Shown here in pieces: positions 1 through 64,000 of a stretch of 64,000 nucleotides of DNA. The position numbers and the translations under genes were made by a program. The DNA comes from Sporopachydermia quercuum (lineage: Eukaryota). Under the pieces are notes generated by a model. The model was not told the DNA's origin, ran no database searches, and was given only the letters and a program-made list of their open reading frames with translations. Numbering within the stretch: the stretch's first letter is position 1; the number at the start of each line of letters is the position of its first letter. The stretch covers positions 248,001-312,000 of the forward strand of contig BCGN01000005.1 of NCBI GenBank assembly GCA_001599295.1, read 5' to 3'.

Positions 1-2
1 AG

Positions 3-143
3 TTTGGTTGGTCAAACCAAGAAGTTGATGATAACATTGCTAGTGGAATTGCCTCGAGTAATGAAGGATCAGAAATCAGATCTGATGGTAAGGTAATCTG
101 GACTGGACTTCCGCCTGATTATGTTCAACCCATCAAGGAGTAA
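3..143 (+). CDS. 3' end of an unidentified protein-coding gene, truncated by the window edge
   Basis: Open frame FGWSNQEVDDNIASGIASSNEGSEIRSDGKVIWTGLPPDYVQPIKE ends in TAA at 141-143 and is followed by AT-rich 3'UTR-like sequence. Product not recognised. Confidence 0.7.
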   Translation, partial: FGWSNQEVDDNIASGIASSNEGSEIRSDGKVIWTGLPPDYVQPIKE

Positions 144-845
144 TTAAGAGCACATTTACCGGAGAAAACTGTTTAGTTTTTTAGGATGTTTCTTTTGCTT
201 AATTGATTTTGTATAATAAATGCTATTTAATTGGACAGTATGGATTGTAGATTGTAGAAAAGATGAAAGAAAGGAAAAGAAAAGCTGTTATGGAACTATG
301 GAGTTCATTACCGGAAACTATAAAGGTATATAGTGTCCAAAATCTCTGGAAAAGATAAGTTAGTTATCTCCGTAATTTTAGATTTCTTTGGTACCAGATA
401 TCATTTCCGTTTCTATTGTCATTTGGTAGTCTGGAGGGTGAAATACATTTGACACATTGCAGCTTTTCAATGAGAGTACAGATCAGATGATGATCTCTCA
501 AATTTAATATACTAGTAAAAATGCTTTATTTGCTATACAAAATTAACTAATCTGAACTTTCTGCCATTGAAATTTATGAAATCTCGTAACTTCCATACTC
601 TATCTCCACTGTTCCCCCAAACAATACTGGAAACTATTTAAGCACATAATATCCGCAATTTTAATACTACAGCAACCTCTCCATAAGACATTCAGATTTC
701 GTTCTACAACTATGAATCACTATTTTATCAAATCAATCAACGATTAACAAATCAATTGACACACGTACGGAATTCAAAATCTTTATATAATTAATGCATC
801 TTTTACGGGTAAAATTTGCCTATTNTCCAGCTAGAATCAACAAAG

Positions 846-2609
846 ATGCCTCCTTATAAACCACAGTACAATAGGCAAAACAACCTACCGTACCAGCGAC
901 CAAATACAAATGAACAGTTCAATCACCATCAATACAATAAACAAAGATTTCAAGAGCAATTAGCTAACGATAGATCAGACAGAAACATACAAGATCAAGG
1001 AAATAGTGATAATGGCAGAAATACAGGAAATAGCAGTAACTACAACAATATCAACAGTAACAATGCCAATGCCGATAGTAATGCTATCAACGACAAAGAG
1101 AATAGAAGATTCACATTAAGAAGAACAGTTGATCATTCAAATACGTTTGGCCGATGGTGGGTTCAAAAAGCAATTGGTAGAAATAATCAACAAATAGGCA
1201 CAATTCGACCGGAAGGCTCCTATTTGATTGACCTTTTACCTCCGTTAGCATATAATGATCAAGCAATGAATGACATACATACAAAGTTTGTTCACCTGAG
1301 TTCAAATAAAGCCAAACATTCAATTCATGCCGTGAAATTCACACCAGAAGGTAGAAGAGTTGTAGTTGGTAGTCATTCCGGTGAATTCACTCTCTGGAAT
1401 GGTATGTCTTTCAATTTCGAATCGATCATGCAAGCTCATGAGTCATCTATATTGAAACTAGCTTACTCCAATAATGACGATTGGTTACTTTCCTCATCTT
1501 CAGACGGTATAGTGAAATACTGGCAGCCAAATTTCAATAACGTGAAGATTATAAAAGCACACACAAACGCTGTTAACGATATAGCTTTTTCTCCTAACGA
1601 TTCGAAATTTGCTACTGTGTCAGACGATAGTAATGTTAAGATATGGAGTTTTAGCAATGCTACAGAAGAACAGACGTTGTCTGATCACCATTGGGATGTT
1701 AAATGCGTCGATTGGCATCCACATCTTGGTTTGGTTGTTAGTGGGTCAAAAGATAATTTAATAAAACTATGGGATCCTCGGACAGGAAGATCAATTACGA
1801 CCATTCACGGATTCAAAAATACTATATCCAAAGTGAAGTTTCAACCCACAGGCAGTAAACGATTACTGGCAGCGGTGTCTCGTGATAGGTCAGGTAAAAT
1901 ATTTGATATAAGAAAGATGAAGGATCTCATAGTATTGAAAGGTCATGATTCTGATATCAGTTCTGTTGTATGGCATCCTATACACTCCAATTTAATTACA
2001 ACTACTTCCTACGACGGTTCAATGAATCATTACTTGCTAGATACTCCTCAAACATGTTTTACCCCTAATAATAGTCTAGGAGGAACCAGTGGCCTCCCCG
2101 GTGGTGTACCTAGTACCCTTCCAGGTAGCAGCAATAGTGATTCAAATTTTATCATTAATAGTGTTAGCAGTACAGCAGGTACAACTACTCTAACACCGGT
2201 TCTACAAATACCACATGCTCATGACAAAGCTATCTATGACGTCGACTATCATCCATTGGGCCATTTGATTTGTACAGGGGGAGCAGATAAATCTACCCGG
2301 TTTTGGTGTAGATCGAGACCTAACGATCCTATGGCGTTCAAGGACTCCTGCTATTCTGATGAGAAATTAGATCCATGGGCATCAAATTCAAGGTTCCACT
2401 TCAATGGTCCGAACAGTAACAATCAGATGAATAATAATATTGGAGGTGTTGGCAATATTGATGCAATAGAGAAGATTAAAGAAGAAGAGGCTGTGAAACG
2501 TACGGAAAAGTCCAATGAGATTTTGAATAACTTATTACCAGGACTGAATAATTTGGTTAAGACTTCAGGTGCTGATGTATCGTTACCAGGATTAGGATCA
2601 TTTCAATGA
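846..2609 (+). CDS. PFS2: Polyadenylation factor subunit 2 (WDR33-like WD40 protein)
   Basis: First ATG at 846 (the ORF track starts at an upstream TTG). Motifs [40 protein letters not shown] and [10 protein letters not shown] are typical of Pfs2/WDR33. N/Q-rich N-terminus. Confidence 0.95.
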
Positions 2610-3023
2610 TATATAGCTGGATGTTATNGTTTAGTTAACGAACAGAAAAATGTAATGATAATAGTAGTAGTAGTAGTAGTANTACGCTTTTATCGATCTG
2701 ATATTTATTTACCGAATTTATTNTCTATTAAAACCCAAAAAATTATTTTCTATCTATTAATCTATTAAAACCGAAAGACCTATTTATGTATCTATTTTAA
2801 CCCACATTTTAACCCAATTATATCCCTAGTCTTTATCCTTTTTTTATCCCATTAATATATTACCTTTAAAGCACCACATAATACTTCCCTTCCTCTCAAC
2901 CTTTTATTTTTTCTTGTTCCCAATTTCCTTAAAACGAATAGCTATAATATCATATTAACCAACAACTTAATTGTATGTATTCTTNATACCCTCATCAACG
3001 ACACAGAAATGATACTTCATTTC

Positions 3024-4544
3024 TTAGAAAAAGCATTTTTCAAAATCTCGTTCAGATTTCAAATATTCTTTCAGTCCAGCTGAGTATTTGTCAAAAGATT
3101 GCTTATTGATTTTCCGATAACCATTCAAAAAGCCAGTAATCAAATTGAATACAACNTCATTTCTAAACTTCGATGTTAAACTAGTAACATCAATATTTTC
3201 ACCCCAATTCTCAAATTTAACAACTGACAAATAATTATGCCTTTTCTCAGTCAAGTCTCCATCAATTGAAGTAGGAATAGATGAACCAGTCAATGTAACA
3301 TCATTCTCGTTATTAGCTATACTATTAGCAAGACCATTCTGAGAATAACTGAAAGACAAGTCTCTTTCCCACATTAGGATCTCTTCATCATCAATTAGTT
3401 CATAGGCTTCTCTGTATCGTTCAACCCTTTCAGTGAAATCAATCAAAGCCAGTGATTTATTATCAATTTGCTTATAATCAGGACTCGTGGAGACTTTCTT
3501 GAAGATATGATAGTTATGCATAACTTCATCAGTAATGCAAGTGTTGAGAAACATAATATTGATATTAGTGTCAGTTTCTTGAGAGAAACTTTTAATTTGC
3601 TTTAAAACTCTTCTTCTTCTTGCTTTAGTTGTATTAGTAGCATCAAAAAAACCAACGTTATGGTACTCATCCGAATCATCATTGAAATAAGTTAGCATGT
3701 TTTCAAGAGCAATCTGAGCAAAGAAGTCTCTAACTTGAACGTTATGAGAATTATTTGTATTGAAGAAATCCTCAGTTTGAGAAGAGCAAGATAATGTTCT
3801 CTTAGCAACCGTTGGTAAGCAATCAACTGACAACTGTTTTAGAGAATTCCTTCTTGTTGAATTACTGCTAGCATTTAATGAACTGACATCAGATATTGTT
3901 GTTACTTTTGATAAAGGGATTGATTCTAGGAAAGGACTTAGTTGCACAGCCGAACTTTCATTGGAAGTGTTTGCTTTTGAACTTGTAGTTGTAAATGGGG
4001 TGAGTTGATCATTTAATCCTAAGGTTGAAATTGTTGCAACAGAAGAGCAAGATTCAAAAGACTGATTAAAAGCACGTCTAACACTTCCAGCGTTGAATAT
4101 CTCCGCTCTAAACTTCCTTTCTGGAGCATCTTCAAGATAGTTCATTACCTTTGGCATATGATATTGAAGAAAGGCACCAAGTTGTTTTGCCAAGGAAGAT
4201 TTACCACTAGCAGGTAAGCCAACGAGAATGATAGCCCATTTCAAATTTGGATCAAATGTTGACTTTGAATAGTTCACCGACGAGAGATCACATAATTCAG
4301 GGTCGAAGTTCGATGGTGAAGCTGAAGATAATTCTGTGGATTGAAAAATTTCACTTGAGATCATCATCGGACTTGATAAGGATGACTGTGATTGAGATTG
4401 AACGTGAGGATCTGCTGATATTATTTCCATAGATTTAGCAGTAGAGATATCCGGTATATTAAACTGGCTGTTTAAATCACAATGATGTATTTCTTGTTGG
4501 TATTCAGTAGAAACCAAAGTGGTAGCGGGAAGAAGAACAGACAT
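3024..4544 (-). CDS. 6-phosphofructo-2-kinase, kinase domain only (Pfk27-like)
   Basis: IILVGLPASGKS P-loop plus IFNAGSVRR, FFDATNTTKARRR, SPDY and DFTERVERYREAYE motifs of the 6PF2K domain. No C-terminal bisphosphatase domain. Confidence 0.8.
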   Translation of the reverse strand: MSVLLPATTLVSTEYQQEIHHCDLNSQFNIPDISTAKSMEIISADPHVQSQSQSSLSSPMMISSEIFQSTELSSASPSNFDPELCDLSSVNYSKSTFDPNLKWAIILVGLPASGKSSLAKQLGAFLQYHMPKVMNYLEDAPERKFRAEIFNAGSVRRAFNQSFESCSSVATISTLGLNDQLTPFTTTSSKANTSNESSAVQLSPFLESIPLSKVTTISDVSSLNASSNSTRRNSLKQLSVDCLPTVAKRTLSCSSQTEDFFNTNNSHNVQVRDFFAQIALENMLTYFNDDSDEYHNVGFFDATNTTKARRRRVLKQIKSFSQETDTNINIMFLNTCITDEVMHNYHIFKKVSTSPDYKQIDNKSLALIDFTERVERYREAYELIDDEEILMWERDLSFSYSQNGLANSIANNENDVTLTGSSIPTSIDGDLTEKRHNYLSVVKFENWGENIDVTSLTSKFRNXVVFNLITGFLNGYRKINKQSFDKYSAGLKEYLKSERDFEKCFF

Positions 4545-7085
4545 AGTTGATCCTAACAGTAAACCTGTCTGATAGAGGCTTTTATGTCTCGAAGAAAAAA
4601 AAATTTTGTTGTAAGTAATATTCCTTTGATATTATAATCCGATGTCTTGCTCTCTCCTTAGCACTCAGTGATTCAAGTAGCTTACTAGACAGTTTTGTCT
4701 ACAACTTGGCAGACACAGAAGTTGCAACTGGTCAAGATTCACTGTAGTTTCTTTCTTCGACAGATTTTTCTAAGTAGCTTGCAAGTAATCGCGAAACTTG
4801 ATGATAACAACCAGTTGGAAAGATAGTTAACTACTGAGAGTAGTCTCTATTAATTGCTAAGCTGTTAGGAAGAAGCAATGAACGAATGAACAGTGCGTGC
4901 TAATATGTAGTTAGCTATTCTATGTATGACTAATTGTTCTCTCCGGTATCGTAGCTAAATCCTATGAATTCATCAATATTCTAATAAAAACTGGAAATGA
5001 TTTCTTTATTATATTGAATTTCAAAATTTTGCAGCCATTGATTTGCCTCTCCGAAATCACANAGAAAGTGTTACGAGAAATCTAATTGTTCCTATTTCGC
5101 AACCACACCATTAACAATTTTTTTCTCTACCTTTTCTTCGCTATTTTTCAGTGATTTCACTTTTTCTCTTTCTAGTAAGAATAAAGTTAAGATTCTTGGA
5201 CTATTTATCCTACGATACGCTAAGTATCGGAGTTTAAGTAAACAAAAATCCTATTGAATAGCATTAAATAAAGAGTTTAGTAAGAGGACCTTCTTAAGGT
5301 TTAAGGTTCTTAGTCTAAATGGTTCTACTGGCGTTTTGGCCTTCTGCCAACCGTTGAAACACATATTATAGTTTAACTTTATTTCTATTAATTTTTCCGC
5401 TCAAATTTCTGCGAGTAGAGCAACAGTTGATGCGGGTTAATAAACAAATACATAAATATGAAAATAAGTGGCAGACTATTGATTACTCTCCAGCAGTTTC
5501 TTTTAATTATTTGAAATTGTTTGAAATTTGTGATAACAACAAAACAGAGACTATGCTAAGCGTTTCAGCTAGTGAATTCAGTATAATATCAATAATTGTT
5601 ATGAGGGAAATCAGTCATGGAAACGTGTTTGTTTCGAACCAGTAGAGGTGGCAATACAATTTATATTGGTTAGAAGAAGATAGTGAGGAGATGAGCGAAT
5701 GAATGAAAACAAAATAACCGAATCGAGTAAAAGAGATATATGATAAGAGAGGAGTTTTATTTTGCATGTATTTATTTAAATTCTCATATGCTGCTGGAAA
5801 TGCACGTAGTAGGTTCATTGTACAATCATATTTACAAGTGGAGCTNCATCAGATCTAATAATAACCAAATATATTTAGAATGAAACTTGTTTCGGAATTA
5901 TATTTTTTAAGCAGGTTACTCATAGAACGTGTCCTTTTCATTTTTTTTCTTTCTTTTATATTAATTTCAATAACAAATATTCAGTGGATTTATATGAGAC
6001 AATTGTTAGGTATTGCCATCTGATATAAACTCATACCTATCGATATCACTAGATTGAGGCACGTGTTAGGAGGAGAATCTATCTTAAGCATTTGCATGAC
6101 ATTGCGTTAAAGAGTAAGGAAAACTAAAACTCATCATATAGTACGACGAAAATCGTAGAGAGTTGTCTACCGGGTGTTTGAATTGTAAATGGCTAAAATT
6201 TAGTCTAGAATTGCTGCATATTATTAAAAATTGAGGGACTTTTCTATCATCCAAAAGGAGGTAGATGAATCAGAAGCCAAGAGCTACATCCATGTAAATC
6301 GGTGAGATGAAACTATCTATAGTGAGTAAGTGAATCATTGGTATTGAATAGAGGATTTGTTGTGAAATAAAAACTATTTTATTTAGACTACTCTTGATTA
6401 GTTGCAGTATAGGTTATAGTTCAATAGTTAAACTTAGCTCGGAATGATGATTGAGTTGGTAAGACTAGTTGACTGTCTAGAATTGTTCACTGCAGATTTC
6501 TTAGCAACATTACAGTATGTGAAGGTCTTAACAGGACGAGAGATGAAAGTTTCCANCTTTTCATTTAGATGATGATAGATTCTCCCGATATGGAAATACG
6601 ATGATAGAAGGATAGTTGGGATAAAAGACAGATTGGGTAAAATAGCCTATTGGAGAGATCAAATACTTGCTTAGAGACACTTTATTTTGAATGATAATGA
6701 GGGCACCCCATGTGTAGATGGGAAAGAAAAAATAAATGACAGAAAGTATTTATCCTATCGCTCAGTAAAATACAGTAGTTGTGTGGAGAAACGNAACAAA
6801 AGGTAGTCATCAATGATGAGAATTGGTTTTGTATTGTAATACTATGAGATTTACTATTGGTGAATTGTCTGTTTGATTATGTAGTTATGTAGTATGGTAT
6901 TTCTANGTATGATAGTATATGGGCGAGTAAATAATAAACAAGAGCGTCATTGATCATTGAAAGTTCTAACTAAGAAAATATAAGACTAACTTAGGAATAA
7001 TGTGAAAAGTTCTATTCACTATAATGGCAAATACGGGATTTTATTTAATACACGGACCACTTGGTTGTAAGGAAAAATCTCTTTA

Positions 7086-10000
7086 TCAATGAACCATGTG
7101 CTTTCTGAGATTCACAATTTCCTGTTCAAGTTCATCAATTCTGTTCAGAAATGCATTATTCTCTTCCACTCTTCTTTCATTAAGAGCTTTGAGTTTGAGT
7201 TCCATTGTTCTATTGTTCTGAATACCATTGTAATTTCTCAGACTTCTACTACTGTTGGTGTGTATAGGAGAATGAGACGGCGATAAAGATTTGGCTTGAT
7301 TTATATCAAGATTATTCTGTAAGTTGTTGATAGTTTCCTTCTGCTTATATAGTAACCCAGTCAATTGGCTTTAAGAATGTTAGTCCAAGTTATGTACTGA
7401 AAAGAAGTAAAAAAGATAAAAACAATCGGGTAATCAGACCTTTCTCTCTGCCCGTGCAAAGCTTCAGAAGCTCTAACTTTCTTATTCAACTTCTTCATTT
7501 CGGAATGTAAATTTTTTATGAAAGTTAAAATATGATCAAATTGTTCCTCAACCTCATCAATGTTCAAATACCCCTTTATTATAACAAATGGTGGCTGCTC
7601 ATCTGAAAAATAGTCACACAAGTCATTAACAAAATTATGAATAACAGAAATGATCTCTTCAGTAGTCGCATCCTTGTCTTCCAGGATTTGCTGTAATTTC
7701 ATATTTTCATTGATGACGCTCTTGTAATCTGCATCTTTTCTATACAAGGATTCTTGCTGAAATTGCTTTTCGCATTGCAATTTATTGATATTAGATTTTA
7801 AGTCTTCAATAACAGACTGTAACTCATTGTTCATAGCATTGAGATCGNTATTGAATTCCGAATTTTTATCTTCTTCTAAAAGTTCTTTCAGGTTTTGTTC
7901 CAGATTATCTATCTGCATCAGATACGTAGAAATTAGATCGTTCTTCGTTTCAACAGAACTTTCCAGCTCCATTTTGGAGTTTTTCAAAGTATGAATGCGA
8001 AGCTGAGATTCATCAAACTTTTCCTCTAATCCTTCAATAGTGTCTCTTGACTTACTAAGTTCATTTTTCAAAGAACGAAGTTCCTCTTCACTTTTCTTCT
8101 TATCGTCTTCTAATAAACTAACTAAACTCTCTAGATTACCTTCATTTCTCCTGAGTGCANTATTCTGCTCAGCTAACTTTGTTATTTCTGTCTGGAAATC
8201 ATTTATTACTTTTTCCTGGGTCTTATCGTGAGTTTCTCGTAACTTCTTTGAAGTTTCCAGTTGTATCTCAGTGTTTTCCTTGAATCTTTGGTAATCTTCT
8301 GAGAGACAGTTGAACTTTATTTCTATTGAACATTTCTCTGATAGTAGTTTTTCGTTCATCTGCGCGACATCTTTCAACTGAGTGTCAGATTTGGATTTCT
8401 GCTTCACAAGCATACTATTCTCCTCTTCTAGAACAGATAATCGTTTAGCAAGAGATTCTGTATTTTTCTCTATATTGCTTCCCTGTCTCTTCAAGAGTTT
8501 GATAGTTGATTCTTTAGATTCCAATTGCCCTTTAAGAAAATTNATGTCATCTTTGGCCTCATTTAAGTAGTTATCATAACTAATCACACCCTTTTCGAAT
8601 CGTTCCACATTCTGTTGAAGAATCGCTTCCATGGATGCGATTTGATGAACGAAGTGATGGACGATTGAATTTAATATCTATAAATATGTTAGTAAACAAA
8701 CAAATAGCAAAGGAATCGTTGTATGTCAAATGGTGAATAATTACGGCAGGAATACCANAAAGAGTGACATTATTCATCATGCTCATCCAGCCTTCGGGTT
8801 GATGTGTATGGAGTATTTGACAAATGGTTTTGTTGATATTTCTGACATATGTGTATTTATTAGAGTATTTGATTATCTTGTCCGTTATGACGTTTTGTTG
8901 TTGTCTTAATTTCATCAGATCTGTAGTGCGTTCTTTAAGTTCGTTTGACTCTTNAGTTTTCTGGCTCAATTCTTTTTTATTTTGAAGATTCGATTCTTCC
9001 GTGGACAGAAGTTTTGTTTTCAGGGACTCATTTTCTTCCTGAAACTTATTCAATGTATCTAAAGCGTCTGAAATTAAACTTTTGATTTTGAGAAGCTCAT
9101 CTCTAAAAATGTTGGAGCTACAAAATGGATCTGAAAACGTTAACAAGTCAACATTAATTTCTGGAGATTTTGGTGTCATTAAATTTTTGATATCATCTAT
9201 CACAGTTCTTAGGTCTTCCAATTCAGGAGCATAATTATCCAAATGATCTGATGTCCTTATATTATTTTGTTTCTTATCTGAATGCTCAGAATCCAAGGTT
9301 ATGAAGGGTTCGTTTTTCGAGATAATAATTTCTGGAACAATATTGTCCTTGCTTGAACGATCAGTATCATTTGCAACTACAGGAATAGCTGAACAAAACA
9401 ATTGATCATCGTTGTTTACCTTTGCCTCATATTCTTCGTCTTCTCTTTCTCCTTCTACACTCACNGATTCAGTTTCTAGATCAGCGATATAATCCATATG
9501 GATTCCTTCCTTTCCCATTCCAGAATTTATCTCGTCTTCCTTGTTTATCACTTCGACATTCTTTGATCCACCTGAACTTTGCTCTTCTAATGGGTTTTGT
9601 ATAACTTGCTTTCTCTCATTCTTGACATTCTCCNCTGTTGCAAGATAAAATCCTTCTTTAAAGGTAGTTTCATTGCCTCTATCAAAATTGCTGGCTTTCT
9701 GAGAGTTCTCCCGCGTTTGTGCATTATTAGTAATGTCACTGATAGCTCTAGATCGTTTGTCGGGANTTTTGCCTTTGATAAAATTATCTACATCTCCCTC
9801 TTTCGAATGATATAGCTTGACCGGTGCTTCAGAGTTCAAAAGTATGTCAAGCATCTCGGGCATAGACATGGCATTTTCTTCGACAACTTCTGTTAGCTCT
9901 GTGTCATCGTACATGGAATCTGTTGATTCAAGGGTGTCGTTCAGGACAAGATACTGATGGTCAGTGCTTTTTGTTGTAATTAGCCGTTGATGTGCTTTGT

Positions 10001-10574
10001 AATTTTGTACATCAGTGTTAGCCATTTCAGTGTACGAGGAGTCCACTTGCAAATTTAATGGTTTATCTATAAGGGCTAATGTATTGTCATCTTCACTATC
10101 AATGGGAAAGTGGTTGAAAGACAAACTAGTTGCAGAAGACAAAGTATCAAAGTCAGTTTTCTTATTGAAAGTGAACTGCGAATTCAAACTCGCCTGTTCT
10201 TCACCTTGTAGAAAGTCTTTTTGAGCAAAAGAAATATGCTTTCTAGGACNAGTTGTCTCGTAGTCTGAGAATTGAGGCCCTTGATTTGAGTTTAAAGAAT
10301 GCATGATTTTATTGACTGTTCCTAGAAGCATATTGCTAGTCTGTTCTCCTTTAAACGGATTGAAAGCANCAGATAAAATTTCTAATTCACTTTCAGTGTC
10401 TTTTTCCTGTGGCTGTTCAAGAATAAAGTCTGAAAAGTTCGTATCGACAGGGGACATAAATCCACGACTCATCTTTCTAGCTTCATTGCTTTGTTCATTG
10501 CTTTCTTCATTGCTCTCTTCAAGGAACAATTCCTGCTCCTCTCCTAGAGAACTCATTTGATCGTCTATCATCAT
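7086..10574 (-). CDS. Large coiled-coil protein, probable gamma-tubulin complex receptor / SPB outer-plaque protein (Spc72/Mto1-like); 3 exons, ~1116 aa
   Basis: Three split ORFs join as exons 10574-8745, 8677-7440 and 7368-7086. Intron 8744-8678: GTAATT..TACTAAC..TAG. Intron 7439-7369: GTCTGA..GACTAAC..AAG. Both joins restore frame. C-terminal RTMELKLKALNERRVEENNAFLNRIDELEQEIVNLRK resembles the MASC (Mto1/Spc72 C-terminal) motif. Start codon and donor choices are uncertain. Confidence 0.6.
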
Positions 10575-11761
10575 TAATCGTCCAGACACAATGGGTTCCG
10601 TTAACGCTTCCTTCTGCTTTGACAACAGTACCGTTTCTGAAAAATGATAAACTACAAAGAATTTAAACTCTCCAGTGATTGGTGTTTCGTTATTCCTCTC
10701 ATATAATCTGTCCTGATATCCTTCCAATAATAAGCAATTCTTTTAGCTGTAAACAAATATTTTTTTTATCTTTCAGAAGACCTTCTTATGTCTTTCTACC
10801 TATTTCAAAGAGCAATTCTTCCTTTCGGTAGAATCATTTCTAAGCAGTGAGACCATAAGCCAGTGTTCATGATCTCAGAAGAGAACGACAACCAAACAAA
10901 AGAAAAAAGAGGGAATCACCTTTTTTTTATACATTTTCGTGTATATGATCTGTCGCTACACAATACTGAGTTCCAGGGAGGGGTTGGATCACAAACATGT
11001 TGAGCCATTCTTGCACTGGAACTGATAAGAGAAACAAAGGTTGCATGAATATTCATTTCATACGAACGTAAGTAACTATATCAACGAATACCAAAAAAAA
11101 GAATAAGCATAAATTTTACTATACACTCCGGAAATAATGATGTATTTTATTGATATCAAAGGAAAGAAAGATGTTGAATTTGCTAGATTTGGCTTATTTG
11201 ATTTGATTTTACAAATTCGATTGTCATATGACAATGAAATGTTGGTTACAGAATTAATTCCATCTGGGGTAAAAGAGCGGAGATTATTGTGCCTCGATCT
11301 CGGAAACTTTGGTAGCTTTCTGTTTGGTTTGGACAAAAGTTTAGAATTGAGATGAATGAAGGCATGGAAACTCTGACTGGCTACAAAAAAAAGAAATTAT
11401 ATTATGATTATTGAAATCATTATTTAATTTATAATTTCACTTCTACAAAGGTTTTACTCATTTTATCATTTTTTCAGACTTTCATTATTCATTCCTTTAT
11501 TAATCAAAGGCATTCTGAGTACTTCGCTTTATCCTAAAGAACATGCTTTTTCACTTGTCCGAATAAATGTATTGTCCACTAAATTTTACTAGAGTATTAA
11601 ATAGTACATGCTTTTGATCATCTTCTTCATTATCAAGAAGAAAGCAAGGTAGATATGTGCTTCTCAATATTAGCTAACACCAAATTAGACTGATTGGGTT
11701 CGAGGATAGAATCTGAATTTTGAACCTGTTGTTACTGCTCAAGAATCTTAAGATAGTAGGG

Positions 11762-12635
11762 ATGGCAGTTCAGCCAAAGAGTAGAGTAAGCTCAAAAGCA
11801 AAAGAACTGAATGGGTCGATAAAACAGCAAGATAAGAAAAGAAGGCAGGTGTTCAAACAGGTTCTTAGTAATCCTTATGGTTCAATCTCTTGGTAAGTGC
11901 TCATTTGTATATCTATATGGTTGAGAATAGCTAAATAACCGTTGAGCTACCAAACACTACTTACTTACCGTGAGCTTACCTATACACACCCGTTCGTCAT
12001 TATTTTTGATCATATACTAATTNTACTACAGGCCTTTGGCTTCTCAAGCTTTGCTGCAGGACCTATTGGAGTTGTTACTTACAGGGCTTGAAAGTCAAAA
12101 TGACAAGGGAAATCCAACTTTTGTCTGCACTGGTTTCAATTCAACGGTGAAAGCATTGGAAACACAGTGTAAACTAATTAGAGAGAACAGCCAAAAAGCT
12201 TTACGGACTTCAGATAAAGATTTCAACGTGAAGAACCCAATAGTTGCTGTATTTGTTTGCAGACTAGATATATCATCCTCATTATTGTACTCTTATCTAC
12301 CAAAGCTATGCTTATTGGCATCTTCAAAAGGCACTACTAATAACACCTCAACGATCGTGGATATTAAACTGATATCTTTACCCAAAGGTAGTATAGAAAA
12401 ACTGTCATTGATATTACAAAAACCTTCATGCGGTATCTTAGCAATAAGGAGAAACGCCGCAGGATTTAAATTTTTACTTGACAAGCTTGATGATAAGAAT
12501 GAGGAAGGAAATCCTGTTATTCCTTCGCTACAGGCTCCGTGGCTGGAAAATAACCCTCTTTACCAGCTTGTTAATATAAAATATCTAGAAACATCCGCAC
12601 CTATGAAGCCCAAGAAAGGGAAAAATAGTTCATAG
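11762..12635 (+). CDS. POP3: RNase P/MRP protein subunit Pop3; 2 exons, 244 aa
   Basis: Exons 11762-11892 and 12032-12635; intron GTAAGT..TACTAAT..CAG. Spliced N-terminus KKRRQVFKQVLSNPYGSISWP matches the Pop3 KRRQVYKPVLDNP..WP pattern, followed by GFNSTVKALE, VFVCRLD and LISLPKGS. Confidence 0.88.
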
Positions 12636-12643
12636 TGGTTTAA

Positions 12644-15360
12644 TTATTTCAACTGCTTTAGTATACGGAATAATGGAGACCGATAGCCATGCTGCAGTTT
12701 TAACGCAATTGAAATTGAGCTCATTCTCATTTTAGATGGCAATGTCGGCCTCATTTTCATTCTGTGTGGAGATGTGGTTGATATGGCTTTTGTTGAGATA
12801 TATCTTGCATTAGTCGGTATTTTCCTATTCAACGGTGACCACGATTTAGTATCCCTTGCCGAGTTCATTGGTGGATGATCAATGTCATGGGTCATGTTAT
12901 CTTTATACAACAATTCTTTTAGATATCGATATTGGTTTTCATCTAGAGCCGGTTTTTCATGGGCTAAATGACTCGCCATGGGTCCTGTTAGATATTCCGA
13001 TACCACATCTTTGAACTCATAATCACCAGTTGGAACATAGTAATGAAGGAAACCTAAGATACTACTGTTAGTTTTTTTTAATTTTTTTAATTTTTTAATT
13101 TTTTTGATTATCAAAAGCTGTGCTGACTATNTCGAAGTGCCATTGAATGCAATGCAAGTGAGCTTCCGTTATTTAACTTACCCTTTGCTCTACTACTGCC
13201 ATACGCTAGTATTCTGACGTCTTCGCTTGGATCAAGGAAACTGGAATTGACTAGCGGATAGTTGTTTTCTGTTATGTTAACTAAAAAAACGGCCCCGAAT
13301 TCCATACCTTAAATGGTTAGTGTTCATTCAGTGATGTGTCTTAGAAACATTGCTGTTCTTCCACTGAATCAACTTCAGGTTTATAGAAACAATGTTGAAG
13401 AAAATAATGCAAACATACCATGCACACCATGAATTGTTGATACAACAATTCTCTAAATTAAACAGTTAGTAAATACCGTTAGTAAATACACATATGTCGT
13501 GAAAAACTGTAAATGAAATAACAAAGCAGCAGTACGTACTTCAGGATCTAGTTCAATTTCATCATTGCTAAGATAATCAAGAAAATCATTCAAAACATTA
13601 CTATCAGGATCAATTCCCAATTGCTTCTTGTATTCCTGTCGTTCAAAATACATCCGAGCTTTCCCATACATATTCATAGCTTTTCTTCTCCGAATAACTT
13701 CGACGTCATATACAGTTTCATCCATATCAACTTCTATTGTCTTTGAAACTTTATCAAGTATCTGTAGAAGAATTTGATAGCGTTCTTGTCCTGCTTCTGC
13801 ATACCGAATACAATCATTAACTGTGTCGATTAACGTCTTCACACCATTTTTGGTTGTCTGAGGAATGTTACTAATATCTTGAATGACGTCCCATAGATTC
13901 GTCTCACTGTTAGTTAAATTTCTCAGCTTTATTATGGTTGGCATTCTAAAATATTTCAAATCTAATAGTAATCTTGTTAGATGCAAATCATCAGCTTGAT
14001 CGTTTATAACTTTTAGATAGTATAGCATTCTGGTATCGAATAAATTGTCAGCATTTGAATACAATGGATTTACTCTGATCCTCCATGTTCTGAGCTGTTC
14101 ATGAATTTGAAGACATTCCTGTTTAGTTCGAGCTAAAATTGCCATATCTCCTATAGGTATCATCCTTCCAGTGTTTGTTTCTAACCTCCTAGCTTCTTCC
14201 ATTATCATCTCTAGCTGAGAGGATCTATCTGCAGGAGCCGAAATTAAAGGAGTAGGAATGTCAGAAGGTATTGAAGACTTGCTATTACTCTGTTGATAGA
14301 ACTGTCTTTCAGTGGGATGATAAGTGTGCACTATTCTAAATAGTTCTTCAGTCGTTGCCACGATTTTACTGCTGGATCTGAAATTACAATCTAGCTCAAA
14401 TATTGACGATTTATTGTTGGGTATATTAGCAAATCCAGTCAGCCAATCCCTATTTGCTCCATTCCATTCGAATATTCTCTGCGAGAAGTTCCCTGCAACT
14501 GTAACTTTGCTGTATGCTCTGTTAAATGGATCTTCAATGTATGCATTTCTTGTACTTGGCGAGCTGTTTGAGAGAAGAAACCGTAATAGAAATTCATATT
14601 GGGAATCAGAGGCATCCTGTAGATCATCAACAAAGACCATTTCATATTTCCCTGTATTATTTGAGCTTTGAGACACGAGTTTTATTACTTCCTTTAGCAC
14701 CTGGCTGTAATCCAAACAATTGTAGTATTCACAGATCTTTTCATACATTCTGGTATAAAACTCACCAGGTGCAGAAGCTAAGTTTCCTCTAGCATCAACT
14801 TCATGAATTAAATGCTGATGTTTATTTGTCTTTTCTAAAGCTCTCACTAATAAGTCCCGTAAAAAGCTGATATCTTCTGTTTCAATGAATTTTGGCTTAC
14901 TGTTACTATTGGTACTAGTATTAGTATCAGACGACATGTAAGCTTCATTAATAATACTTTTTGCTAGAGTATAGTAAGTATGGGTTATAATTTGCTCAGC
15001 AATTATTGGTCCCCCTAGTTGTTTTAAATACTTTTTCATTTGACATATGCTACCTCTGGAAATTGATATATATAGTATAGTCGATGGATCAACACCTTGA
15101 TTTACACTGTGAACTATCCTCATTGCCATGGTATATGTCTTACCTGTACCACTATGGCCATAAATTAGTACTGCATCGTCAATAGAACTTTGAACAATAT
15201 TCAACTGGGTTCTGGTGACATTGACTTCTTTTACTTTAATAGAATTCGGATTAGTTATAAGTTCACTAACAGTGAAATCTGGGGTTTCATTGAATCTCCT
15301 ACTAGTTGGTTTTGAGGAGCCAGAGTCTTCAACTGAACCATTTGATGGTGTCTTCGTCAT
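12644..15360 (-). CDS. UvrD/Rep-family SF1A DNA helicase, probably mitochondrial Hmi1-like; 4 exons, 796 aa
   Basis: Exons 15360-13540, 13452-13419, 13307-13182 and 13053-12644 (donors GTACGT, GTATGT, GTAAGT; ACTAAC branch sites). Motifs GHSGTGKT, VFVDDLQD, NFRSSSKI, AILART, spliced STIHGVHGMEF and SSRAK. The basic, acid-free C-terminal tail fits the C-terminal mitochondrial signal known for Hmi1. Confidence 0.75.
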
Positions 15361-16322
15361 GCTGATCCCTGTGATAGCTAGACTCTTGGTGTTATGATAG
15401 TAATAAGAAGATGCGTTGGCTATGTGGTTGTTACGTCACAACTCTGTTTGGCTCTCTCGTGGAGCTTGAATTGACTAGGTTGTGTATAAAATGGTTGGGA
15501 TCTTTGGACTACTAGTACATTTTCGACATTTCATCTCAAGATGTCATCAAAACCCACAGAAGACAGGNANGTTGTGGCTACTTTTTGAGTGAGCTTCTTA
15601 GATTATCATTTCTCTAACCTCTAACCTGTTACTATACAGACAAATATATATATCATCCTGATAATGGTTGGGCATAGTATTATTTGGGTGGGCCTAATAG
15701 CTACAATGTAAGAAGGGAAACAGTATGCATTGAGACGTGATGTCTTATGCCCTGATATGGAAGTTGGAATTAAAGTTATGAGAAGTTGAAAGACAGTTTG
15801 AACTTTAGTTTCATTTCCCAACAAAAGAAGATTAGTAAAACTAAAGACAAATGAAGATACTTGCATGAAAAGAAGTATTAAAAAGAGGGAAGAAATATAG
15901 AAAACGATGCATTAATTAGAAAAAAATTTGTGTCTTCTTACTTAGCAGATGTTTTGGTGCTGAATATACAGAAGTAAGTGAACAACTGAAGATCTACAAA
16001 CCTATCAAAATAAGGTGTGAATGGCAAAATTTATGCATACTCACTTAAACTTTATCTACATCAAAAGGGCCCTTAGAATAGAAATACTATATAAGTGCGA
16101 TACTATACGCATTAGTATATGGATACATTAAATTGGATTGGATTTCATAGTAGAAATCTATTGTTAAATTAGTTTTATTCTACTCTATAGTTTCAGTAAA
16201 GCTTGAGGACACATAACTTGTCTACTTCGTCATCATTATCTAAGAATAACTATCATATAACTTCTAGTGTTTCAACATACATGACGCACTAACATCATTA
16301 CATTAACAAACCAACTATCCAT

Positions 16323-18528
16323 TCATTCTCTATTCTGGGGCTTATATGCTTCTGTCAGTAGCTTGAAATGTTTCCTTTCTTCATCTGCTAAAACACCTTC
16401 ACATTCGTCAACATTTCTGAGTAGTTGGGTATAGTTCATCAACAGAAACTTCTCTCGTTTGCTTGATTGAACTGTATGGGTCTTGTCAGTTAAACCAGCA
16501 CTGGCTTTAGTCAGAGCTGATTCATATTCATTCCTTAATCGAAGTAAACTATTAGCCAATGGCTCACTTTGAGGCGATATTTCGATGTCAACACTCAGAT
16601 TGGAAAGCCTGAGTAAAACTGAAAGGAAATGGCCAAACTGAATAGTCAAAGGATGCAATGACGTTCCAATGGCAGTTAGATCATTTGAGAGATTATGTTT
16701 GAGAGGAGAATAGAAAGACGATTTAGAAGCAGCTTTCCTTATGTTTTCACAATGGGCATCCATGATATGTTGAAATTTAGGCCATAGGAGAATCATTTGA
16801 TAATTGAAATAATCCTCCATAGCTGGAACTAATCTGTGTTGCAACTCAAATTGAAACTTCTGACACATTCTTATACAGATGAGAACACCAAAACAATCAT
16901 AGGAGTTATCAAACAGAGTTTTGGTATATAATTGACCCATTTGATAGCTTGCACCAAATATCTCATTGACTATCATATTACATTCTTCTCCTGATTTTAT
17001 TGCAAAGAAGTCATTGCAGAATTGATACTCAGAACAACCGTTATCTAATAAAACTAAATTCAAGTTCCTAAAACCAACTTCCGGCCAATAAGCCATCGTT
17101 GAAATTTCAGCTATTTGGCTCAACATTGCTGAAGGAGTCTTCTCAAATTCTATTCTATTTCCAACCATTAGATATTCCGTTATAGAGACCACGTTTAGTT
17201 CTCTAAACGTGGAATTTCTTTGGGACTGGTTGGAAAATATATTTAATCCAGCTTTAGTACTTTCTGATGTCTCATTGGCTCCTAATAATATATCTTTACC
17301 TACTTTACGTATTTTCAGCTTTTCTAATGATGCAAGATACTTTCTGAACCCTGATAGATAGTACCATCTCATAGTATGGACATAAGCTTGTCGTAGGTCT
17401 TGCGAGAGTCTCAAATGATGTTTTTGCAAGAATCTGAAGATATCTTTGAGCTCTAGCATTTGTTTCTGGATGTGTTGAGCATTTGTTCCTGGAATCCTCA
17501 AGTGTTTAATTTGGTTAGCAATGTGATTGCGTATACATTCAATAGCTCTAGCTATTAGAAGATTCAAGAAAGAAAGCGTAGATGAGATAAGAGCAAACTG
17601 AATTGGTTGAGATCCAGAATTTGATGGGTTTTCGTTTTCTTTTTCGTTTTCGATAGTAGATGTTGTAGCCCTATTTTGAGATTCCAGCACATCATTGCCA
17701 TTGCCATTGATTTTTTTGCTATTCCTCTTTAATTCAATTTTCTTCTTCCATTCTGCTTCAAACTGTTTTATCTCCTCATATTTTTGATCGATTGCATTAT
17801 ACATCTCCATAGTACTGACATTAATATCATCTTGGGTTATCGCAGATATCCACTCAGGAGGTAGTGATACAGTCTTTGCTACTTCTAGCATGTCAGCTTC
17901 TAAGCTTGCTCTTTTTTCAGCTCTTAAAATCAGGGATTTCGACCTTTCTTGTAAGTTCTCCATTTCCAAGGATAAACCTGCGAGTTTAGAGTGAAAATCA
18001 TTGAGATAGTTTGACAAGGGATCTATGGATGANATAGCTTTGGTGATACCTTCGTTTAACTCAGTCAATTGTTTGTAGGTTTCATTGTAAATTGTTTTTA
18101 AAGAAGAGTCAGGTGACTCTGTGAATGAAAGGTCGAGTTTTGTAATATTATAGCGGAGATCTTGTAGGGAGTTATCGGGATCATTGTTGGTTTGTATGAT
18201 AGGTTTTAATGCTTCGATGTTTATTTTTTCACTGTGGTGGTTTGATGCTTTGGTAGTCTAAGGAGATACTGTTAGCTGACAATATTTAATTCCAATCAGC
18301 TCGATATTTGACGGCAACCAAACCAAAAAAGTGGACAGTTCTAGTATTCGATTGATACTAGCAGCGCTGAAATAAATATATACTTACGTTTAGATCCCAT
18401 GATCCTTTGAGAATACTATCTAATAAATCTATTTTGTTAATCTCGGAAGCCGGGGAACCAGCCGGAGGAGCTTTCTCCATGGACTTCATGGACAGCGTCC
18501 TTTTCCTTCCTCTTATCACAGTTGCCAT
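16323..18528 (-). CDS. VPS52: GARP complex subunit Vps52; 2 exons, 691 aa
   Basis: Exons 18528-18388 and 18257-16323; intron GTAAGT..GCTAAC..TAG, in frame. Motifs LSLEMENLQERS, LRQAYVHTMRWYY, LLDNGCSEYQF and LLWPKFQHIMDAHCE. Confidence 0.92.
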
Positions 18529-18878
18529 TGCTGAATTTGAATTGAAGAATTGTTAAGGAAAGACGTTAAAAGTTGATAACATATAAATTATAGAACAAAC
18601 AATAATAATAGATAAGCACCATTATTGAGTTATATGTATGTTGGCAAAAACATGATGGGGTTAACTCGGAGAATATGGGTGAGTAGGCTCAAAAGCGGAA
18701 AAAATAAGTAATTAAATTTCGGAAAGGATCCAAGATAAGATTTGATCAGTGTTTAGTTATAGTTTCCGAGATTCTGATTAGTCTCTCGTGGTTTGAAAAT
18801 TAACATAGCAATACTTTTCTATGATTTACTCGATTTAGTTAATATAATGATAATTATTATTATTGGACATCATCGACT

Positions 18879-20140
18879 TTATACACGGTTAGCATCAGTT
18901 ATCTCACATAATCTTGCGAGACAACCAGCAATTTGAAGTTGGGTAGATACACCTTCCAATACCTTCATATGAGTGAAACCTATCTGTTTTATAAACTCAA
19001 GACGAACTCCTTCACGTAAATTATCCATCGTCTTAGTGACTCTGAAAGCTGTTGTAATAATATCAATTGCACTGTAACCTTTGTCCCATAAAAATGATAA
19101 TTTATCCAAGGCATCATCAATTTTTTGTTCATGGCAAAAATTAACCATTTCTCGAACAACTAATGGATGAGGCGAATCAACAATCTTAAATACATTATCA
19201 CCGTTAACAAGACCGTAACCTGCTACAGTACTTTGTAGGTTATTAATTGCTTGTCTCATATCACCTTCAGCTGTAAAGATCAAAGCACTTAAACCATCTT
19301 CAGNATACTTCACGTCTTCCATTTTGATAATCTCCAATAAACGTTTTAATACTTGTTGATCTGTCAATCTTCCGTATCGTAGAATTGCACATCTGGATTG
19401 TAATGGTTCAATGATTTTATTTGACTGATTACAAGCAAATGCAAATCTTGTAGTGTTTGAATATAATTCCATAATTCTTCTCAAAGCTTGTTGAGCGCCC
19501 GGCGTCATTGAGTCAGCTTCATCTAGTATTATAATTTTTTGTCTTCCTTGTGGCAAAGACACTTTCTTCTGTGCAAAAGATTTGATTCTATTTCTCACAA
19601 CTTCAATTCCTCTGTCATCACTTGCATTCAGTTCTAATACTGCATCTCCATATGCTTTACCTAATAGCTCTCTTGCTAAACAATGAATAGATGTAGTTTT
19701 ACCAATACCAGGTAGACCCTATTGACCCAATCGTTAATATTAACCCTATACAATTCCTGGAAAAACGATCAAAAGATGAAAAAAAGAAGGCTACTCCATT
19801 AATAAGCAAATCCGATTTCAATCATCGAATCATCAAGTCAGACATACAGAAATGATCATATGAGGCATATTACCATCACGAGCTATTAGCTCTAGGCGCT
19901 CAACTGTATCTTCATTGCCAACTATGTCTTTCAGCAGATGTGGCCTATATTTTTCTACCCTATTTGAGTGTTAGTGTCCATCAAAATATAGTAAGCGATG
20001 GTCCGTGGTCGTAACCAATTTGGACCCAGCAGCATATGAAGATGCAGCATCTGATACACCGATTTTGCAAGTTGCGCGTACCATGGTAATTCCAGTTTTC
20101 GGTTTGGGTTTGGTTTCAATGCTCCACTATCCGTTGCCAT
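18879..20140 (-). CDS. RFC4: Replication factor C subunit 4; 3 exons, 336 aa
   Basis: Exons 20140-20082, 19959-19848 and 19718-18879. Spliced product reads [69 protein letters not shown]. Confidence 0.96.
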
Positions 20141-20286
20141 TGTGAGAAGATTACTGTACTACCATAAGTGATTGAGCAGATAGAACAGCTTCAAGGACAA
20201 TCATCAGACGCTTGTCAATTGATTGAAGCTTGTGATCAAGAGAAAAACTCAAAGAACTGATAAGTGTTTCTTCTGTTTAGTATTTG

Positions 20287-20292
20287 ACGCGT
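20287..20292. promoter_or_regulatory. MCB (MluI cell-cycle box) upstream of RFC4
   Basis: ACGCGT about 150 bp upstream of the RFC4 ATG, which fits a G1/S replication gene. A similar ACNCGT lies just upstream of MSH2 (~26378). Confidence 0.55.
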
Positions 20293-20661
20293 AGCAAAAC
20301 CAAAAATATGAGCTATTGTTTCCGATTTACTTTTTCGGAGATGATGTTTTGTATTTTATCCGAGCTGAAAGTATCCGGAAAATTTGACAATTATTTCCGC
20401 TATTTTTTGATCATTGTGGGCTATGTAAGAACGTCTACTCTTTATATGATAAATGTAACAACAGTTTCTATTAGACCACAAAATTTGTTTCTTTCTTGAC
20501 AACATAATTCATTACAGACTTTCTCTGCGATCGCTACTATCGTCTTTTCATCAGTAGACATACGTATCTTATGTTTAGTATATACAGCACCTTATCTTCT
20601 ATNTGGTTGGTTTGTTTCATGACCTCCCACAAAATAAAGAGGAGGCTTGACGGGATAACTT

Positions 20662-21841
20662 CTAATTAGCAGCGTTATTGATGGTCGTTTCCTTTCTATT
20701 TGATTCTTCACTGTCTTTGATTCCTACAGTAGCATCTTCTGTGTCTCCATCTTCTTCTACTTGTTTTCCTTCTGAATTAGTGATAAGCTTCCTTGGAGGT
20801 AGAACAGCCTCAAAAGCTAGCTTCCAGTCTTTAGTACTAAACCATTGCAATAATAGCTCAAATACATGGTTAGTTGTAAGGACCTTTCTACCTGATATCT
20901 TAACATACTGATCAATCGGTAATCTACCAGTCTTGAGACCCGCGGATTCTGCTTTGTTCTTACAAAGATCTTTATATCTACCTTTATCCACAATACCTCC
21001 AATGATATATGTGAAATTTGGTTCAAGTTCCTCAATCATATTATCTGAATCAGATGACAGGTATAATATTCGGCTTCTTTCTTCTTCATCCTCGGGCAGT
21101 TTATCAACAAAGTCGTCCTCAGAGAACGTAAAGTGCTTCCAATATAAATGTTGATTCTTAAGACCAGTTTGGAATCTTTCTAGCAGCTTTTTGTTCAAAG
21201 ATGTTACTTGAAAGTCAACACAGAAAGGTGCTTTTCTATTCTCTGAATAGCTGCGAACTATTTGCGATGATAAAGAAGTTCTTTCCTAGTTTATATAGTT
21301 AGTATTGCTAGCAAGACTCAAATACGGTAGATAGGACAGATTTTCTTAAGTTTTGTTATTCTTCAGCGCTCATGACTTTTCCTAGCTGTTTCCAGACCAT
21401 TGTAGAACATAGCAAAACAGTAAAGNAAACTCAACTGGTACACTTATTCTTTATACATACCTTGTCAGTCATTAGTTCATCAAAAGCACAATCAATAATA
21501 ACCTTAACAGGTATAGGTGTTGGTGGTACCTTTGCTGGCTTCTGAGGCATAATTTCATCAGGGTTTAATCCTTGTTCTATAAGTTTCTTCTTCTCTTCTT
21601 CTAATCTTCTCCTCTTTTCAGCCTTCAGTTTTTTCCTTTTCTCTTTCTTTTCCTTCGACCATTGTGCTTTATTTTCCTCAAATTTCTCTTTCCGCAAAAG
21701 CCTCTTGTAGGCTGACTTTGTCATGCCTTCAGGAATAACCAATTTCTGTCTTGCAAACTTTCCATCATTGTTGGTTGTGCTTTCGTTATCGACAGGTACA
21801 TCCTCAGTTGCTGGTACCTGAATCGATGCGTTCTCACTCAT
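20662..21841 (-). CDS. TRM10: tRNA m1G9 methyltransferase Trm10; 2 exons, 334 aa
   Basis: Exons 21841-21461 and 21285-20662; intron GTATGT..TACTAAC..TAG. Spliced IDCAFDELMTDKERTSLSSQIVRSYSENR, plus YLSSDSD, YIIGGIVDK and RKVLTTNHVFE. Confidence 0.95.
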
Positions 21842-22049
21842 CTTTCTATACTATTAGATATGAAACCACAACCGTTTATTTCCTTACCGTATCCAAGCAG
21901 CCACATTAAGTCGACATACACATTTTCTTCTATCAGCAATTTGAATAATCAGGATAGGTCACTTAAAAATGACGAAAATCAGATCAATCAATAAATTTCA
22001 TAGTTTTCATAATGTAATGGGTCAGTTTTAATATTATGTAATCTGTAAT

Positions 22050-22058
22050 AATTTTTCA
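22050..22058 (-). promoter_or_regulatory. RRPE-like element upstream of TRM10
   Basis: TGAAAAATT on the minus strand ~210 bp upstream of the TRM10 ATG; a second copy is on the plus strand near 22322. Confidence 0.4.
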
Positions 22059-22542
22059 GTTCCGCATCGTAGAACGGAAATAATAACCTGTCCATAAAAG
22101 AGATAATAACCCATGACGTAATCAAAAATAAAACAATTTATTCAATTGACTAATCATTTATTCATTTCCTCCTTATTTCCCCATGCTTCTTTCTGTGTCC
22201 ATCCCATCATCCATCCGGACATCCGGACAAAAATGATCCAGCTGAATCCCGAATAATGCCAGTTTCAGGACACACTAGCTTACTCTCTTACTCTGTGTCC
22301 CGAAGAAGCATCAGAAGATTGTGAAAAATTCATTTGATTCACCGTTCGCATACTCATTCTTCGTTAATAAATTAACATATTTTCACCAGTTTAATGCTAT
22401 AAATAAGTCGTTTGCTGAATTTTTTTGTAGTAGTAATAGAAAAATTCTCGTTTATAGAACGCTTAACGGCTCGAAAGGCGTGGAAAATAGGAAGAATATA
22501 GAAAAAACCAGCATACATATCGCTTCAATCTGGTTATAGGTT

Positions 22543-22591
22543 GATTGATGACTGTAAGAAAAGGATTGATGACTGTAAGAAAAGGATTGAT
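22543..22591. repeat. Perfect 21-bp tandem duplication (2.3 copies)
   Basis: GATTGATGACTGTAAGAAAAG twice, then GATTGAT, in the TRM10/YPQ divergent intergenic region. Confidence 0.95.
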
Positions 22592-22949
22592 TGTATTGAT
22601 AGATCGTTGATTGTTGTAATAGTAGTTCGTATCATTGTTGCTGAAAAGAACTTGAGTGAATAACCGCTAAGGAAAACTCATTAGAAAGAAACGAAAGAAA
22701 CTTTCTCATACTTGGTTATGATCGTCATTTGAGTCCCGGTTGCATTATTATTGGTCACTCGATGAGATAAGATATCTGATTTTTGTTACTATTATACAAA
22801 TTGAGAGAGAAAAAGCTTGTTAATATAACANTAGGGAATAACGAGCAAAGACAGGTTGAAATTTCAGTTTTTTTTCTTTATAATTCATCGTTTGGAAGAG
22901 TTGAGTTTGATTTGAATATCTAAGATTTGTTGTATTATCATANTCTAAT

Positions 22950-24267
22950 ATGACTGCTCCACCACCCCCTCTTGTGATAGACTCTAGAGCTGTCAGTGGG
23001 ATCACAGGGTAAGTATTAATTTTAGCAGGATGTATGCAAATTATCACAATATGAAAATCAAGATGTATCTAAGGTTTATATGTACTAACTTATCCTCTTC
23101 AGTTCCATTTCTTTAGCCTGCTGGATTATTGTGTTCGCTCCACAGCTCTATGAAAATGTATGCAGTGATGTGATTTNTGTGTTGAAGTCGAGTTGATACA
23201 ATTTACATGTTGATAAGAGGGATAGAAATGTTCTGATTTCAAAATTTACGGTTTTAACAAAGTGTTTGGATTTAGTTTCGAAGAGGAAGTGCTGAAGGTC
23301 TTTCACTATCATTTGTTGTGCTTTGGTTAGCTGGTGATGTTTTCAATGTCCTAGGTGGAATCCTGCAGGGAGTTTTATCAACCATGGTATGTATAACAGT
23401 TTGGGAGTTATTAAGAGAACTATCGAACAGGTTGATGGTTCGATCTACGTGGGATTGCAAGTTGAAATGATAACAATCTATGAAATGTACGTACTCATTG
23501 CTCCACGTATACTAATTATTCATATTCTAGATTATATTGGCTCTTTATTATACACTCGCTGATATTGTATTACTATATCAATGCCTTGTTTACGGACTAG
23601 GAGAAAAGGTAGATGCAGTGCATTTGAATCCTGCAACCCCTTTGAACGAAGATATTCTAGAAGAAGTTTTAGAAGGCGATGAAGACGAAGAAGCCTTAAT
23701 TACAGTTCCAATGTCAAAATGGAAAATTTGTAAGTATTGAGTATTTTCAGAAGCTAACAAGCAAACATGTTTAAGTACACTTTTTGCTCAATTCAATCTG
23801 GAAGGTAGACAATGATGACTAACTAGACAGATTTCTATAACACGTTGATGGTAGCATTAGTTGTTCTAGCAGGCGTTTTAGGCTGGGTAGTCTCCAGTGC
23901 ACGCGGCGGTAAAGAACCAGACAACGACGATCCAAACAGTGATTTGGTTCTTGATCCTTTAGCGCAAACTTTTGGCTGGTTATGTGCATTCTTATATCTC
24001 GGCTCAAGAGTACCTCAAATTCTACTCAACTACAGACGTAGGTCATGCGAAGGTATTAGCTTTCTATTCTTTCTTTTTGCCTGCTTGGGAAACCTGACGT
24101 ACGTGGTATCAATTATGTCATGGAGCTTAGATCCATACTATTTGCTGGTTAATTCAAGTTGGCTTGCTGGTAGTATTGGTACCCTTGTATTGGATTTCGT
24201 AATATTTATTCAATTCTGGATCTATAATGAAACTGAGTATGAAGATTATGAGCCAATTGATGATTGA
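22950..24267 (+). CDS. PQ-loop vacuolar cationic amino-acid transporter (Ypq1/Ypq2/Rtc2 family); 5 exons, 286 aa
   Basis: Exons 22950-23008, 23103-23157, 23276-23386, 23531-23729 and 23831-24267, all frame-consistent. Spliced SGITGSISLACWIIVFAPQLYENFRRGSAEGLSLSFVVLWLAGDVFN; second PQ loop YLGSRVPQILLNYRRRSCEGISFLFF. Confidence 0.92.
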
Positions 24268-24480
24268 TAGCTGGAGGATTATTTATGGTGATAACTGATC
24301 TGTTTATTAGTCTACTGTTGTGATGATAATGACTGTATATTGATAAATACCCAGTTTATTTTGTATTAGTTTTCTTGTAAGTTCTTGAACTGAGAACTGT
24401 TAACTAGTAGGAAAATTAGCATATTGTCTACATCTGTAAACTATACGACGATTGCTATTCATAAACACAGAGCACTACTC

Positions 24481-25524
24481 TCAAAATGCCAACCCTGCTT
24501 GGAATTGGTCATTGTATCTTCCACCTTTCACTTCAAAACTATCAAGAATAGTATCAACTTGCTTTAACTCTTCTTCGGTCAATTCTATATCTTCGGCAGC
24601 CAAATTTTCCTCCAGTCTCTCTTTAGTTGTACACCCAGGAATAGGAATGATAGTAGGAAACTTGTATTTATAGCGTGCGCTATCAGCTGGAGTCTTTCCT
24701 GAGAATGAGAGAACCCAAGCAAGAGCAAACTGCGCAGGAGTAACATTTTTTTTCTCAGCTAATACCTTGATCTTATCAACCAATTCCAAGTTTTTACTGA
24801 AATTCTCCGGTTGGAAACGATCAAATAATCTTCTGAAGTCTCCCTCAGGAATATCTTTATGAGATTTCAATTGACCGGTAAGAAAACCTCTACCCAAAGG
24901 TGAATAAGCAATAACTGGGATGTCAAGCTCACCACATACCTCTAAAATACCATTTGTAATAATATCAGAACTCCAAATAGAAAATTCAATTTCTACAGCA
25001 CTGATTTTGGAAACTTTAGCAGCAGTTCTAATTTCCGCAACTGTTGACTCTGAAAGTGAAATACTTTTAAGTAACCCTTGTTCACCGAACGCTTTCAATG
25101 CTTCAATTGATGATTCTAATGGAACTTTCCGATCAACTCTTGCTGGTTCATACATGTCAAGAGTTTTCCCTGAATTTTTTAAATGGTCCACCACATTGTT
25201 AACGGACTTTGAAAGACTTTCAGGAGTTCCATCAGGAGTATGTGTCTCCAAGTTTAAACCTTTAATGGATAAAACAACTTTGTCTCTATTCTCGGGATAT
25301 TTCGAGAAATATCTGTCGAGCAGTTGCAAATTGAGAGTAGGTTCTGGGAAACCATAGAATTCACCACCATTGAAGAAATTGGCTCCCTTAGCGATAGCAG
25401 TGTTCATNAGATCAAATGCTGCATCATCAGGAGTTTGTTGAGGTCTCCAGGTTAGACCCATGAGACCGAAACCGATTTTNCCGATTTCCTTTGTTGACCC
25501 ATCTAAGAATGTGATTTGAGGCAT
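24481..25524 (-). CDS. Aldo-keto reductase, pyridoxal reductase-like (Plr1/YPR127W family)
   Basis: IGFGLMGLTWRP, FFNGGEFYG, VVLSIKG, IAYSPLGRGFLTG and IIPIPG motifs. Confidence 0.88.
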   Translation of the reverse strand: MPQITFLDGSTKEIXKIGFGLMGLTWRPQQTPDDAAFDXMNTAIAKGANFFNGGEFYGFPEPTLNLQLLDRYFSKYPENRDKVVLSIKGLNLETHTPDGTPESLSKSVNNVVDHLKNSGKTLDMYEPARVDRKVPLESSIEALKAFGEQGLLKSISLSESTVAEIRTAAKVSKISAVEIEFSIWSSDIITNGILEVCGELDIPVIAYSPLGRGFLTGQLKSHKDIPEGDFRRLFDRFQPENFSKNLELVDKIKVLAEKKNVTPAQFALAWVLSFSGKTPADSARYKYKFPTIIPIPGCTTKERLEENLAAEDIELTEEELKQVDTILDSFEVKGGRYNDQFQAGLAF

Positions 25525-25840
25525 AGTGAAGTNAATCTTGTTTGTAAAGTTCTTAAGCGTATTAGCTTTAGCTGTTGATATAGCGATATTGATTATAACA
25601 GTTGATTGCTAGTTGTTGTTAGTTGATGTTCCAATCTTGTCATTCAACCGTCTACAATATCTAGGGAAACAGACAGGTACTCTCTATTTATACTTTTTTC
25701 CTCGCCCCCCTAAATTACCTTCTTATAGTAATTGAGCATCTTTGATCTTTGTTCCTGTTAAAACGGATGAAATATTAGTGAACCATGATCAATAAGAAAA
25801 CCCTTCATCGATATGATAATGGGTTCTATGATTATCTCCG

Positions 25841-25871
25841 TGTAATTAATGATTNNNAATCATTAATTACA
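25841..25871. repeat. Perfect 14-bp inverted repeat with a 3-nt ambiguous loop
   Basis: TGTAATTAATGATT-NNN-AATCATTAATTACA in the divergent AKR/MSH2 promoter region. Confidence 0.95.
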
Positions 25872-26447
25872 AGGTGTTACTGGAGATTAGAATTTTGCGG
25901 CGCACCTCTATGAATGAAAAACGTGGCAATAACCGTGAAGTTGAAAAAAAAAAGAATAAAAACCAGCGGCTAATAACCAACAGTTATAAAACCATTTCAA
26001 ATAACCCCTCTTTTACAGGTTTTTAATAATAAAGTGAACATTCAACTCAGTTGAAAAGTAAACCAGGTAGAATGGAAGATTAGGAAGAGAAAGAGGAGGG
26101 AGACAGAAGATCGGATTAAATATTGAGGAACACTGCAATTTGTAATTTGATTACAATTGCGATTCGGACTTATGTTGAAATATCGGAGACAATAAAGTTG
26201 GAGCGCGTCATATCATTTCCGAATCGCGATTGTGATTGAGGTAAAGGATCTATCTAGCAGCNTCATCATTTTTTCCCCATGTCACTACTATTCTTTATTT
26301 TCCTTAAATGTAAGCACATCATGATAAACCACTACATCACGGTAAACTCATAGTAATCCTACAATTTGACCTTTTTGACNCGTATTTGGAACTTAATATC
26401 TGAAGTGCTATCTTCTCTGATGGAAAACACGTANTATTCAATCCAGA

Positions 26448-29309
26448 ATGGCAACTAAGCAAGACTTGAACTTCTCTGATAAAGGTGAAGAAACAGGATT
26501 CATTAAGTTCTTCCTCAATTTACCAGAGAAATCATCATCAGTAGTCAGAATCTTTCAAAGGAATGATTACTATACTTGTCACGGTTCTGACGCGGTATTC
26601 GTGGCGGAAAACATCTATAAAACACTATCTGCTTTGAAGACCATTGGCTATGGCTCCAACAGTGTTCAATCTATCTCANTATCTGAAGCAGTTTTCCAAC
26701 AGTTCCTCAAATTCTGCTTACTAGAGAATGGCTATAAAGTTGAAATCTACTCAAACAAAAGCTCTAGTGGCCGTAATGATTGGTACATCAGTAAGAACGC
26801 ATCGCCAGGAAACTTGGATGCGGTAGAGGATTTGATTACTTCTAACATAGAGTCAGCACCTATAGTAATGGCAATTAAAATAGCAAACAAAGCTGACGGA
26901 AAACTTATTGGAGCTTGCTTTATTGACACTACAATGAGATCTATTGGTGTTAGCGAATTTCAAGATAACGAACTATTTTCTAATTTGGAGTCATTAATTA
27001 TTCAACTTGGTGTTAAAGAATGTATTATACCTAATGAAGGTTCAGCTGATAAAGTGATTGATATGAATAAGGTGAAATCAATTATTGATAGATGTGGAGT
27101 TGTGATTTCTGAAGTGAAGGCATCAGACTTCAACTCCAAGGATATTGAACAAGATCTCAACAGGCTGCTAATTAACAGCGAGGAAGAGAATAACTCCTCT
27201 TCATTGGTTACCACCTTATTATCATCAAGTGCATTAGGAAACCCATTAGGCTTGAATTCAGCTGCCGCATTGATAAAATACATGAATCTTTTAAGAGACT
27301 CAGCTAATTTTAACCAATATCAGATTCACATACATTCATTGAAACAATATATGAGGCTTGATGCATCAGCTTTGAAGGCCTTAAATCTTATGCCTGGTCC
27401 TCGTGACGGTAATAAATCAATGAGTTTGTTTGGATTACTGAATAAATGCAAAACAACTGCAGGTGTGCGTCTTTTATCGCAGTGGTTGAAGCAGCCGTTG
27501 CTTGATGTAGTTGAGATTGAATCAAGACATAATCTGGTAGAGATAATGCTTGAGGATTTGGAACTAAGAACAGGTATTCAGCAAATTCTTTCTTCTGTTC
27601 CTGATTTGATNCGTTTATGCCGAAAGCTAACCAAGAAGACCGCTTCTTTAGAAGATATTGTTAGACTTTATCAAGTTTCTATCAAGTTACCTGACGTATT
27701 AACAATACTGTCATCAATTGACGACGATAATAATCGTATTAAACAAGTTATCAATGATACTTATACAGCAGATATTGAAACCTGCCACACTAATTTACTC
27801 AAATTTGAGGAACTGGTCGAAACTACTGTTGATTTAGAAGCACTAGAAAAACATGAGTTCATTGTCAGATCAGATTTCGATGACCAGCTGAAAGAAACCG
27901 AAAAAAAGATTGCAGATGTTAGGGCGAATATTAATGATCTACATCTACAAGCAGCTGATGATCTCAGAATGGATCCTGAAAGAAAACTAAAACTTGAAAG
28001 ACACCATATCCATGGATATTGTATGCGATTGACTAGAACCGATGCTGCCGTTCTACGTGGAAAATCGAAATTCATTGAGCTCTCAACAGTCAAAGCAGGA
28101 ATCTTTTTTACCACGAAAGAATTACGATTGAATTCGAAAAACTACGAGGAATACTTTCAAGAATATAATAAAATCCAATCAAACCTCGTTAAGGAGATTG
28201 TTGATATATGCTCCACATATTGTCCCGTGCTAGAGAAATTGTCATTGGTATTATCTCACATGGATGTTATAGTCTCATTTGCTCATGTTTCGGCCTATGC
28301 ACCAATGCAATATACTAGACCAAAGATTATCAAGGAAAAAGATGAACGTAAGATAGTTTTGAAAGATGCCAGACATCCTTGCATGGAAGCACAGGATGAT
28401 ATTCAATTTATCTCGAACGATTATCGTCTTGAGCAAAACAATGGTCAATTCCTAATCATCACTGGGCCAAATATGGGTGGGAAATCAACATACATCAGGC
28501 AAATAGGAGTCATAGCGTTAATGGCTCAGGTTGGATGTTTTGTTCCCGTAGAGGAAGCAGAAATGTGTGTGTTTGATAGTATTCTTGCTCGAGTTGGAGC
28601 TAGTGACTCCCAATTGAGAGGCTTATCCACATTCATGTCAGAAATGATTGAAACATCAAATATTCTTAAAGCTGCTACTAAGAACAGTTTAATCATTATT
28701 GATGAACTTGGTAGAGGAACCAGTACTTTTGATGGCTTTGGTCTTGCTTGGGCAATATCTCAACATATTATTGAGAAAATCGATTGCTTCGGTTTGTTTG
28801 CTACACATTTCCATGAATTAACTGGATTGGCTAGCAAATTCCCTAACAAGGTGAGAAACCTGCATGTGGTAGCACATGTTGAAGAGAAGTCGAACGGATC
28901 TGAAAACGGAAACGAAGATGGTGTTGAAAAAGAAGATATCACTTTATTGTATAAAGTGGAAGAAGGTGTGTCGGATCAGTCATTTGGTATTCATGTTGCT
29001 GAAGTAGTAAAATTCCCACAGAAGGTGATCAACATGGCAAAGAGAAAGACAGTAGAGTTGGAGACTTATAATGAAGAGGATTCACAAGTTTTGAAACGTG
29101 TTAAATGTTCGAAAGAAGAGATTCAGAAAGGATCCATTGCTTTGAAGGGTATTTTGAAAACCTGGGCCAAATCTGTTGATATTGAAAGGATGAGCAGTGA
29201 AGAGATTATTAATAAGCTGAAAGGAATGTTCTGGAAGTCGGAAAAAGAATTTGAATTGCACGACAATTTGAAGGNTGACAGGTTTATTCAACAGGTTCTT
29301 TCTCTGTGA
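26448..29309 (+). CDS. MSH2: DNA mismatch repair protein MutS homolog 2
   Basis: ASPGNL, YMRLDASALKALNL, IITGPNMGGKSTYIRQ, IIDELGRGTSTFDGFGLAWAI and SFGIHVAE motifs. Intronless. Confidence 0.98.
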   Translation: MATKQDLNFSDKGEETGFIKFFLNLPEKSSSVVRIFQRNDYYTCHGSDAVFVAENIYKTLSALKTIGYGSNSVQSISXSEAVFQQFLKFCLLENGYKVEIYSNKSSSGRNDWYISKNASPGNLDAVEDLITSNIESAPIVMAIKIANKADGKLIGACFIDTTMRSIGVSEFQDNELFSNLESLIIQLGVKECIIPNEGSADKVIDMNKVKSIIDRCGVVISEVKASDFNSKDIEQDLNRLLINSEEENNSSSLVTTLLSSSALGNPLGLNSAAALIKYMNLLRDSANFNQYQIHIHSLKQYMRLDASALKALNLMPGPRDGNKSMSLFGLLNKCKTTAGVRLLSQWLKQPLLDVVEIESRHNLVEIMLEDLELRTGIQQILSSVPDLXRLCRKLTKKTASLEDIVRLYQVSIKLPDVLTILSSIDDDNNRIKQVINDTYTADIETCHTNLLKFEELVETTVDLEALEKHEFIVRSDFDDQLKETEKKIADVRANINDLHLQAADDLRMDPERKLKLERHHIHGYCMRLTRTDAAVLRGKSKFIELSTVKAGIFFTTKELRLNSKNYEEYFQEYNKIQSNLVKEIVDICSTYCPVLEKLSLVLSHMDVIVSFAHVSAYAPMQYTRPKIIKEKDERKIVLKDARHPCMEAQDDIQFISNDYRLEQNNGQFLIITGPNMGGKSTYIRQIGVIALMAQVGCFVPVEEAEMCVFDSILARVGASDSQLRGLSTFMSEMIETSNILKAATKNSLIIIDELGRGTSTFDGFGLAWAISQHIIEKIDCFGLFATHFHELTGLASKFPNKVRNLHVVAHVEEKSNGSENGNEDGVEKEDITLLYKVEEGVSDQSFGIHVAEVVKFPQKVINMAKRKTVELETYNEEDSQVLKRVKCSKEEIQKGSIALKGILKTWAKSVDIERMSSEEIINKLKGMFWKSEKEFELHDNLKXDRFIQQVLSL

Positions 29310-30197
29310 AAGCGCAGACTATAAGAAGTTAGCAGTAGTTGTATACATAGTACAGTATATTGGTAGTGCATGTTAGGTAGTTGATTGTTGATTACAATGA
29401 ATGAATGTATTTCAATCTTGCTAGAAAGTCTACAAGTTAGGTAAGAAGTATTTTTGAAAGTTGTAGCTCTAATTCGCTATACGTACATCTACCCCACGAA
29501 TACTATTATGCTATTTTGGTGTAATAACTGAATGGACTAAATGGACTAAATTAGCGTTGGACCTGTAATTCCTTCTACTCGTTCACATGGTGTCAACAAG
29601 TTTTATTATATCCGCTGATCTCACACATATATTATGATATTTCTAGACTGCTGAGCTCTGCAGACAACCACCCTCATTCATGGTATCGTCTAATCAGTAT
29701 AGGTCTGACCTTCATTTTACTAACAATTCAAGGGAGACTGAATTAATAGGAGAATTCTGTGAGAGTTGGTACCTGGATTTCAGATCTTCGGTACCATTGC
29801 CTAATTAGGCCCAGGTCCCGGATTAACTTTGACAAATCTCAGATATCCCACCACACAAGTATATCTACTTTTGACAATTAGTAATGCGTTTGGGGGTAGT
29901 TGCCTAACTGGGATTGATGATTCAGTATTTCATCACAGAATCGACTACTGTTAGATAGGCAAACNTGTCTCTATAAATAGGAGGCCATTCCTGATATCAG
30001 CTGTTGATACTAAATATTATATATAGTTTGCGAATAAATATCAAATGTAGAGACTTCAAATTGCAAATTCAACATAAGTAACTGATTTTCTGAATTGTAA
30101 AAGGTATTAAAAGAAACACTATTTGCCAATTGCCTCGCTTCCATAGAGTGTCGTCAATTTAAGAAAAATACAGAATATTCATCAAAAATATTTCAGA

Positions 30198-31136
30198 ATG
30201 GATACACATGTGGTTAAATTGAATACTGGAGCTTCAATTCCACAATTAGGATTAGGTACAGTTGCAGATGACAAGTCGTTGTTAGAGAGTGCTGTTGTTT
30301 TTGCTGTGATGGAAGCAGATTACAGACATATTGACACTGCTTTCTATTACCGAAATGAAGAAGCAATTGGCAGAGCTTTGAAAACCATCTTCAGTTCTGG
30401 AAAAGTTAAAAGAGAAGATTTGTTCATAACAACAAAAGTATGGCCAACACATTGGAACAAAGTAGAACATTCAGTGGATGAATCATTGAAGAAGATGGGA
30501 CTGGACTACGTTGATTTACTTCTTGTACATTGGCCAGTGTGCCTTAAGTATATAAGCGATGAGGCTTTAGATCCAGAGAGTGGACATAACTGGGAAAAAG
30601 ATCCTGAGGGAGATTATATTACATTTTACAAGAACGTTGAAAATGAGTTAAAGAAGGGTAGAACTAAAGCAATAGGTGTTTCAAATTTCAGTGTTCCTTT
30701 CTTAGAAGAATTATTGAAAAACGTTGATACAGTTCCTGCTGTGAACCAAATTGAATTGCACCCCGAACTTCCATCTAAAGAATTGGTTGAGTATTGCAAG
30801 TCAAAAGGTATTATTATTACAGCCTTTTCACCTTTCGGAGGTGGATCATCTGGAGCACCAGTATTAAAGCATCCTAAAATCAAGGAATTAGCTGAGAAAT
30901 ATGAATGCTCACCTGCAAATATTGCCATTTCATACCATGTATGTAGTGGTAGGGTAGTTATACCCAAATCAAGTAATCAAGACAGAATTCGCCATAATGC
31001 TGACTTGGTTCATATTTCGGAGGAAGATTTAGCAGCTCTTGATCAGATTGGAATCGATAATCCCCACAGATACATCAAAACCGAGTTGGGTGTTAATCTG
31101 AAACTTGACTATTGGGAGCCAAAGATTTTCCCATGA
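30198..31136 (+). CDS. NADPH-dependent aldo-keto reductase (Gcy1/Ypr1/Ara1-like)
   Basis: LNTGASIPQLGLGT, YRHIDTA, REDLFITTKVW, DYVDLLLVHWP, AIGVSNFS, NQIELHP and VIPKS motifs. Confidence 0.9.
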   Translation: MDTHVVKLNTGASIPQLGLGTVADDKSLLESAVVFAVMEADYRHIDTAFYYRNEEAIGRALKTIFSSGKVKREDLFITTKVWPTHWNKVEHSVDESLKKMGLDYVDLLLVHWPVCLKYISDEALDPESGHNWEKDPEGDYITFYKNVENELKKGRTKAIGVSNFSVPFLEELLKNVDTVPAVNQIELHPELPSKELVEYCKSKGIIITAFSPFGGGSSGAPVLKHPKIKELAEKYECSPANIAISYHVCSGRVVIPKSSNQDRIRHNADLVHISEEDLAALDQIGIDNPHRYIKTELGVNLKLDYWEPKIFP

Positions 31137-31775
31137 GGTGAGAGAAATGAGTGGTAAATATATGTTATCAAGTTAATATAACTACAACCAAGAGTATTTA
31201 CTGATATGATCAATCATTCATTATCTAGATAATAAATCGTCAATTAACAGTATGAAAACTCTGGTTGTATCCATCCATATTATATAGTCAAAAACTTTAC
31301 TTGAATTGGAACTATCTAATACGAATCCATATCTTAATCGTCGCTACCTCAAATAAAATGCTTTGGATATCGTTTGATCACATATTATAAATCTATCAAT
31401 CCTTTAAATTGCCTTGAGCAGGAATTCCAGGCTATATCGATTTAACAGTACGCCATATCATATTCTAGCAATGCAAGGAGCACCATATTTCCAGAAGAGG
31501 TAGTCTAACCTAGGGGGTTATTCTGAAGGTTTTGCCGTACTAAAATATAACGTAATCCTATAGATTTTTCACATGTTTAGTCACTAAGCTGTGATTCTCA
31601 TGCTATCTATCTATAACATCACATTTATANTATCCTATTAGCAGTTGTTTTCCAACCAACCTACTGTAAATTCTGTTTCCTGGCGAGGCAAAGAGAGATA
31701 GAAGTCTTTTCCCATTAATATAACTCTGAAGTATAACTATATATTTCTCAAATCTCACAATCTCAGAATTTGAAC

Positions 31776-32528
31776 ATGGTAGATAGAACTCCAATAGTTA
31801 AAGTATGNGGTATACAGTCTCTGGATGCAGCAGAAACTGCTATAGAAGCAGGAGCTGATTTGATTGGAGTTATTATGGTACCTAACAGGAAACGTACTAT
31901 TGACAAAGAAGTCGCTAAAGCTATTTCAAATAAAGTTCGAGATATAAGGAGGTCGAAGGCAGCAGCGTCTGTACCTGTCAAAAATACCTCTAGTTTTGAG
32001 GATAACATCATATATATAAAACGAAATGGACCATTCCTAGTAGGTGTATTCAGAAATCAGTCTGTGGAAGACATTCAAGAGCTTGCTGAAGAAGTTTCCC
32101 TAGATTTCATTCAACTGCATGGTTCAGAGCCCAGAAGAGAATACATCGAACAGCTGAAGCAACCAGTGATAGCACGATTTGTAGCACCTGCAAACATAGC
32201 AAACATAGAGAAATTAGCACAGCAAGAGCAAGAAGATTTGCAGGAAATGGTAGAATTTGGGAGTCATTTCATTGGTCTTTTCGACGGCGAAGCAGGCGGG
32301 GAAGGCGTTGCTTTAGACTGGGATCAAATCGGGTCTTGGAACGAGAAGGCAAATGAAAGTGAGGGTATGTTTCTATTAGCGGGGGGACTCACACCTGAGA
32401 ACGTTGCAAGAGCTGTTAAGATAAGCGGAGTAGTTGGTGTTGATGTAAGCGGAGGAGTAGAAACAGGCGGTGTAAAAGACCTAGTGAAAATCAAGAAGTT
32501 TGTTCAAAATGCCAAGAATGGTATATAG
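31776..32528 (+). CDS. TRP1: Phosphoribosylanthranilate isomerase (monofunctional)
   Basis: ATG at 31776. VKVxGIQS, LVGVFRNQS, FIQLHGSE, LLAGGLTPENV and GVDVSGGVET motifs. Confidence 0.95.
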   Translation: MVDRTPIVKVXGIQSLDAAETAIEAGADLIGVIMVPNRKRTIDKEVAKAISNKVRDIRRSKAAASVPVKNTSSFEDNIIYIKRNGPFLVGVFRNQSVEDIQELAEEVSLDFIQLHGSEPRREYIEQLKQPVIARFVAPANIANIEKLAQQEQEDLQEMVEFGSHFIGLFDGEAGGEGVALDWDQIGSWNEKANESEGMFLLAGGLTPENVARAVKISGVVGVDVSGGVETGGVKDLVKIKKFVQNAKNGI

Positions 32529-32695
32529 GGTTGAATGTTATCATATAGCATAAACATACAAGGTCGAGGTAATCTAGAAAAGCATTTATGGACACAATCT
32601 ACATTTTGCAATCTACACTCAATTAATTATATCACAGATAAATTATTACTTTCAAAGGAATCAAACAATCAAATAGTCCAATTGTTTATTTAAGT

Positions 32696-33550
32696 TTAAG
32701 CAGAGGCTCCAGAGATGTAGAACCACTTGTCAACCGATGAATCAATCTTGGCCGGAGGAAGGGGAGAGGCTTCAGGAACAACAGGTTCACCATAAAAAGC
32801 AGTAGAGGTCAAAGTAGTGTTAGCCAAAGAGATTCCATTAGGATCAACTTCACCAGCAATTAATCTGCTCCAAGCTTCGTTACATTCAGTGATAACTTCA
32901 TTGGCATAAGCCTTATTCTTGGCTTCACCAGAGAAAGCGAACTGATTTTCTGGCTTTCCATCAGGAATCTTGTAGATTCTGAACCATTCATTGGTGGCCC
33001 TCAAAAGACCAGGTAAGTGCTTTTCGACATCTTCAATGTCGTTGACCTTAGGAGCTAAAGGATCATTGACATCAATGACAATAACCTTCCAGTCAGTTTC
33101 TCCTTCATCCAACAAAGCCATAACACCAAGGACCTTAACTTGCTTAACTTGCCCAACGTAACCAACAGTTTCACCAATTTCGCAAACATCTAAAGGATCA
33201 TTATCACCCTTAGCCTTGGTTTCGGGGTGAGTAGCATTAGGATCTTCCCAAGTTTGAGGGAAAGCACCATAATTATGAATATATCCATGATGAGGGAAAC
33301 AATTTCTGACAAATCTAAGTTTACCCTTTTTGATGTCTTGCTTGATCGGATTCAATGGATCTTCCTTGGAGATTTCCAACTTGGCGTTAGTCCATCTTGG
33401 AACTTCGACAATCATGTTGAGAATTTGCTTGGATTCGTCAGCGTACAAAGGAATATCGTGGAAAGCAGAAACAGGCTTTCCATCCTTTTCAATGTATACC
33501 TTGTATTCCAAAGTNTTGGCTGCGCCAATTTGACGAGTAGTGTAGACCAT
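32696..33550 (-). CDS. IPP1: Cytosolic inorganic pyrophosphatase
   Basis: Starts [10 protein letters not shown] at ATG 33550. [24 protein letters not shown] and DEGETDWK motifs; strongly biased codon usage typical of a highly expressed gene. Confidence 0.98.
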
Positions 33551-33842
33551 TTTGAATAGTTTAATTTTGGCTTTGAAGTTAAACACAAATAATCAAAGTA
33601 AGAATGATTAGTACTTAGTGTTGGTCAGTGATTGATGGCTGATTATAGCTTACAAAAAATCAGATCAAATAGATAATGCTCTTCGATTTAACAAGAGGAA
33701 AGAAAAGGATGATGGAACTTTTCACTGGCAAAAAGACATAAAAACGGAGACTATCTGAAGTCGCAATTGAGTGGATAATGGGTGAATTTGTGGCTGAATT
33801 AAGTGAAAATAGGGTTTGCTTAAAATACTATTCGAAAATGAT

Positions 33843-33850
33843 GTCACGTG
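33843..33850. promoter_or_regulatory. E-box (Cbf1/Pho4/Tye7-type bHLH site) upstream of IPP1
   Basis: GTCACGTG ~290 bp upstream of the IPP1 ATG. Confidence 0.4.
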
Positions 33851-35038
33851 GAGAGACGTAATCTATGTCACGACAAGTGTGACATGAGAAGAGAAATTGA
33901 TTGGACTAGAGGGATTAGGATTATAGAGAGCGTTAGTAATAAGTAGTAGTTTAATAAGTAGTAGTTTTGGAATCCATTAATCACGTATGAGGATACTAGA
34001 GAGAATAATTATAAACAAAATTAATCTACTAATATCACTATGATCATTGTATTCATTATATTCATTAATATTGAGTTCAGACAAAATGTCATAAACTATT
34101 TCCATTTCTGTGTGACAATGTCGTGGCCCATTAATCCGGATGTCAGCCACAAGTTAGAACAGCGGAAATGATAGTAACATCCCGTAGTGAACTAAATAAA
34201 GATCTTTGATCGTTAAATACCGGGAATGATCTGCCAATTGAGGATAGCAGTCTCACTATTAAAACCAATTGGGGGTCCAATTTGAAATGGGAGTTATTAT
34301 GCAATTAATTTCCGGAAATAATGTCGGAAGGAAGCTCCAGCTTGAATCGCATTGACTGAGACTGTTGCACCAAAAGGGGATGTGATGACCAAACAGACTA
34401 AGAATTTGNATTAGACAAGTTTTGGTACTTTATGAACTCACTCACTCAGACTTGATATTATACTATTTCGGATCATCGATTCATTGAGATTATTATTAGT
34501 GTATTTGAAGTAGGAGCTCTCCATCGTTTGAAATAAGAGAAGACTGTGAAAGAAAAAAAGGGAGTAACACTTTGCTTGTTAGCACTTTGCTTACGGTAGA
34601 TACATATCACGTGGTTAGCATTATTTGAAATAGCAGATCCTTTTATCATTATTTTATTTATAAACACGCTTTCAAGGAAAACATTTGAGGGACCATCTGC
34701 TGGAAAAATTGCTCTTGATTAAATCCGACATACGGATCAAAAGACAACCAGGAAACGTATTTGATGTAAAAATCCAAGTTTCACCTGTCTAATGCACCAT
34801 TAGGTCTCATCGAACAAATGAAAATAACATCTCTTAGATAAAACAAAAACCTTCTCCAGGGAATATTTTCAACTGTGTCTATTGATATTCTAACTCTCTA
34901 CCTTTTAGTCTAGAAGGTAGCGAACACAAAACTGACACTATGAATGTAACCAGTGCAATTTATAAAACAAATGGTCAATTGGTAATCATGATCGAATAAT
35001 TATTAATAATCGTCGAGAATTTCCAGTATCTTTCTCTT

Positions 35039-38000
35039 TTACTTCTTAGCTCTTCTTTTGCGGCCTTTAATGTTATTTTCAGCACTACCTTCAATATTTC
35101 TTTTACTGACAGCACCATTGTTATCGTCCTTATTCCTTTTTTTCTCTCGCACTTTCATATTTCCTTCTTCGGGATCTTCCCCAATCCCACTACTACTCTC
35201 GTTGTTCTCCACATTCTTCTCCCGAAACGTCCGAGCTCCCATTTTATTCATTGCTCTCTTAAGCCTCTTACTTGTCATGACTTCCCGAGAAACACTGGCA
35301 GACGGATCAACAATGAAGAAAGACCCTATATTAGACTGCACACCAAACTTTTGCTTATTATTCATATCCTGAATAACAGGAACTAATACCTCATCAACCT
35401 TACCTTGAGACCAACCAAGAGATCGGGTGAGAAACTTCCGGAGTAAATCCAAGTTCGGCTTACCCCATTGGAATTCCGTCGGATCTTTATCCACTTCGGG
35501 CCGAAGGTAAGCTTCTTGTACTTGAAAATCGGGAAAATCTTTACCGAGAAATAATTTACCTCGAAATTTTTTAATGAAATTCTTTTTCCAAGTGGTAGTT
35601 CCTTCAATTATTTCTCCATGCTGAACTTTCAGCCACCAATTGCGAAACCGGATTAACTCTTTCATCTGATGTTGTTGCCCCTCTTGTCGCGCCGGTTCGT
35701 CATCGTCTTCGTTTACATGCCCTTCACCTCCAAACTCCGCTAATAGTTCCATAGATGTAATTGGACCTATCCCACGAATTCCTTCTGTATAATCGCTTCC
35801 CATCAAGAAAGCCAATTCAATCAACCGATCTTGATTCAACTTCAGTTCATGTTCCAAATCCTTGCCATAATAACATTCCACATACTTCGACTGGTTAAAC
35901 AGGTTTCTATACACCTTGCTTTTCGTTCCGCCAAACAGAAAACAATCAGAATCGTCAGTAATAATACCATCAACCAATCCCATCTCAAGAAGCGTAGCAC
36001 ACTGAGCTTCTGCTTCCATTGGAGCAGTTATAAATGGAATGCCAAATCTGGCTAATAATTCTTGACATTCCTCAACCATTGTTTGCGTGACTTCATCAGA
36101 GTCTCTTTTATCTTTACGAAGCGATTCAGATAAGGATTCCTTCGTCGGGATATTCTGTGGTTGATAAGGATTTGTGACATTGTAAATGGGGTTGTGGTCA
36201 TTGTCCGAAATATCAGATTCATCTCTGATTCTCTTTGTGTCATGACTTTGGGCAATTTTGTGANTGTTCAATTCAGCGGCAAATCTTCCATGTTCCTCTT
36301 CTTCTTGTTGCAACTGAGCAAAAAGGTCTTGCTCTTCTTCGTCATCAAAGACATAATCTGCAATCGAGACCTTATGGACATTAGACGAATTCTTAGCAGA
36401 AACCATAATGGGTGACGAAGACGAGGATGATATGCCAGTAGGTTCATCAGCCGTAAGTGATTCTGTATATGGTTCAGCTCGAGAAGCGATGGGGGTTTTG
36501 GAGTTATCACTAGTATTATCAACAGCAATAACATTGGTATGATAGTTTGCGTTGGTGCCTGAATTTCTTGGTGTGACACCAATGCCAGCATTTGTTATTA
36601 ATTCACTCTTCCTGACTCCAGCATCAGCGTCAGCATCTTTAATAGCACTGTTATTGTCATTACCATTTATTCTTCTCACACCTAACTCTTCAATATCACT
36701 ATCATTAGCATTTTCGCTGTTGTTTTCTACAGCGATAACGCTATCATCTTCAGAGCTTTTATCATCAACACCACTATAAACACCATTTCTATAGATATTG
36801 CTATTCCCTTTACTATTTCTGATCTTTACCTCATCAAAAGGGACCAATCCTACTTCTAGATCTTCATCAATGGCGTTACTTGCTGCTTCAATTCCAATAT
36901 TTGACAGGCCATTAAATTGACTTGAGATAAAACGATTGTCTTCTTGAAACCAAGCCGGAGTTTCAGGCTTTTTGCGTTCAGAAAGAGTATTTATCTTAGA
37001 GTTTGAAGCAGTCTCCCTATTAATAACCGTATTTCTGACAACCTTACTACCATTCTTAGTATTATTATTCCTTCTCNCGGGAATTAATTTTTCATCTAAA
37101 GAATCACCAGAAGAGTAACCATCGGCTATTGATGAGAGCATCAGTTGATCCTTAGTAAGTAAATTGACAGAAATAGGCTTGATAGAGCTACTAGTAGGAT
37201 TAGTAGCATTAATATCAAAAATTCTATCATCTGCCAACATACTCCTAACTTTTCCAGAGGTGTTGATGCTGTTGGTTTTTCTATCAATCATACTTGCAGA
37301 ATTATTACTGTTCTTGCTATTACTTTTATTTGAAACATTTGTCGTTTTTCCTTTGTTAAATAGTGACGAGTTCTTAAGATCAAAATCAAACGATGAGAAG
37401 ATAGGATTCATGGTATTGTCGGTATTATTACTACCATTATTAATAGCCTTAGTACTATCTATCATACTACTAGCAACGTTTTTATCAACAGAAACAACAT
37501 CATCTGGATCTTCATCTGATACAGATCCAAATGTTTTGCTATCATAATTATAATTAGTATTAGTATTGGTACTGTTCTTATTTTTAGTCACATTCGCGGT
37601 CTTTCTGTCAACATATAATTCATTGGTTGAAAAATCATCCTTCTCATTTTTAACTTCTTTGATTATTTTGCTCGTCAGTTTTGAAAGTTCAATTGCACGT
37701 CGAAATTCCTCTTCTTCCTTTTGCTCCTCATCTTCATCATAGAATAACTGTGGCTTGGCCTGCTGCTGTTTCTGGTTCAAGAGTAACGAATCTGCCACTT
37801 TCGCCGAGTCTATAGATAATTCAATGCTCTTTTGTAGTTCGGTGGCTTGATCTAAATCGGTAATATCTTCGCCAAACAGATCTTCAAGGTCTTTACGTGA
37901 TATCCGTATTTGTTCATACTGTGACTCATTTGACTTCTGTCTCTCTGCCGGTTGTGGCTCCAGTGGCTCAGTTATTACATCTTCCCACTCAATGTCTTCA

Positions 38001-39247
38001 CATTCGTCCTCATCTTCCGTGTTTCCCTCATTCTCAAGTAGCCTCTCAGTCCCCGCTCCTTTTTGTCCCCTATTATCCTGTATCGTTCTCCTTTCTCCAA
38101 AAGCCTCGAAATTAGTCTCGTCGTCTTCATCCAAATCAATGGCCCGCTGAATGCTTGTTCCACTTCCGGAATTACCTTCTAAAGAAAGTGTCCATCCGTC
38201 ATACCGTTTCTGTAACATGTACTGCCCACCTTTCTCTCCAGCTATTCTTCTGCCCATAGTAAAGCCCGAATTTTTCTCATTTGGCATTCCAGATCCCGAT
38301 TTCGAGCGATTATTAAGAGGATTACCACCAATTAAGCCTTCATCTACACCGTTCAGGGTCATCAATCTCTGGGTTAGGTAATTACGCTTTGCCACACGGT
38401 TAATTTGAAATTTTGAAAACTCCATCCGATTAGGAAATAAAGCCTCTAATTGCTCTTTCGAATAACCCATACGAAGCCGAGATTTCAACCGGAGGTTGGA
38501 CAAAACTGTGTATTGGATAGTGTCTGGGAGGTTCCGAAACTCTGGATGATCAGGATCCATGTGGCTCAGATCAACATCATGTAGGTCGTGTTTTAAGCTT
38601 TCCGTCAACATCTCAAATTCCTCATCAGTAAGAAGCCGGTTATCATTTGTCGGAATGTTTAAACCACCTTCAATTTCAGGAAGATGATACTGATCAGCTT
38701 TGCGGAACATTTTCGCCGTGTTTCCCTTTTGAGAAATAGGTTTAACAAATATGTCTGTGTCCATGTTGTTCAAATCCTCTAAATAATAATAACTGCCTAC
38801 TTCGGTATTCTGATCAGTTTTCTCTTCTTCTGCATCCGTCTCCACCTCCCGTTCAGTCTCAGTTTCTCGGTCATTATTCACCAATTGAGCTTCTGCCTGT
38901 CGTTGAAGCTGCATAGATAACAGTCGCTCAGCAGTTTTTTCTGCACTGTCCCGTTTTCCTTGCCGACGCTCTTTCCGCTGCCGAATGGTCTTCCGTTTTA
39001 ATTCTGGGGCACCTCCGTCAAATACAAAAACAGGTCGAATTCCAAAGAACAAAAGTTTACATATTCTTCGGAAAAACCCAACGACATGGGAGTTTTTGAG
39101 CGCGTTACCTTCTGAGTCCCGTACTGCCTTCAGAAACTGGTATATCCAAATTGAAGCGTCTACAGCTAACCGTTGCCGAGATAAGGCTTCTAACCTGACG
39201 GGGCGAGCCGTCAGAGAGACGATGTCCCACAGTTGGTGGACACCCAT
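35039..39247 (-). CDS. RAD2: XPG-family nucleotide excision repair endonuclease Rad2
   Basis: N region MGVHQLW..LAVDASIWIYQFLKA..PVFVFDG; I region FGIPFITAPMEAEAQCA..GIITDDSDCFLFG; H3TH GSDYTEGIRGIG. Long Asn/Ser-rich spacer. Confidence 0.97.
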   Translation of the reverse strand: MGVHQLWDIVSLTARPVRLEALSRQRLAVDASIWIYQFLKAVRDSEGNALKNSHVVGFFRRICKLLFFGIRPVFVFDGGAPELKRKTIRQRKERRQGKRDSAEKTAERLLSMQLQRQAEAQLVNNDRETETEREVETDAEEEKTDQNTEVGSYYYLEDLNNMDTDIFVKPISQKGNTAKMFRKADQYHLPEIEGGLNIPTNDNRLLTDEEFEMLTESLKHDLHDVDLSHMDPDHPEFRNLPDTIQYTVLSNLRLKSRLRMGYSKEQLEALFPNRMEFSKFQINRVAKRNYLTQRLMTLNGVDEGLIGGNPLNNRSKSGSGMPNEKNSGFTMGRRIAGEKGGQYMLQKRYDGWTLSLEGNSGSGTSIQRAIDLDEDDETNFEAFGERRTIQDNRGQKGAGTERLLENEGNTEDEDECEDIEWEDVITEPLEPQPAERQKSNESQYEQIRISRKDLEDLFGEDITDLDQATELQKSIELSIDSAKVADSLLLNQKQQQAKPQLFYDEDEEQKEEEEFRRAIELSKLTSKIIKEVKNEKDDFSTNELYVDRKTANVTKNKNSTNTNTNYNYDSKTFGSVSDEDPDDVVSVDKNVASSMIDSTKAINNGSNNTDNTMNPIFSSFDFDLKNSSLFNKGKTTNVSNKSNSKNSNNSASMIDRKTNSINTSGKVRSMLADDRIFDINATNPTSSSIKPISVNLLTKDQLMLSSIADGYSSGDSLDEKLIPXRRNNNTKNGSKVVRNTVINRETASNSKINTLSERKKPETPAWFQEDNRFISSQFNGLSNIGIEAASNAIDEDLEVGLVPFDEVKIRNSKGNSNIYRNGVYSGVDDKSSEDDSVIAVENNSENANDSDIEELGVRRINGNDNNSAIKDADADAGVRKSELITNAGIGVTPRNSGTNANYHTNVIAVDNTSDNSKTPIASRAEPYTESLTADEPTGISSSSSSPIMVSAKNSSNVHKVSIADYVFDDEEEQDLFAQLQQEEEEHGRFAAELNXHKIAQSHDTKRIRDESDISDNDHNPIYNVTNPYQPQNIPTKESLSESLRKDKRDSDEVTQTMVEECQELLARFGIPFITAPMEAEAQCATLLEMGLVDGIITDDSDCFLFGGTKSKVYRNLFNQSKYVECYYGKDLEHELKLNQDRLIELAFLMGSDYTEGIRGIGPITSMELLAEFGGEGHVNEDDDEPARQEGQQHQMKELIRFRNWWLKVQHGEIIEGTTTWKKNFIKKFRGKLFLGKDFPDFQVQEAYLRPEVDKDPTEFQWGKPNLDLLRKFLTRSLGWSQGKVDEVLVPVIQDMNNKQKFGVQSNIGSFFIVDPSASVSREVMTSKRLKRAMNKMGARTFREKNVENNESSSGIGEDPEEGNMKVREKKRNKDDNNGAVSKRNIEGSAENNIKGRKRRAKK

Positions 39248-41243
39248 TTAAAGCAGAACGCACGGACTTGTAGTATAATTATTAAGACTTCTGTTCTCAT
39301 TAGTTCTATTACAATAAATTAGTAGTTAAATATGATTTAGAATATGAACCTGAATATGATTGTGATATTAAAGATAAGAAAGAGTCCTTAGAGGCAAAAT
39401 GATGTAAGGAATTGACATCGGGTCTCATTATGGATATTCTAGATACAACTTGATTACGTGATAATGATGTTAAACTTCAAGCAAATTCATGGAATTAAGT
39501 TCATGGCTCAGATTAAGTGCTTGCTAATTCATGTTAGACCTCGTAACTTTATATTGAAGTGTGTTACATTTTCTCCACAAAACAACAAGTATCATTTAAG
39601 TGCTACAAATACAAATACCATTTTGCGGTTTAAATCCTCTTTCCCAATATTCCTTATTCCTTATTGTTTTCTTTCCTCTTTTTTTCTGAGAGTGCTTGAT
39701 ATGCTGATTATTGATTTATGGATTAGTTCTTGTGCATAAATTGTTGTTATGCCAATCAAAGATCATTGTCGTTGCTCGAGAAAGGTTGAAATTACTGCGT
39801 TTTTCATTCAGTATNCCTATGAGAGTATTAAGTATTAAGTGTATTGCGTATAAGAATTGGATTTCTCAGTTGATAAGTCGGTGAAGTGATAGAAGGAGTT
39901 CATATAAGGATAGTGTTCACCAATAGAGTAATCATCATAAATTATATATAGAGAATACAATAGCGAATTAATACAAGCATTCGTCAGAAGTATCAAAAAC
40001 ACTGTGATTTCAGCGAACTCTTTTGCATATACTGCTTGAAGTAACATCACATCAGTGCCTTTCATATACTACAGCAGTATCCACAAGCAGAGTATAGAAC
40101 AAGAGAACAGTTCAGTTTTATAACTGGCAATACAATTTCTGCAATCACAACATAACGCAGCAGAGCATATTGATTAGAGTCAACTCGGTCCACGAGAAGN
40201 GAAAGCACAGAGTTGGCTCATAACAGATATATCAGCTGGTTAATAGACAAAGATTGTTACAGAAACGTTGCATATTGTTGGTGATAGATTTCGAGTCAGC
40301 GGAAGAATAACAACAAAGGGAAATTGCCGAAATAAAGATCTTACACAGCTTCTCACTGTTACACACTATTGCTGTATGGACGAAGTCAAATAATCTGTTC
40401 ACGAAACACCTGGAGAACCAAAACAAAAAGGAAATCAATATAAAGTGAAGTCTACTGGAAAAAAAGGTGACAAAGCTATTGGCAAACTCATATCTTTTGC
40501 TAGTGTCATCTCTTAAGCTTTGAACCCTTTGATCAAAAGAAGAAAAGGTATCGTCTGGAAGACCAGCCATTATCAGTAAAGTAACAGTGAAATTTTAATT
40601 ACTATTACTACTAGCACCACATAATACTATCTTTACTCAATCATAACGCGTGTTTCAGTAGTAAACATTGCTCCTATTAACTATTTCTTGTGCCATTAAG
40701 GGTTAGTTAACTGTCTTTTCAACAACTATACTCATTGACACTGCTACTTATTTGATAAAGCGTGTTTGTTCACTGATTATATACAAGGTCCATCGTATAA
40801 AAGGCTCTTAAAACATAACAAATCAACGGATAGAAAGCTCAAGCTTGCTTTTCGCCTTCTACTTCTTACATGTTGGGAGAAGCAGTATTACCTTCATCTA
40901 ACCTACTNACATTTCCGCAGTGTTTTCACCAATAAACTGTGTCATCAGCTGACAACGCCGTTATTAATCGAAATCTCACAGCAATTAGTAACAGACTAAC
41001 AGTGGCGTTATAAATGAAATTTGATTATTCCAGCAGGTTANCTCAATACAAATCAGACAGTTCTTTGAGACAATATAAATTGCATTCACATCACTTTCAT
41101 TGCAATTTGTTTACAACTTGCAGCATAAAAACACTGGATGACATTGCAGAACAAAGTCTGTCATTTTACCACATCTCACAGTGTAGAATACCCCAAACCA
41201 CCTCTAACGGGCAGTATTCATCTAGCAATTCATCATCTGCAAA

Positions 41244-42300
41244 ATGGAAATCTCGGATACAAAGCCTACGTTCAATAGGCCCCTTTGTAAGCTATACCTT
41301 TGTACTTCAGTTGTACAAATGACTCCACTAATATAGCACTAACACCACAGTCTATCCCACACATCCCCATCCTCAAATAGTTGGCATATTCTCACCGAAA
41401 TCACATGCTATCTCCCTCCCTGTCTCCGCAAATATAATCCATCACAACCCACACAACCAATCGCCCATGGAATTCATCGACAGATCCATCTTGTCACCTT
41501 ACAACCATCAACAACACCCTCAGCAGCACCTTATAGAGGACATCTGTTCATACCATAATTTAATCTCTTCTACTGGCGGAGTGTGCTACTCAAAACCATC
41601 TATGGGGTTTCCTTCCGCTCCATCAGCAATGGGGGGACACCCTGCAAATAAGACAGGCTATGAGTTTCCCCAGTACAGCTATTATACCACACAAACAGGG
41701 TTTACTCCGCTACTTCCTCATGAGAAAAGCACTGGCAGGCTCGGCGGGATACACGGTTCATTTCCAACAGATTTCAAACCCCGAGAAATTGCAAATATGC
41801 CCCATAAAGAAAAAGTAGATAAATGGCTAGGTGGATTGCCCCTCGTAGAGTCAGGAGGAGAAATAGTCAGTCTCGGATACCCGGCCGTACCTTCTAGCCA
41901 AGATACTTGCTCCTCGGGAACAATTTACACTTGTCCGGATGATTTGATTGAGCTTCAAGCTCGGATAATCACTCGGCTAAACCATCAGCTGTATGAATGT
42001 CAGAGCGGACAGCTATTCCCGGAGTTCATACTGGACGGATTGGACAGGGGCTCGGATGAACTTGGAGGAATTAATGCGGAAGAAAGAGGGGTAGAAACGG
42101 AGATGTTTTACGAGGAAATGGATGAAAAGGAATGGTATGGATTTGAGGAAGAAGAAGCGGATGATGAGGATGAAGACGAAGAAGAGAGGTCACAAAGAGA
42201 TGCCGAAGATGTCAAACATGATGAGGGAGATAATGGAATTTTTCGGGAACCTAGGGACAAGCATATGCGACAGGATATTGAAATTGTATTGTCCCAATAG
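41244..42300 (+). CDS. Uncharacterised protein; probably 2 exons, ~330 aa, acidic C-terminus
   Basis: The 41467-42300 ORF extends upstream through intron 41287-41350 (GTAAGC..CACTAAC..CAG) to an in-phase ATG at 41244. Domain-like segments KEKVDKWLGGLP and DDLIELQARIITRLNHQLY. Family not recognised. Confidence 0.7.
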
Positions 42301-42786
42301 CCGAATACTAGAGGATTATGGAAGAATAAGAAACGTCTGTAGCGAAAACAGCCAAAAAACCGAAATTAACTTGATGTTCGGCTTCGGCCTTTCCTCCTCG
42401 TTTCGGCATATATTGAATCACATCCGAGTAATCCTAATATCACTATCACCGACCGATACGTCAATTCAGTTTCAGTCACATGATGTTTGTCCGTTGTAAT
42501 GCAAGAAGCGCAACTACCCCTCATACTCATTGGCATCATACCTCTTTACACCGAACTACCCCCTCAATCTTTTTCTTTGGTTCCGTGCCGAAAATTACAT
42601 AAATGCATATTATTGTACTAGCATTATCACGTGCTTTATTTATCAGCTAAAACTCTAATTGATCTATTTGCTACCTATTGTTATTTTTGTTGATGTTCAT
42701 TACTAATTCTGATAGGACTATTCCCGATTAAGATACTAGTTAAGCCACATTTCATCCCCAATATGGAAGCTCAGGTTGTAGATAGC

Positions 42787-42812
42787 NAANNANGNNANNN
42801 NGNNNGNAANNN
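42787..42812. other. Cluster of ambiguous bases next to a poly(A) tract (probable heterozygous indel or assembly ambiguity)
   Basis: Interleaved N/A/G run directly before an A-run, downstream of GPI16. Confidence 0.8.
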
Positions 42813-42901
42813 AAAAAAAAAAACATTCGCTTTAGGAACAATACCGACAAATACCAGGCAAAGTTTACTACAACTTAACCCAGCCTCCACCAACATTATT
42901 T

Positions 42902-45337
42902 CTATTCCCTTTTAAGCTTCTCAGCCACAATCCTGAACCTCTCAAAAACTTTATCAGCAATCCGCTTCTTTACCCGCTTCAAAACAGCCCGGGGACCGAC
43001 CGACTGCGCTACCAAATCGGCTTCCTCTTCCGTCACAAGCCGCTTCACCAGCAGATTGAAAATTGTCCCGAAGTTCAAAGCCAACACAGTGGATGTAAGT
43101 ATAATCACGTTATACGGCATAGAGAAATCCGGGGTTGGTAAAGAAAGCAGTAAAGAAGATGACCGTGTAATATACTCAGCTGTCCGGATGAGCTCCCCGT
43201 TGCCCGATTCAGATTTGGACTCATGTTCCTGTTCTTGGACAACAACTACAACCGGCTCTAAATCAAATCCGCGGTTGGCGTCCGGAGGATATTCCCCTAA
43301 TAGCAGTAAACTCTTATCAAAAGAATAAGTCAAAGCGATGCTCTTTTCCGCCGGGACATTTAATTCTAATTCAATATGCGTGGGACGTTTCCGGTCAACC
43401 TCGGCTTGATAATAACTGGACACCAGTATGGGATTTTCATAAGACGTATCGGTTTCTTCCTGGACAGTTATTTGCAGAGTATGAAGATACACTCGGACAT
43501 ACCAAGGAAGGGTCTCAAAATAAGACAAAGCTATATCAGTTGTCCGTGTGTTTCGGATGATGGTGCGGAATCCTCCGGTGTCTTGACCGTAACCGGTAAA
43601 AGACCGGGACACGTACACTGGAGGTTCTTCTATCGAGACAACATCGGAGCTGTTTGTGGTTTTGTATTCAATATTACATTCATGTTTAGACGGAATTGTG
43701 ATACAAGAGTCTTCGGGGTGGATGATAAAGAATATCTCCTTGTACGATACTGCTCGTGGCACTTCGAGAGAACTATCGGCAGACTTTTCGGGATTGGAGT
43801 TATTCCACTGTTCATCCGTTGTTTCCTCGGTTTGTCCGTCGAGTTCGGAGTTGACCTCCGCTCCAGTTTCAGTTTCCGTTTCTTCTGATTCCACAGGTAT
43901 TTCATCGTCGGCTTCAACGTTAGCTCGCTCAGCTTCAAGGTTTTCTCCGGTTTCGGCTTCTGGTTGTTCCTCCAAGTTCGGGTTGTTCGCCTGGTTATTC
44001 AGCCTTTCTGAGTCATCAGTTTCATGTGCACCTCCCGTTTCTAGTTCCAATTCCAGTTCCGCTTTCGTTACGGCTACAGTTTTGGGTAATGTTTCCGACT
44101 TTTCTGACTTGCAGTCCACTCCGCCATCCTCCACTAATTCCTTGTCATATCTCACAGCAATAACATCCCATGAGTCTGTGACATGACTACAAACCTTGAC
44201 AGCACTCAATCCTACCGGACAATCACCCGCTATGCGTCTTCCGAAAATACCCCGCAGATCCCATTCCATATTGTCTGGTGATCCCGCAGGAAAACACGCG
44301 TACTGACTGTGAAATTTAGTAGCGTCACACCGTAAATCAGCTCCTTTTACTGGTTTCGGAACGGCTTCCACCAGCCGTTGCAATGAGCGCTCAACGGACA
44401 ATACGGCCTCAATGGACTGCTTGAAATTCAACCAGCAAATCTTACCCCGGACGTCACATTCCGTGACAACAGACACTGCCATTGAATGCCAATTAGCGTC
44501 GTATATTTTATGTCCGTCCAATAACGAGGAAATACCGGCTTTACCCTTACATGGCAGTAATTTGAGGAACGGGGTCAAATTTTCAGTACAAACCGGTTCG
44601 CCTGGTAAAGCAGCTCGTAATAAAAACATACGAGTTTTTGGACTATCGATATCCGACTGTCCGCTAGCCTCCGCTTCGTGCTCTGCATGGACGGCTGATA
44701 ATTCCTCATAACTCCGATCACTTGGTTTAAATGCTCTTTTTGGATACGTTGTACTTTTCTCATCTATAAAATTCAAAGAGGCACAAAACAACCCTGACAA
44801 GTTGTTTACAAGACGTCTCCATTGGGAAAATGCAGATAGCTCCGACTCGGATTCAATCCATGCCCATAATTCAACTCCGGTCCCTCCGGCATATTTACCG
44901 TTTTCAGGTATTGTACCCCATTCTTCCGAATCCCATCTGCCGCCCGAAAACCTTAACTGTAACTCCCGGACCCTTGTCAATGTTAAGATCGGCCCCAGAG
45001 AACGTGGAAACAAGGTGAAATGATCATATTGGTTGATCGACTGAGGTAAATGTGATGTTTTGATACTTGAAAACGACTGCCTTTCAGACAAAATGTCGAA
45101 ACTGAACTCAGCCAAAACGTTATTTGATTTTAACGGCGTGATATTTAATTCTTCATTGTAGGAATAAGGGAGGATTGACGACGAATTAAATGAATTGCTG
45201 TCTGAAGTGCCGTATGATGATTGAATTTCTGTTGCAATTGTTGGTGAAAGCAGAAATGTAAGGAGGACAGAAAAAAGAAACGCAAAAGACAACGAAGGCC
45301 AAGGAAACTTTCGTTTTGAATTGTTGGGGCTTGTCAT
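42902..45337 (-). CDS. GPI16: GPI transamidase subunit Gpi16 / PIG-T
   Basis: Signal peptide; HFTLFPRSLG, GGTGVELWAW, LSGLFCASLNFID, EPVCTENLTPFLKLLPCKGKAGI, EYPPDANRGF and LPTPDFSMPYNVII motifs; C-terminal TM helix with a basic tail. Confidence 0.96.
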   Translation of the reverse strand: MTSPNNSKRKFPWPSLSFAFLFSVLLTFLLSPTIATEIQSSYGTSDSNSFNSSSILPYSYNEELNITPLKSNNVLAEFSFDILSERQSFSSIKTSHLPQSINQYDHFTLFPRSLGPILTLTRVRELQLRFSGGRWDSEEWGTIPENGKYAGGTGVELWAWIESESELSAFSQWRRLVNNLSGLFCASLNFIDEKSTTYPKRAFKPSDRSYEELSAVHAEHEAEASGQSDIDSPKTRMFLLRAALPGEPVCTENLTPFLKLLPCKGKAGISSLLDGHKIYDANWHSMAVSVVTECDVRGKICWLNFKQSIEAVLSVERSLQRLVEAVPKPVKGADLRCDATKFHSQYACFPAGSPDNMEWDLRGIFGRRIAGDCPVGLSAVKVCSHVTDSWDVIAVRYDKELVEDGGVDCKSEKSETLPKTVAVTKAELELELETGGAHETDDSERLNNQANNPNLEEQPEAETGENLEAERANVEADDEIPVESEETETETGAEVNSELDGQTEETTDEQWNNSNPEKSADSSLEVPRAVSYKEIFFIIHPEDSCITIPSKHECNIEYKTTNSSDVVSIEEPPVYVSRSFTGYGQDTGGFRTIIRNTRTTDIALSYFETLPWYVRVYLHTLQITVQEETDTSYENPILVSSYYQAEVDRKRPTHIELELNVPAEKSIALTYSFDKSLLLLGEYPPDANRGFDLEPVVVVVQEQEHESKSESGNGELIRTAEYITRSSSLLLSLPTPDFSMPYNVIILTSTVLALNFGTIFNLLVKRLVTEEEADLVAQSVGPRAVLKRVKKRIADKVFERFRIVAEKLKRE

Positions 45338-45600
45338 TTTTCTGAGGGTAGTAATTGGAATAATTGTAATAATTTCCCTAAGGGTTTGTGTTGAATGAGT
45401 GAAGTGACATTAATCTACACAAATTGATCTGTGTAAGAGTTTTGACGATAATTGACAATATAGTCGACAATTATTATTAGGTTAAGTCGGTTTTTGGTGG
45501 TAATATCAGTAATTAATAATTGGTGGTTACTATATTTCTGCAATAATCAATGTATTCAGTGATAATTAAATTATCGCATGTATTTCCGCTGTAGTAAGGC

Positions 45601-45624
45601 AATAATAATAATATTATTATTATT
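45601..45624. repeat. 24-bp perfect AT-only palindrome, (AAT)4(ATT)4
   Basis: AATAATAATAATATTATTATTATT is its own reverse complement; it lies in low-complexity AAT-rich DNA upstream of GPI16. Confidence 0.9.
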
Positions 45625-46519
45625 AGCAATCAGAACTAGGAATTATTGTTGGATATAATTAATGTAATTAATGCTGCGATATTAATTATTACTAGAGATG
45701 ATTTGCTGATTAATGCTGCTGTGATACTAATAATTGCAATTACTGCTGAATGATTAATGCTCGAGGTTACTATGGTGTTTAATAGAATGGCATTTGCTGT
45801 TTGCCATACCTTATGAATTAAATAGTAGTCCTGTTGATGTTATATATCATGTGCTGTAGAATATCTAAAAGTGTCTGCTACCAATTTAACGAACAAACAA
45901 CTGTATCAATTTATGATCTCCTTGATTATGATGATCTTCCTATTTTTTGTTAAGCCGTTTTGAAGATCGATCAAGTCTGTAGTTTTATGGCACTAATACT
46001 CGGCTTGCGAATAGAGCTTCTCTATGAAAATTCTTGATTTTTCAATTTAAATGAAAAGAGATACAACTCAAATAACAGAGTTCTTGATATAACGAAGAAA
46101 TACCTCTGATGATGACGATGAGCTGAAAACAAGACCAATTGCAACCCAAAGCGCAATCAAACTAGGTTTCTGTTGATTTCTGTTGATTTCTCGTGATTTT
46201 ATTGAGAATACAGTAGCGACTATTGATATTTATGGTTACAATTACAATCGATTGTCAACTGCCAACTGTTATTGGTATTGCTGTTGTGTTATTGCTGTTA
46301 ATTCCTCTCNCTGGTAGAAATTATCACAACGTGTCATCTCACAGTAACTATAAAATAACATCACCATTAACAGTTAAATAGTGGTTTAATTGTATAAGTT
46401 ACCACGTTGATAATAAAGAGAAAATCAATGTAATCAAGTATAACAAATAGTTGTTATTAAATAATTAAATATTCAAATAATTATCGAAGGATGGGAATTT
46501 ACTATATAATCAACAAGAT

Positions 46520-46880
46520 GGATGGATGGGTAGGTGACAGGCGCTGATTATTCAATATCACCAAAGGAGTTCAGAACTTTCTGAAACCCGATGGGAAAGT
46601 CAACCAGAAGTCGTTCGAGCTCATGCGCTGTCAACGCGGAGATCATTGAGATTCACCCCCTACTGGTACTCACAGGAGAGGCTACTGAATACCCTACAAC
46701 AGAACCCGGAGCTAGGTTTCAAACAGAAATTAGTATTCTTGCACCACAANCATTCCTAACAGTAATATTTTGGAGTGTTCTGCGCGTACTCTGGTGCTTC
46801 CCTTCAGGAAACATATTCTGTTTGCAATTTGACCTAAGCGGTGCCGAAAAGAGAATTGACGTAGAGACCAGTACGGTGCT
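46520..46880 (-). other. Candidate unannotated spliced or structured transcript (ncRNA or micro-gene)
   Basis: GC-richer island in AT-rich intergenic DNA. Minus-strand intron signature 46789-46712 (GTACGC..TACTAAT..CTAG), followed by hairpins that pair better, via G-U, on the minus strand. Confidence 0.3.
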
Positions 46881-47229
46881 ATTTAAATTTTTCATTGTCT
46901 CTTGTGAATCACAATCCTTTCTTCTTGGCGAATTCCTAAATTTACCATGGTATGTATATATCAGCACTAAGAAGCTCATTACCATTTCAGTAAAATTGCC
47001 GTAGTAAAGCAGTTAGTGTCTTAAATGTGCTTCAGGTTCGGAACAGAATAACGTCGCAAAAGAGGGAAATCAATTGCGGAACAATTATTGGTAACTGAAA
47101 ATATATCCGAGGTTTACTCTAAAACCTATACAGGGATTTTTTCGGATTAATTCTTCATTAAGAGCTACATTTCATTCATTGCTTGCTATCCCAAATATAG
47201 ATACACATACAAGTACAAACTAATCTCGG

Positions 47230-50200
47230 ATGGCAGCAAACGGAAAGAAACAAACCACGCATTATTCCGTGCCAAAATCGGTTCTGTCTGAACTGGAAGC
47301 GGAAGCTGCTGATTTTGATCCTCTTGCAAACGTTAAATCCAAAACGTCTGTCTATGCAAACCAATCGGATTACCAAAGACAACAGTACAAACGGATAGCT
47401 GAGGTGATCAGCTCAGAAACGAATTTATCTGTTGAAGAGCGGCAAAAGTTAGTGGACTTACAACGCGAGGAGAAAAATGTGGAATTGGAGTTGTCCCGTC
47501 GTAAACGGGAGACAGAAGCGGAGGCAGAAGCTGAAAAATCACCGGGAAATGGTGGAGGTAAAACCCCGCCTAGAAGAGGAAAACGGAGACGATGGGATGT
47601 TCTACCGGAAGACATCGAAGAAGCCGGAGATACTAACGGAAAAGTACACTTTGAAAACGACATTAAATCAACTGAAAATACCGAAAATATCGAAAACGCC
47701 CCGAAACGNCGTACCAGATCCCGTTGGGATCAACCTGCACCAACTTCCACAGAGACTACGATCACCCGAAGAAGTAAATGGGATCAACCGCCTTCTATCC
47801 CGGTTTCGAATCAATCTACTCCACTTCCCCCACTACCTGTGCAGTCTGTTTATTTCTTAACGGACGGTGTACTTGACGCATTACTGCCTTCAGAAGGTTA
47901 TGAAATACTTACCCCGCCTCTAGGCTACGAATCGGCTTCATCGATTGCCCACCAATTAGCTCAGATTCACTCGGCAACCCAAAATGTGGGGTATTCCATT
48001 CCGGACAGCTCCGAAGCTTTACAAGTTCAAAGCGCTTTAGCTGATGCGGCACCTTTACTGCCGCCGGAATCCGTCGGAGAACTACAGTTTTTCAAACCCG
48101 AAGACCGGCGCCATTTCGGGTTGCTTCTGGACACTTCAGTGTCCGACTCTGACCTTTCTGTAGAGGAAAGGAAACAACGTCGGATCATGAGGTTGATTCT
48201 CCGCGTGAAGAACGGTACCCCTCCTGTGCGAAAGGCAGCCCTTCGGACCCTTACCGACTCGGCCCGCAGTTTTGGCCCAAAAGCGTTATTCCACCAATTA
48301 CTTCCGCTGCTGATGGACACCTCACTGTCCGAACAAGAACGTCATTTACTAGTTAAACTACTGGGACGCATACTGTATAAACTGGACACTCTGGTGCGTC
48401 CGTATAGCCATAAGCTACTTGTGGTAATTGAGCCCCTGCTAATGGACAAAGATGGATATGCCCGGGCAGAAGGAAAAGAGATTATAGCTAATTTAGCGAA
48501 AGCTGCCGGACTAGCGGACATTGTCGGAACTATGAAACCGGATATTGATCATCCGGACGAATTTGTCCGAAACGCAACTGCCAGAGCCTTTGCCGTTATT
48601 ACTTCCGCTTTAGGTGTTCCTGCACTACTTCCGTTTTTAACGGCAGTATGCAAATCGCGGAGATCATGGGAAGCGCGTCACACCGGTGTTCGAATAATCC
48701 AGCACATTCCAGGTGAAATCGGATGTGCCGTGCTTCCACATTTACACGGATTAGTATCAGCTGTGGCGCAAAACCTTCATGACGAACAGCCAAAAGTTCG
48801 GCCCGCGGCTGCTTTAGCATTGGCTGCTTTAGCGGAAGCGGCTTATCCATACGGAATTGAGTCTTTTGACCCGGTTCTGGACCCACTATGGTCCGGTGTC
48901 CGGAAACACCGGGGAAAAACACTAGCGGCGTTTATCCGGGCTGTCGGGAGTATAATTCCGCTAATGGACGCCCAATATGGAAATTACTACGCAAAGGAGA
49001 CATTAAATATCCTAATTAGGGAATTCTCCGCACCCGATGAGGAAATGCGCCGGATAGTGTTGAAAGCATTACAATCATGTATCGGATCGGAGTCGGTTCA
49101 ACCCGGATTTATCCGAACAGAAGTGATTCCAGAGTTTTTTAAGTTTTTCTGGACTCGGAGGTCAGCCTCCGATTTAAGCATGTATTCCTCGGTTACAGAA
49201 ACAACCACCGAACTGTCCGGAAAAGTCGGAGTAGCGGAAATAATTACCAGACTTGTCCCGTTATTTCTGGACGAAAGTGAACCATTACGGAAAATGGCGT
49301 TGGAAACTTCAGAAAAGATCCTGTCCGCATACGGAGCAGCAGACATCTCCGATCGGCTTGAAACTAGACTTGTGGATGCACTGCTGTCCGTTATTTCAAC
49401 CCAAAACGGGTACAGTATTCAGATCGTCTTCGCTTTCAAAACCATCATCTCTGCTTTGGGTATCCGAATGGGGAAATACCTCCCGGAAATTGTAAGAGTT
49501 CTTCTAAACGGGTTCGACCATAAAGACCCCGCAGTAAGAGAACTTTGTGCCGATTTGATTGCCCCACTTGCCCCTATCATACAGAAAAACGGCAATGAGC
49601 CTCTCCTTATTCAACTAGGTATTGTATTATACGAATACCTTGGAGAAGAGTATCCGAGTGCCCTCGGAGCGAATCTCGGAGCAATGTCGGAGATAATTGC
49701 GGCTATTGGGCCAGACTCAATGAANCCCCCCATTAGAGACGTTTTAACCCGGATAGCGCCGATTTTGAATAACCGGCATGATAAGGTTCAGGAAAATGCG
49801 GTGAATCTTATCGGTATTATTGCTAAGCGGGCTTCGGATAAAATAGCTGCCCGGGAATGGATGCGGATTTGTTTCCGGCTATTGGATTTACTGAAATCCC
49901 ACAAAAAGACCATTAGACGGGCCAGTAATCGCACTTTCGGATACATTGCCGAGGCAATTGGTCCCCAAGATGTTTTGGCCGCGCTTTTAACGAATTTACG
50001 CGTGCAAGAACGGCAATTACGGGTTTGTACTGCAGTTGCTATCGGCATCGTTGCCGATACATGTAAACCCTTCACAGTTTTACCCGCGCTTATGAATGAA
50101 TACAAAACCCCAGAACAGAACGTCCAAAACGGTGTATTAAAAGCTCTTAGTTTCATCTTTGAGTATATTGGACCTACCGCAAAAGATTACGTATACGCGG

Positions 50201-50670
50201 TTATCCCCCTGCTTCAGGATGCTCTTACGGATAGAGAACAAGTACACAGACAAACCGCGGCTACAGTAGTGAAACACATGGCGTTAGGATGTATCGGACA
50301 AGGAGTTGAAGATGCGTTTGTCCACTTATTGAACTTATTATTGCCGAATGTGTACGAAACGAGTCCTCACGTGATCGATCGGATAATTGACGGAATAAGC
50401 GGGGTTCGGAATGCGGTTGGAGCTGGGCTTATTTTGGAGTATTTGAAAGTGGGACTTTTTATGTCGGCACGAAAGGTTAGAGTTCCGTATTGGCGCATGT
50501 ATAATGAAAGTTATGTACAAATGGGAGATGCAATGGTTGCTTATTATCCGGAAATGGAAGAAATAGCCGGTCATATGGAGAAAATCGGGAACAGACCGGA
50601 ACGGAGTTTAGAAGCGGAAGAAAATGTGGGGATTAAGCTTCGAAGAGAAGTTCTAGATGTGTGGATTTAA
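47230..50670 (+). CDS. HSH155: U2 snRNP SF3b subunit 1 (SF3B1/Hsh155)
   Basis: [66 protein letters not shown] and [12 protein letters not shown]-repeat motifs; N-terminal RWD/KWD repeats. Confidence 0.98.
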
Positions 50671-51671
50671 ATCGAATTAGATTAGGAAACCCAAGCGAGA
50701 TTNGCCCTAATTACGAATGTGGGCTTCCTCATCAAGACATACTTCAGTCATTGTTGGCTAATTTGTCCTGATTTGGTGAATATAATCGGAAATGGGGAGA
50801 ATGTACTATGGCATCAACTCTCGATCGGGAATAGTGTTTTACTAGTAACTATCATGGTAGTTATAATCATTAGTGCAATTATAATTAATGTAATAGTAAT
50901 AAATACGGTAATCAGTGTATCAATTAATGTCATTATAGCAAATAATAAACTAATAGTATAATACTAAAGTAACAATCAACGCAGGAAATGAAAGGATCAA
51001 TTGACATAAATTAGTTTCTGCAGTAATTGTCGCAAAATCAAAGCAATTAGTACTAGAACCTTCACTGCAAAAAGAAACAGTAACGTTGCATAGTTCAAAA
51101 TCTTCAATTCGTTGGGCATTTTCATCTACATTTATTACGCTTATTACATTAATTATGCAATTAAATGCGTAGGTTTATACTAGTATGCCTACAATATTAT
51201 CAAATTCTATGTACTCACATCAAACTAACCATACGAAAAGTTTCAATATGAGGCTTCGTTTAACCGTGATACTAAGATAAACAACAATGGGCGGCGCTCA
51301 CAAAAAGAACAGAAAAAAAAGTACCAACTGTGCAGACGATAATATTAAGATCTTCAATGATGTTAACATTGTTTGATAGAAAAAACAGTCAGTAGTCACA
51401 AATAATAGGGAGAACATTACATTGGATCTTCATTCTAACGAACATCAAATAGGTTGTCAATCGATCAAATTATTCCTTAGAAGAAGGGAATGACAATGTT
51501 TGATTCATTAAAATAAACTAGAAACCAGGAGAAGTCAGAAGAAATACTCTTTTATCTGTATTGTATTTATTCATTATTCATCAGACTGCAATTCCGACTA
51601 TATATATTGATATATTAACAAAAATGATTACTTCCTCTATACCAAAAAAGAGCATTTCTAATAGATGATAA

Positions 51672-54356
51672 CTAACTGAGCATTGGCTTTGATTCATCGT
51701 TTTCCTCGTCGTCATCGTCATCGCCGTCGCCTTCAGCTGATTCTTCTGATTCGTTCGCCTCGGCAGACTCGTTGTCGGTTTCCTCATTGGTATCATTTTG
51801 GCTCTCCTCACTACCAGTTTCGATTTCCTCTTCGGATTCCTCCGTCTCTGTTTCTGTTTCTGTTTCCGTTTCCGCACCGCTGTCGGTTTCACTTTCCTCT
51901 TCTATATCATCGTCTTCCTCCTTCGTATCAGCAAAAAATTCATCCAAGCTCTGTAATTTATACTTCTTTTGAGCGGCTTTCGCCTTATTATGTAAATCTC
52001 TTAATCTTGACTCGTTAGAGATCCAATTTGACCCATTCACGCTGTTTTTCATGCCGGTATTGCTAGTACTAGACCCAATTCGATACTTTAAGTTACCAAA
52101 ACCTCCACCAGATAGTCCATCTTGGGAATAATCTTTGATTTCAATTTCCTTTTCCAGTTCTCTAAGCTCACTTGTATCCTCAAATGGAGTATTCTCACTT
52201 CGCCATGCTCCCAATTGGTGAATTGCACCTCCTGTAATAAGTCCGATTGATCCGATAGTCGATGCTTCGTCATCTCGTGAGTTATCATGGTCGCCGGAGG
52301 GTCCATGTTCAGATTCGGTATCAGATTCACGACTGCTGGTAATTCCTATACCAGTTCCGCTAACGGTATTATCACTAGTTTTCAGCGAAATGCTAGGCGC
52401 TGGTTTTGGGGCTTGGAACATCAGTGTGGCTAGTTTGATGCTCCTTGCCATCCCTCCAACAATATTCTCATCTTCCTGTTTATCAAATTGAAGCAAACTA
52501 CCAAACATTCGGGCTCGATCTCGTATGTCATACTGGGAATCATATCTAGCCAATTGTAATGTGTATTTGAACAGTTTAGCAATAGGTGAATTCACCGATG
52601 TTTCTGCTAATTGGCTGACAAATGATGCATTCATTCCATCAGTCTCAGCCTCCTCCAATAGCTTTTCTAGCTCATATGTGTACACTTTGGTAGCTAGCAA
52701 TAAAATTTGTAGACGTACTTCAGCGCATTCATATGCAAAAGTTTTTAACAGCACCCGTAAGATATCTGGTGTTTTCTTTGGCATAATTCTTACAAATTCA
52801 CCAATTAGCCATATAATACTTGCTTTCCCAATAGTAGAGGTACCATTGCTGTTCCTAGTCAGGATTCTGCTTAATTGGTTCACCACGGGAATATTCTGCT
52901 CAGGATTCTCTTGTATAATGTAACGCACGACAGTTAGACATTCGTTTGTGACAGCTTGATTGCTGGTAGGATTAGTTATTTGCTGTAGTAAATGCTTCAA
53001 TAGTAGCGCGACAGTAGTGCTGTCGCCATTGGTTAAAGGTATTTCTACTATACGGCCAATAGCTTTGATTGATTCAGTAGCTATAGCACCATTATAAACG
53101 TCGGTGATGTTTTCTGCATAGTAACGAAGCTCAGCAAAGATTGGTTTAAACGACTCCTTGGTTACTATCACGCTGAGCACTTCTAGCTTGAGTTTGGCAA
53201 TTCTATGGCTATCTGTAGCCAGAAGGAAGAAATATGAGTAGTGGGAGGCGAACAGTTCAGGGCATTTTATTGCTAGTAACTTGATATTTGCTAGAACGAG
53301 AATCTGAAGGCCCACAGGGTTCCGGAGAAGCCGAAGCACAGGAATAGCAATGTTCCGTGTCCGAAGAAGCTCGGGAGGGGCCAAAGCATAATATGCTTTG
53401 GTCACGGCCAGTATGACAGTTGCATACTGGCTGAACTTAAGATTCTGCAAGCTATCAAGGAACAGCTGGAGATCCTTGTCAATGGGCCTACTTGCCTGCA
53501 GTAAAGCGCCCGCAGGATTTTCCGCAAAGGTAAGTTCGGGCTTTCTGAGATACTTCCGGCAATACTGGATGCCCATTTCAATGAACGTCAATTGGCACCA
53601 TGGGTCAAATTCCGTAATCAGACTACAGTATCTCCTAAAATGCACATGAATCAAGTCTAATCCATTAGGGGAAACCTGGTGCAGGGCAAACAGAGCAGAA
53701 CCAATGACAAATGCGTTCTTGTCTGCTAGGAGAACCTTTAGGAAATCAAGAACTTGCTGTTCATTGATAGCATTAGTACTAGGATCAGCCCGGGACCATA
53801 TTTTAGTAAGAGCAACGGCAGCGGTTTTCCGTACGGCAGCAGAATGGTCTGTCGCGCATTTTTTGATCCCCAGAAGCACAATTGGTGTTATAACAGTCAA
53901 CGGGATAGCTGACATTACTTTCAAAGCCAACGATCTCACCAAAGGATCATTATCGTTTAAGGATTTCTGTATAGTGTTTATAGACAATAGAGCTAAGTCA
54001 GGTTCTAGTTCGCTGTACCGTAGCAAGTAAATAAATACCAATTTACGTAATTGCAAGTTTGAAGAGGCCACGTTTTTGATTACGTCAGGAAAATGCTGTT
54101 TGGCACTGGAAATAGACGCCTCGCGAGACATGGAAGCAATAAGGCTTTTCATTCCTGATAGTTTATCATGTTCAGCGGTAGAATTCAGCTGCTTCTTGAT
54201 TTCTAGTGCTGGGGTATGTAAATAAGGCGATGGTGATGCGTAAGAAGTGCTTGCTGTGGTTTCAGCAATTTTCGCTGAGGCAGAAGCTGCTGCTTCCATG
54301 GTGAGNTCTTTAGCTGACTCCAGCATGGCTGCCACTCTGGAGAAAGAGTCTGCCAT
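51672..54356 (-). CDS. APL6: AP-3 adaptor complex beta subunit
   Basis: N-terminus SFSRVAAMLESAKxLTMEAA; FPDVIKNVAS, YLLRYSELEPDLALLSINTIQKSL, IIWLIGEF and ARYDSQYDIRDRARMF motifs; acidic C-terminal tail. Confidence 0.93.
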   Translation of the reverse strand: MADSFSRVAAMLESAKXLTMEAAASASAKIAETTASTSYASPSPYLHTPALEIKKQLNSTAEHDKLSGMKSLIASMSREASISSAKQHFPDVIKNVASSNLQLRKLVFIYLLRYSELEPDLALLSINTIQKSLNDNDPLVRSLALKVMSAIPLTVITPIVLLGIKKCATDHSAAVRKTAAVALTKIWSRADPSTNAINEQQVLDFLKVLLADKNAFVIGSALFALHQVSPNGLDLIHVHFRRYCSLITEFDPWCQLTFIEMGIQYCRKYLRKPELTFAENPAGALLQASRPIDKDLQLFLDSLQNLKFSQYATVILAVTKAYYALAPPELLRTRNIAIPVLRLLRNPVGLQILVLANIKLLAIKCPELFASHYSYFFLLATDSHRIAKLKLEVLSVIVTKESFKPIFAELRYYAENITDVYNGAIATESIKAIGRIVEIPLTNGDSTTVALLLKHLLQQITNPTSNQAVTNECLTVVRYIIQENPEQNIPVVNQLSRILTRNSNGTSTIGKASIIWLIGEFVRIMPKKTPDILRVLLKTFAYECAEVRLQILLLATKVYTYELEKLLEEAETDGMNASFVSQLAETSVNSPIAKLFKYTLQLARYDSQYDIRDRARMFGSLLQFDKQEDENIVGGMARSIKLATLMFQAPKPAPSISLKTSDNTVSGTGIGITSSRESDTESEHGPSGDHDNSRDDEASTIGSIGLITGGAIHQLGAWRSENTPFEDTSELRELEKEIEIKDYSQDGLSGGGFGNLKYRIGSSTSNTGMKNSVNGSNWISNESRLRDLHNKAKAAQKKYKLQSLDEFFADTKEEDDDIEEESETDSGAETETETETETEESEEEIETGSEESQNDTNEETDNESAEANESEESAEGDGDDDDDEENDESKPMLS

Positions 54357-54373
54357 GATGTAACAGTAGACAA

Positions 54374-54392
54374 AGAGAGAGAGAGAGAGAGA
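54374..54392. repeat. (AG)n microsatellite
   Basis: AG dinucleotide run just upstream of the APL6 ATG. Confidence 0.9.
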
Positions 54393-54764
54393 AAAATAAA
54401 TTACTCAAAAAAAAAAAGCTGGGAACTTTTCTGGATTGTTTTGGTAATTTTTAGCCGTTCAAAAGACAACAATGATGGTTTTATAGTAGAATTGGTGGTT
54501 CAGCGATCGACTCAATGGCCTTTGGGGCGCAATGATGAAACCAATCTAGAAAGCATGAAGAGGGCTCAAACGATGAGTTTGTGAAGAATATGAGTGCCAT
54601 AAAAGGGAAAATTGAAAGTTGTCTAGTTAGATTAGTTGAGTTGGTGGTATTTTCAGGTTAAAAACTGCTGCTTTTCATTGCTTATCACCTACTTGATGGT
54701 GTGACAAACCAGGCAATAACGGGTTGTTGTGTTGATGGTGTTTTGTGATTTGAATTTTGAAGNA

Positions 54765-54773
54765 GTCACGTGA
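54765..54773. promoter_or_regulatory. Cbf1-type E-box in the APL6/HRD1-like divergent region
   Basis: GTCACGTGA followed by a short AT-rich stretch. Confidence 0.4.
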
Positions 54774-56021
54774 TTAAAAATTTATTATTATGTTATAATT
54801 TAAGATGGCAGGGGATGAGATATGAAAAAGCGGGGGACACACAGGATTTGTAATAACTGAGGAGAATAATGTAGCTGTANTATGTGTTTCTAATAATTTT
54901 AAGGACTTTTCTTGAGATTGTAACTTGAAAGATTAAAAGATTGAAAGATTTGTGTAAAAGGTCAATGGCAGTTTTTGTATGGCAATTGAAGAGCAGCTCG
55001 TTTCTTGATTATGTGATATGAAATGGAGCCTATCAGAGGTTTGCATTTCCTACTGTTTGCTGTCGCTATGCAAATATACAGGACAATAAAAACAATTGTA
55101 GAACAAATGTACCAATTCCAATTATACTCCTAAATGCACTATTTAATCCTTTTCTCTCCCCGCAACATTCTTAAATGTTTCTCCCTATCCTATGGCCCGT
55201 AAACCAATTAATAAATTCCCCTAAAAAAAATATTAATTGATTACCTAACATTCTATTCTTTATTAATCATGTGACTACTTTACTCTATGTATTTTTTTCT
55301 CAAACTTTATCCCCATTGATAACACATACCCGAAATCTACCTATCGCCATCATTATTTCTCCTATTGGTTGCTATTGATGCTATCATGTAGCTTATTGTT
55401 ATTTATATTCTTATATTACTATTGTGCCTATTAATACAAGTGTGGTTGAGGATTCGAATGGTGAGAGTTTCTGCCAGGAGAAAGTGAATTTTGTTAANAG
55501 CGTTGAACAGGTAATTGGTATAGTATAGGCTTTGGTGTAGGCATTGGTAGACAGTGCAATTGTTGGTGGTGATACGTAAATTTTGGGTAGAGCACAATAG
55601 CAGGAAAGTAGAAGAATGGGAACAAAATAGCGTGTTTCATTAAAATACTTCAGGGCTTCTCGTATCTTGTGTTCTTCTCGGTCTTATCGTACATCTAGTG
55701 TTGTTATAGCTGGTGTTGCAGTTTAGTTGTTTGGTTCAAGAGGATAAGAAAGGATACCATAGAAACTATTACAAGATCTATTGGATTTTATATCCAACGC
55801 ACCGCAATTACTTCAAAAGATATAAAATAGAATTGACGATCATTGCTTTTGATTGATTCTAATTGAATCTACTGGTGAGTACTTCTATATGCATAACATA
55901 AGTCCGGTTATAGAAACTGCTTGTTGAGCTATCTAAAAGTTTCACTCCATAGCTATAACCACCAGTAACTCAGTCAAAGTTCCATTTATTATCTTATCTC
56001 CTGCTCTAATTAATAACCATA

Positions 56022-57764
56022 ATGATCAACTTAAATCTTCATACTTACACAGCAATCAGCGGATTACTGGCCATTGGCGTCATTGGCATAGCTTTCTACG
56101 TACATCCAACATACTATGCAGCTTGTATCTCTTTAACGCTGGTACCAAGCTACCTTATATTGCTGAATTTCCTGGTAACAATACTTTTATTAATAGGGCG
56201 AATGCTACAAAGCATTCTATTTGGTCAACTGAGAGTCGAAGAAGTAGATAATATTGCGTCTCATGCTATTAATGAAGTAGTATCTTTAGCTTTAGCATCA
56301 TCGAGATTCTATTCAGTACCTATAATGGGCTCTTATGTTAGTGGAGGAACACTGCTATCGTTGAAAATATACCATTGGATTCTTCAAAAGAGAATTCCTT
56401 ATATAATCAGAAGAAGTTCTATTGAAACAGAGCCTGAGGAAGTACCNGATGGACCATTCAGTGCCAATGGTTATTTTGCTAATACACGGCTGGCAAATAT
56501 ATATAAAAAATTCAACAGTATAAGGCATCATTTTATCTATAAATCAATTGTCAACCGATCGTGCGCTTTGGTAATTATTTTCTTAGCTATAGACATTTTG
56601 ATGTTTCGATATTGTATTAAAGAGATGAACTTCCTTGGGAGGTTTATGCTTTGGTGTGGATTAGAATTCTTTTATCTGGCATTAAATGCCACTGAGATAC
56701 TGTTTGATCTGGCTATTGCTTTATACGAAATCCATTTCCTTGCAAGTAATCCAGACGAAGAATATTGGGATAAAAAGTTCCTATTAACTACATTTATGCA
56801 TATAGTATGCAATCTAATAAGAATAACAGTTTATTTCTACTACATGCTATCATTCAACCATCTGGAAGCTGTTATATATTTAGTCGTGGACTTCTATGAA
56901 CCTACAATCAGATTATATAAGGAGGCAACAGTTTTCATCAGCAGAATATGGAAATCGAAAGAAATTGACTCAAAATTATACCCAGCAACAAATGAAGATT
57001 TCTCAAGGCAAGATATGTGTTTGATATGTTTGGATAGTATGGACATGAATCCTAATAGTAAAGCGAAAGATCCTAAGAGACTTACATGTGGTCATTTGTA
57101 TCATTATGGATGCATCAAGCTTTGGCTGGAAAGGAGTTTGCAATGTCCTGTATGTAAACACAATGTACTTAGTGTTATAGATGTTCCATATTATAAACGA
57201 GCTGCATCAAATGAGACAGTGAATACTACAGATGGCAGTATCTCAAAGNCAGAAATAAACCAAGAACAAGCCATAGAAGCAATGACAAATAAGAATAACG
57301 AAACTACACCAGCAGCAACAGCAACAACAACAGCAGTAGTATCGTCGTCATCATCAAATACTGGAATAGATGCTGGACCATCTAGTAGCAGCAATAATGT
57401 TGGCATTGCTGATCATACTACTGCGAATGAACTATTCACTATTACCAATAGCAACTCTTCCAGACCTATCCCTACTTCTTGCTCGCCATTTTCCTCTTCT
57501 TTCCCTTGCACTGTCCACTCGATCGAACCTCAAAAGGACTCAAATATAGTATTGATTGATAATTTTCCAGTGAGGGTTATCAATAGAGGCAGCATCGACT
57601 CTGACTGGGGTTTATTCCCAGCTAGAATCATCAAGAGTCACGCTGAAGTATTATTAAACAATGATGAGCCAGAGAATAGCGAATGGGCTTCTGTCAATAT
57701 TTATAAAAGGTCTGGTGATGTCTCTCATGGTTCACAGTCTTTTAAGAGGATAAAAGCAGAGTGA
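56022..57764 (+). CDS. Multi-pass membrane RING-H2 E3 ubiquitin ligase, divergent Hrd1/synoviolin-like
   Basis: Several hydrophobic N-terminal segments with QSILFGQLRVEEVD (Hrd1 FG.LR..E motif). RING CLICLDSM..PKRLTCGHLYHYGCIKLWLERSLQCPVCK. Confidence 0.8.
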   Translation: MINLNLHTYTAISGLLAIGVIGIAFYVHPTYYAACISLTLVPSYLILLNFLVTILLLIGRMLQSILFGQLRVEEVDNIASHAINEVVSLALASSRFYSVPIMGSYVSGGTLLSLKIYHWILQKRIPYIIRRSSIETEPEEVXDGPFSANGYFANTRLANIYKKFNSIRHHFIYKSIVNRSCALVIIFLAIDILMFRYCIKEMNFLGRFMLWCGLEFFYLALNATEILFDLAIALYEIHFLASNPDEEYWDKKFLLTTFMHIVCNLIRITVYFYYMLSFNHLEAVIYLVVDFYEPTIRLYKEATVFISRIWKSKEIDSKLYPATNEDFSRQDMCLICLDSMDMNPNSKAKDPKRLTCGHLYHYGCIKLWLERSLQCPVCKHNVLSVIDVPYYKRAASNETVNTTDGSISKXEINQEQAIEAMTNKNNETTPAATATTTAVVSSSSSNTGIDAGPSSSSNNVGIADHTTANELFTITNSNSSRPIPTSCSPFSSSFPCTVHSIEPQKDSNIVLIDNFPVRVINRGSIDSDWGLFPARIIKSHAEVLLNNDEPENSEWASVNIYKRSGDVSHGSQSFKRIKAE

Positions 57765-58350
57765 ATGGCTTATTGGTTTTGATAACAGGACAGGAATTAT
57801 GAGTTTGGGTAATTATTTTGGTGAAAAGGTAAGGATACGGTAGGGATAGTGATGAGGATAAGAGCAGACAAGCATGATAGCAGGAGTAGTCGAGAAACAA
57901 GGTAAAGACTAAATGTCTGAAGGCTTATTGTCAAGCTGTCTTGTTTCAATACCATGAGTTGAACATTGAACGTATTGGAAGAAACTCGAGCAATTTCTTT
58001 AGCTATTATTTGTTTAATTGGTCAAAGAAGTATTCACAAAGTATCTCCATCAGTTTTATGTTGACGAACAACTGTTTAAATAACAATCTGAATAACGTTG
58101 GTGGAAAGCTCTCGATGTTACTTGAGAGACAGTTATTTCTCAGAGTGAAGAATTGAATATCAATATGGCTCCAGACCTAGTAATGATAGGTCAAGTGGTG
58201 GATCAAATGGGTAATAGTAATATTCACTTTTGTTGTAAAAGCCTAAAAGCCTACAAACGTGTATTCATTTTTTTCCTCTATTGTTTGTTCTCCTGTTGTT
58301 TATTCTCCGCTGTCTTTTGCCTCTCATTTGTTGCCAGTTCATTCTAATAC

Positions 58351-58597
58351 AGTTGCAATACAATGGTGATTCACAACGAGTATTGAATCGCGTGGCTTCC
58401 CTTGGGTGATAGTTCATGAAACTTCCACCATGTGAACTCTCAATGGTAGGACAGTGTACGAACACGATTTTAGGATATGCACCTGTTATGATTCTATTAT
58501 GAATGGGATGTCTGGGAAATGGCGGTTGCATTCATATGAAATAGCGGTAACTGCGATTTCCCGATCGTTGTTGACGCAAGTCAACTTGTTTGCAATT
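58351..58597 (+). ncRNA. Candidate structured non-coding RNA, family unidentified
   Basis: Closing stem 58351-58363/58586-58597 encloses several hairpins, including GTTGAC-GCAA-GTCAAC (GNRA tetraloop) and a long G-U-containing stem at 58514-58562. No credible ORF. Confidence 0.4.
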
Positions 58598-60070
58598 CCA
58601 AATTCTTCATATATTATATATTTACTTCAGATTCAGTTTACTTCGGTTTGTAGAGTGATTCACGAGGTATTTTTATTATTATTATTATATGGATGTTTAT
58701 TTGGACATTTTGGGGTTTTATAGGTTTTGTTCAGGTTTTTCTTCTTTTGTTTTATGACTAGATTTGGTGTTTTCTAGAAGTCATTTATTTTAATGGAATT
58801 TATGTTGAATTATTTACGCTAGTGTCATTTCGCGTTCTTATGCTTTTGCATAGTGAGACTCGTTTTATACCATTTATAGCGGAATGTTACTCTGATGTAT
58901 TTTATTTGCGTATGCATTGCCCACGACTGCTGCCAAATAAAAACTGGTAACTGCTCCTGCAGTATAGGCTGGGTTTGAGAAGCATTATCTGAAAGCATAC
59001 TAGTGATCAGAATGCCTGTAACTATGAGTCTAGATACACTTTGTCCCCGGCCTTCCACTCACTTCTTTTCCTAACTCAGTAAATGCATTCAGTATGATAA
59101 ATTATTGTACAATTATCACAATTGTTTGCTTCTCAATCACTTACATTTAAGTGTCTTCGTTTACTCATTATTGTCTAGTTTCTTCAACTCAGTCTTTAAA
59201 CAGCAGTGCTCAGGTATTGTAAATTTATATTGTCCCAGTACTGAATAGAAATCCCCCGAAGCTCTGCTCTGACAATTAGTATATTTTCTTTATTTTCAGC
59301 AATAAGCGCTGTTCCCAGTAATAGTCACAAAGAAGCCGAGCGGCAAACTAGTTACATGCACAAAGCTGCAATTTGATGTATATAACCACAAGTACAAAAC
59401 GTAATTGCGATAGCTTATGCATTGTTGCACAGACAGATGCTCTCTCCGCCAGTTGTTTTGTATTCTTCTCCATTGTTATCAATTGAAGTTAATAGAAGTT
59501 TTTTGTGATATAATCTACAAAGATTTCAACTAAATGGGTCACACGTGGAAATTAGAAGCATATTATTTATATTTATTGTATTAAAAGTTTAAGACCCAGA
59601 GCTGTTATAGATACCTCGGATATATTGTTAGTATCCGAAGAGACTTATTCGTGAGACTTCTGGTTGAGCCGTCAATCGAGTGACTAAGAAGAGTTGTTGA
59701 TTCATAAGAACCGGTTTATTTGGTAGGTGATGAAATAATTATTTGAGCATAATCTGGTATGGTGCGTGTTAAAATTAGTATTGCTGCTGTAATTAATACT
59801 GCTACTGCGTTTCCTATTCTATAGTTGTTGCTATTGTTGGGTTGCTATGATACTATAACTATTATAATGATATTAGGGTCATGAATTTGGCTTTAGCCTT
59901 ATAGGTATATTGTGTTAACATACTTATGTAGTACTGTCATACTACTTTCTAGCGGAGGTATCATATACCTTTCATCTTCAATATTCTATCGTACAGATTC
60001 TCTTAATTCTGTCAGTATATACCAGAGACCTAATTGATCAATATTGATCAGCTCCTCTACTGACAAGCCA

Positions 60071-62593
60071 TTATTCGAATAACTTCCTTCTATGCTTCTT
60101 TCTGCTAGGAGTACTATGAGTAAATATTTCATCTTCTGATGAAGAGAAAACCATTTGTTCTTTTTCTAAATGCTCATCAATGTCTTTAAATACGTCGTCG
60201 ATTACTTGCTTATCATAGATTAAACCTACCTCCGAGTTTCTTCTGGGACTGCTTCCGGTTTGAGAAATATGACCCGATTTTCTCCGAGTTCGAGCCGAGA
60301 CGGAATTCTGTAGAACGTCTATATATAAGTGCTTTGGCTTCCTGTTTTGGGGGGTCTTCAAATATTTTGGAGGTTTTGGTAGTCTAGGAGGCTTCCGTTT
60401 TTGCTTAGAGGACATCCTGATTGGGGATGAGTTTTTTGTTTTGCCGTTCAAGGAAATAGCTCTCAGCGATTCTGTGATTTCCGATGATTCCAAAGTTTGA
60501 TCCAGTTGATAATCGGATAAATCCTCTGGGGTTGAATCGGGTTTAAACAGATGTGAATCAAGTAAAGCACTGGTCTCATCATTGGAGTCAGAGTCCAAAG
60601 CTGAGTCAGATGTTTCAATAACCTCCGACTCGAACTCATCCTCGGATTCAAGTTCCAATTCCGGTTGTTGAAACAATGAGTGTCGGTATTCTTTTCCTAA
60701 TTGGAAACTACTTGACCTAGAAAGATTCCCTTCCGTCTCGGAATAAGAATGCATATTTCCAGTACTTGGCTTCCGGTTATACTTTCGGAACACATTTTTC
60801 ACTAAACCAGCAACCCGGACTCCAGTTTCCTGAATATCCGACTCGGTTAATCCGCTTTCAAACTCTGAATCTACTTCCATTTCCAGTACGATCGGTATTC
60901 CACTACCTATACAGTTAGCGTCAGCTTTCCTTTTACCCTGCTTCCGCAAACCATGCTTCTTTTGGGTTGCGCTCCTAGTGTTCCCTTGCTCTGGTTTTTG
61001 ATTTACCTTTCGACTGGATTTCTGAGGTTTTACATCACTGTCATCAGATCGGTCTATCCCTTGCTCCATGTCTCCTAATACATCCATGGACATATTCTCC
61101 ATTCCATTTCTCACCTGCACTAAACACAGCACATTGAATGACAAATCATCTATATCTATGTCCTCCCAAACTATGTTTTTAACCTGGACAGCACGTTTAA
61201 GGTCATCTNGATGATCTTCATAAGGAAATTGGAAGTGGCTTAGATAGTCAAACACAAGCTCCAATTCTATGTTCACATATTCAGTTGGAAATGAGCCCCC
61301 GAGATGAATGCACTGGAAGAACGCTTGTAAAGCTCGGCAAAAAAAGGTGAATAACTCATTGAGATCGGACAATGTTGGCTTTGAAGCAAGTAAAGTTTTT
61401 CTATTGTCAGTATAGATATGATGTGATTTATAAGNCTCTGTTTTCTGAGAAACTAGAGTTGCTGCTTCGGTTGTAGATTTAGTGAATGTACTTTCCGTAC
61501 AACCTGAATGAGTAAAATCTTTATCGCTAATTAATGTAGCAAACTTCTTGTTGGCTCTATAAATGGATACGTAACCTTTTAATGCCCACAGGATAGGGTC
61601 CTCACTGAAAGGATGAATTACTATATAATCCTCGATAAGCTTTTCTGTTTCTTCGATATTCCCATGTCTGAATTTGGACATTATTAACTGAGGCACGTAA
61701 TGGAAAGCATTGAATTTGCGAATTTTCATGTTTGTCCTCCGTGATTTTGGGTTTAGGAAATAGAATGACGGTGGAATAAAGCGAGCTGGTGCAGAATGAG
61801 ATACAATAAGGTATCTGAGTAGTTCTTCATCGTACAATAGACAAGCAGGAATGTCCTTTTCAGGGAAAGTGTGCAGAGCGTACTCACTTAAAAGTTTAGA
61901 AAATCCAGGAATTTCTTCTGTGGCATGATCTCGCATTTGCAACAAAATATCAAACCCTATTGGCCATAAGGCATTCGGATCAACCATTGTGGCAGTTCTA
62001 ATCAACATTCCGAATGCGCGGAAGGCTAAAGGGACGTCTTCTCGAAGTAAACTGAGATGTAGAATTTGGTTGATAATTAATAAATGACGTTCTGAATAAT
62101 TGACTGTGGATTTTGAGTTTTCCTTCAAACTTGATTTATCGTAATGTCGTGGTAATGTTTCGGTGCCTTTAATAACGTTCTGAAACCTTTCAGAAGTTCT
62201 GCCTCTGATTTTGGTGATTTTCTTGAGAAAATGTTCAAAATTAGGTTCAACTTCGGCATCTCTTCCTTTTTCTCTTTGATCATCATCCGAGTCATCTTCA
62301 TAATCGATTTCTGAACTATCGGAATCATTAATGTGCTTCTTGGTGTTCTGTTTCGTAGTCTTACTATCATTCTCATTGCTCTTCCTAATAGCAGATATTC
62401 CGGCATCAGCTTGAATTTTTCTCGTTATTGGTAAAATGGACTTCAATTTTAGTAGTCTTTGATATACAGGTAAGCCTTGACAGCCAAGCTTCTCTAGTTC
62501 TTCTATCTCCTGCTCTACTAAGTACCTATTCATATACCGCTGCAATGCTCTATCAGAAGCTTGGATCCTTCGTTTGTAAGGAATATCAAACAT
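60071..62593 (-). CDS. RRN11: RNA polymerase I core factor subunit Rrn11 with a long C-terminal extension
   Basis: MFDIP N-terminus and RHLLIINQILHLSLLREDVPLAFRAFGMLIR..LWPIGFDIL match the Rrn11 conserved block; PFSEDPILWAL further on. Confidence 0.75.
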   Translation of the reverse strand: MFDIPYKRRIQASDRALQRYMNRYLVEQEIEELEKLGCQGLPVYQRLLKLKSILPITRKIQADAGISAIRKSNENDSKTTKQNTKKHINDSDSSEIDYEDDSDDDQREKGRDAEVEPNFEHFLKKITKIRGRTSERFQNVIKGTETLPRHYDKSSLKENSKSTVNYSERHLLIINQILHLSLLREDVPLAFRAFGMLIRTATMVDPNALWPIGFDILLQMRDHATEEIPGFSKLLSEYALHTFPEKDIPACLLYDEELLRYLIVSHSAPARFIPPSFYFLNPKSRRTNMKIRKFNAFHYVPQLIMSKFRHGNIEETEKLIEDYIVIHPFSEDPILWALKGYVSIYRANKKFATLISDKDFTHSGCTESTFTKSTTEAATLVSQKTEXYKSHHIYTDNRKTLLASKPTLSDLNELFTFFCRALQAFFQCIHLGGSFPTEYVNIELELVFDYLSHFQFPYEDHXDDLKRAVQVKNIVWEDIDIDDLSFNVLCLVQVRNGMENMSMDVLGDMEQGIDRSDDSDVKPQKSSRKVNQKPEQGNTRSATQKKHGLRKQGKRKADANCIGSGIPIVLEMEVDSEFESGLTESDIQETGVRVAGLVKNVFRKYNRKPSTGNMHSYSETEGNLSRSSSFQLGKEYRHSLFQQPELELESEDEFESEVIETSDSALDSDSNDETSALLDSHLFKPDSTPEDLSDYQLDQTLESSEITESLRAISLNGKTKNSSPIRMSSKQKRKPPRLPKPPKYLKTPQNRKPKHLYIDVLQNSVSARTRRKSGHISQTGSSPRRNSEVGLIYDKQVIDDVFKDIDEHLEKEQMVFSSSEDEIFTHSTPSRKKHRRKLFE

Positions 62594-63383
62594 GATGAGA
62601 GAGTTCGAAAGAGGTTAACAAATACCAAGGAAAAATGAGTTGCCACAGATCTCTCTAACTAGTGTGAAGATAATAGTTGATAATAATGCTATAATGAAAA
62701 AATAATTCTGGTTATGGACTGTATGCTGTTTGATATATACGTGCTCAATACATCTGATGCTAACNCAGATATAAATGAGTTATGGGGGAAATATCAAATC
62801 GACAACATCAATGCGCTACTAATATGAACAGGTCTATTTTGTAATAATTCTTGTGTATCATAGAAGATTGACCTGCTTTCCTTATCCTTATCGCTAATAT
62901 ATTAATATATTAGTGTGGTATAAATGCCATGCGTTTATTATGGTATTTCACTGTATATAAGGATATTAGGTAATGTGAGGTTAGCAATTCTTATATGATA
63001 TCCGTTAGGTAGGTTGCCATTTTTGGATAGTAATATGTTAGACGAATACATACCCATTGTAAGCTCTGAAATTACAGAACTAGTTTAATCAGTCAGGTTG
63101 TAAAATTATGTGTCCTGAATGATAATGATAAACCCCGACAACTATTGTGTCCTGTGTTACGACGTATAATCACAATTACAATCTGGCACAGTCATAATCG
63201 TCCTGTGTTTGACTTGAAAGAAGAATTAAGCGTTGTCATAGACNTATTTTTATCAGATCCTTCTTTTTTTTCTTTCTTTTACCTTGTGCTTCTACATTCA
63301 TATTGTTACTAGCAGTATCAAATTTGCTGAGGATACGCTTTACGTAGAACTCGTGAAAAGGGATACATTATATACAGACAGTG

Positions 63384-64000
63384 ATGTCAGAAGCCGAAGA
63401 AAGTGGTAATGTGCCACCTCTAAGTGAGCCAACCACAAGCGCTACTGATACTAAATTTGGTGTCAATGAAATGACTGGAGTAGAAGAGCCAAAGCAAACA
63501 ATAGAAGAAAGAGCTCAACCAGAAGCTCAAGAGGAAGCAGCACATAGAGATGAAGGCCCTGCATCAACCACGGAGAAAGATCAAACTTCAGAGTCATCGC
63601 AGCCTAAAGCACCCGAATCAAGCACCACTGAACAATATACAGAAGCAAAACCGTTGACGGGAGCTGATTTGATTCCTGAAGTTGATGAGGATGAGGATGC
63701 TGACATGGCTGATGTTGACCAGCTACCAGCAACTGATATTGCTGAGGTGGCTGTAGATAAGAATGAAATTATGAACCTACAACAGGAAGATCGGAAAGAA
63801 GAAGCATCAACTGAATCACAGTCTGANGCCAAAGTTAAATCTGGAGCGTCTGAGACAGTGAAAATCGAACTTTCTAATGCAGAAGATAAGGAAAGTAGTG
63901 GATCTGATAAGAATCCAAATGGAGACTCTAATGGGGGTGTTGTTGATCCTTTGGCAAGATTATTTGGAAAGGAGAAGTCGTTGAAAGACTTATTGTTAAT
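63384..64000 (+). CDS. 5' part of a gene running off the window; probable TFIID/SAGA subunit Taf10
   Basis: Open frame from ATG 63384 to the window edge. An acidic low-complexity N-terminus ends in LFGKEKSLKDLLL(M), like the Taf10 KDKTL.E.L.MMD entry into the histone fold. The fold itself lies outside the window. Confidence 0.55.
   Translation, partial: MSEAEESGNVPPLSEPTTSATDTKFGVNEMTGVEEPKQTIEERAQPEAQEEAAHRDEGPASTTEKDQTSESSQPKAPESSTTEQYTEAKPLTGADLIPEVDEDEDADMADVDQLPATDIAEVAVDKNEIMNLQQEDRKEEASTESQSXAKVKSGASETVKIELSNAEDKESSGSDKNPNGDSNGGVVDPLARLFGKEKSLKDLLL

Follow-up and report, generated by a model that had tools for sequence, protein, structure and literature searches.

CpG islands, and the GC and CpG peaks that mark stable recombination hotspots in dogs and birds, are located at promoters and raise all G/C-rich words. 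In the published Higher- and Lower-GC3 gene classes, neighboring genes fall into two clustered classes of synonymous composition with a non-translational cause, and these classes span up to hundreds of genes. In bacteria, very-short-patch repair at Dcm sites drives the over-representation of oligonucleotides; it acts genome-wide, is tied to a methyltransferase, and depletes the T-containing derivative words. A Vsr-like study reportedly exists for Caulobacter, and we know of no such word-restoring repair enzyme in yeasts. The Zn2Cys6 zinc-cluster module is, to our knowledge, the only fungal reader of a lone CGG, and zinc-cluster sites usually lie in promoters. According to the cited sections, the sites bound by Rgt1 are CGGANNA elements present in multiple copies (PMC3639059), Gsm1 requires an overlapping CCGG (PMC10954478), and introgression is given as the origin of the left arm of chromosome C in Lachancea kluyveri, which is GC-rich (PMC9246145).

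The locus described here lies within one window of 64 kb, the whole stretch of DNA that was analyzed. A two-state Poisson HMM of CCG+CGG counts in 50-bp bins separated states of 6.9 and 42.5 sites per kb, a gain of 245 log-likelihood units over a single rate. It called eight dense tracts between 35.4 and 60.9 kb, 0.15–3.45 kb in size and 9,450 bp in total. These hold 430 sites, compared with 402 in the remaining 54,550 bp (6.2-fold); because the tracts were called on word density, the same statistic in which effect sizes are reported, those sizes are inflated, whereas the equality at non-word sites given below is not. The six patches listed by the first-pass annotation (11.2 kb, with 441 CCG+CGG versus 390 in the other 52.5 kb) closely resemble the HMM tracts, to which the model adds 53.3–53.85 kb. 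The sparseness that the annotation saw left of 35 kb is borne out as well, with zero dense tracts in 1–35400. Contigs from three runs of two samples match 42813–61000 with zero differing letters, so the dense sequence is real. The density pattern is likewise real, and sharper than first described. The tracts, mostly gene bodies, are spread over 26 kb of a yeast chromosome that is AT-rich. Along genes, the word density profile takes the form of a plateau with sharp edges.

The most extensive tract (47201–50650; 181 sites, 52.5/kb) is coextensive with the HSH155/SF3B1 gene (47230–50670, forward strand; 1146 aa; Pfam SF3b1 and HEAT families), whose last site, at 50615, falls 55 bp short of the stop codon. 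This gene contains 180 CCG/CGG where 46.8 ± 6.8 are expected from its own protein and the codon usage of its neighbors. Relative to the average of the remaining all-G/C triplets, CCG+CGG stands at 2.15 here and at 0.68–1.20 in 80 fungal SF3B1 loci, so the density is not inherent to the SF3B1 gene. MSH2 (26448–29309, forward strand), a sparse control comparable in size and conservation, has 22 occurrences versus 24.5 expected. The contrast in arginine codons noticed at first reading holds on counting, with CGG at 29 of 78 in HSH155 and 0 of 38 in MSH2. The GPI16 (GPI transamidase subunit) gene (42902–45337, reverse strand; Pfam Gpi16, E = 3e-196) carries 104 occurrences versus 30.5 expected, and its tract (42951–45000; 102 sites, 49.8/kb) covers the ORF minus the first ~110 codons, observed/expected being 1.1 over residues 1–100.

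Other genes are dense in part. The RAD2/XPG-like gene (35039–39247, reverse strand; 1402 aa; Pfam XPG_N and XPG_I) was said to have dense ends and a sparse middle, and its observed/expected ratios agree: 1.7–3.6 for residues 1–500, 0–1.3 for 501–1100, and 1.6–4.6 for 1101–1400. One tract (37801–39200; 43 sites, 30.7/kb) spans about its first 480 codons, the final site before the ATG (39247) being at 39208; another (35401–35700; 14 sites, 46.7/kb) lies in its 3' part, with weaker enrichment from there to the ORF end at 35039; the word-sparse middle, residues ~500–1100, is N/S-rich and of low complexity. The tract at 41701–42600 (36 sites, 40/kb) takes in the 3' two-thirds of ORF 41467–42300, for which no Pfam family was found, and ~300 bp beyond its stop. 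The adaptin large-subunit-like gene (51672–54356, reverse strand; Pfam Adaptin_N) shows 47 occurrences versus 31.5 expected, with ratios of 1.9–2.8 over residues 101–400; it holds a short tract near its 3' end (51751–51900; 8 sites in 150 bp) and one within its N-terminal trunk region (53301–53850; 19 sites, 34.5/kb). The RRN11-like gene (60071–62593, reverse strand; Pfam Rrn11) is dense in its 3' third only, where a tract (60251–60900; 27 sites, 41.5/kb) occupies the C-terminal non-domain part; ratios are 2.9–3.5 for residues 601–800 and 0.7–1.8 in the Rrn11 domain region. An internal contrast is provided by the HRD1-like RING ligase gene (56022–57764, forward strand), which lies between dense tracts and is strongly depleted of the word (3 observed versus 15.4 ± 3.8 expected; shuffle z = −3.1).

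The first-pass annotation described the patches as ignoring gene boundaries, and as worded this does not hold. Eighteen of 19 non-ORF segments, in both halves of the window and including all promoter-side intergenic regions between dense genes, carry 0–13 sites per kb. Of 16 tract edges, four fall within 60 bp of ORF ends (both ends of HSH155, the 5' end of RAD2, and the 3' end of GPI16), and others lie inside ORFs. The tracts thus largely respect promoter and intergenic boundaries. The claimed spread into non-coding DNA stands for the sole high non-ORF segment, 42301–42901, with 12 sites in 42301–42588 directly after a stop codon, but not for the other 18; a search downstream of the stop of ORF 41467–42300 gave no convincing reading frame. 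On the 3' UTR side, three of four flanks are sparse.

The patches have a GC content of 0.42–0.51 and a CpG observed/expected of ~1.1, compared with 0.35 and ~0.6 elsewhere, and the affected genes adjoin each other, as might be produced by a local rise in GC3 and CpG through generic GC-biased gene conversion or an isochore-like domain. The word itself nevertheless makes up ~60% of the GC excess: with the word masked, GC in tracts drops from 0.441 to 0.378 and GC elsewhere from 0.357 to 0.344. When G/C runs bounded by A or T are compared, CCG/CGG is 4.87-fold more frequent in tracts than in the rest, whereas CG (0.96-fold), CC/GG (1.03-fold), GC (0.75-fold), CCC (0.97-fold), CGC (1.06-fold), and GCC (0.94-fold) are not raised in this way; four-letter words with CCG/CGG inside are raised 4.6–8.7-fold, CCGG the most (8.7-fold). 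Synonymous sites without the option of forming the word or a CG or CC/GG step have the same S3 in tracts (404/1068 = 0.38) as outside (972/2544 = 0.38; p = 0.85). Those able to form the word have a G+C fraction of 421/749 (0.56) in tracts and 132/784 (0.17) outside, and 4-fold sites at which the word could be completed do so at 320 of 653 (49%) in tracts versus 81 of 658 (12%) outside.

A conditional logit at 4-fold sites gave weights, for 1,428 sites in tracts, of 0.66 for G/C, 2.31 for completing the word, and 0.49 for other CpGs, and for 2,285 sites of 13 sparse genes, of 0.41, 0.46, and 0.62, respectively. The signal therefore persists with GC3 and CpG controlled, contrary to the refuting outcome named in the first-pass annotation, and it is the GC3 difference that disappears once the word is controlled. 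Enrichment is confined to the CCG/CGG trinucleotide, on a background composition identical to that of the neighbors, and intergenic DNA within the region is at background. These word-specific controls contradict a by-product of GC3 and CpG in this window, leaving it a very small probability. Like CpG islands and hotspot peaks, the tracts stand out as separate, kb-sized blocks of higher CpG from surroundings that are AT-rich and poor in CpG; unlike them, they leave isolated CpG unraised, avoid other CpGs, and spare promoters. They resemble the Higher- and Lower-GC3 classes in setting clustered neighboring genes apart in synonymous composition by a non-translational cause, but their units are 0.15–3.5 kb and often parts of genes, GC3 is equal at non-word sites, and one trinucleotide is the whole difference; "CGG" never occurs in the main text of the paper on those classes.

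Preference for particular codons in these genes would account for the rise, in HSH155, GPI16, and ORF 41467, of CGG from 5 to 36% of Arg, of CCG from 8 to 33% of Pro, and of GCG from 6 to 23% of Ala codons. Yet two-thirds of the HSH155 occurrences straddle codons (54 in phase, 126 out of phase), and every frame is used, as had been claimed (CGG 29/40/34 and CCG 25/34/18 over codon phases 1/2/3). Both strands contribute too, the 4-fold-site coefficient being +0.77 where the sense strand reads CGG and +0.50 where it reads CCG. Against synonymous shuffles keeping protein and codon usage, the cross-codon word is in excess (HSH155, z = +6.7; GPI16, z = +5.4), also when shuffled locally over 40 codons (z = +4.6 and +2.2, respectively). 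Base choice at 4-fold sites varies with the first base of the next codon: in Ser, Thr, and Ala NCN codons before G, the word-forming C or G is used at 55% in tracts versus 13% outside. Similarly, CGN becomes CGG at 0.57 versus 0.16, and N before GG is C at 0.38 versus 0/24; the word gains in tracts at the expense of both A and T. One tract, moreover, extends beyond a stop codon. Phase and strand counts contradict selection at the codon level, the least probable of the explanations considered. Ordinary GC content, CpG content, and codon preference cannot explain the pattern. The first-pass view of a signal at the DNA level, carried by silent sites and not due to translational codon selection, is upheld by phases, strands, the one non-coding stretch, and the dependence of 4-fold base choice on the neighboring codon. 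Its restriction to synonymous sites is not: derived amino acid changes are also GC-ward in HSH155 (98 up, 81 down) relative to MSH2 (41 up, 93 down; Fisher p = 2e-5).

This amino acid drift, together with the slightly stronger preference for CGG than for CCG in the sense strand and the confinement of the word to kb-sized, physically clustered, mostly transcribed gene bodies, would be expected of a context-dependent bias in mutational input that yields CGG/CCG and is tied to the chromatin or transcription state of these genes. Such a bias would need raised rates at three positions, each from A and from T, converging on one word while isolated CG, CC/GG, and the other G/C triplets stay unchanged. 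A search of the tracts for depletion of precursor triplets found none, CTG/CAG and TGG/CCA being undepleted; the density forms a sharp-edged plateau; and the sparse 3' UTR-side flanks speak against simple transcription coupling. Mutational input is accordingly an unlikely source, and the plain local mutation bias raised by the first-pass annotation is disfavored. Repair toward the finished word, as in very-short-patch repair, would raise its frequency on both strands and in any frame; here, unlike in that system, CTG/CAG and TGG/CCA are undepleted and the effect is limited to tracts.

On/off blocks of 0.15–3.5 kb in a single 26-kb region, some with edges within ORFs, could also have come, by gene conversion or introgression, from a related lineage rich in CGG/CCG, the L. 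kluyveri arm being a precedent. Both are regional compositional anomalies in a yeast chromosome, but that arm, as the cited section has it, is 1 Mb, contiguous, and generally GC-shifted, whereas here sub-gene patches differ in one word on an unchanged background. Mosaic ancestry is at odds with non-word synonymous sites that equal those of the neighbors and with an equal avoidance of other CpGs. HSH155 and MSH2, dense and sparse, share their best named relatives at 52–58% identity (Lipomyces, Sugiyamaella, Nadsonia, and Dipodascopsis), and no second copy at ≥80% identity was found in the runs' contigs. Recombination needs homology, which copies divergent at most silent sites would lack. We consider such an origin improbable, somewhat more so than biased mutational input.

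The 4-fold sites outside tracts show avoidance of the word and of other CpGs alike, and CCGG is recognized by known bacterial methyltransferases; the tracts might thus be unmethylated islands, with CCG/CGG or CCGG methylated and decaying elsewhere, or the reverse. In tracts, however, the word is used 1.5-fold over A/T alternatives (0.66 × 2.31), indicating a positive drive and not mere absence of decay, and other CpGs are still avoided. CpG context is not in excess among the 68 ambiguous (N) sites (previous C in 12/68, next G in 10/68). In addition, one paper reports cytosine methyltransferase domains as mostly missing in Saccharomycotina (PMC12543289). The methylation mark suggested by the first-pass annotation is, on general grounds as well, unlikely, and we give it only a slim chance.

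The preferred flanks of the word are Y-CGG-A: a pyrimidine precedes 30 of 37 CGG codons, and A follows C|GG at 56% versus 41% at Gly codons without a preceding C. CCGG occurs 63 times where independent placement predicts 5, and a search for pair or dimer-type spacing found none other than CCGG. A helical period near 10.5 bp, proposed as a check by the first-pass annotation, did not appear (z ≤ 2.0 at 10–11 bp, where the family-wise 95% bound is 4.4). Gaps in HSH155 are more even than in a protein-aware, word-favoring null (CV 0.71 versus 0.88 ± 0.07, with none of 300 simulations reaching so low a value; the widest gap is 71 bp versus 119 ± 26). Even spacing was seen in the N-terminal part of RAD2 at p of about 0.04 and was absent from GPI16 (CV 0.85 versus 0.88 in the protein-aware null); simple short-range exclusion could account for much of it. 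As far as the cited sections describe them, Rgt1 and Gsm1 sites share the canonical CGG half-site, the CGG-A flank, and the CCGG excess, and clusters of zinc-cluster half-sites likewise have many copies with unfixed spacing and orientation. Those clusters comprise a handful of promoter sites, whereas here each tract has 8–181 sites, about one every 22 bp, in coding DNA, and the promoters beside the tracts are unenriched. A zinc-cluster reading is weakened by these promoter-side intergenic regions at background.

Every position of the word is pushed, from every alternative base, which argues for a force that recognizes the product and not the precursor and thus for a fixation-type bias or protection from loss instead of a bias in mutational input. 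We therefore tentatively favor, at a probability of roughly 0.45, a force acting in situ on resident DNA that recognizes the finished CGG/CCG, by weak selection or by repair or conversion toward sites of a CGG reader; the Zn2Cys6-type lattice and the repair bias of the first-pass annotation, the latter taken to include conversion, are both kept as candidates. A CGG-reading protein is the preferred form of this reading given that zinc clusters alone are known to read a lone CGG in fungi. Selection over hundreds of near-neutral sites would be a heavy requirement for a lattice, and a regional, non-adaptive force fits at least as well, since the affected genes adjoin and their proteins have drifted GC-ward. 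The dense tracts would then be ordinary resident DNA under one extra evolutionary force, favoring completed CGG/CCG whatever the strand or codon phase, best as Y-CGG-A and most of all as the overlapping palindrome CCGG. The putative CGG-reading protein would act across kb-sized, mostly gene-body tracts, where weak selection for its occupancy may keep the word dense as a low-specificity binding lattice, or repair or gene conversion may restore and spread the bound word.

All counts and comparisons were drawn from the single 64-kb window (36% G+C, 88 N), in which the trinucleotide CCG/CGG, counted on either strand and called the word here, is far from evenly distributed. The six patches flagged by the first-pass annotation, 11.2 kb in all, contain 441 copies as against 390 in the other 52.5 kb, and their reality is borne out by a two-state Poisson model on 50-bp bins, which separates states of 6.9 and 42.5 sites per kb and gains 245 log-likelihood units over a single rate. 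The model defines eight dense tracts (35401–35700, 37801–39200, 41701–42600, 42951–45000, 47201–50650, 51751–51900, 53301–53850, and 60251–60900) that total 9,450 bp and hold 430 sites, the remaining 54,550 bp holding 402; their limits are set by the same statistic whose size is reported, which leaves the whole-gene figures and the equality at non-word sites unaffected. All eight tracts lie within 35.4–60.9 kb and none within 1–35.4 kb.

The gene content identified through Pfam is of budding-yeast housekeeping type: a WD40 protein, a 6-phosphofructo-2-kinase-like protein, an SRS2-like helicase, VPS52, an RFC subunit, two aldo-keto reductases, MSH2, TRP1, IPP1, a RAD2/XPG homologue, GPI16, HSH155/SF3B1, an adaptin large subunit, an HRD1-like RING ligase, and RRN11. 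Scans of the whole window for tRNAs and Rfam families gave zero matches. The closest named protein relatives of both HSH155 and MSH2 come from Nadsonia, Sugiyamaella, Lipomyces, and Dipodascopsis at only 52–58% identity, from which we take the source to be a deep-branching Saccharomycotina-like yeast; no close relative was found in the collections searched. The window sequence is sound: 42813–61000 is matched without any differing letter by contigs of three public runs from two samples, which may include the assembly's own source data, and the sole difference in these 18.2 kb is one extra A after 46147 in the 2023 run contig relative to the window and the 2016 runs. Of the N calls, 68 are single and scattered, and the rest form one cluster at 42787–42812 adjoining a poly-A run. 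The single N sites (~1 per kb) resemble heterozygous or uncertain calls, with no CpG context bias. They are rarer in the dense tracts (2 in 9,450 bp, 0.21 per kb) than in other ORF DNA (27 in 26,496 bp, 1.02 per kb; p = 0.018), which is only a hint, as three sparse genes are likewise without N.

Several left-half genes (18879–19718, 20662–21850, and 23827–24267) appear to be intron-split, the RFC-subunit frame, carrying the AAA domain, reaches upstream of its first ATG, and a tRNA m1G methyltransferase domain and a PQ-loop repeat each lie inside a short stop-to-stop frame in the left half; the nominally non-ORF DNA at 19.5–24.5 kb is therefore not gene-free. Two minus-strand ORFs, 7361–8632 and 8580–10574, share 53 bp, lack a Pfam match, and jointly carry 10 of the 68 single N sites; a single gene may underlie both, split by an intron, a frameshift, or an uncertain base call. 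Four proteins contain long stretches of low complexity as inserts or tails, namely RAD2 (35039–39247; 1402 amino acids, with an N/S-rich insert at residues ~500–1100), GPI16 (42902–45337; an acidic, E/T-rich insert at residues ~401–520), adaptin (51672–54356; an acidic C-terminal tail), and RRN11 (60071–62593; a C-terminal extension of ~340 residues past the Pfam domain).

The patches had been described as ignoring gene boundaries, which is true in one place, where a tract continues past coding DNA with 12 sites in the 288 bp 3' of the stop of ORF 41467–42300 and no frame continues. Elsewhere the description does not hold, as 18 of the 19 non-ORF segments, in both halves of the window, have 0–13 sites per kb, and promoters are spared. 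The non-ORF average without 42301–42901 is ~7.5 per kb (209 sites in 27,780 bp, 18 segments), and the intergenics at 39248–41466, 45338–47229, 50671–51671, and 54357–56021, like every promoter-side intergenic between dense genes, have 6.0–9.0 per kb. Density follows a plateau with abrupt edges along the genes rather than a gradient with distance from the promoter. The tract over HSH155 (47201–50650) is coextensive with its ORF (47230–50670), and the 5' edge in RAD2 and the 3' edge in GPI16 fall no more than 60 bp from the ORF ends. The remaining edges lie within ORFs and do not track protein conservation: the non-domain C-terminal part of RRN11 is dense and the Rrn11 domain ordinary, the acidic insert of GPI16 is dense and its first 100 codons are not, and in RAD2, as the first-pass annotation had observed, dense ends enclose a sparse middle, which is N/S-rich and of low complexity. 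Intermediate densities of ~20 per kb occur in non-coding DNA at 34136–34325, 3' of RAD2 and 5' of IPP1, and at 46588–47229, the ~640 bp upstream of HSH155; several of these sites are CCGG or CGGAA, and the two stretches may hold the usual kind of zinc-cluster promoter site or represent the fringe of the tracts. At the other extreme, the HRD1-like gene (56022–57764), situated between dense tracts, has 3 sites where 15.4 ± 3.8 are expected from the codon usage of its neighbors, and VPS52 (16323–17963) has 4 where 13.1 ± 3.3 are expected, so that there may be three states of word density (depleted, ordinary, and dense) instead of two.

With the same protein and the codon usage of the neighbors, HSH155 would be expected to hold 46.8 ± 6.8 sites and GPI16 30.5, as against the 180 and 104 present. 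CGG encodes 29 of the 78 arginines in HSH155 and none of the 38 in the similar-sized MSH2, in line with the estimate of more than 20 made by eye. Synonymous codons were shuffled within genes, which preserves protein, codon usage, GC3, and in-codon CpG, and sites straddling codons still exceeded these nulls (z = +6.7 for HSH155 and +5.4 for GPI16); in five sparse genes they fell below the shuffles (z −2.5 to −3.3), and shuffling within 40-codon blocks left z = +4.6 and +2.2 for HSH155 and GPI16, respectively. Among A/T-bounded runs of G/C, those with the word are enriched in the tracts relative to outside (CCG/CGG 4.87-fold, CCGG 8.7-fold, CGGC 7.3-fold, CCCG 4.8-fold, and CCGC 4.6-fold), whereas those without it are not (CG 0.96, CC/GG 1.03, GC 0.75, CCC 0.97, CGC 1.06, and GCC 0.94). 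The A/T-bounded palindrome GGCC occurs 0 times in the tracts and 19 times elsewhere, and A/T-bounded CCGG 28 and 18 times, numbers too few to interpret. No splice-signal or other abundant motif was prominent in the sparse DNA under Markov expectation.

The same specificity is seen at individual silent sites. A conditional logit at 4-fold sites gave factors of ×0.66 for G/C, ×2.31 for completing the word, and ×0.49 for any other CpG in the tracts, compared with ×0.41, ×0.46, and ×0.62 in 13 sparse genes. G+C use at synonymous third positions (S3) is 0.56 in the tracts and 0.17 outside where G/C completes the word, 0.33 and 0.25 where it makes merely a CG, CC, or GG step, and 0.38 in both (404/1068 and 972/2544, p = 0.85) where it makes neither. 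Controlling for the word thus abolishes the GC3 difference and not the reverse, the signal surviving control for GC3 and CpG, and masking the word removes ~60% of the G+C excess of the tracts. The signal is not a by-product of GC3, CpG, or codon usage. A domain of generally higher GC3, such as GC-biased gene conversion would produce, shares with the tracts the physical clustering of affected genes (35.4–60.9 kb), but it raises synonymous G+C in all contexts, whereas non-word S3 is equal here, and it includes intergenic DNA, whereas the intergenics between affected genes stay at 6.0–9.0 per kb; against such word-specific counts we consider it extremely improbable. In a CpG island CpG is raised in every flanking context, unlike the tracts, where A/T-flanked CG stands at 0.96-fold and non-word CpG is avoided (×0.49 as against ×0.62 outside). 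Islands linked to methylation are also very improbable as the cause, since they would leave unexplained why the word is used above its A/T alternatives in the tracts, and a passage of PMC12543289 reports cytosine methyltransferase domains to be mostly absent from Saccharomycotina. Nor is the signal a property of the SF3B1 gene, as the ratio of CCG+CGG to other all-G/C triplets is 0.68–1.20 in 80 SF3B1 loci of other fungi and 2.15 in HSH155 here; the 80 loci come from one metagenome scan, all at 50–63% identity and none with a GC content below 0.42.

Each position of the word is affected, with A and T both losing out. Ser, Thr, and Ala codons, in which the silent base forms the middle of the word, take the word-forming C or G before G in 55% of cases in the tracts and 13% outside, and change little before A or T, so the choice at the silent site hinges on the neighboring codon. 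Among CGN codons CGG makes up 57% in the tracts and 16% outside, and a base before GG is C in 38% of cases in the tracts and in 0 of 24 outside. The word had been said to occur in all frames and on both strands, and it does: HSH155 has 54, 74, and 52 sites in codon phases 1, 2, and 3, and the strands are nearly symmetric (the coefficient for sense CGG is +0.77 and that for sense CCG +0.50). Translational selection on codons is bound to the frame and the sense strand, and these counts, with three phases occupied and sense CGG and sense CCG both favored, contradict it, in agreement with the first-pass annotation; we give it next to no probability. Structure in the mRNA was rejected as the selected trait, the effect on folding being small and alike on both strands (mean folding z of −0.64 sense and −0.56 antisense for HSH155 and −0.10 for MSH2), as is to be expected where complementary triplets are abundant.

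A Y-CGG-A flank is mildly preferred, with a pyrimidine at 30 of the 37 bases 5' of CGG codons and A after C|GG in 56% of cases, as against 41% for Gly codons without a preceding C. The overlapping palindrome CCGG occurs 63 times where 5 are expected; no other pair spacing or orientation stood out over 1–45 bp in three orientation classes (maximum z ~3.8, patternless), and the helical spacing of 10.5 bp that had been suggested did not materialize, a 10–11-bp period being absent. Very short gaps between sites are depleted. A (CGG)n trinucleotide repeat was rejected on this ground and because head-to-tail copies are scarce (3 direct pairs at distance 3, 10 expected). Sites in HSH155 are spaced more evenly than in a protein-aware, word-favoring simulation of equal total (gap CV of 0.71 as against 0.88 ± 0.07, reached in 0 of 300 runs; largest gap 71 bp as against 119 bp), with marginal evenness in the N-terminal part of RAD2 (p ~0.04) and none in GPI16, and much of it may reflect short-range exclusion. 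The bias extends to the protein. In alignment columns with at least 80% agreement among 40 orthologues, departures from the consensus raise G+C at codon positions 1 and 2 in 98 cases and lower it in 81 in HSH155, compared with 41 and 93 in MSH2 (Fisher p = 2e-5), and 5 of the 9 Lys-to-Arg changes in HSH155 use CGG. Word creation was not detected as the driver of replacements, derived codons lying in the word in 56 of 259 cases (22%) and conserved codons in 101 of 548 (18%; p = 0.30).

As non-word composition is equal and other CpGs are still avoided, the tracts are resident DNA with the mutational background of their neighbors and one added force. Mosaic ancestry, by contrast, we regard as quite improbable: an introgressed or foreign segment differs in composition at all site classes, whereas the background here is identical to that of the neighbors; dense HSH155 and sparse MSH2 have the same nearest relatives, although at 52–58% identity these taxa are too distant to resolve recent exchange; and the run contigs contain no second, diverged copy of 42813–61000 at 80% likeness. 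The added force lifts every position of the word from every alternative base while sparing the near-relatives of the word, a pattern suggesting that what it recognizes is the complete word. We read this as a sign of biased fixation, or of a word shielded from loss, rather than of altered mutational input. An input bias tied to chromatin or transcription would fit the regional non-adaptive heterogeneity known from yeasts (PMC9246145), but it fits word specificity poorly, because several unrelated context-specific rates would have to converge on one triplet, and we think it unlikely. Our preferred reading, an in situ bias on resident DNA that recognizes the finished word, has in our estimate a probability of about 0.45 across the two versions that follow, and the probability left over is assigned to causes we have not thought of.

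In the first version, weak selection would maintain many low-specificity sites of a putative CGG-reading protein. The Zn2Cys6 zinc-cluster module is a known fungal reader of CGG. Passages of PMC3639059 and PMC10954478 describe, respectively, Rgt1 binding to several copies of CGGANNA and an overlapping CCGG required by Gsm1. The preferred flank, the excess of CCGG, and the evenness of the sites in HSH155 speak for this version. A cluster of Zn2Cys6 sites would share the CGG core repeated here, but its triplets are paired at fixed spacing and orientation (inverted, direct, or everted), whereas CCGG alone stands out in the tracts, and it lies in promoter or upstream DNA, whereas these sites are in ORFs and upstream DNA is at or near background (46588–47229 being intermediate). 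Further points against selection are that the sites lie in coding DNA, that no function is known for them, and that it would be costly to select so many, hundreds in all. In the second version, the word would be restored or spread by repair or gene conversion. Several features would suit this: the tracts are on the scale of kilobases and physically clustered, amino acids and one non-coding stretch are affected too, and the largest tracts flank two divergent promoters (39.2–41.5 and 45.3–47.2 kb) on both sides. The plateau shape and the spared promoters count against it, as does the strongly depleted HRD1-like gene, which adjoins a third divergent promoter. A further point against it is that no word-restoring repair or conversion enzyme is known in eukaryotes.

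A bolder form of either version, which we consider rather unlikely, is that the tracts are "CGG islands," an undescribed sequence-encoded chromatin domain read by a protein, or the product of a word-specific repair or conversion drive. A candidate CGG-reading protein, most plausibly a zinc-cluster one, would bind all along selected gene bodies, with ~1 site per 22 bp, and its lattice would be kept up through silent sites and even conservative amino acid changes; alternatively, the same reader might direct repair or gene conversion in a way that propagates the word it recognizes, which would be a eukaryotic counterpart to the word-restoring repair of bacteria.

Regional differences at silent sites are usually ascribed to GC-biased conversion, mutation bias, or introgression, all of which shift G+C broadly. 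Here the whole difference between neighboring genes is one three-letter word, the rest of the composition being equal to two decimals, and this isolates a force that recognizes a specific short sequence. Among the top-ranked papers of the literature searched, none described a CCG/CGG- or trinucleotide-specific compositional domain in a yeast. If the force is selection, a DNA-level function would be spread over coding regions; were repair or conversion responsible, the tracts would reveal a sequence-specific drive undescribed in fungi. Genes of this kind would be misread by models of codon usage and selection in which the whole genome shares a single mutational background.
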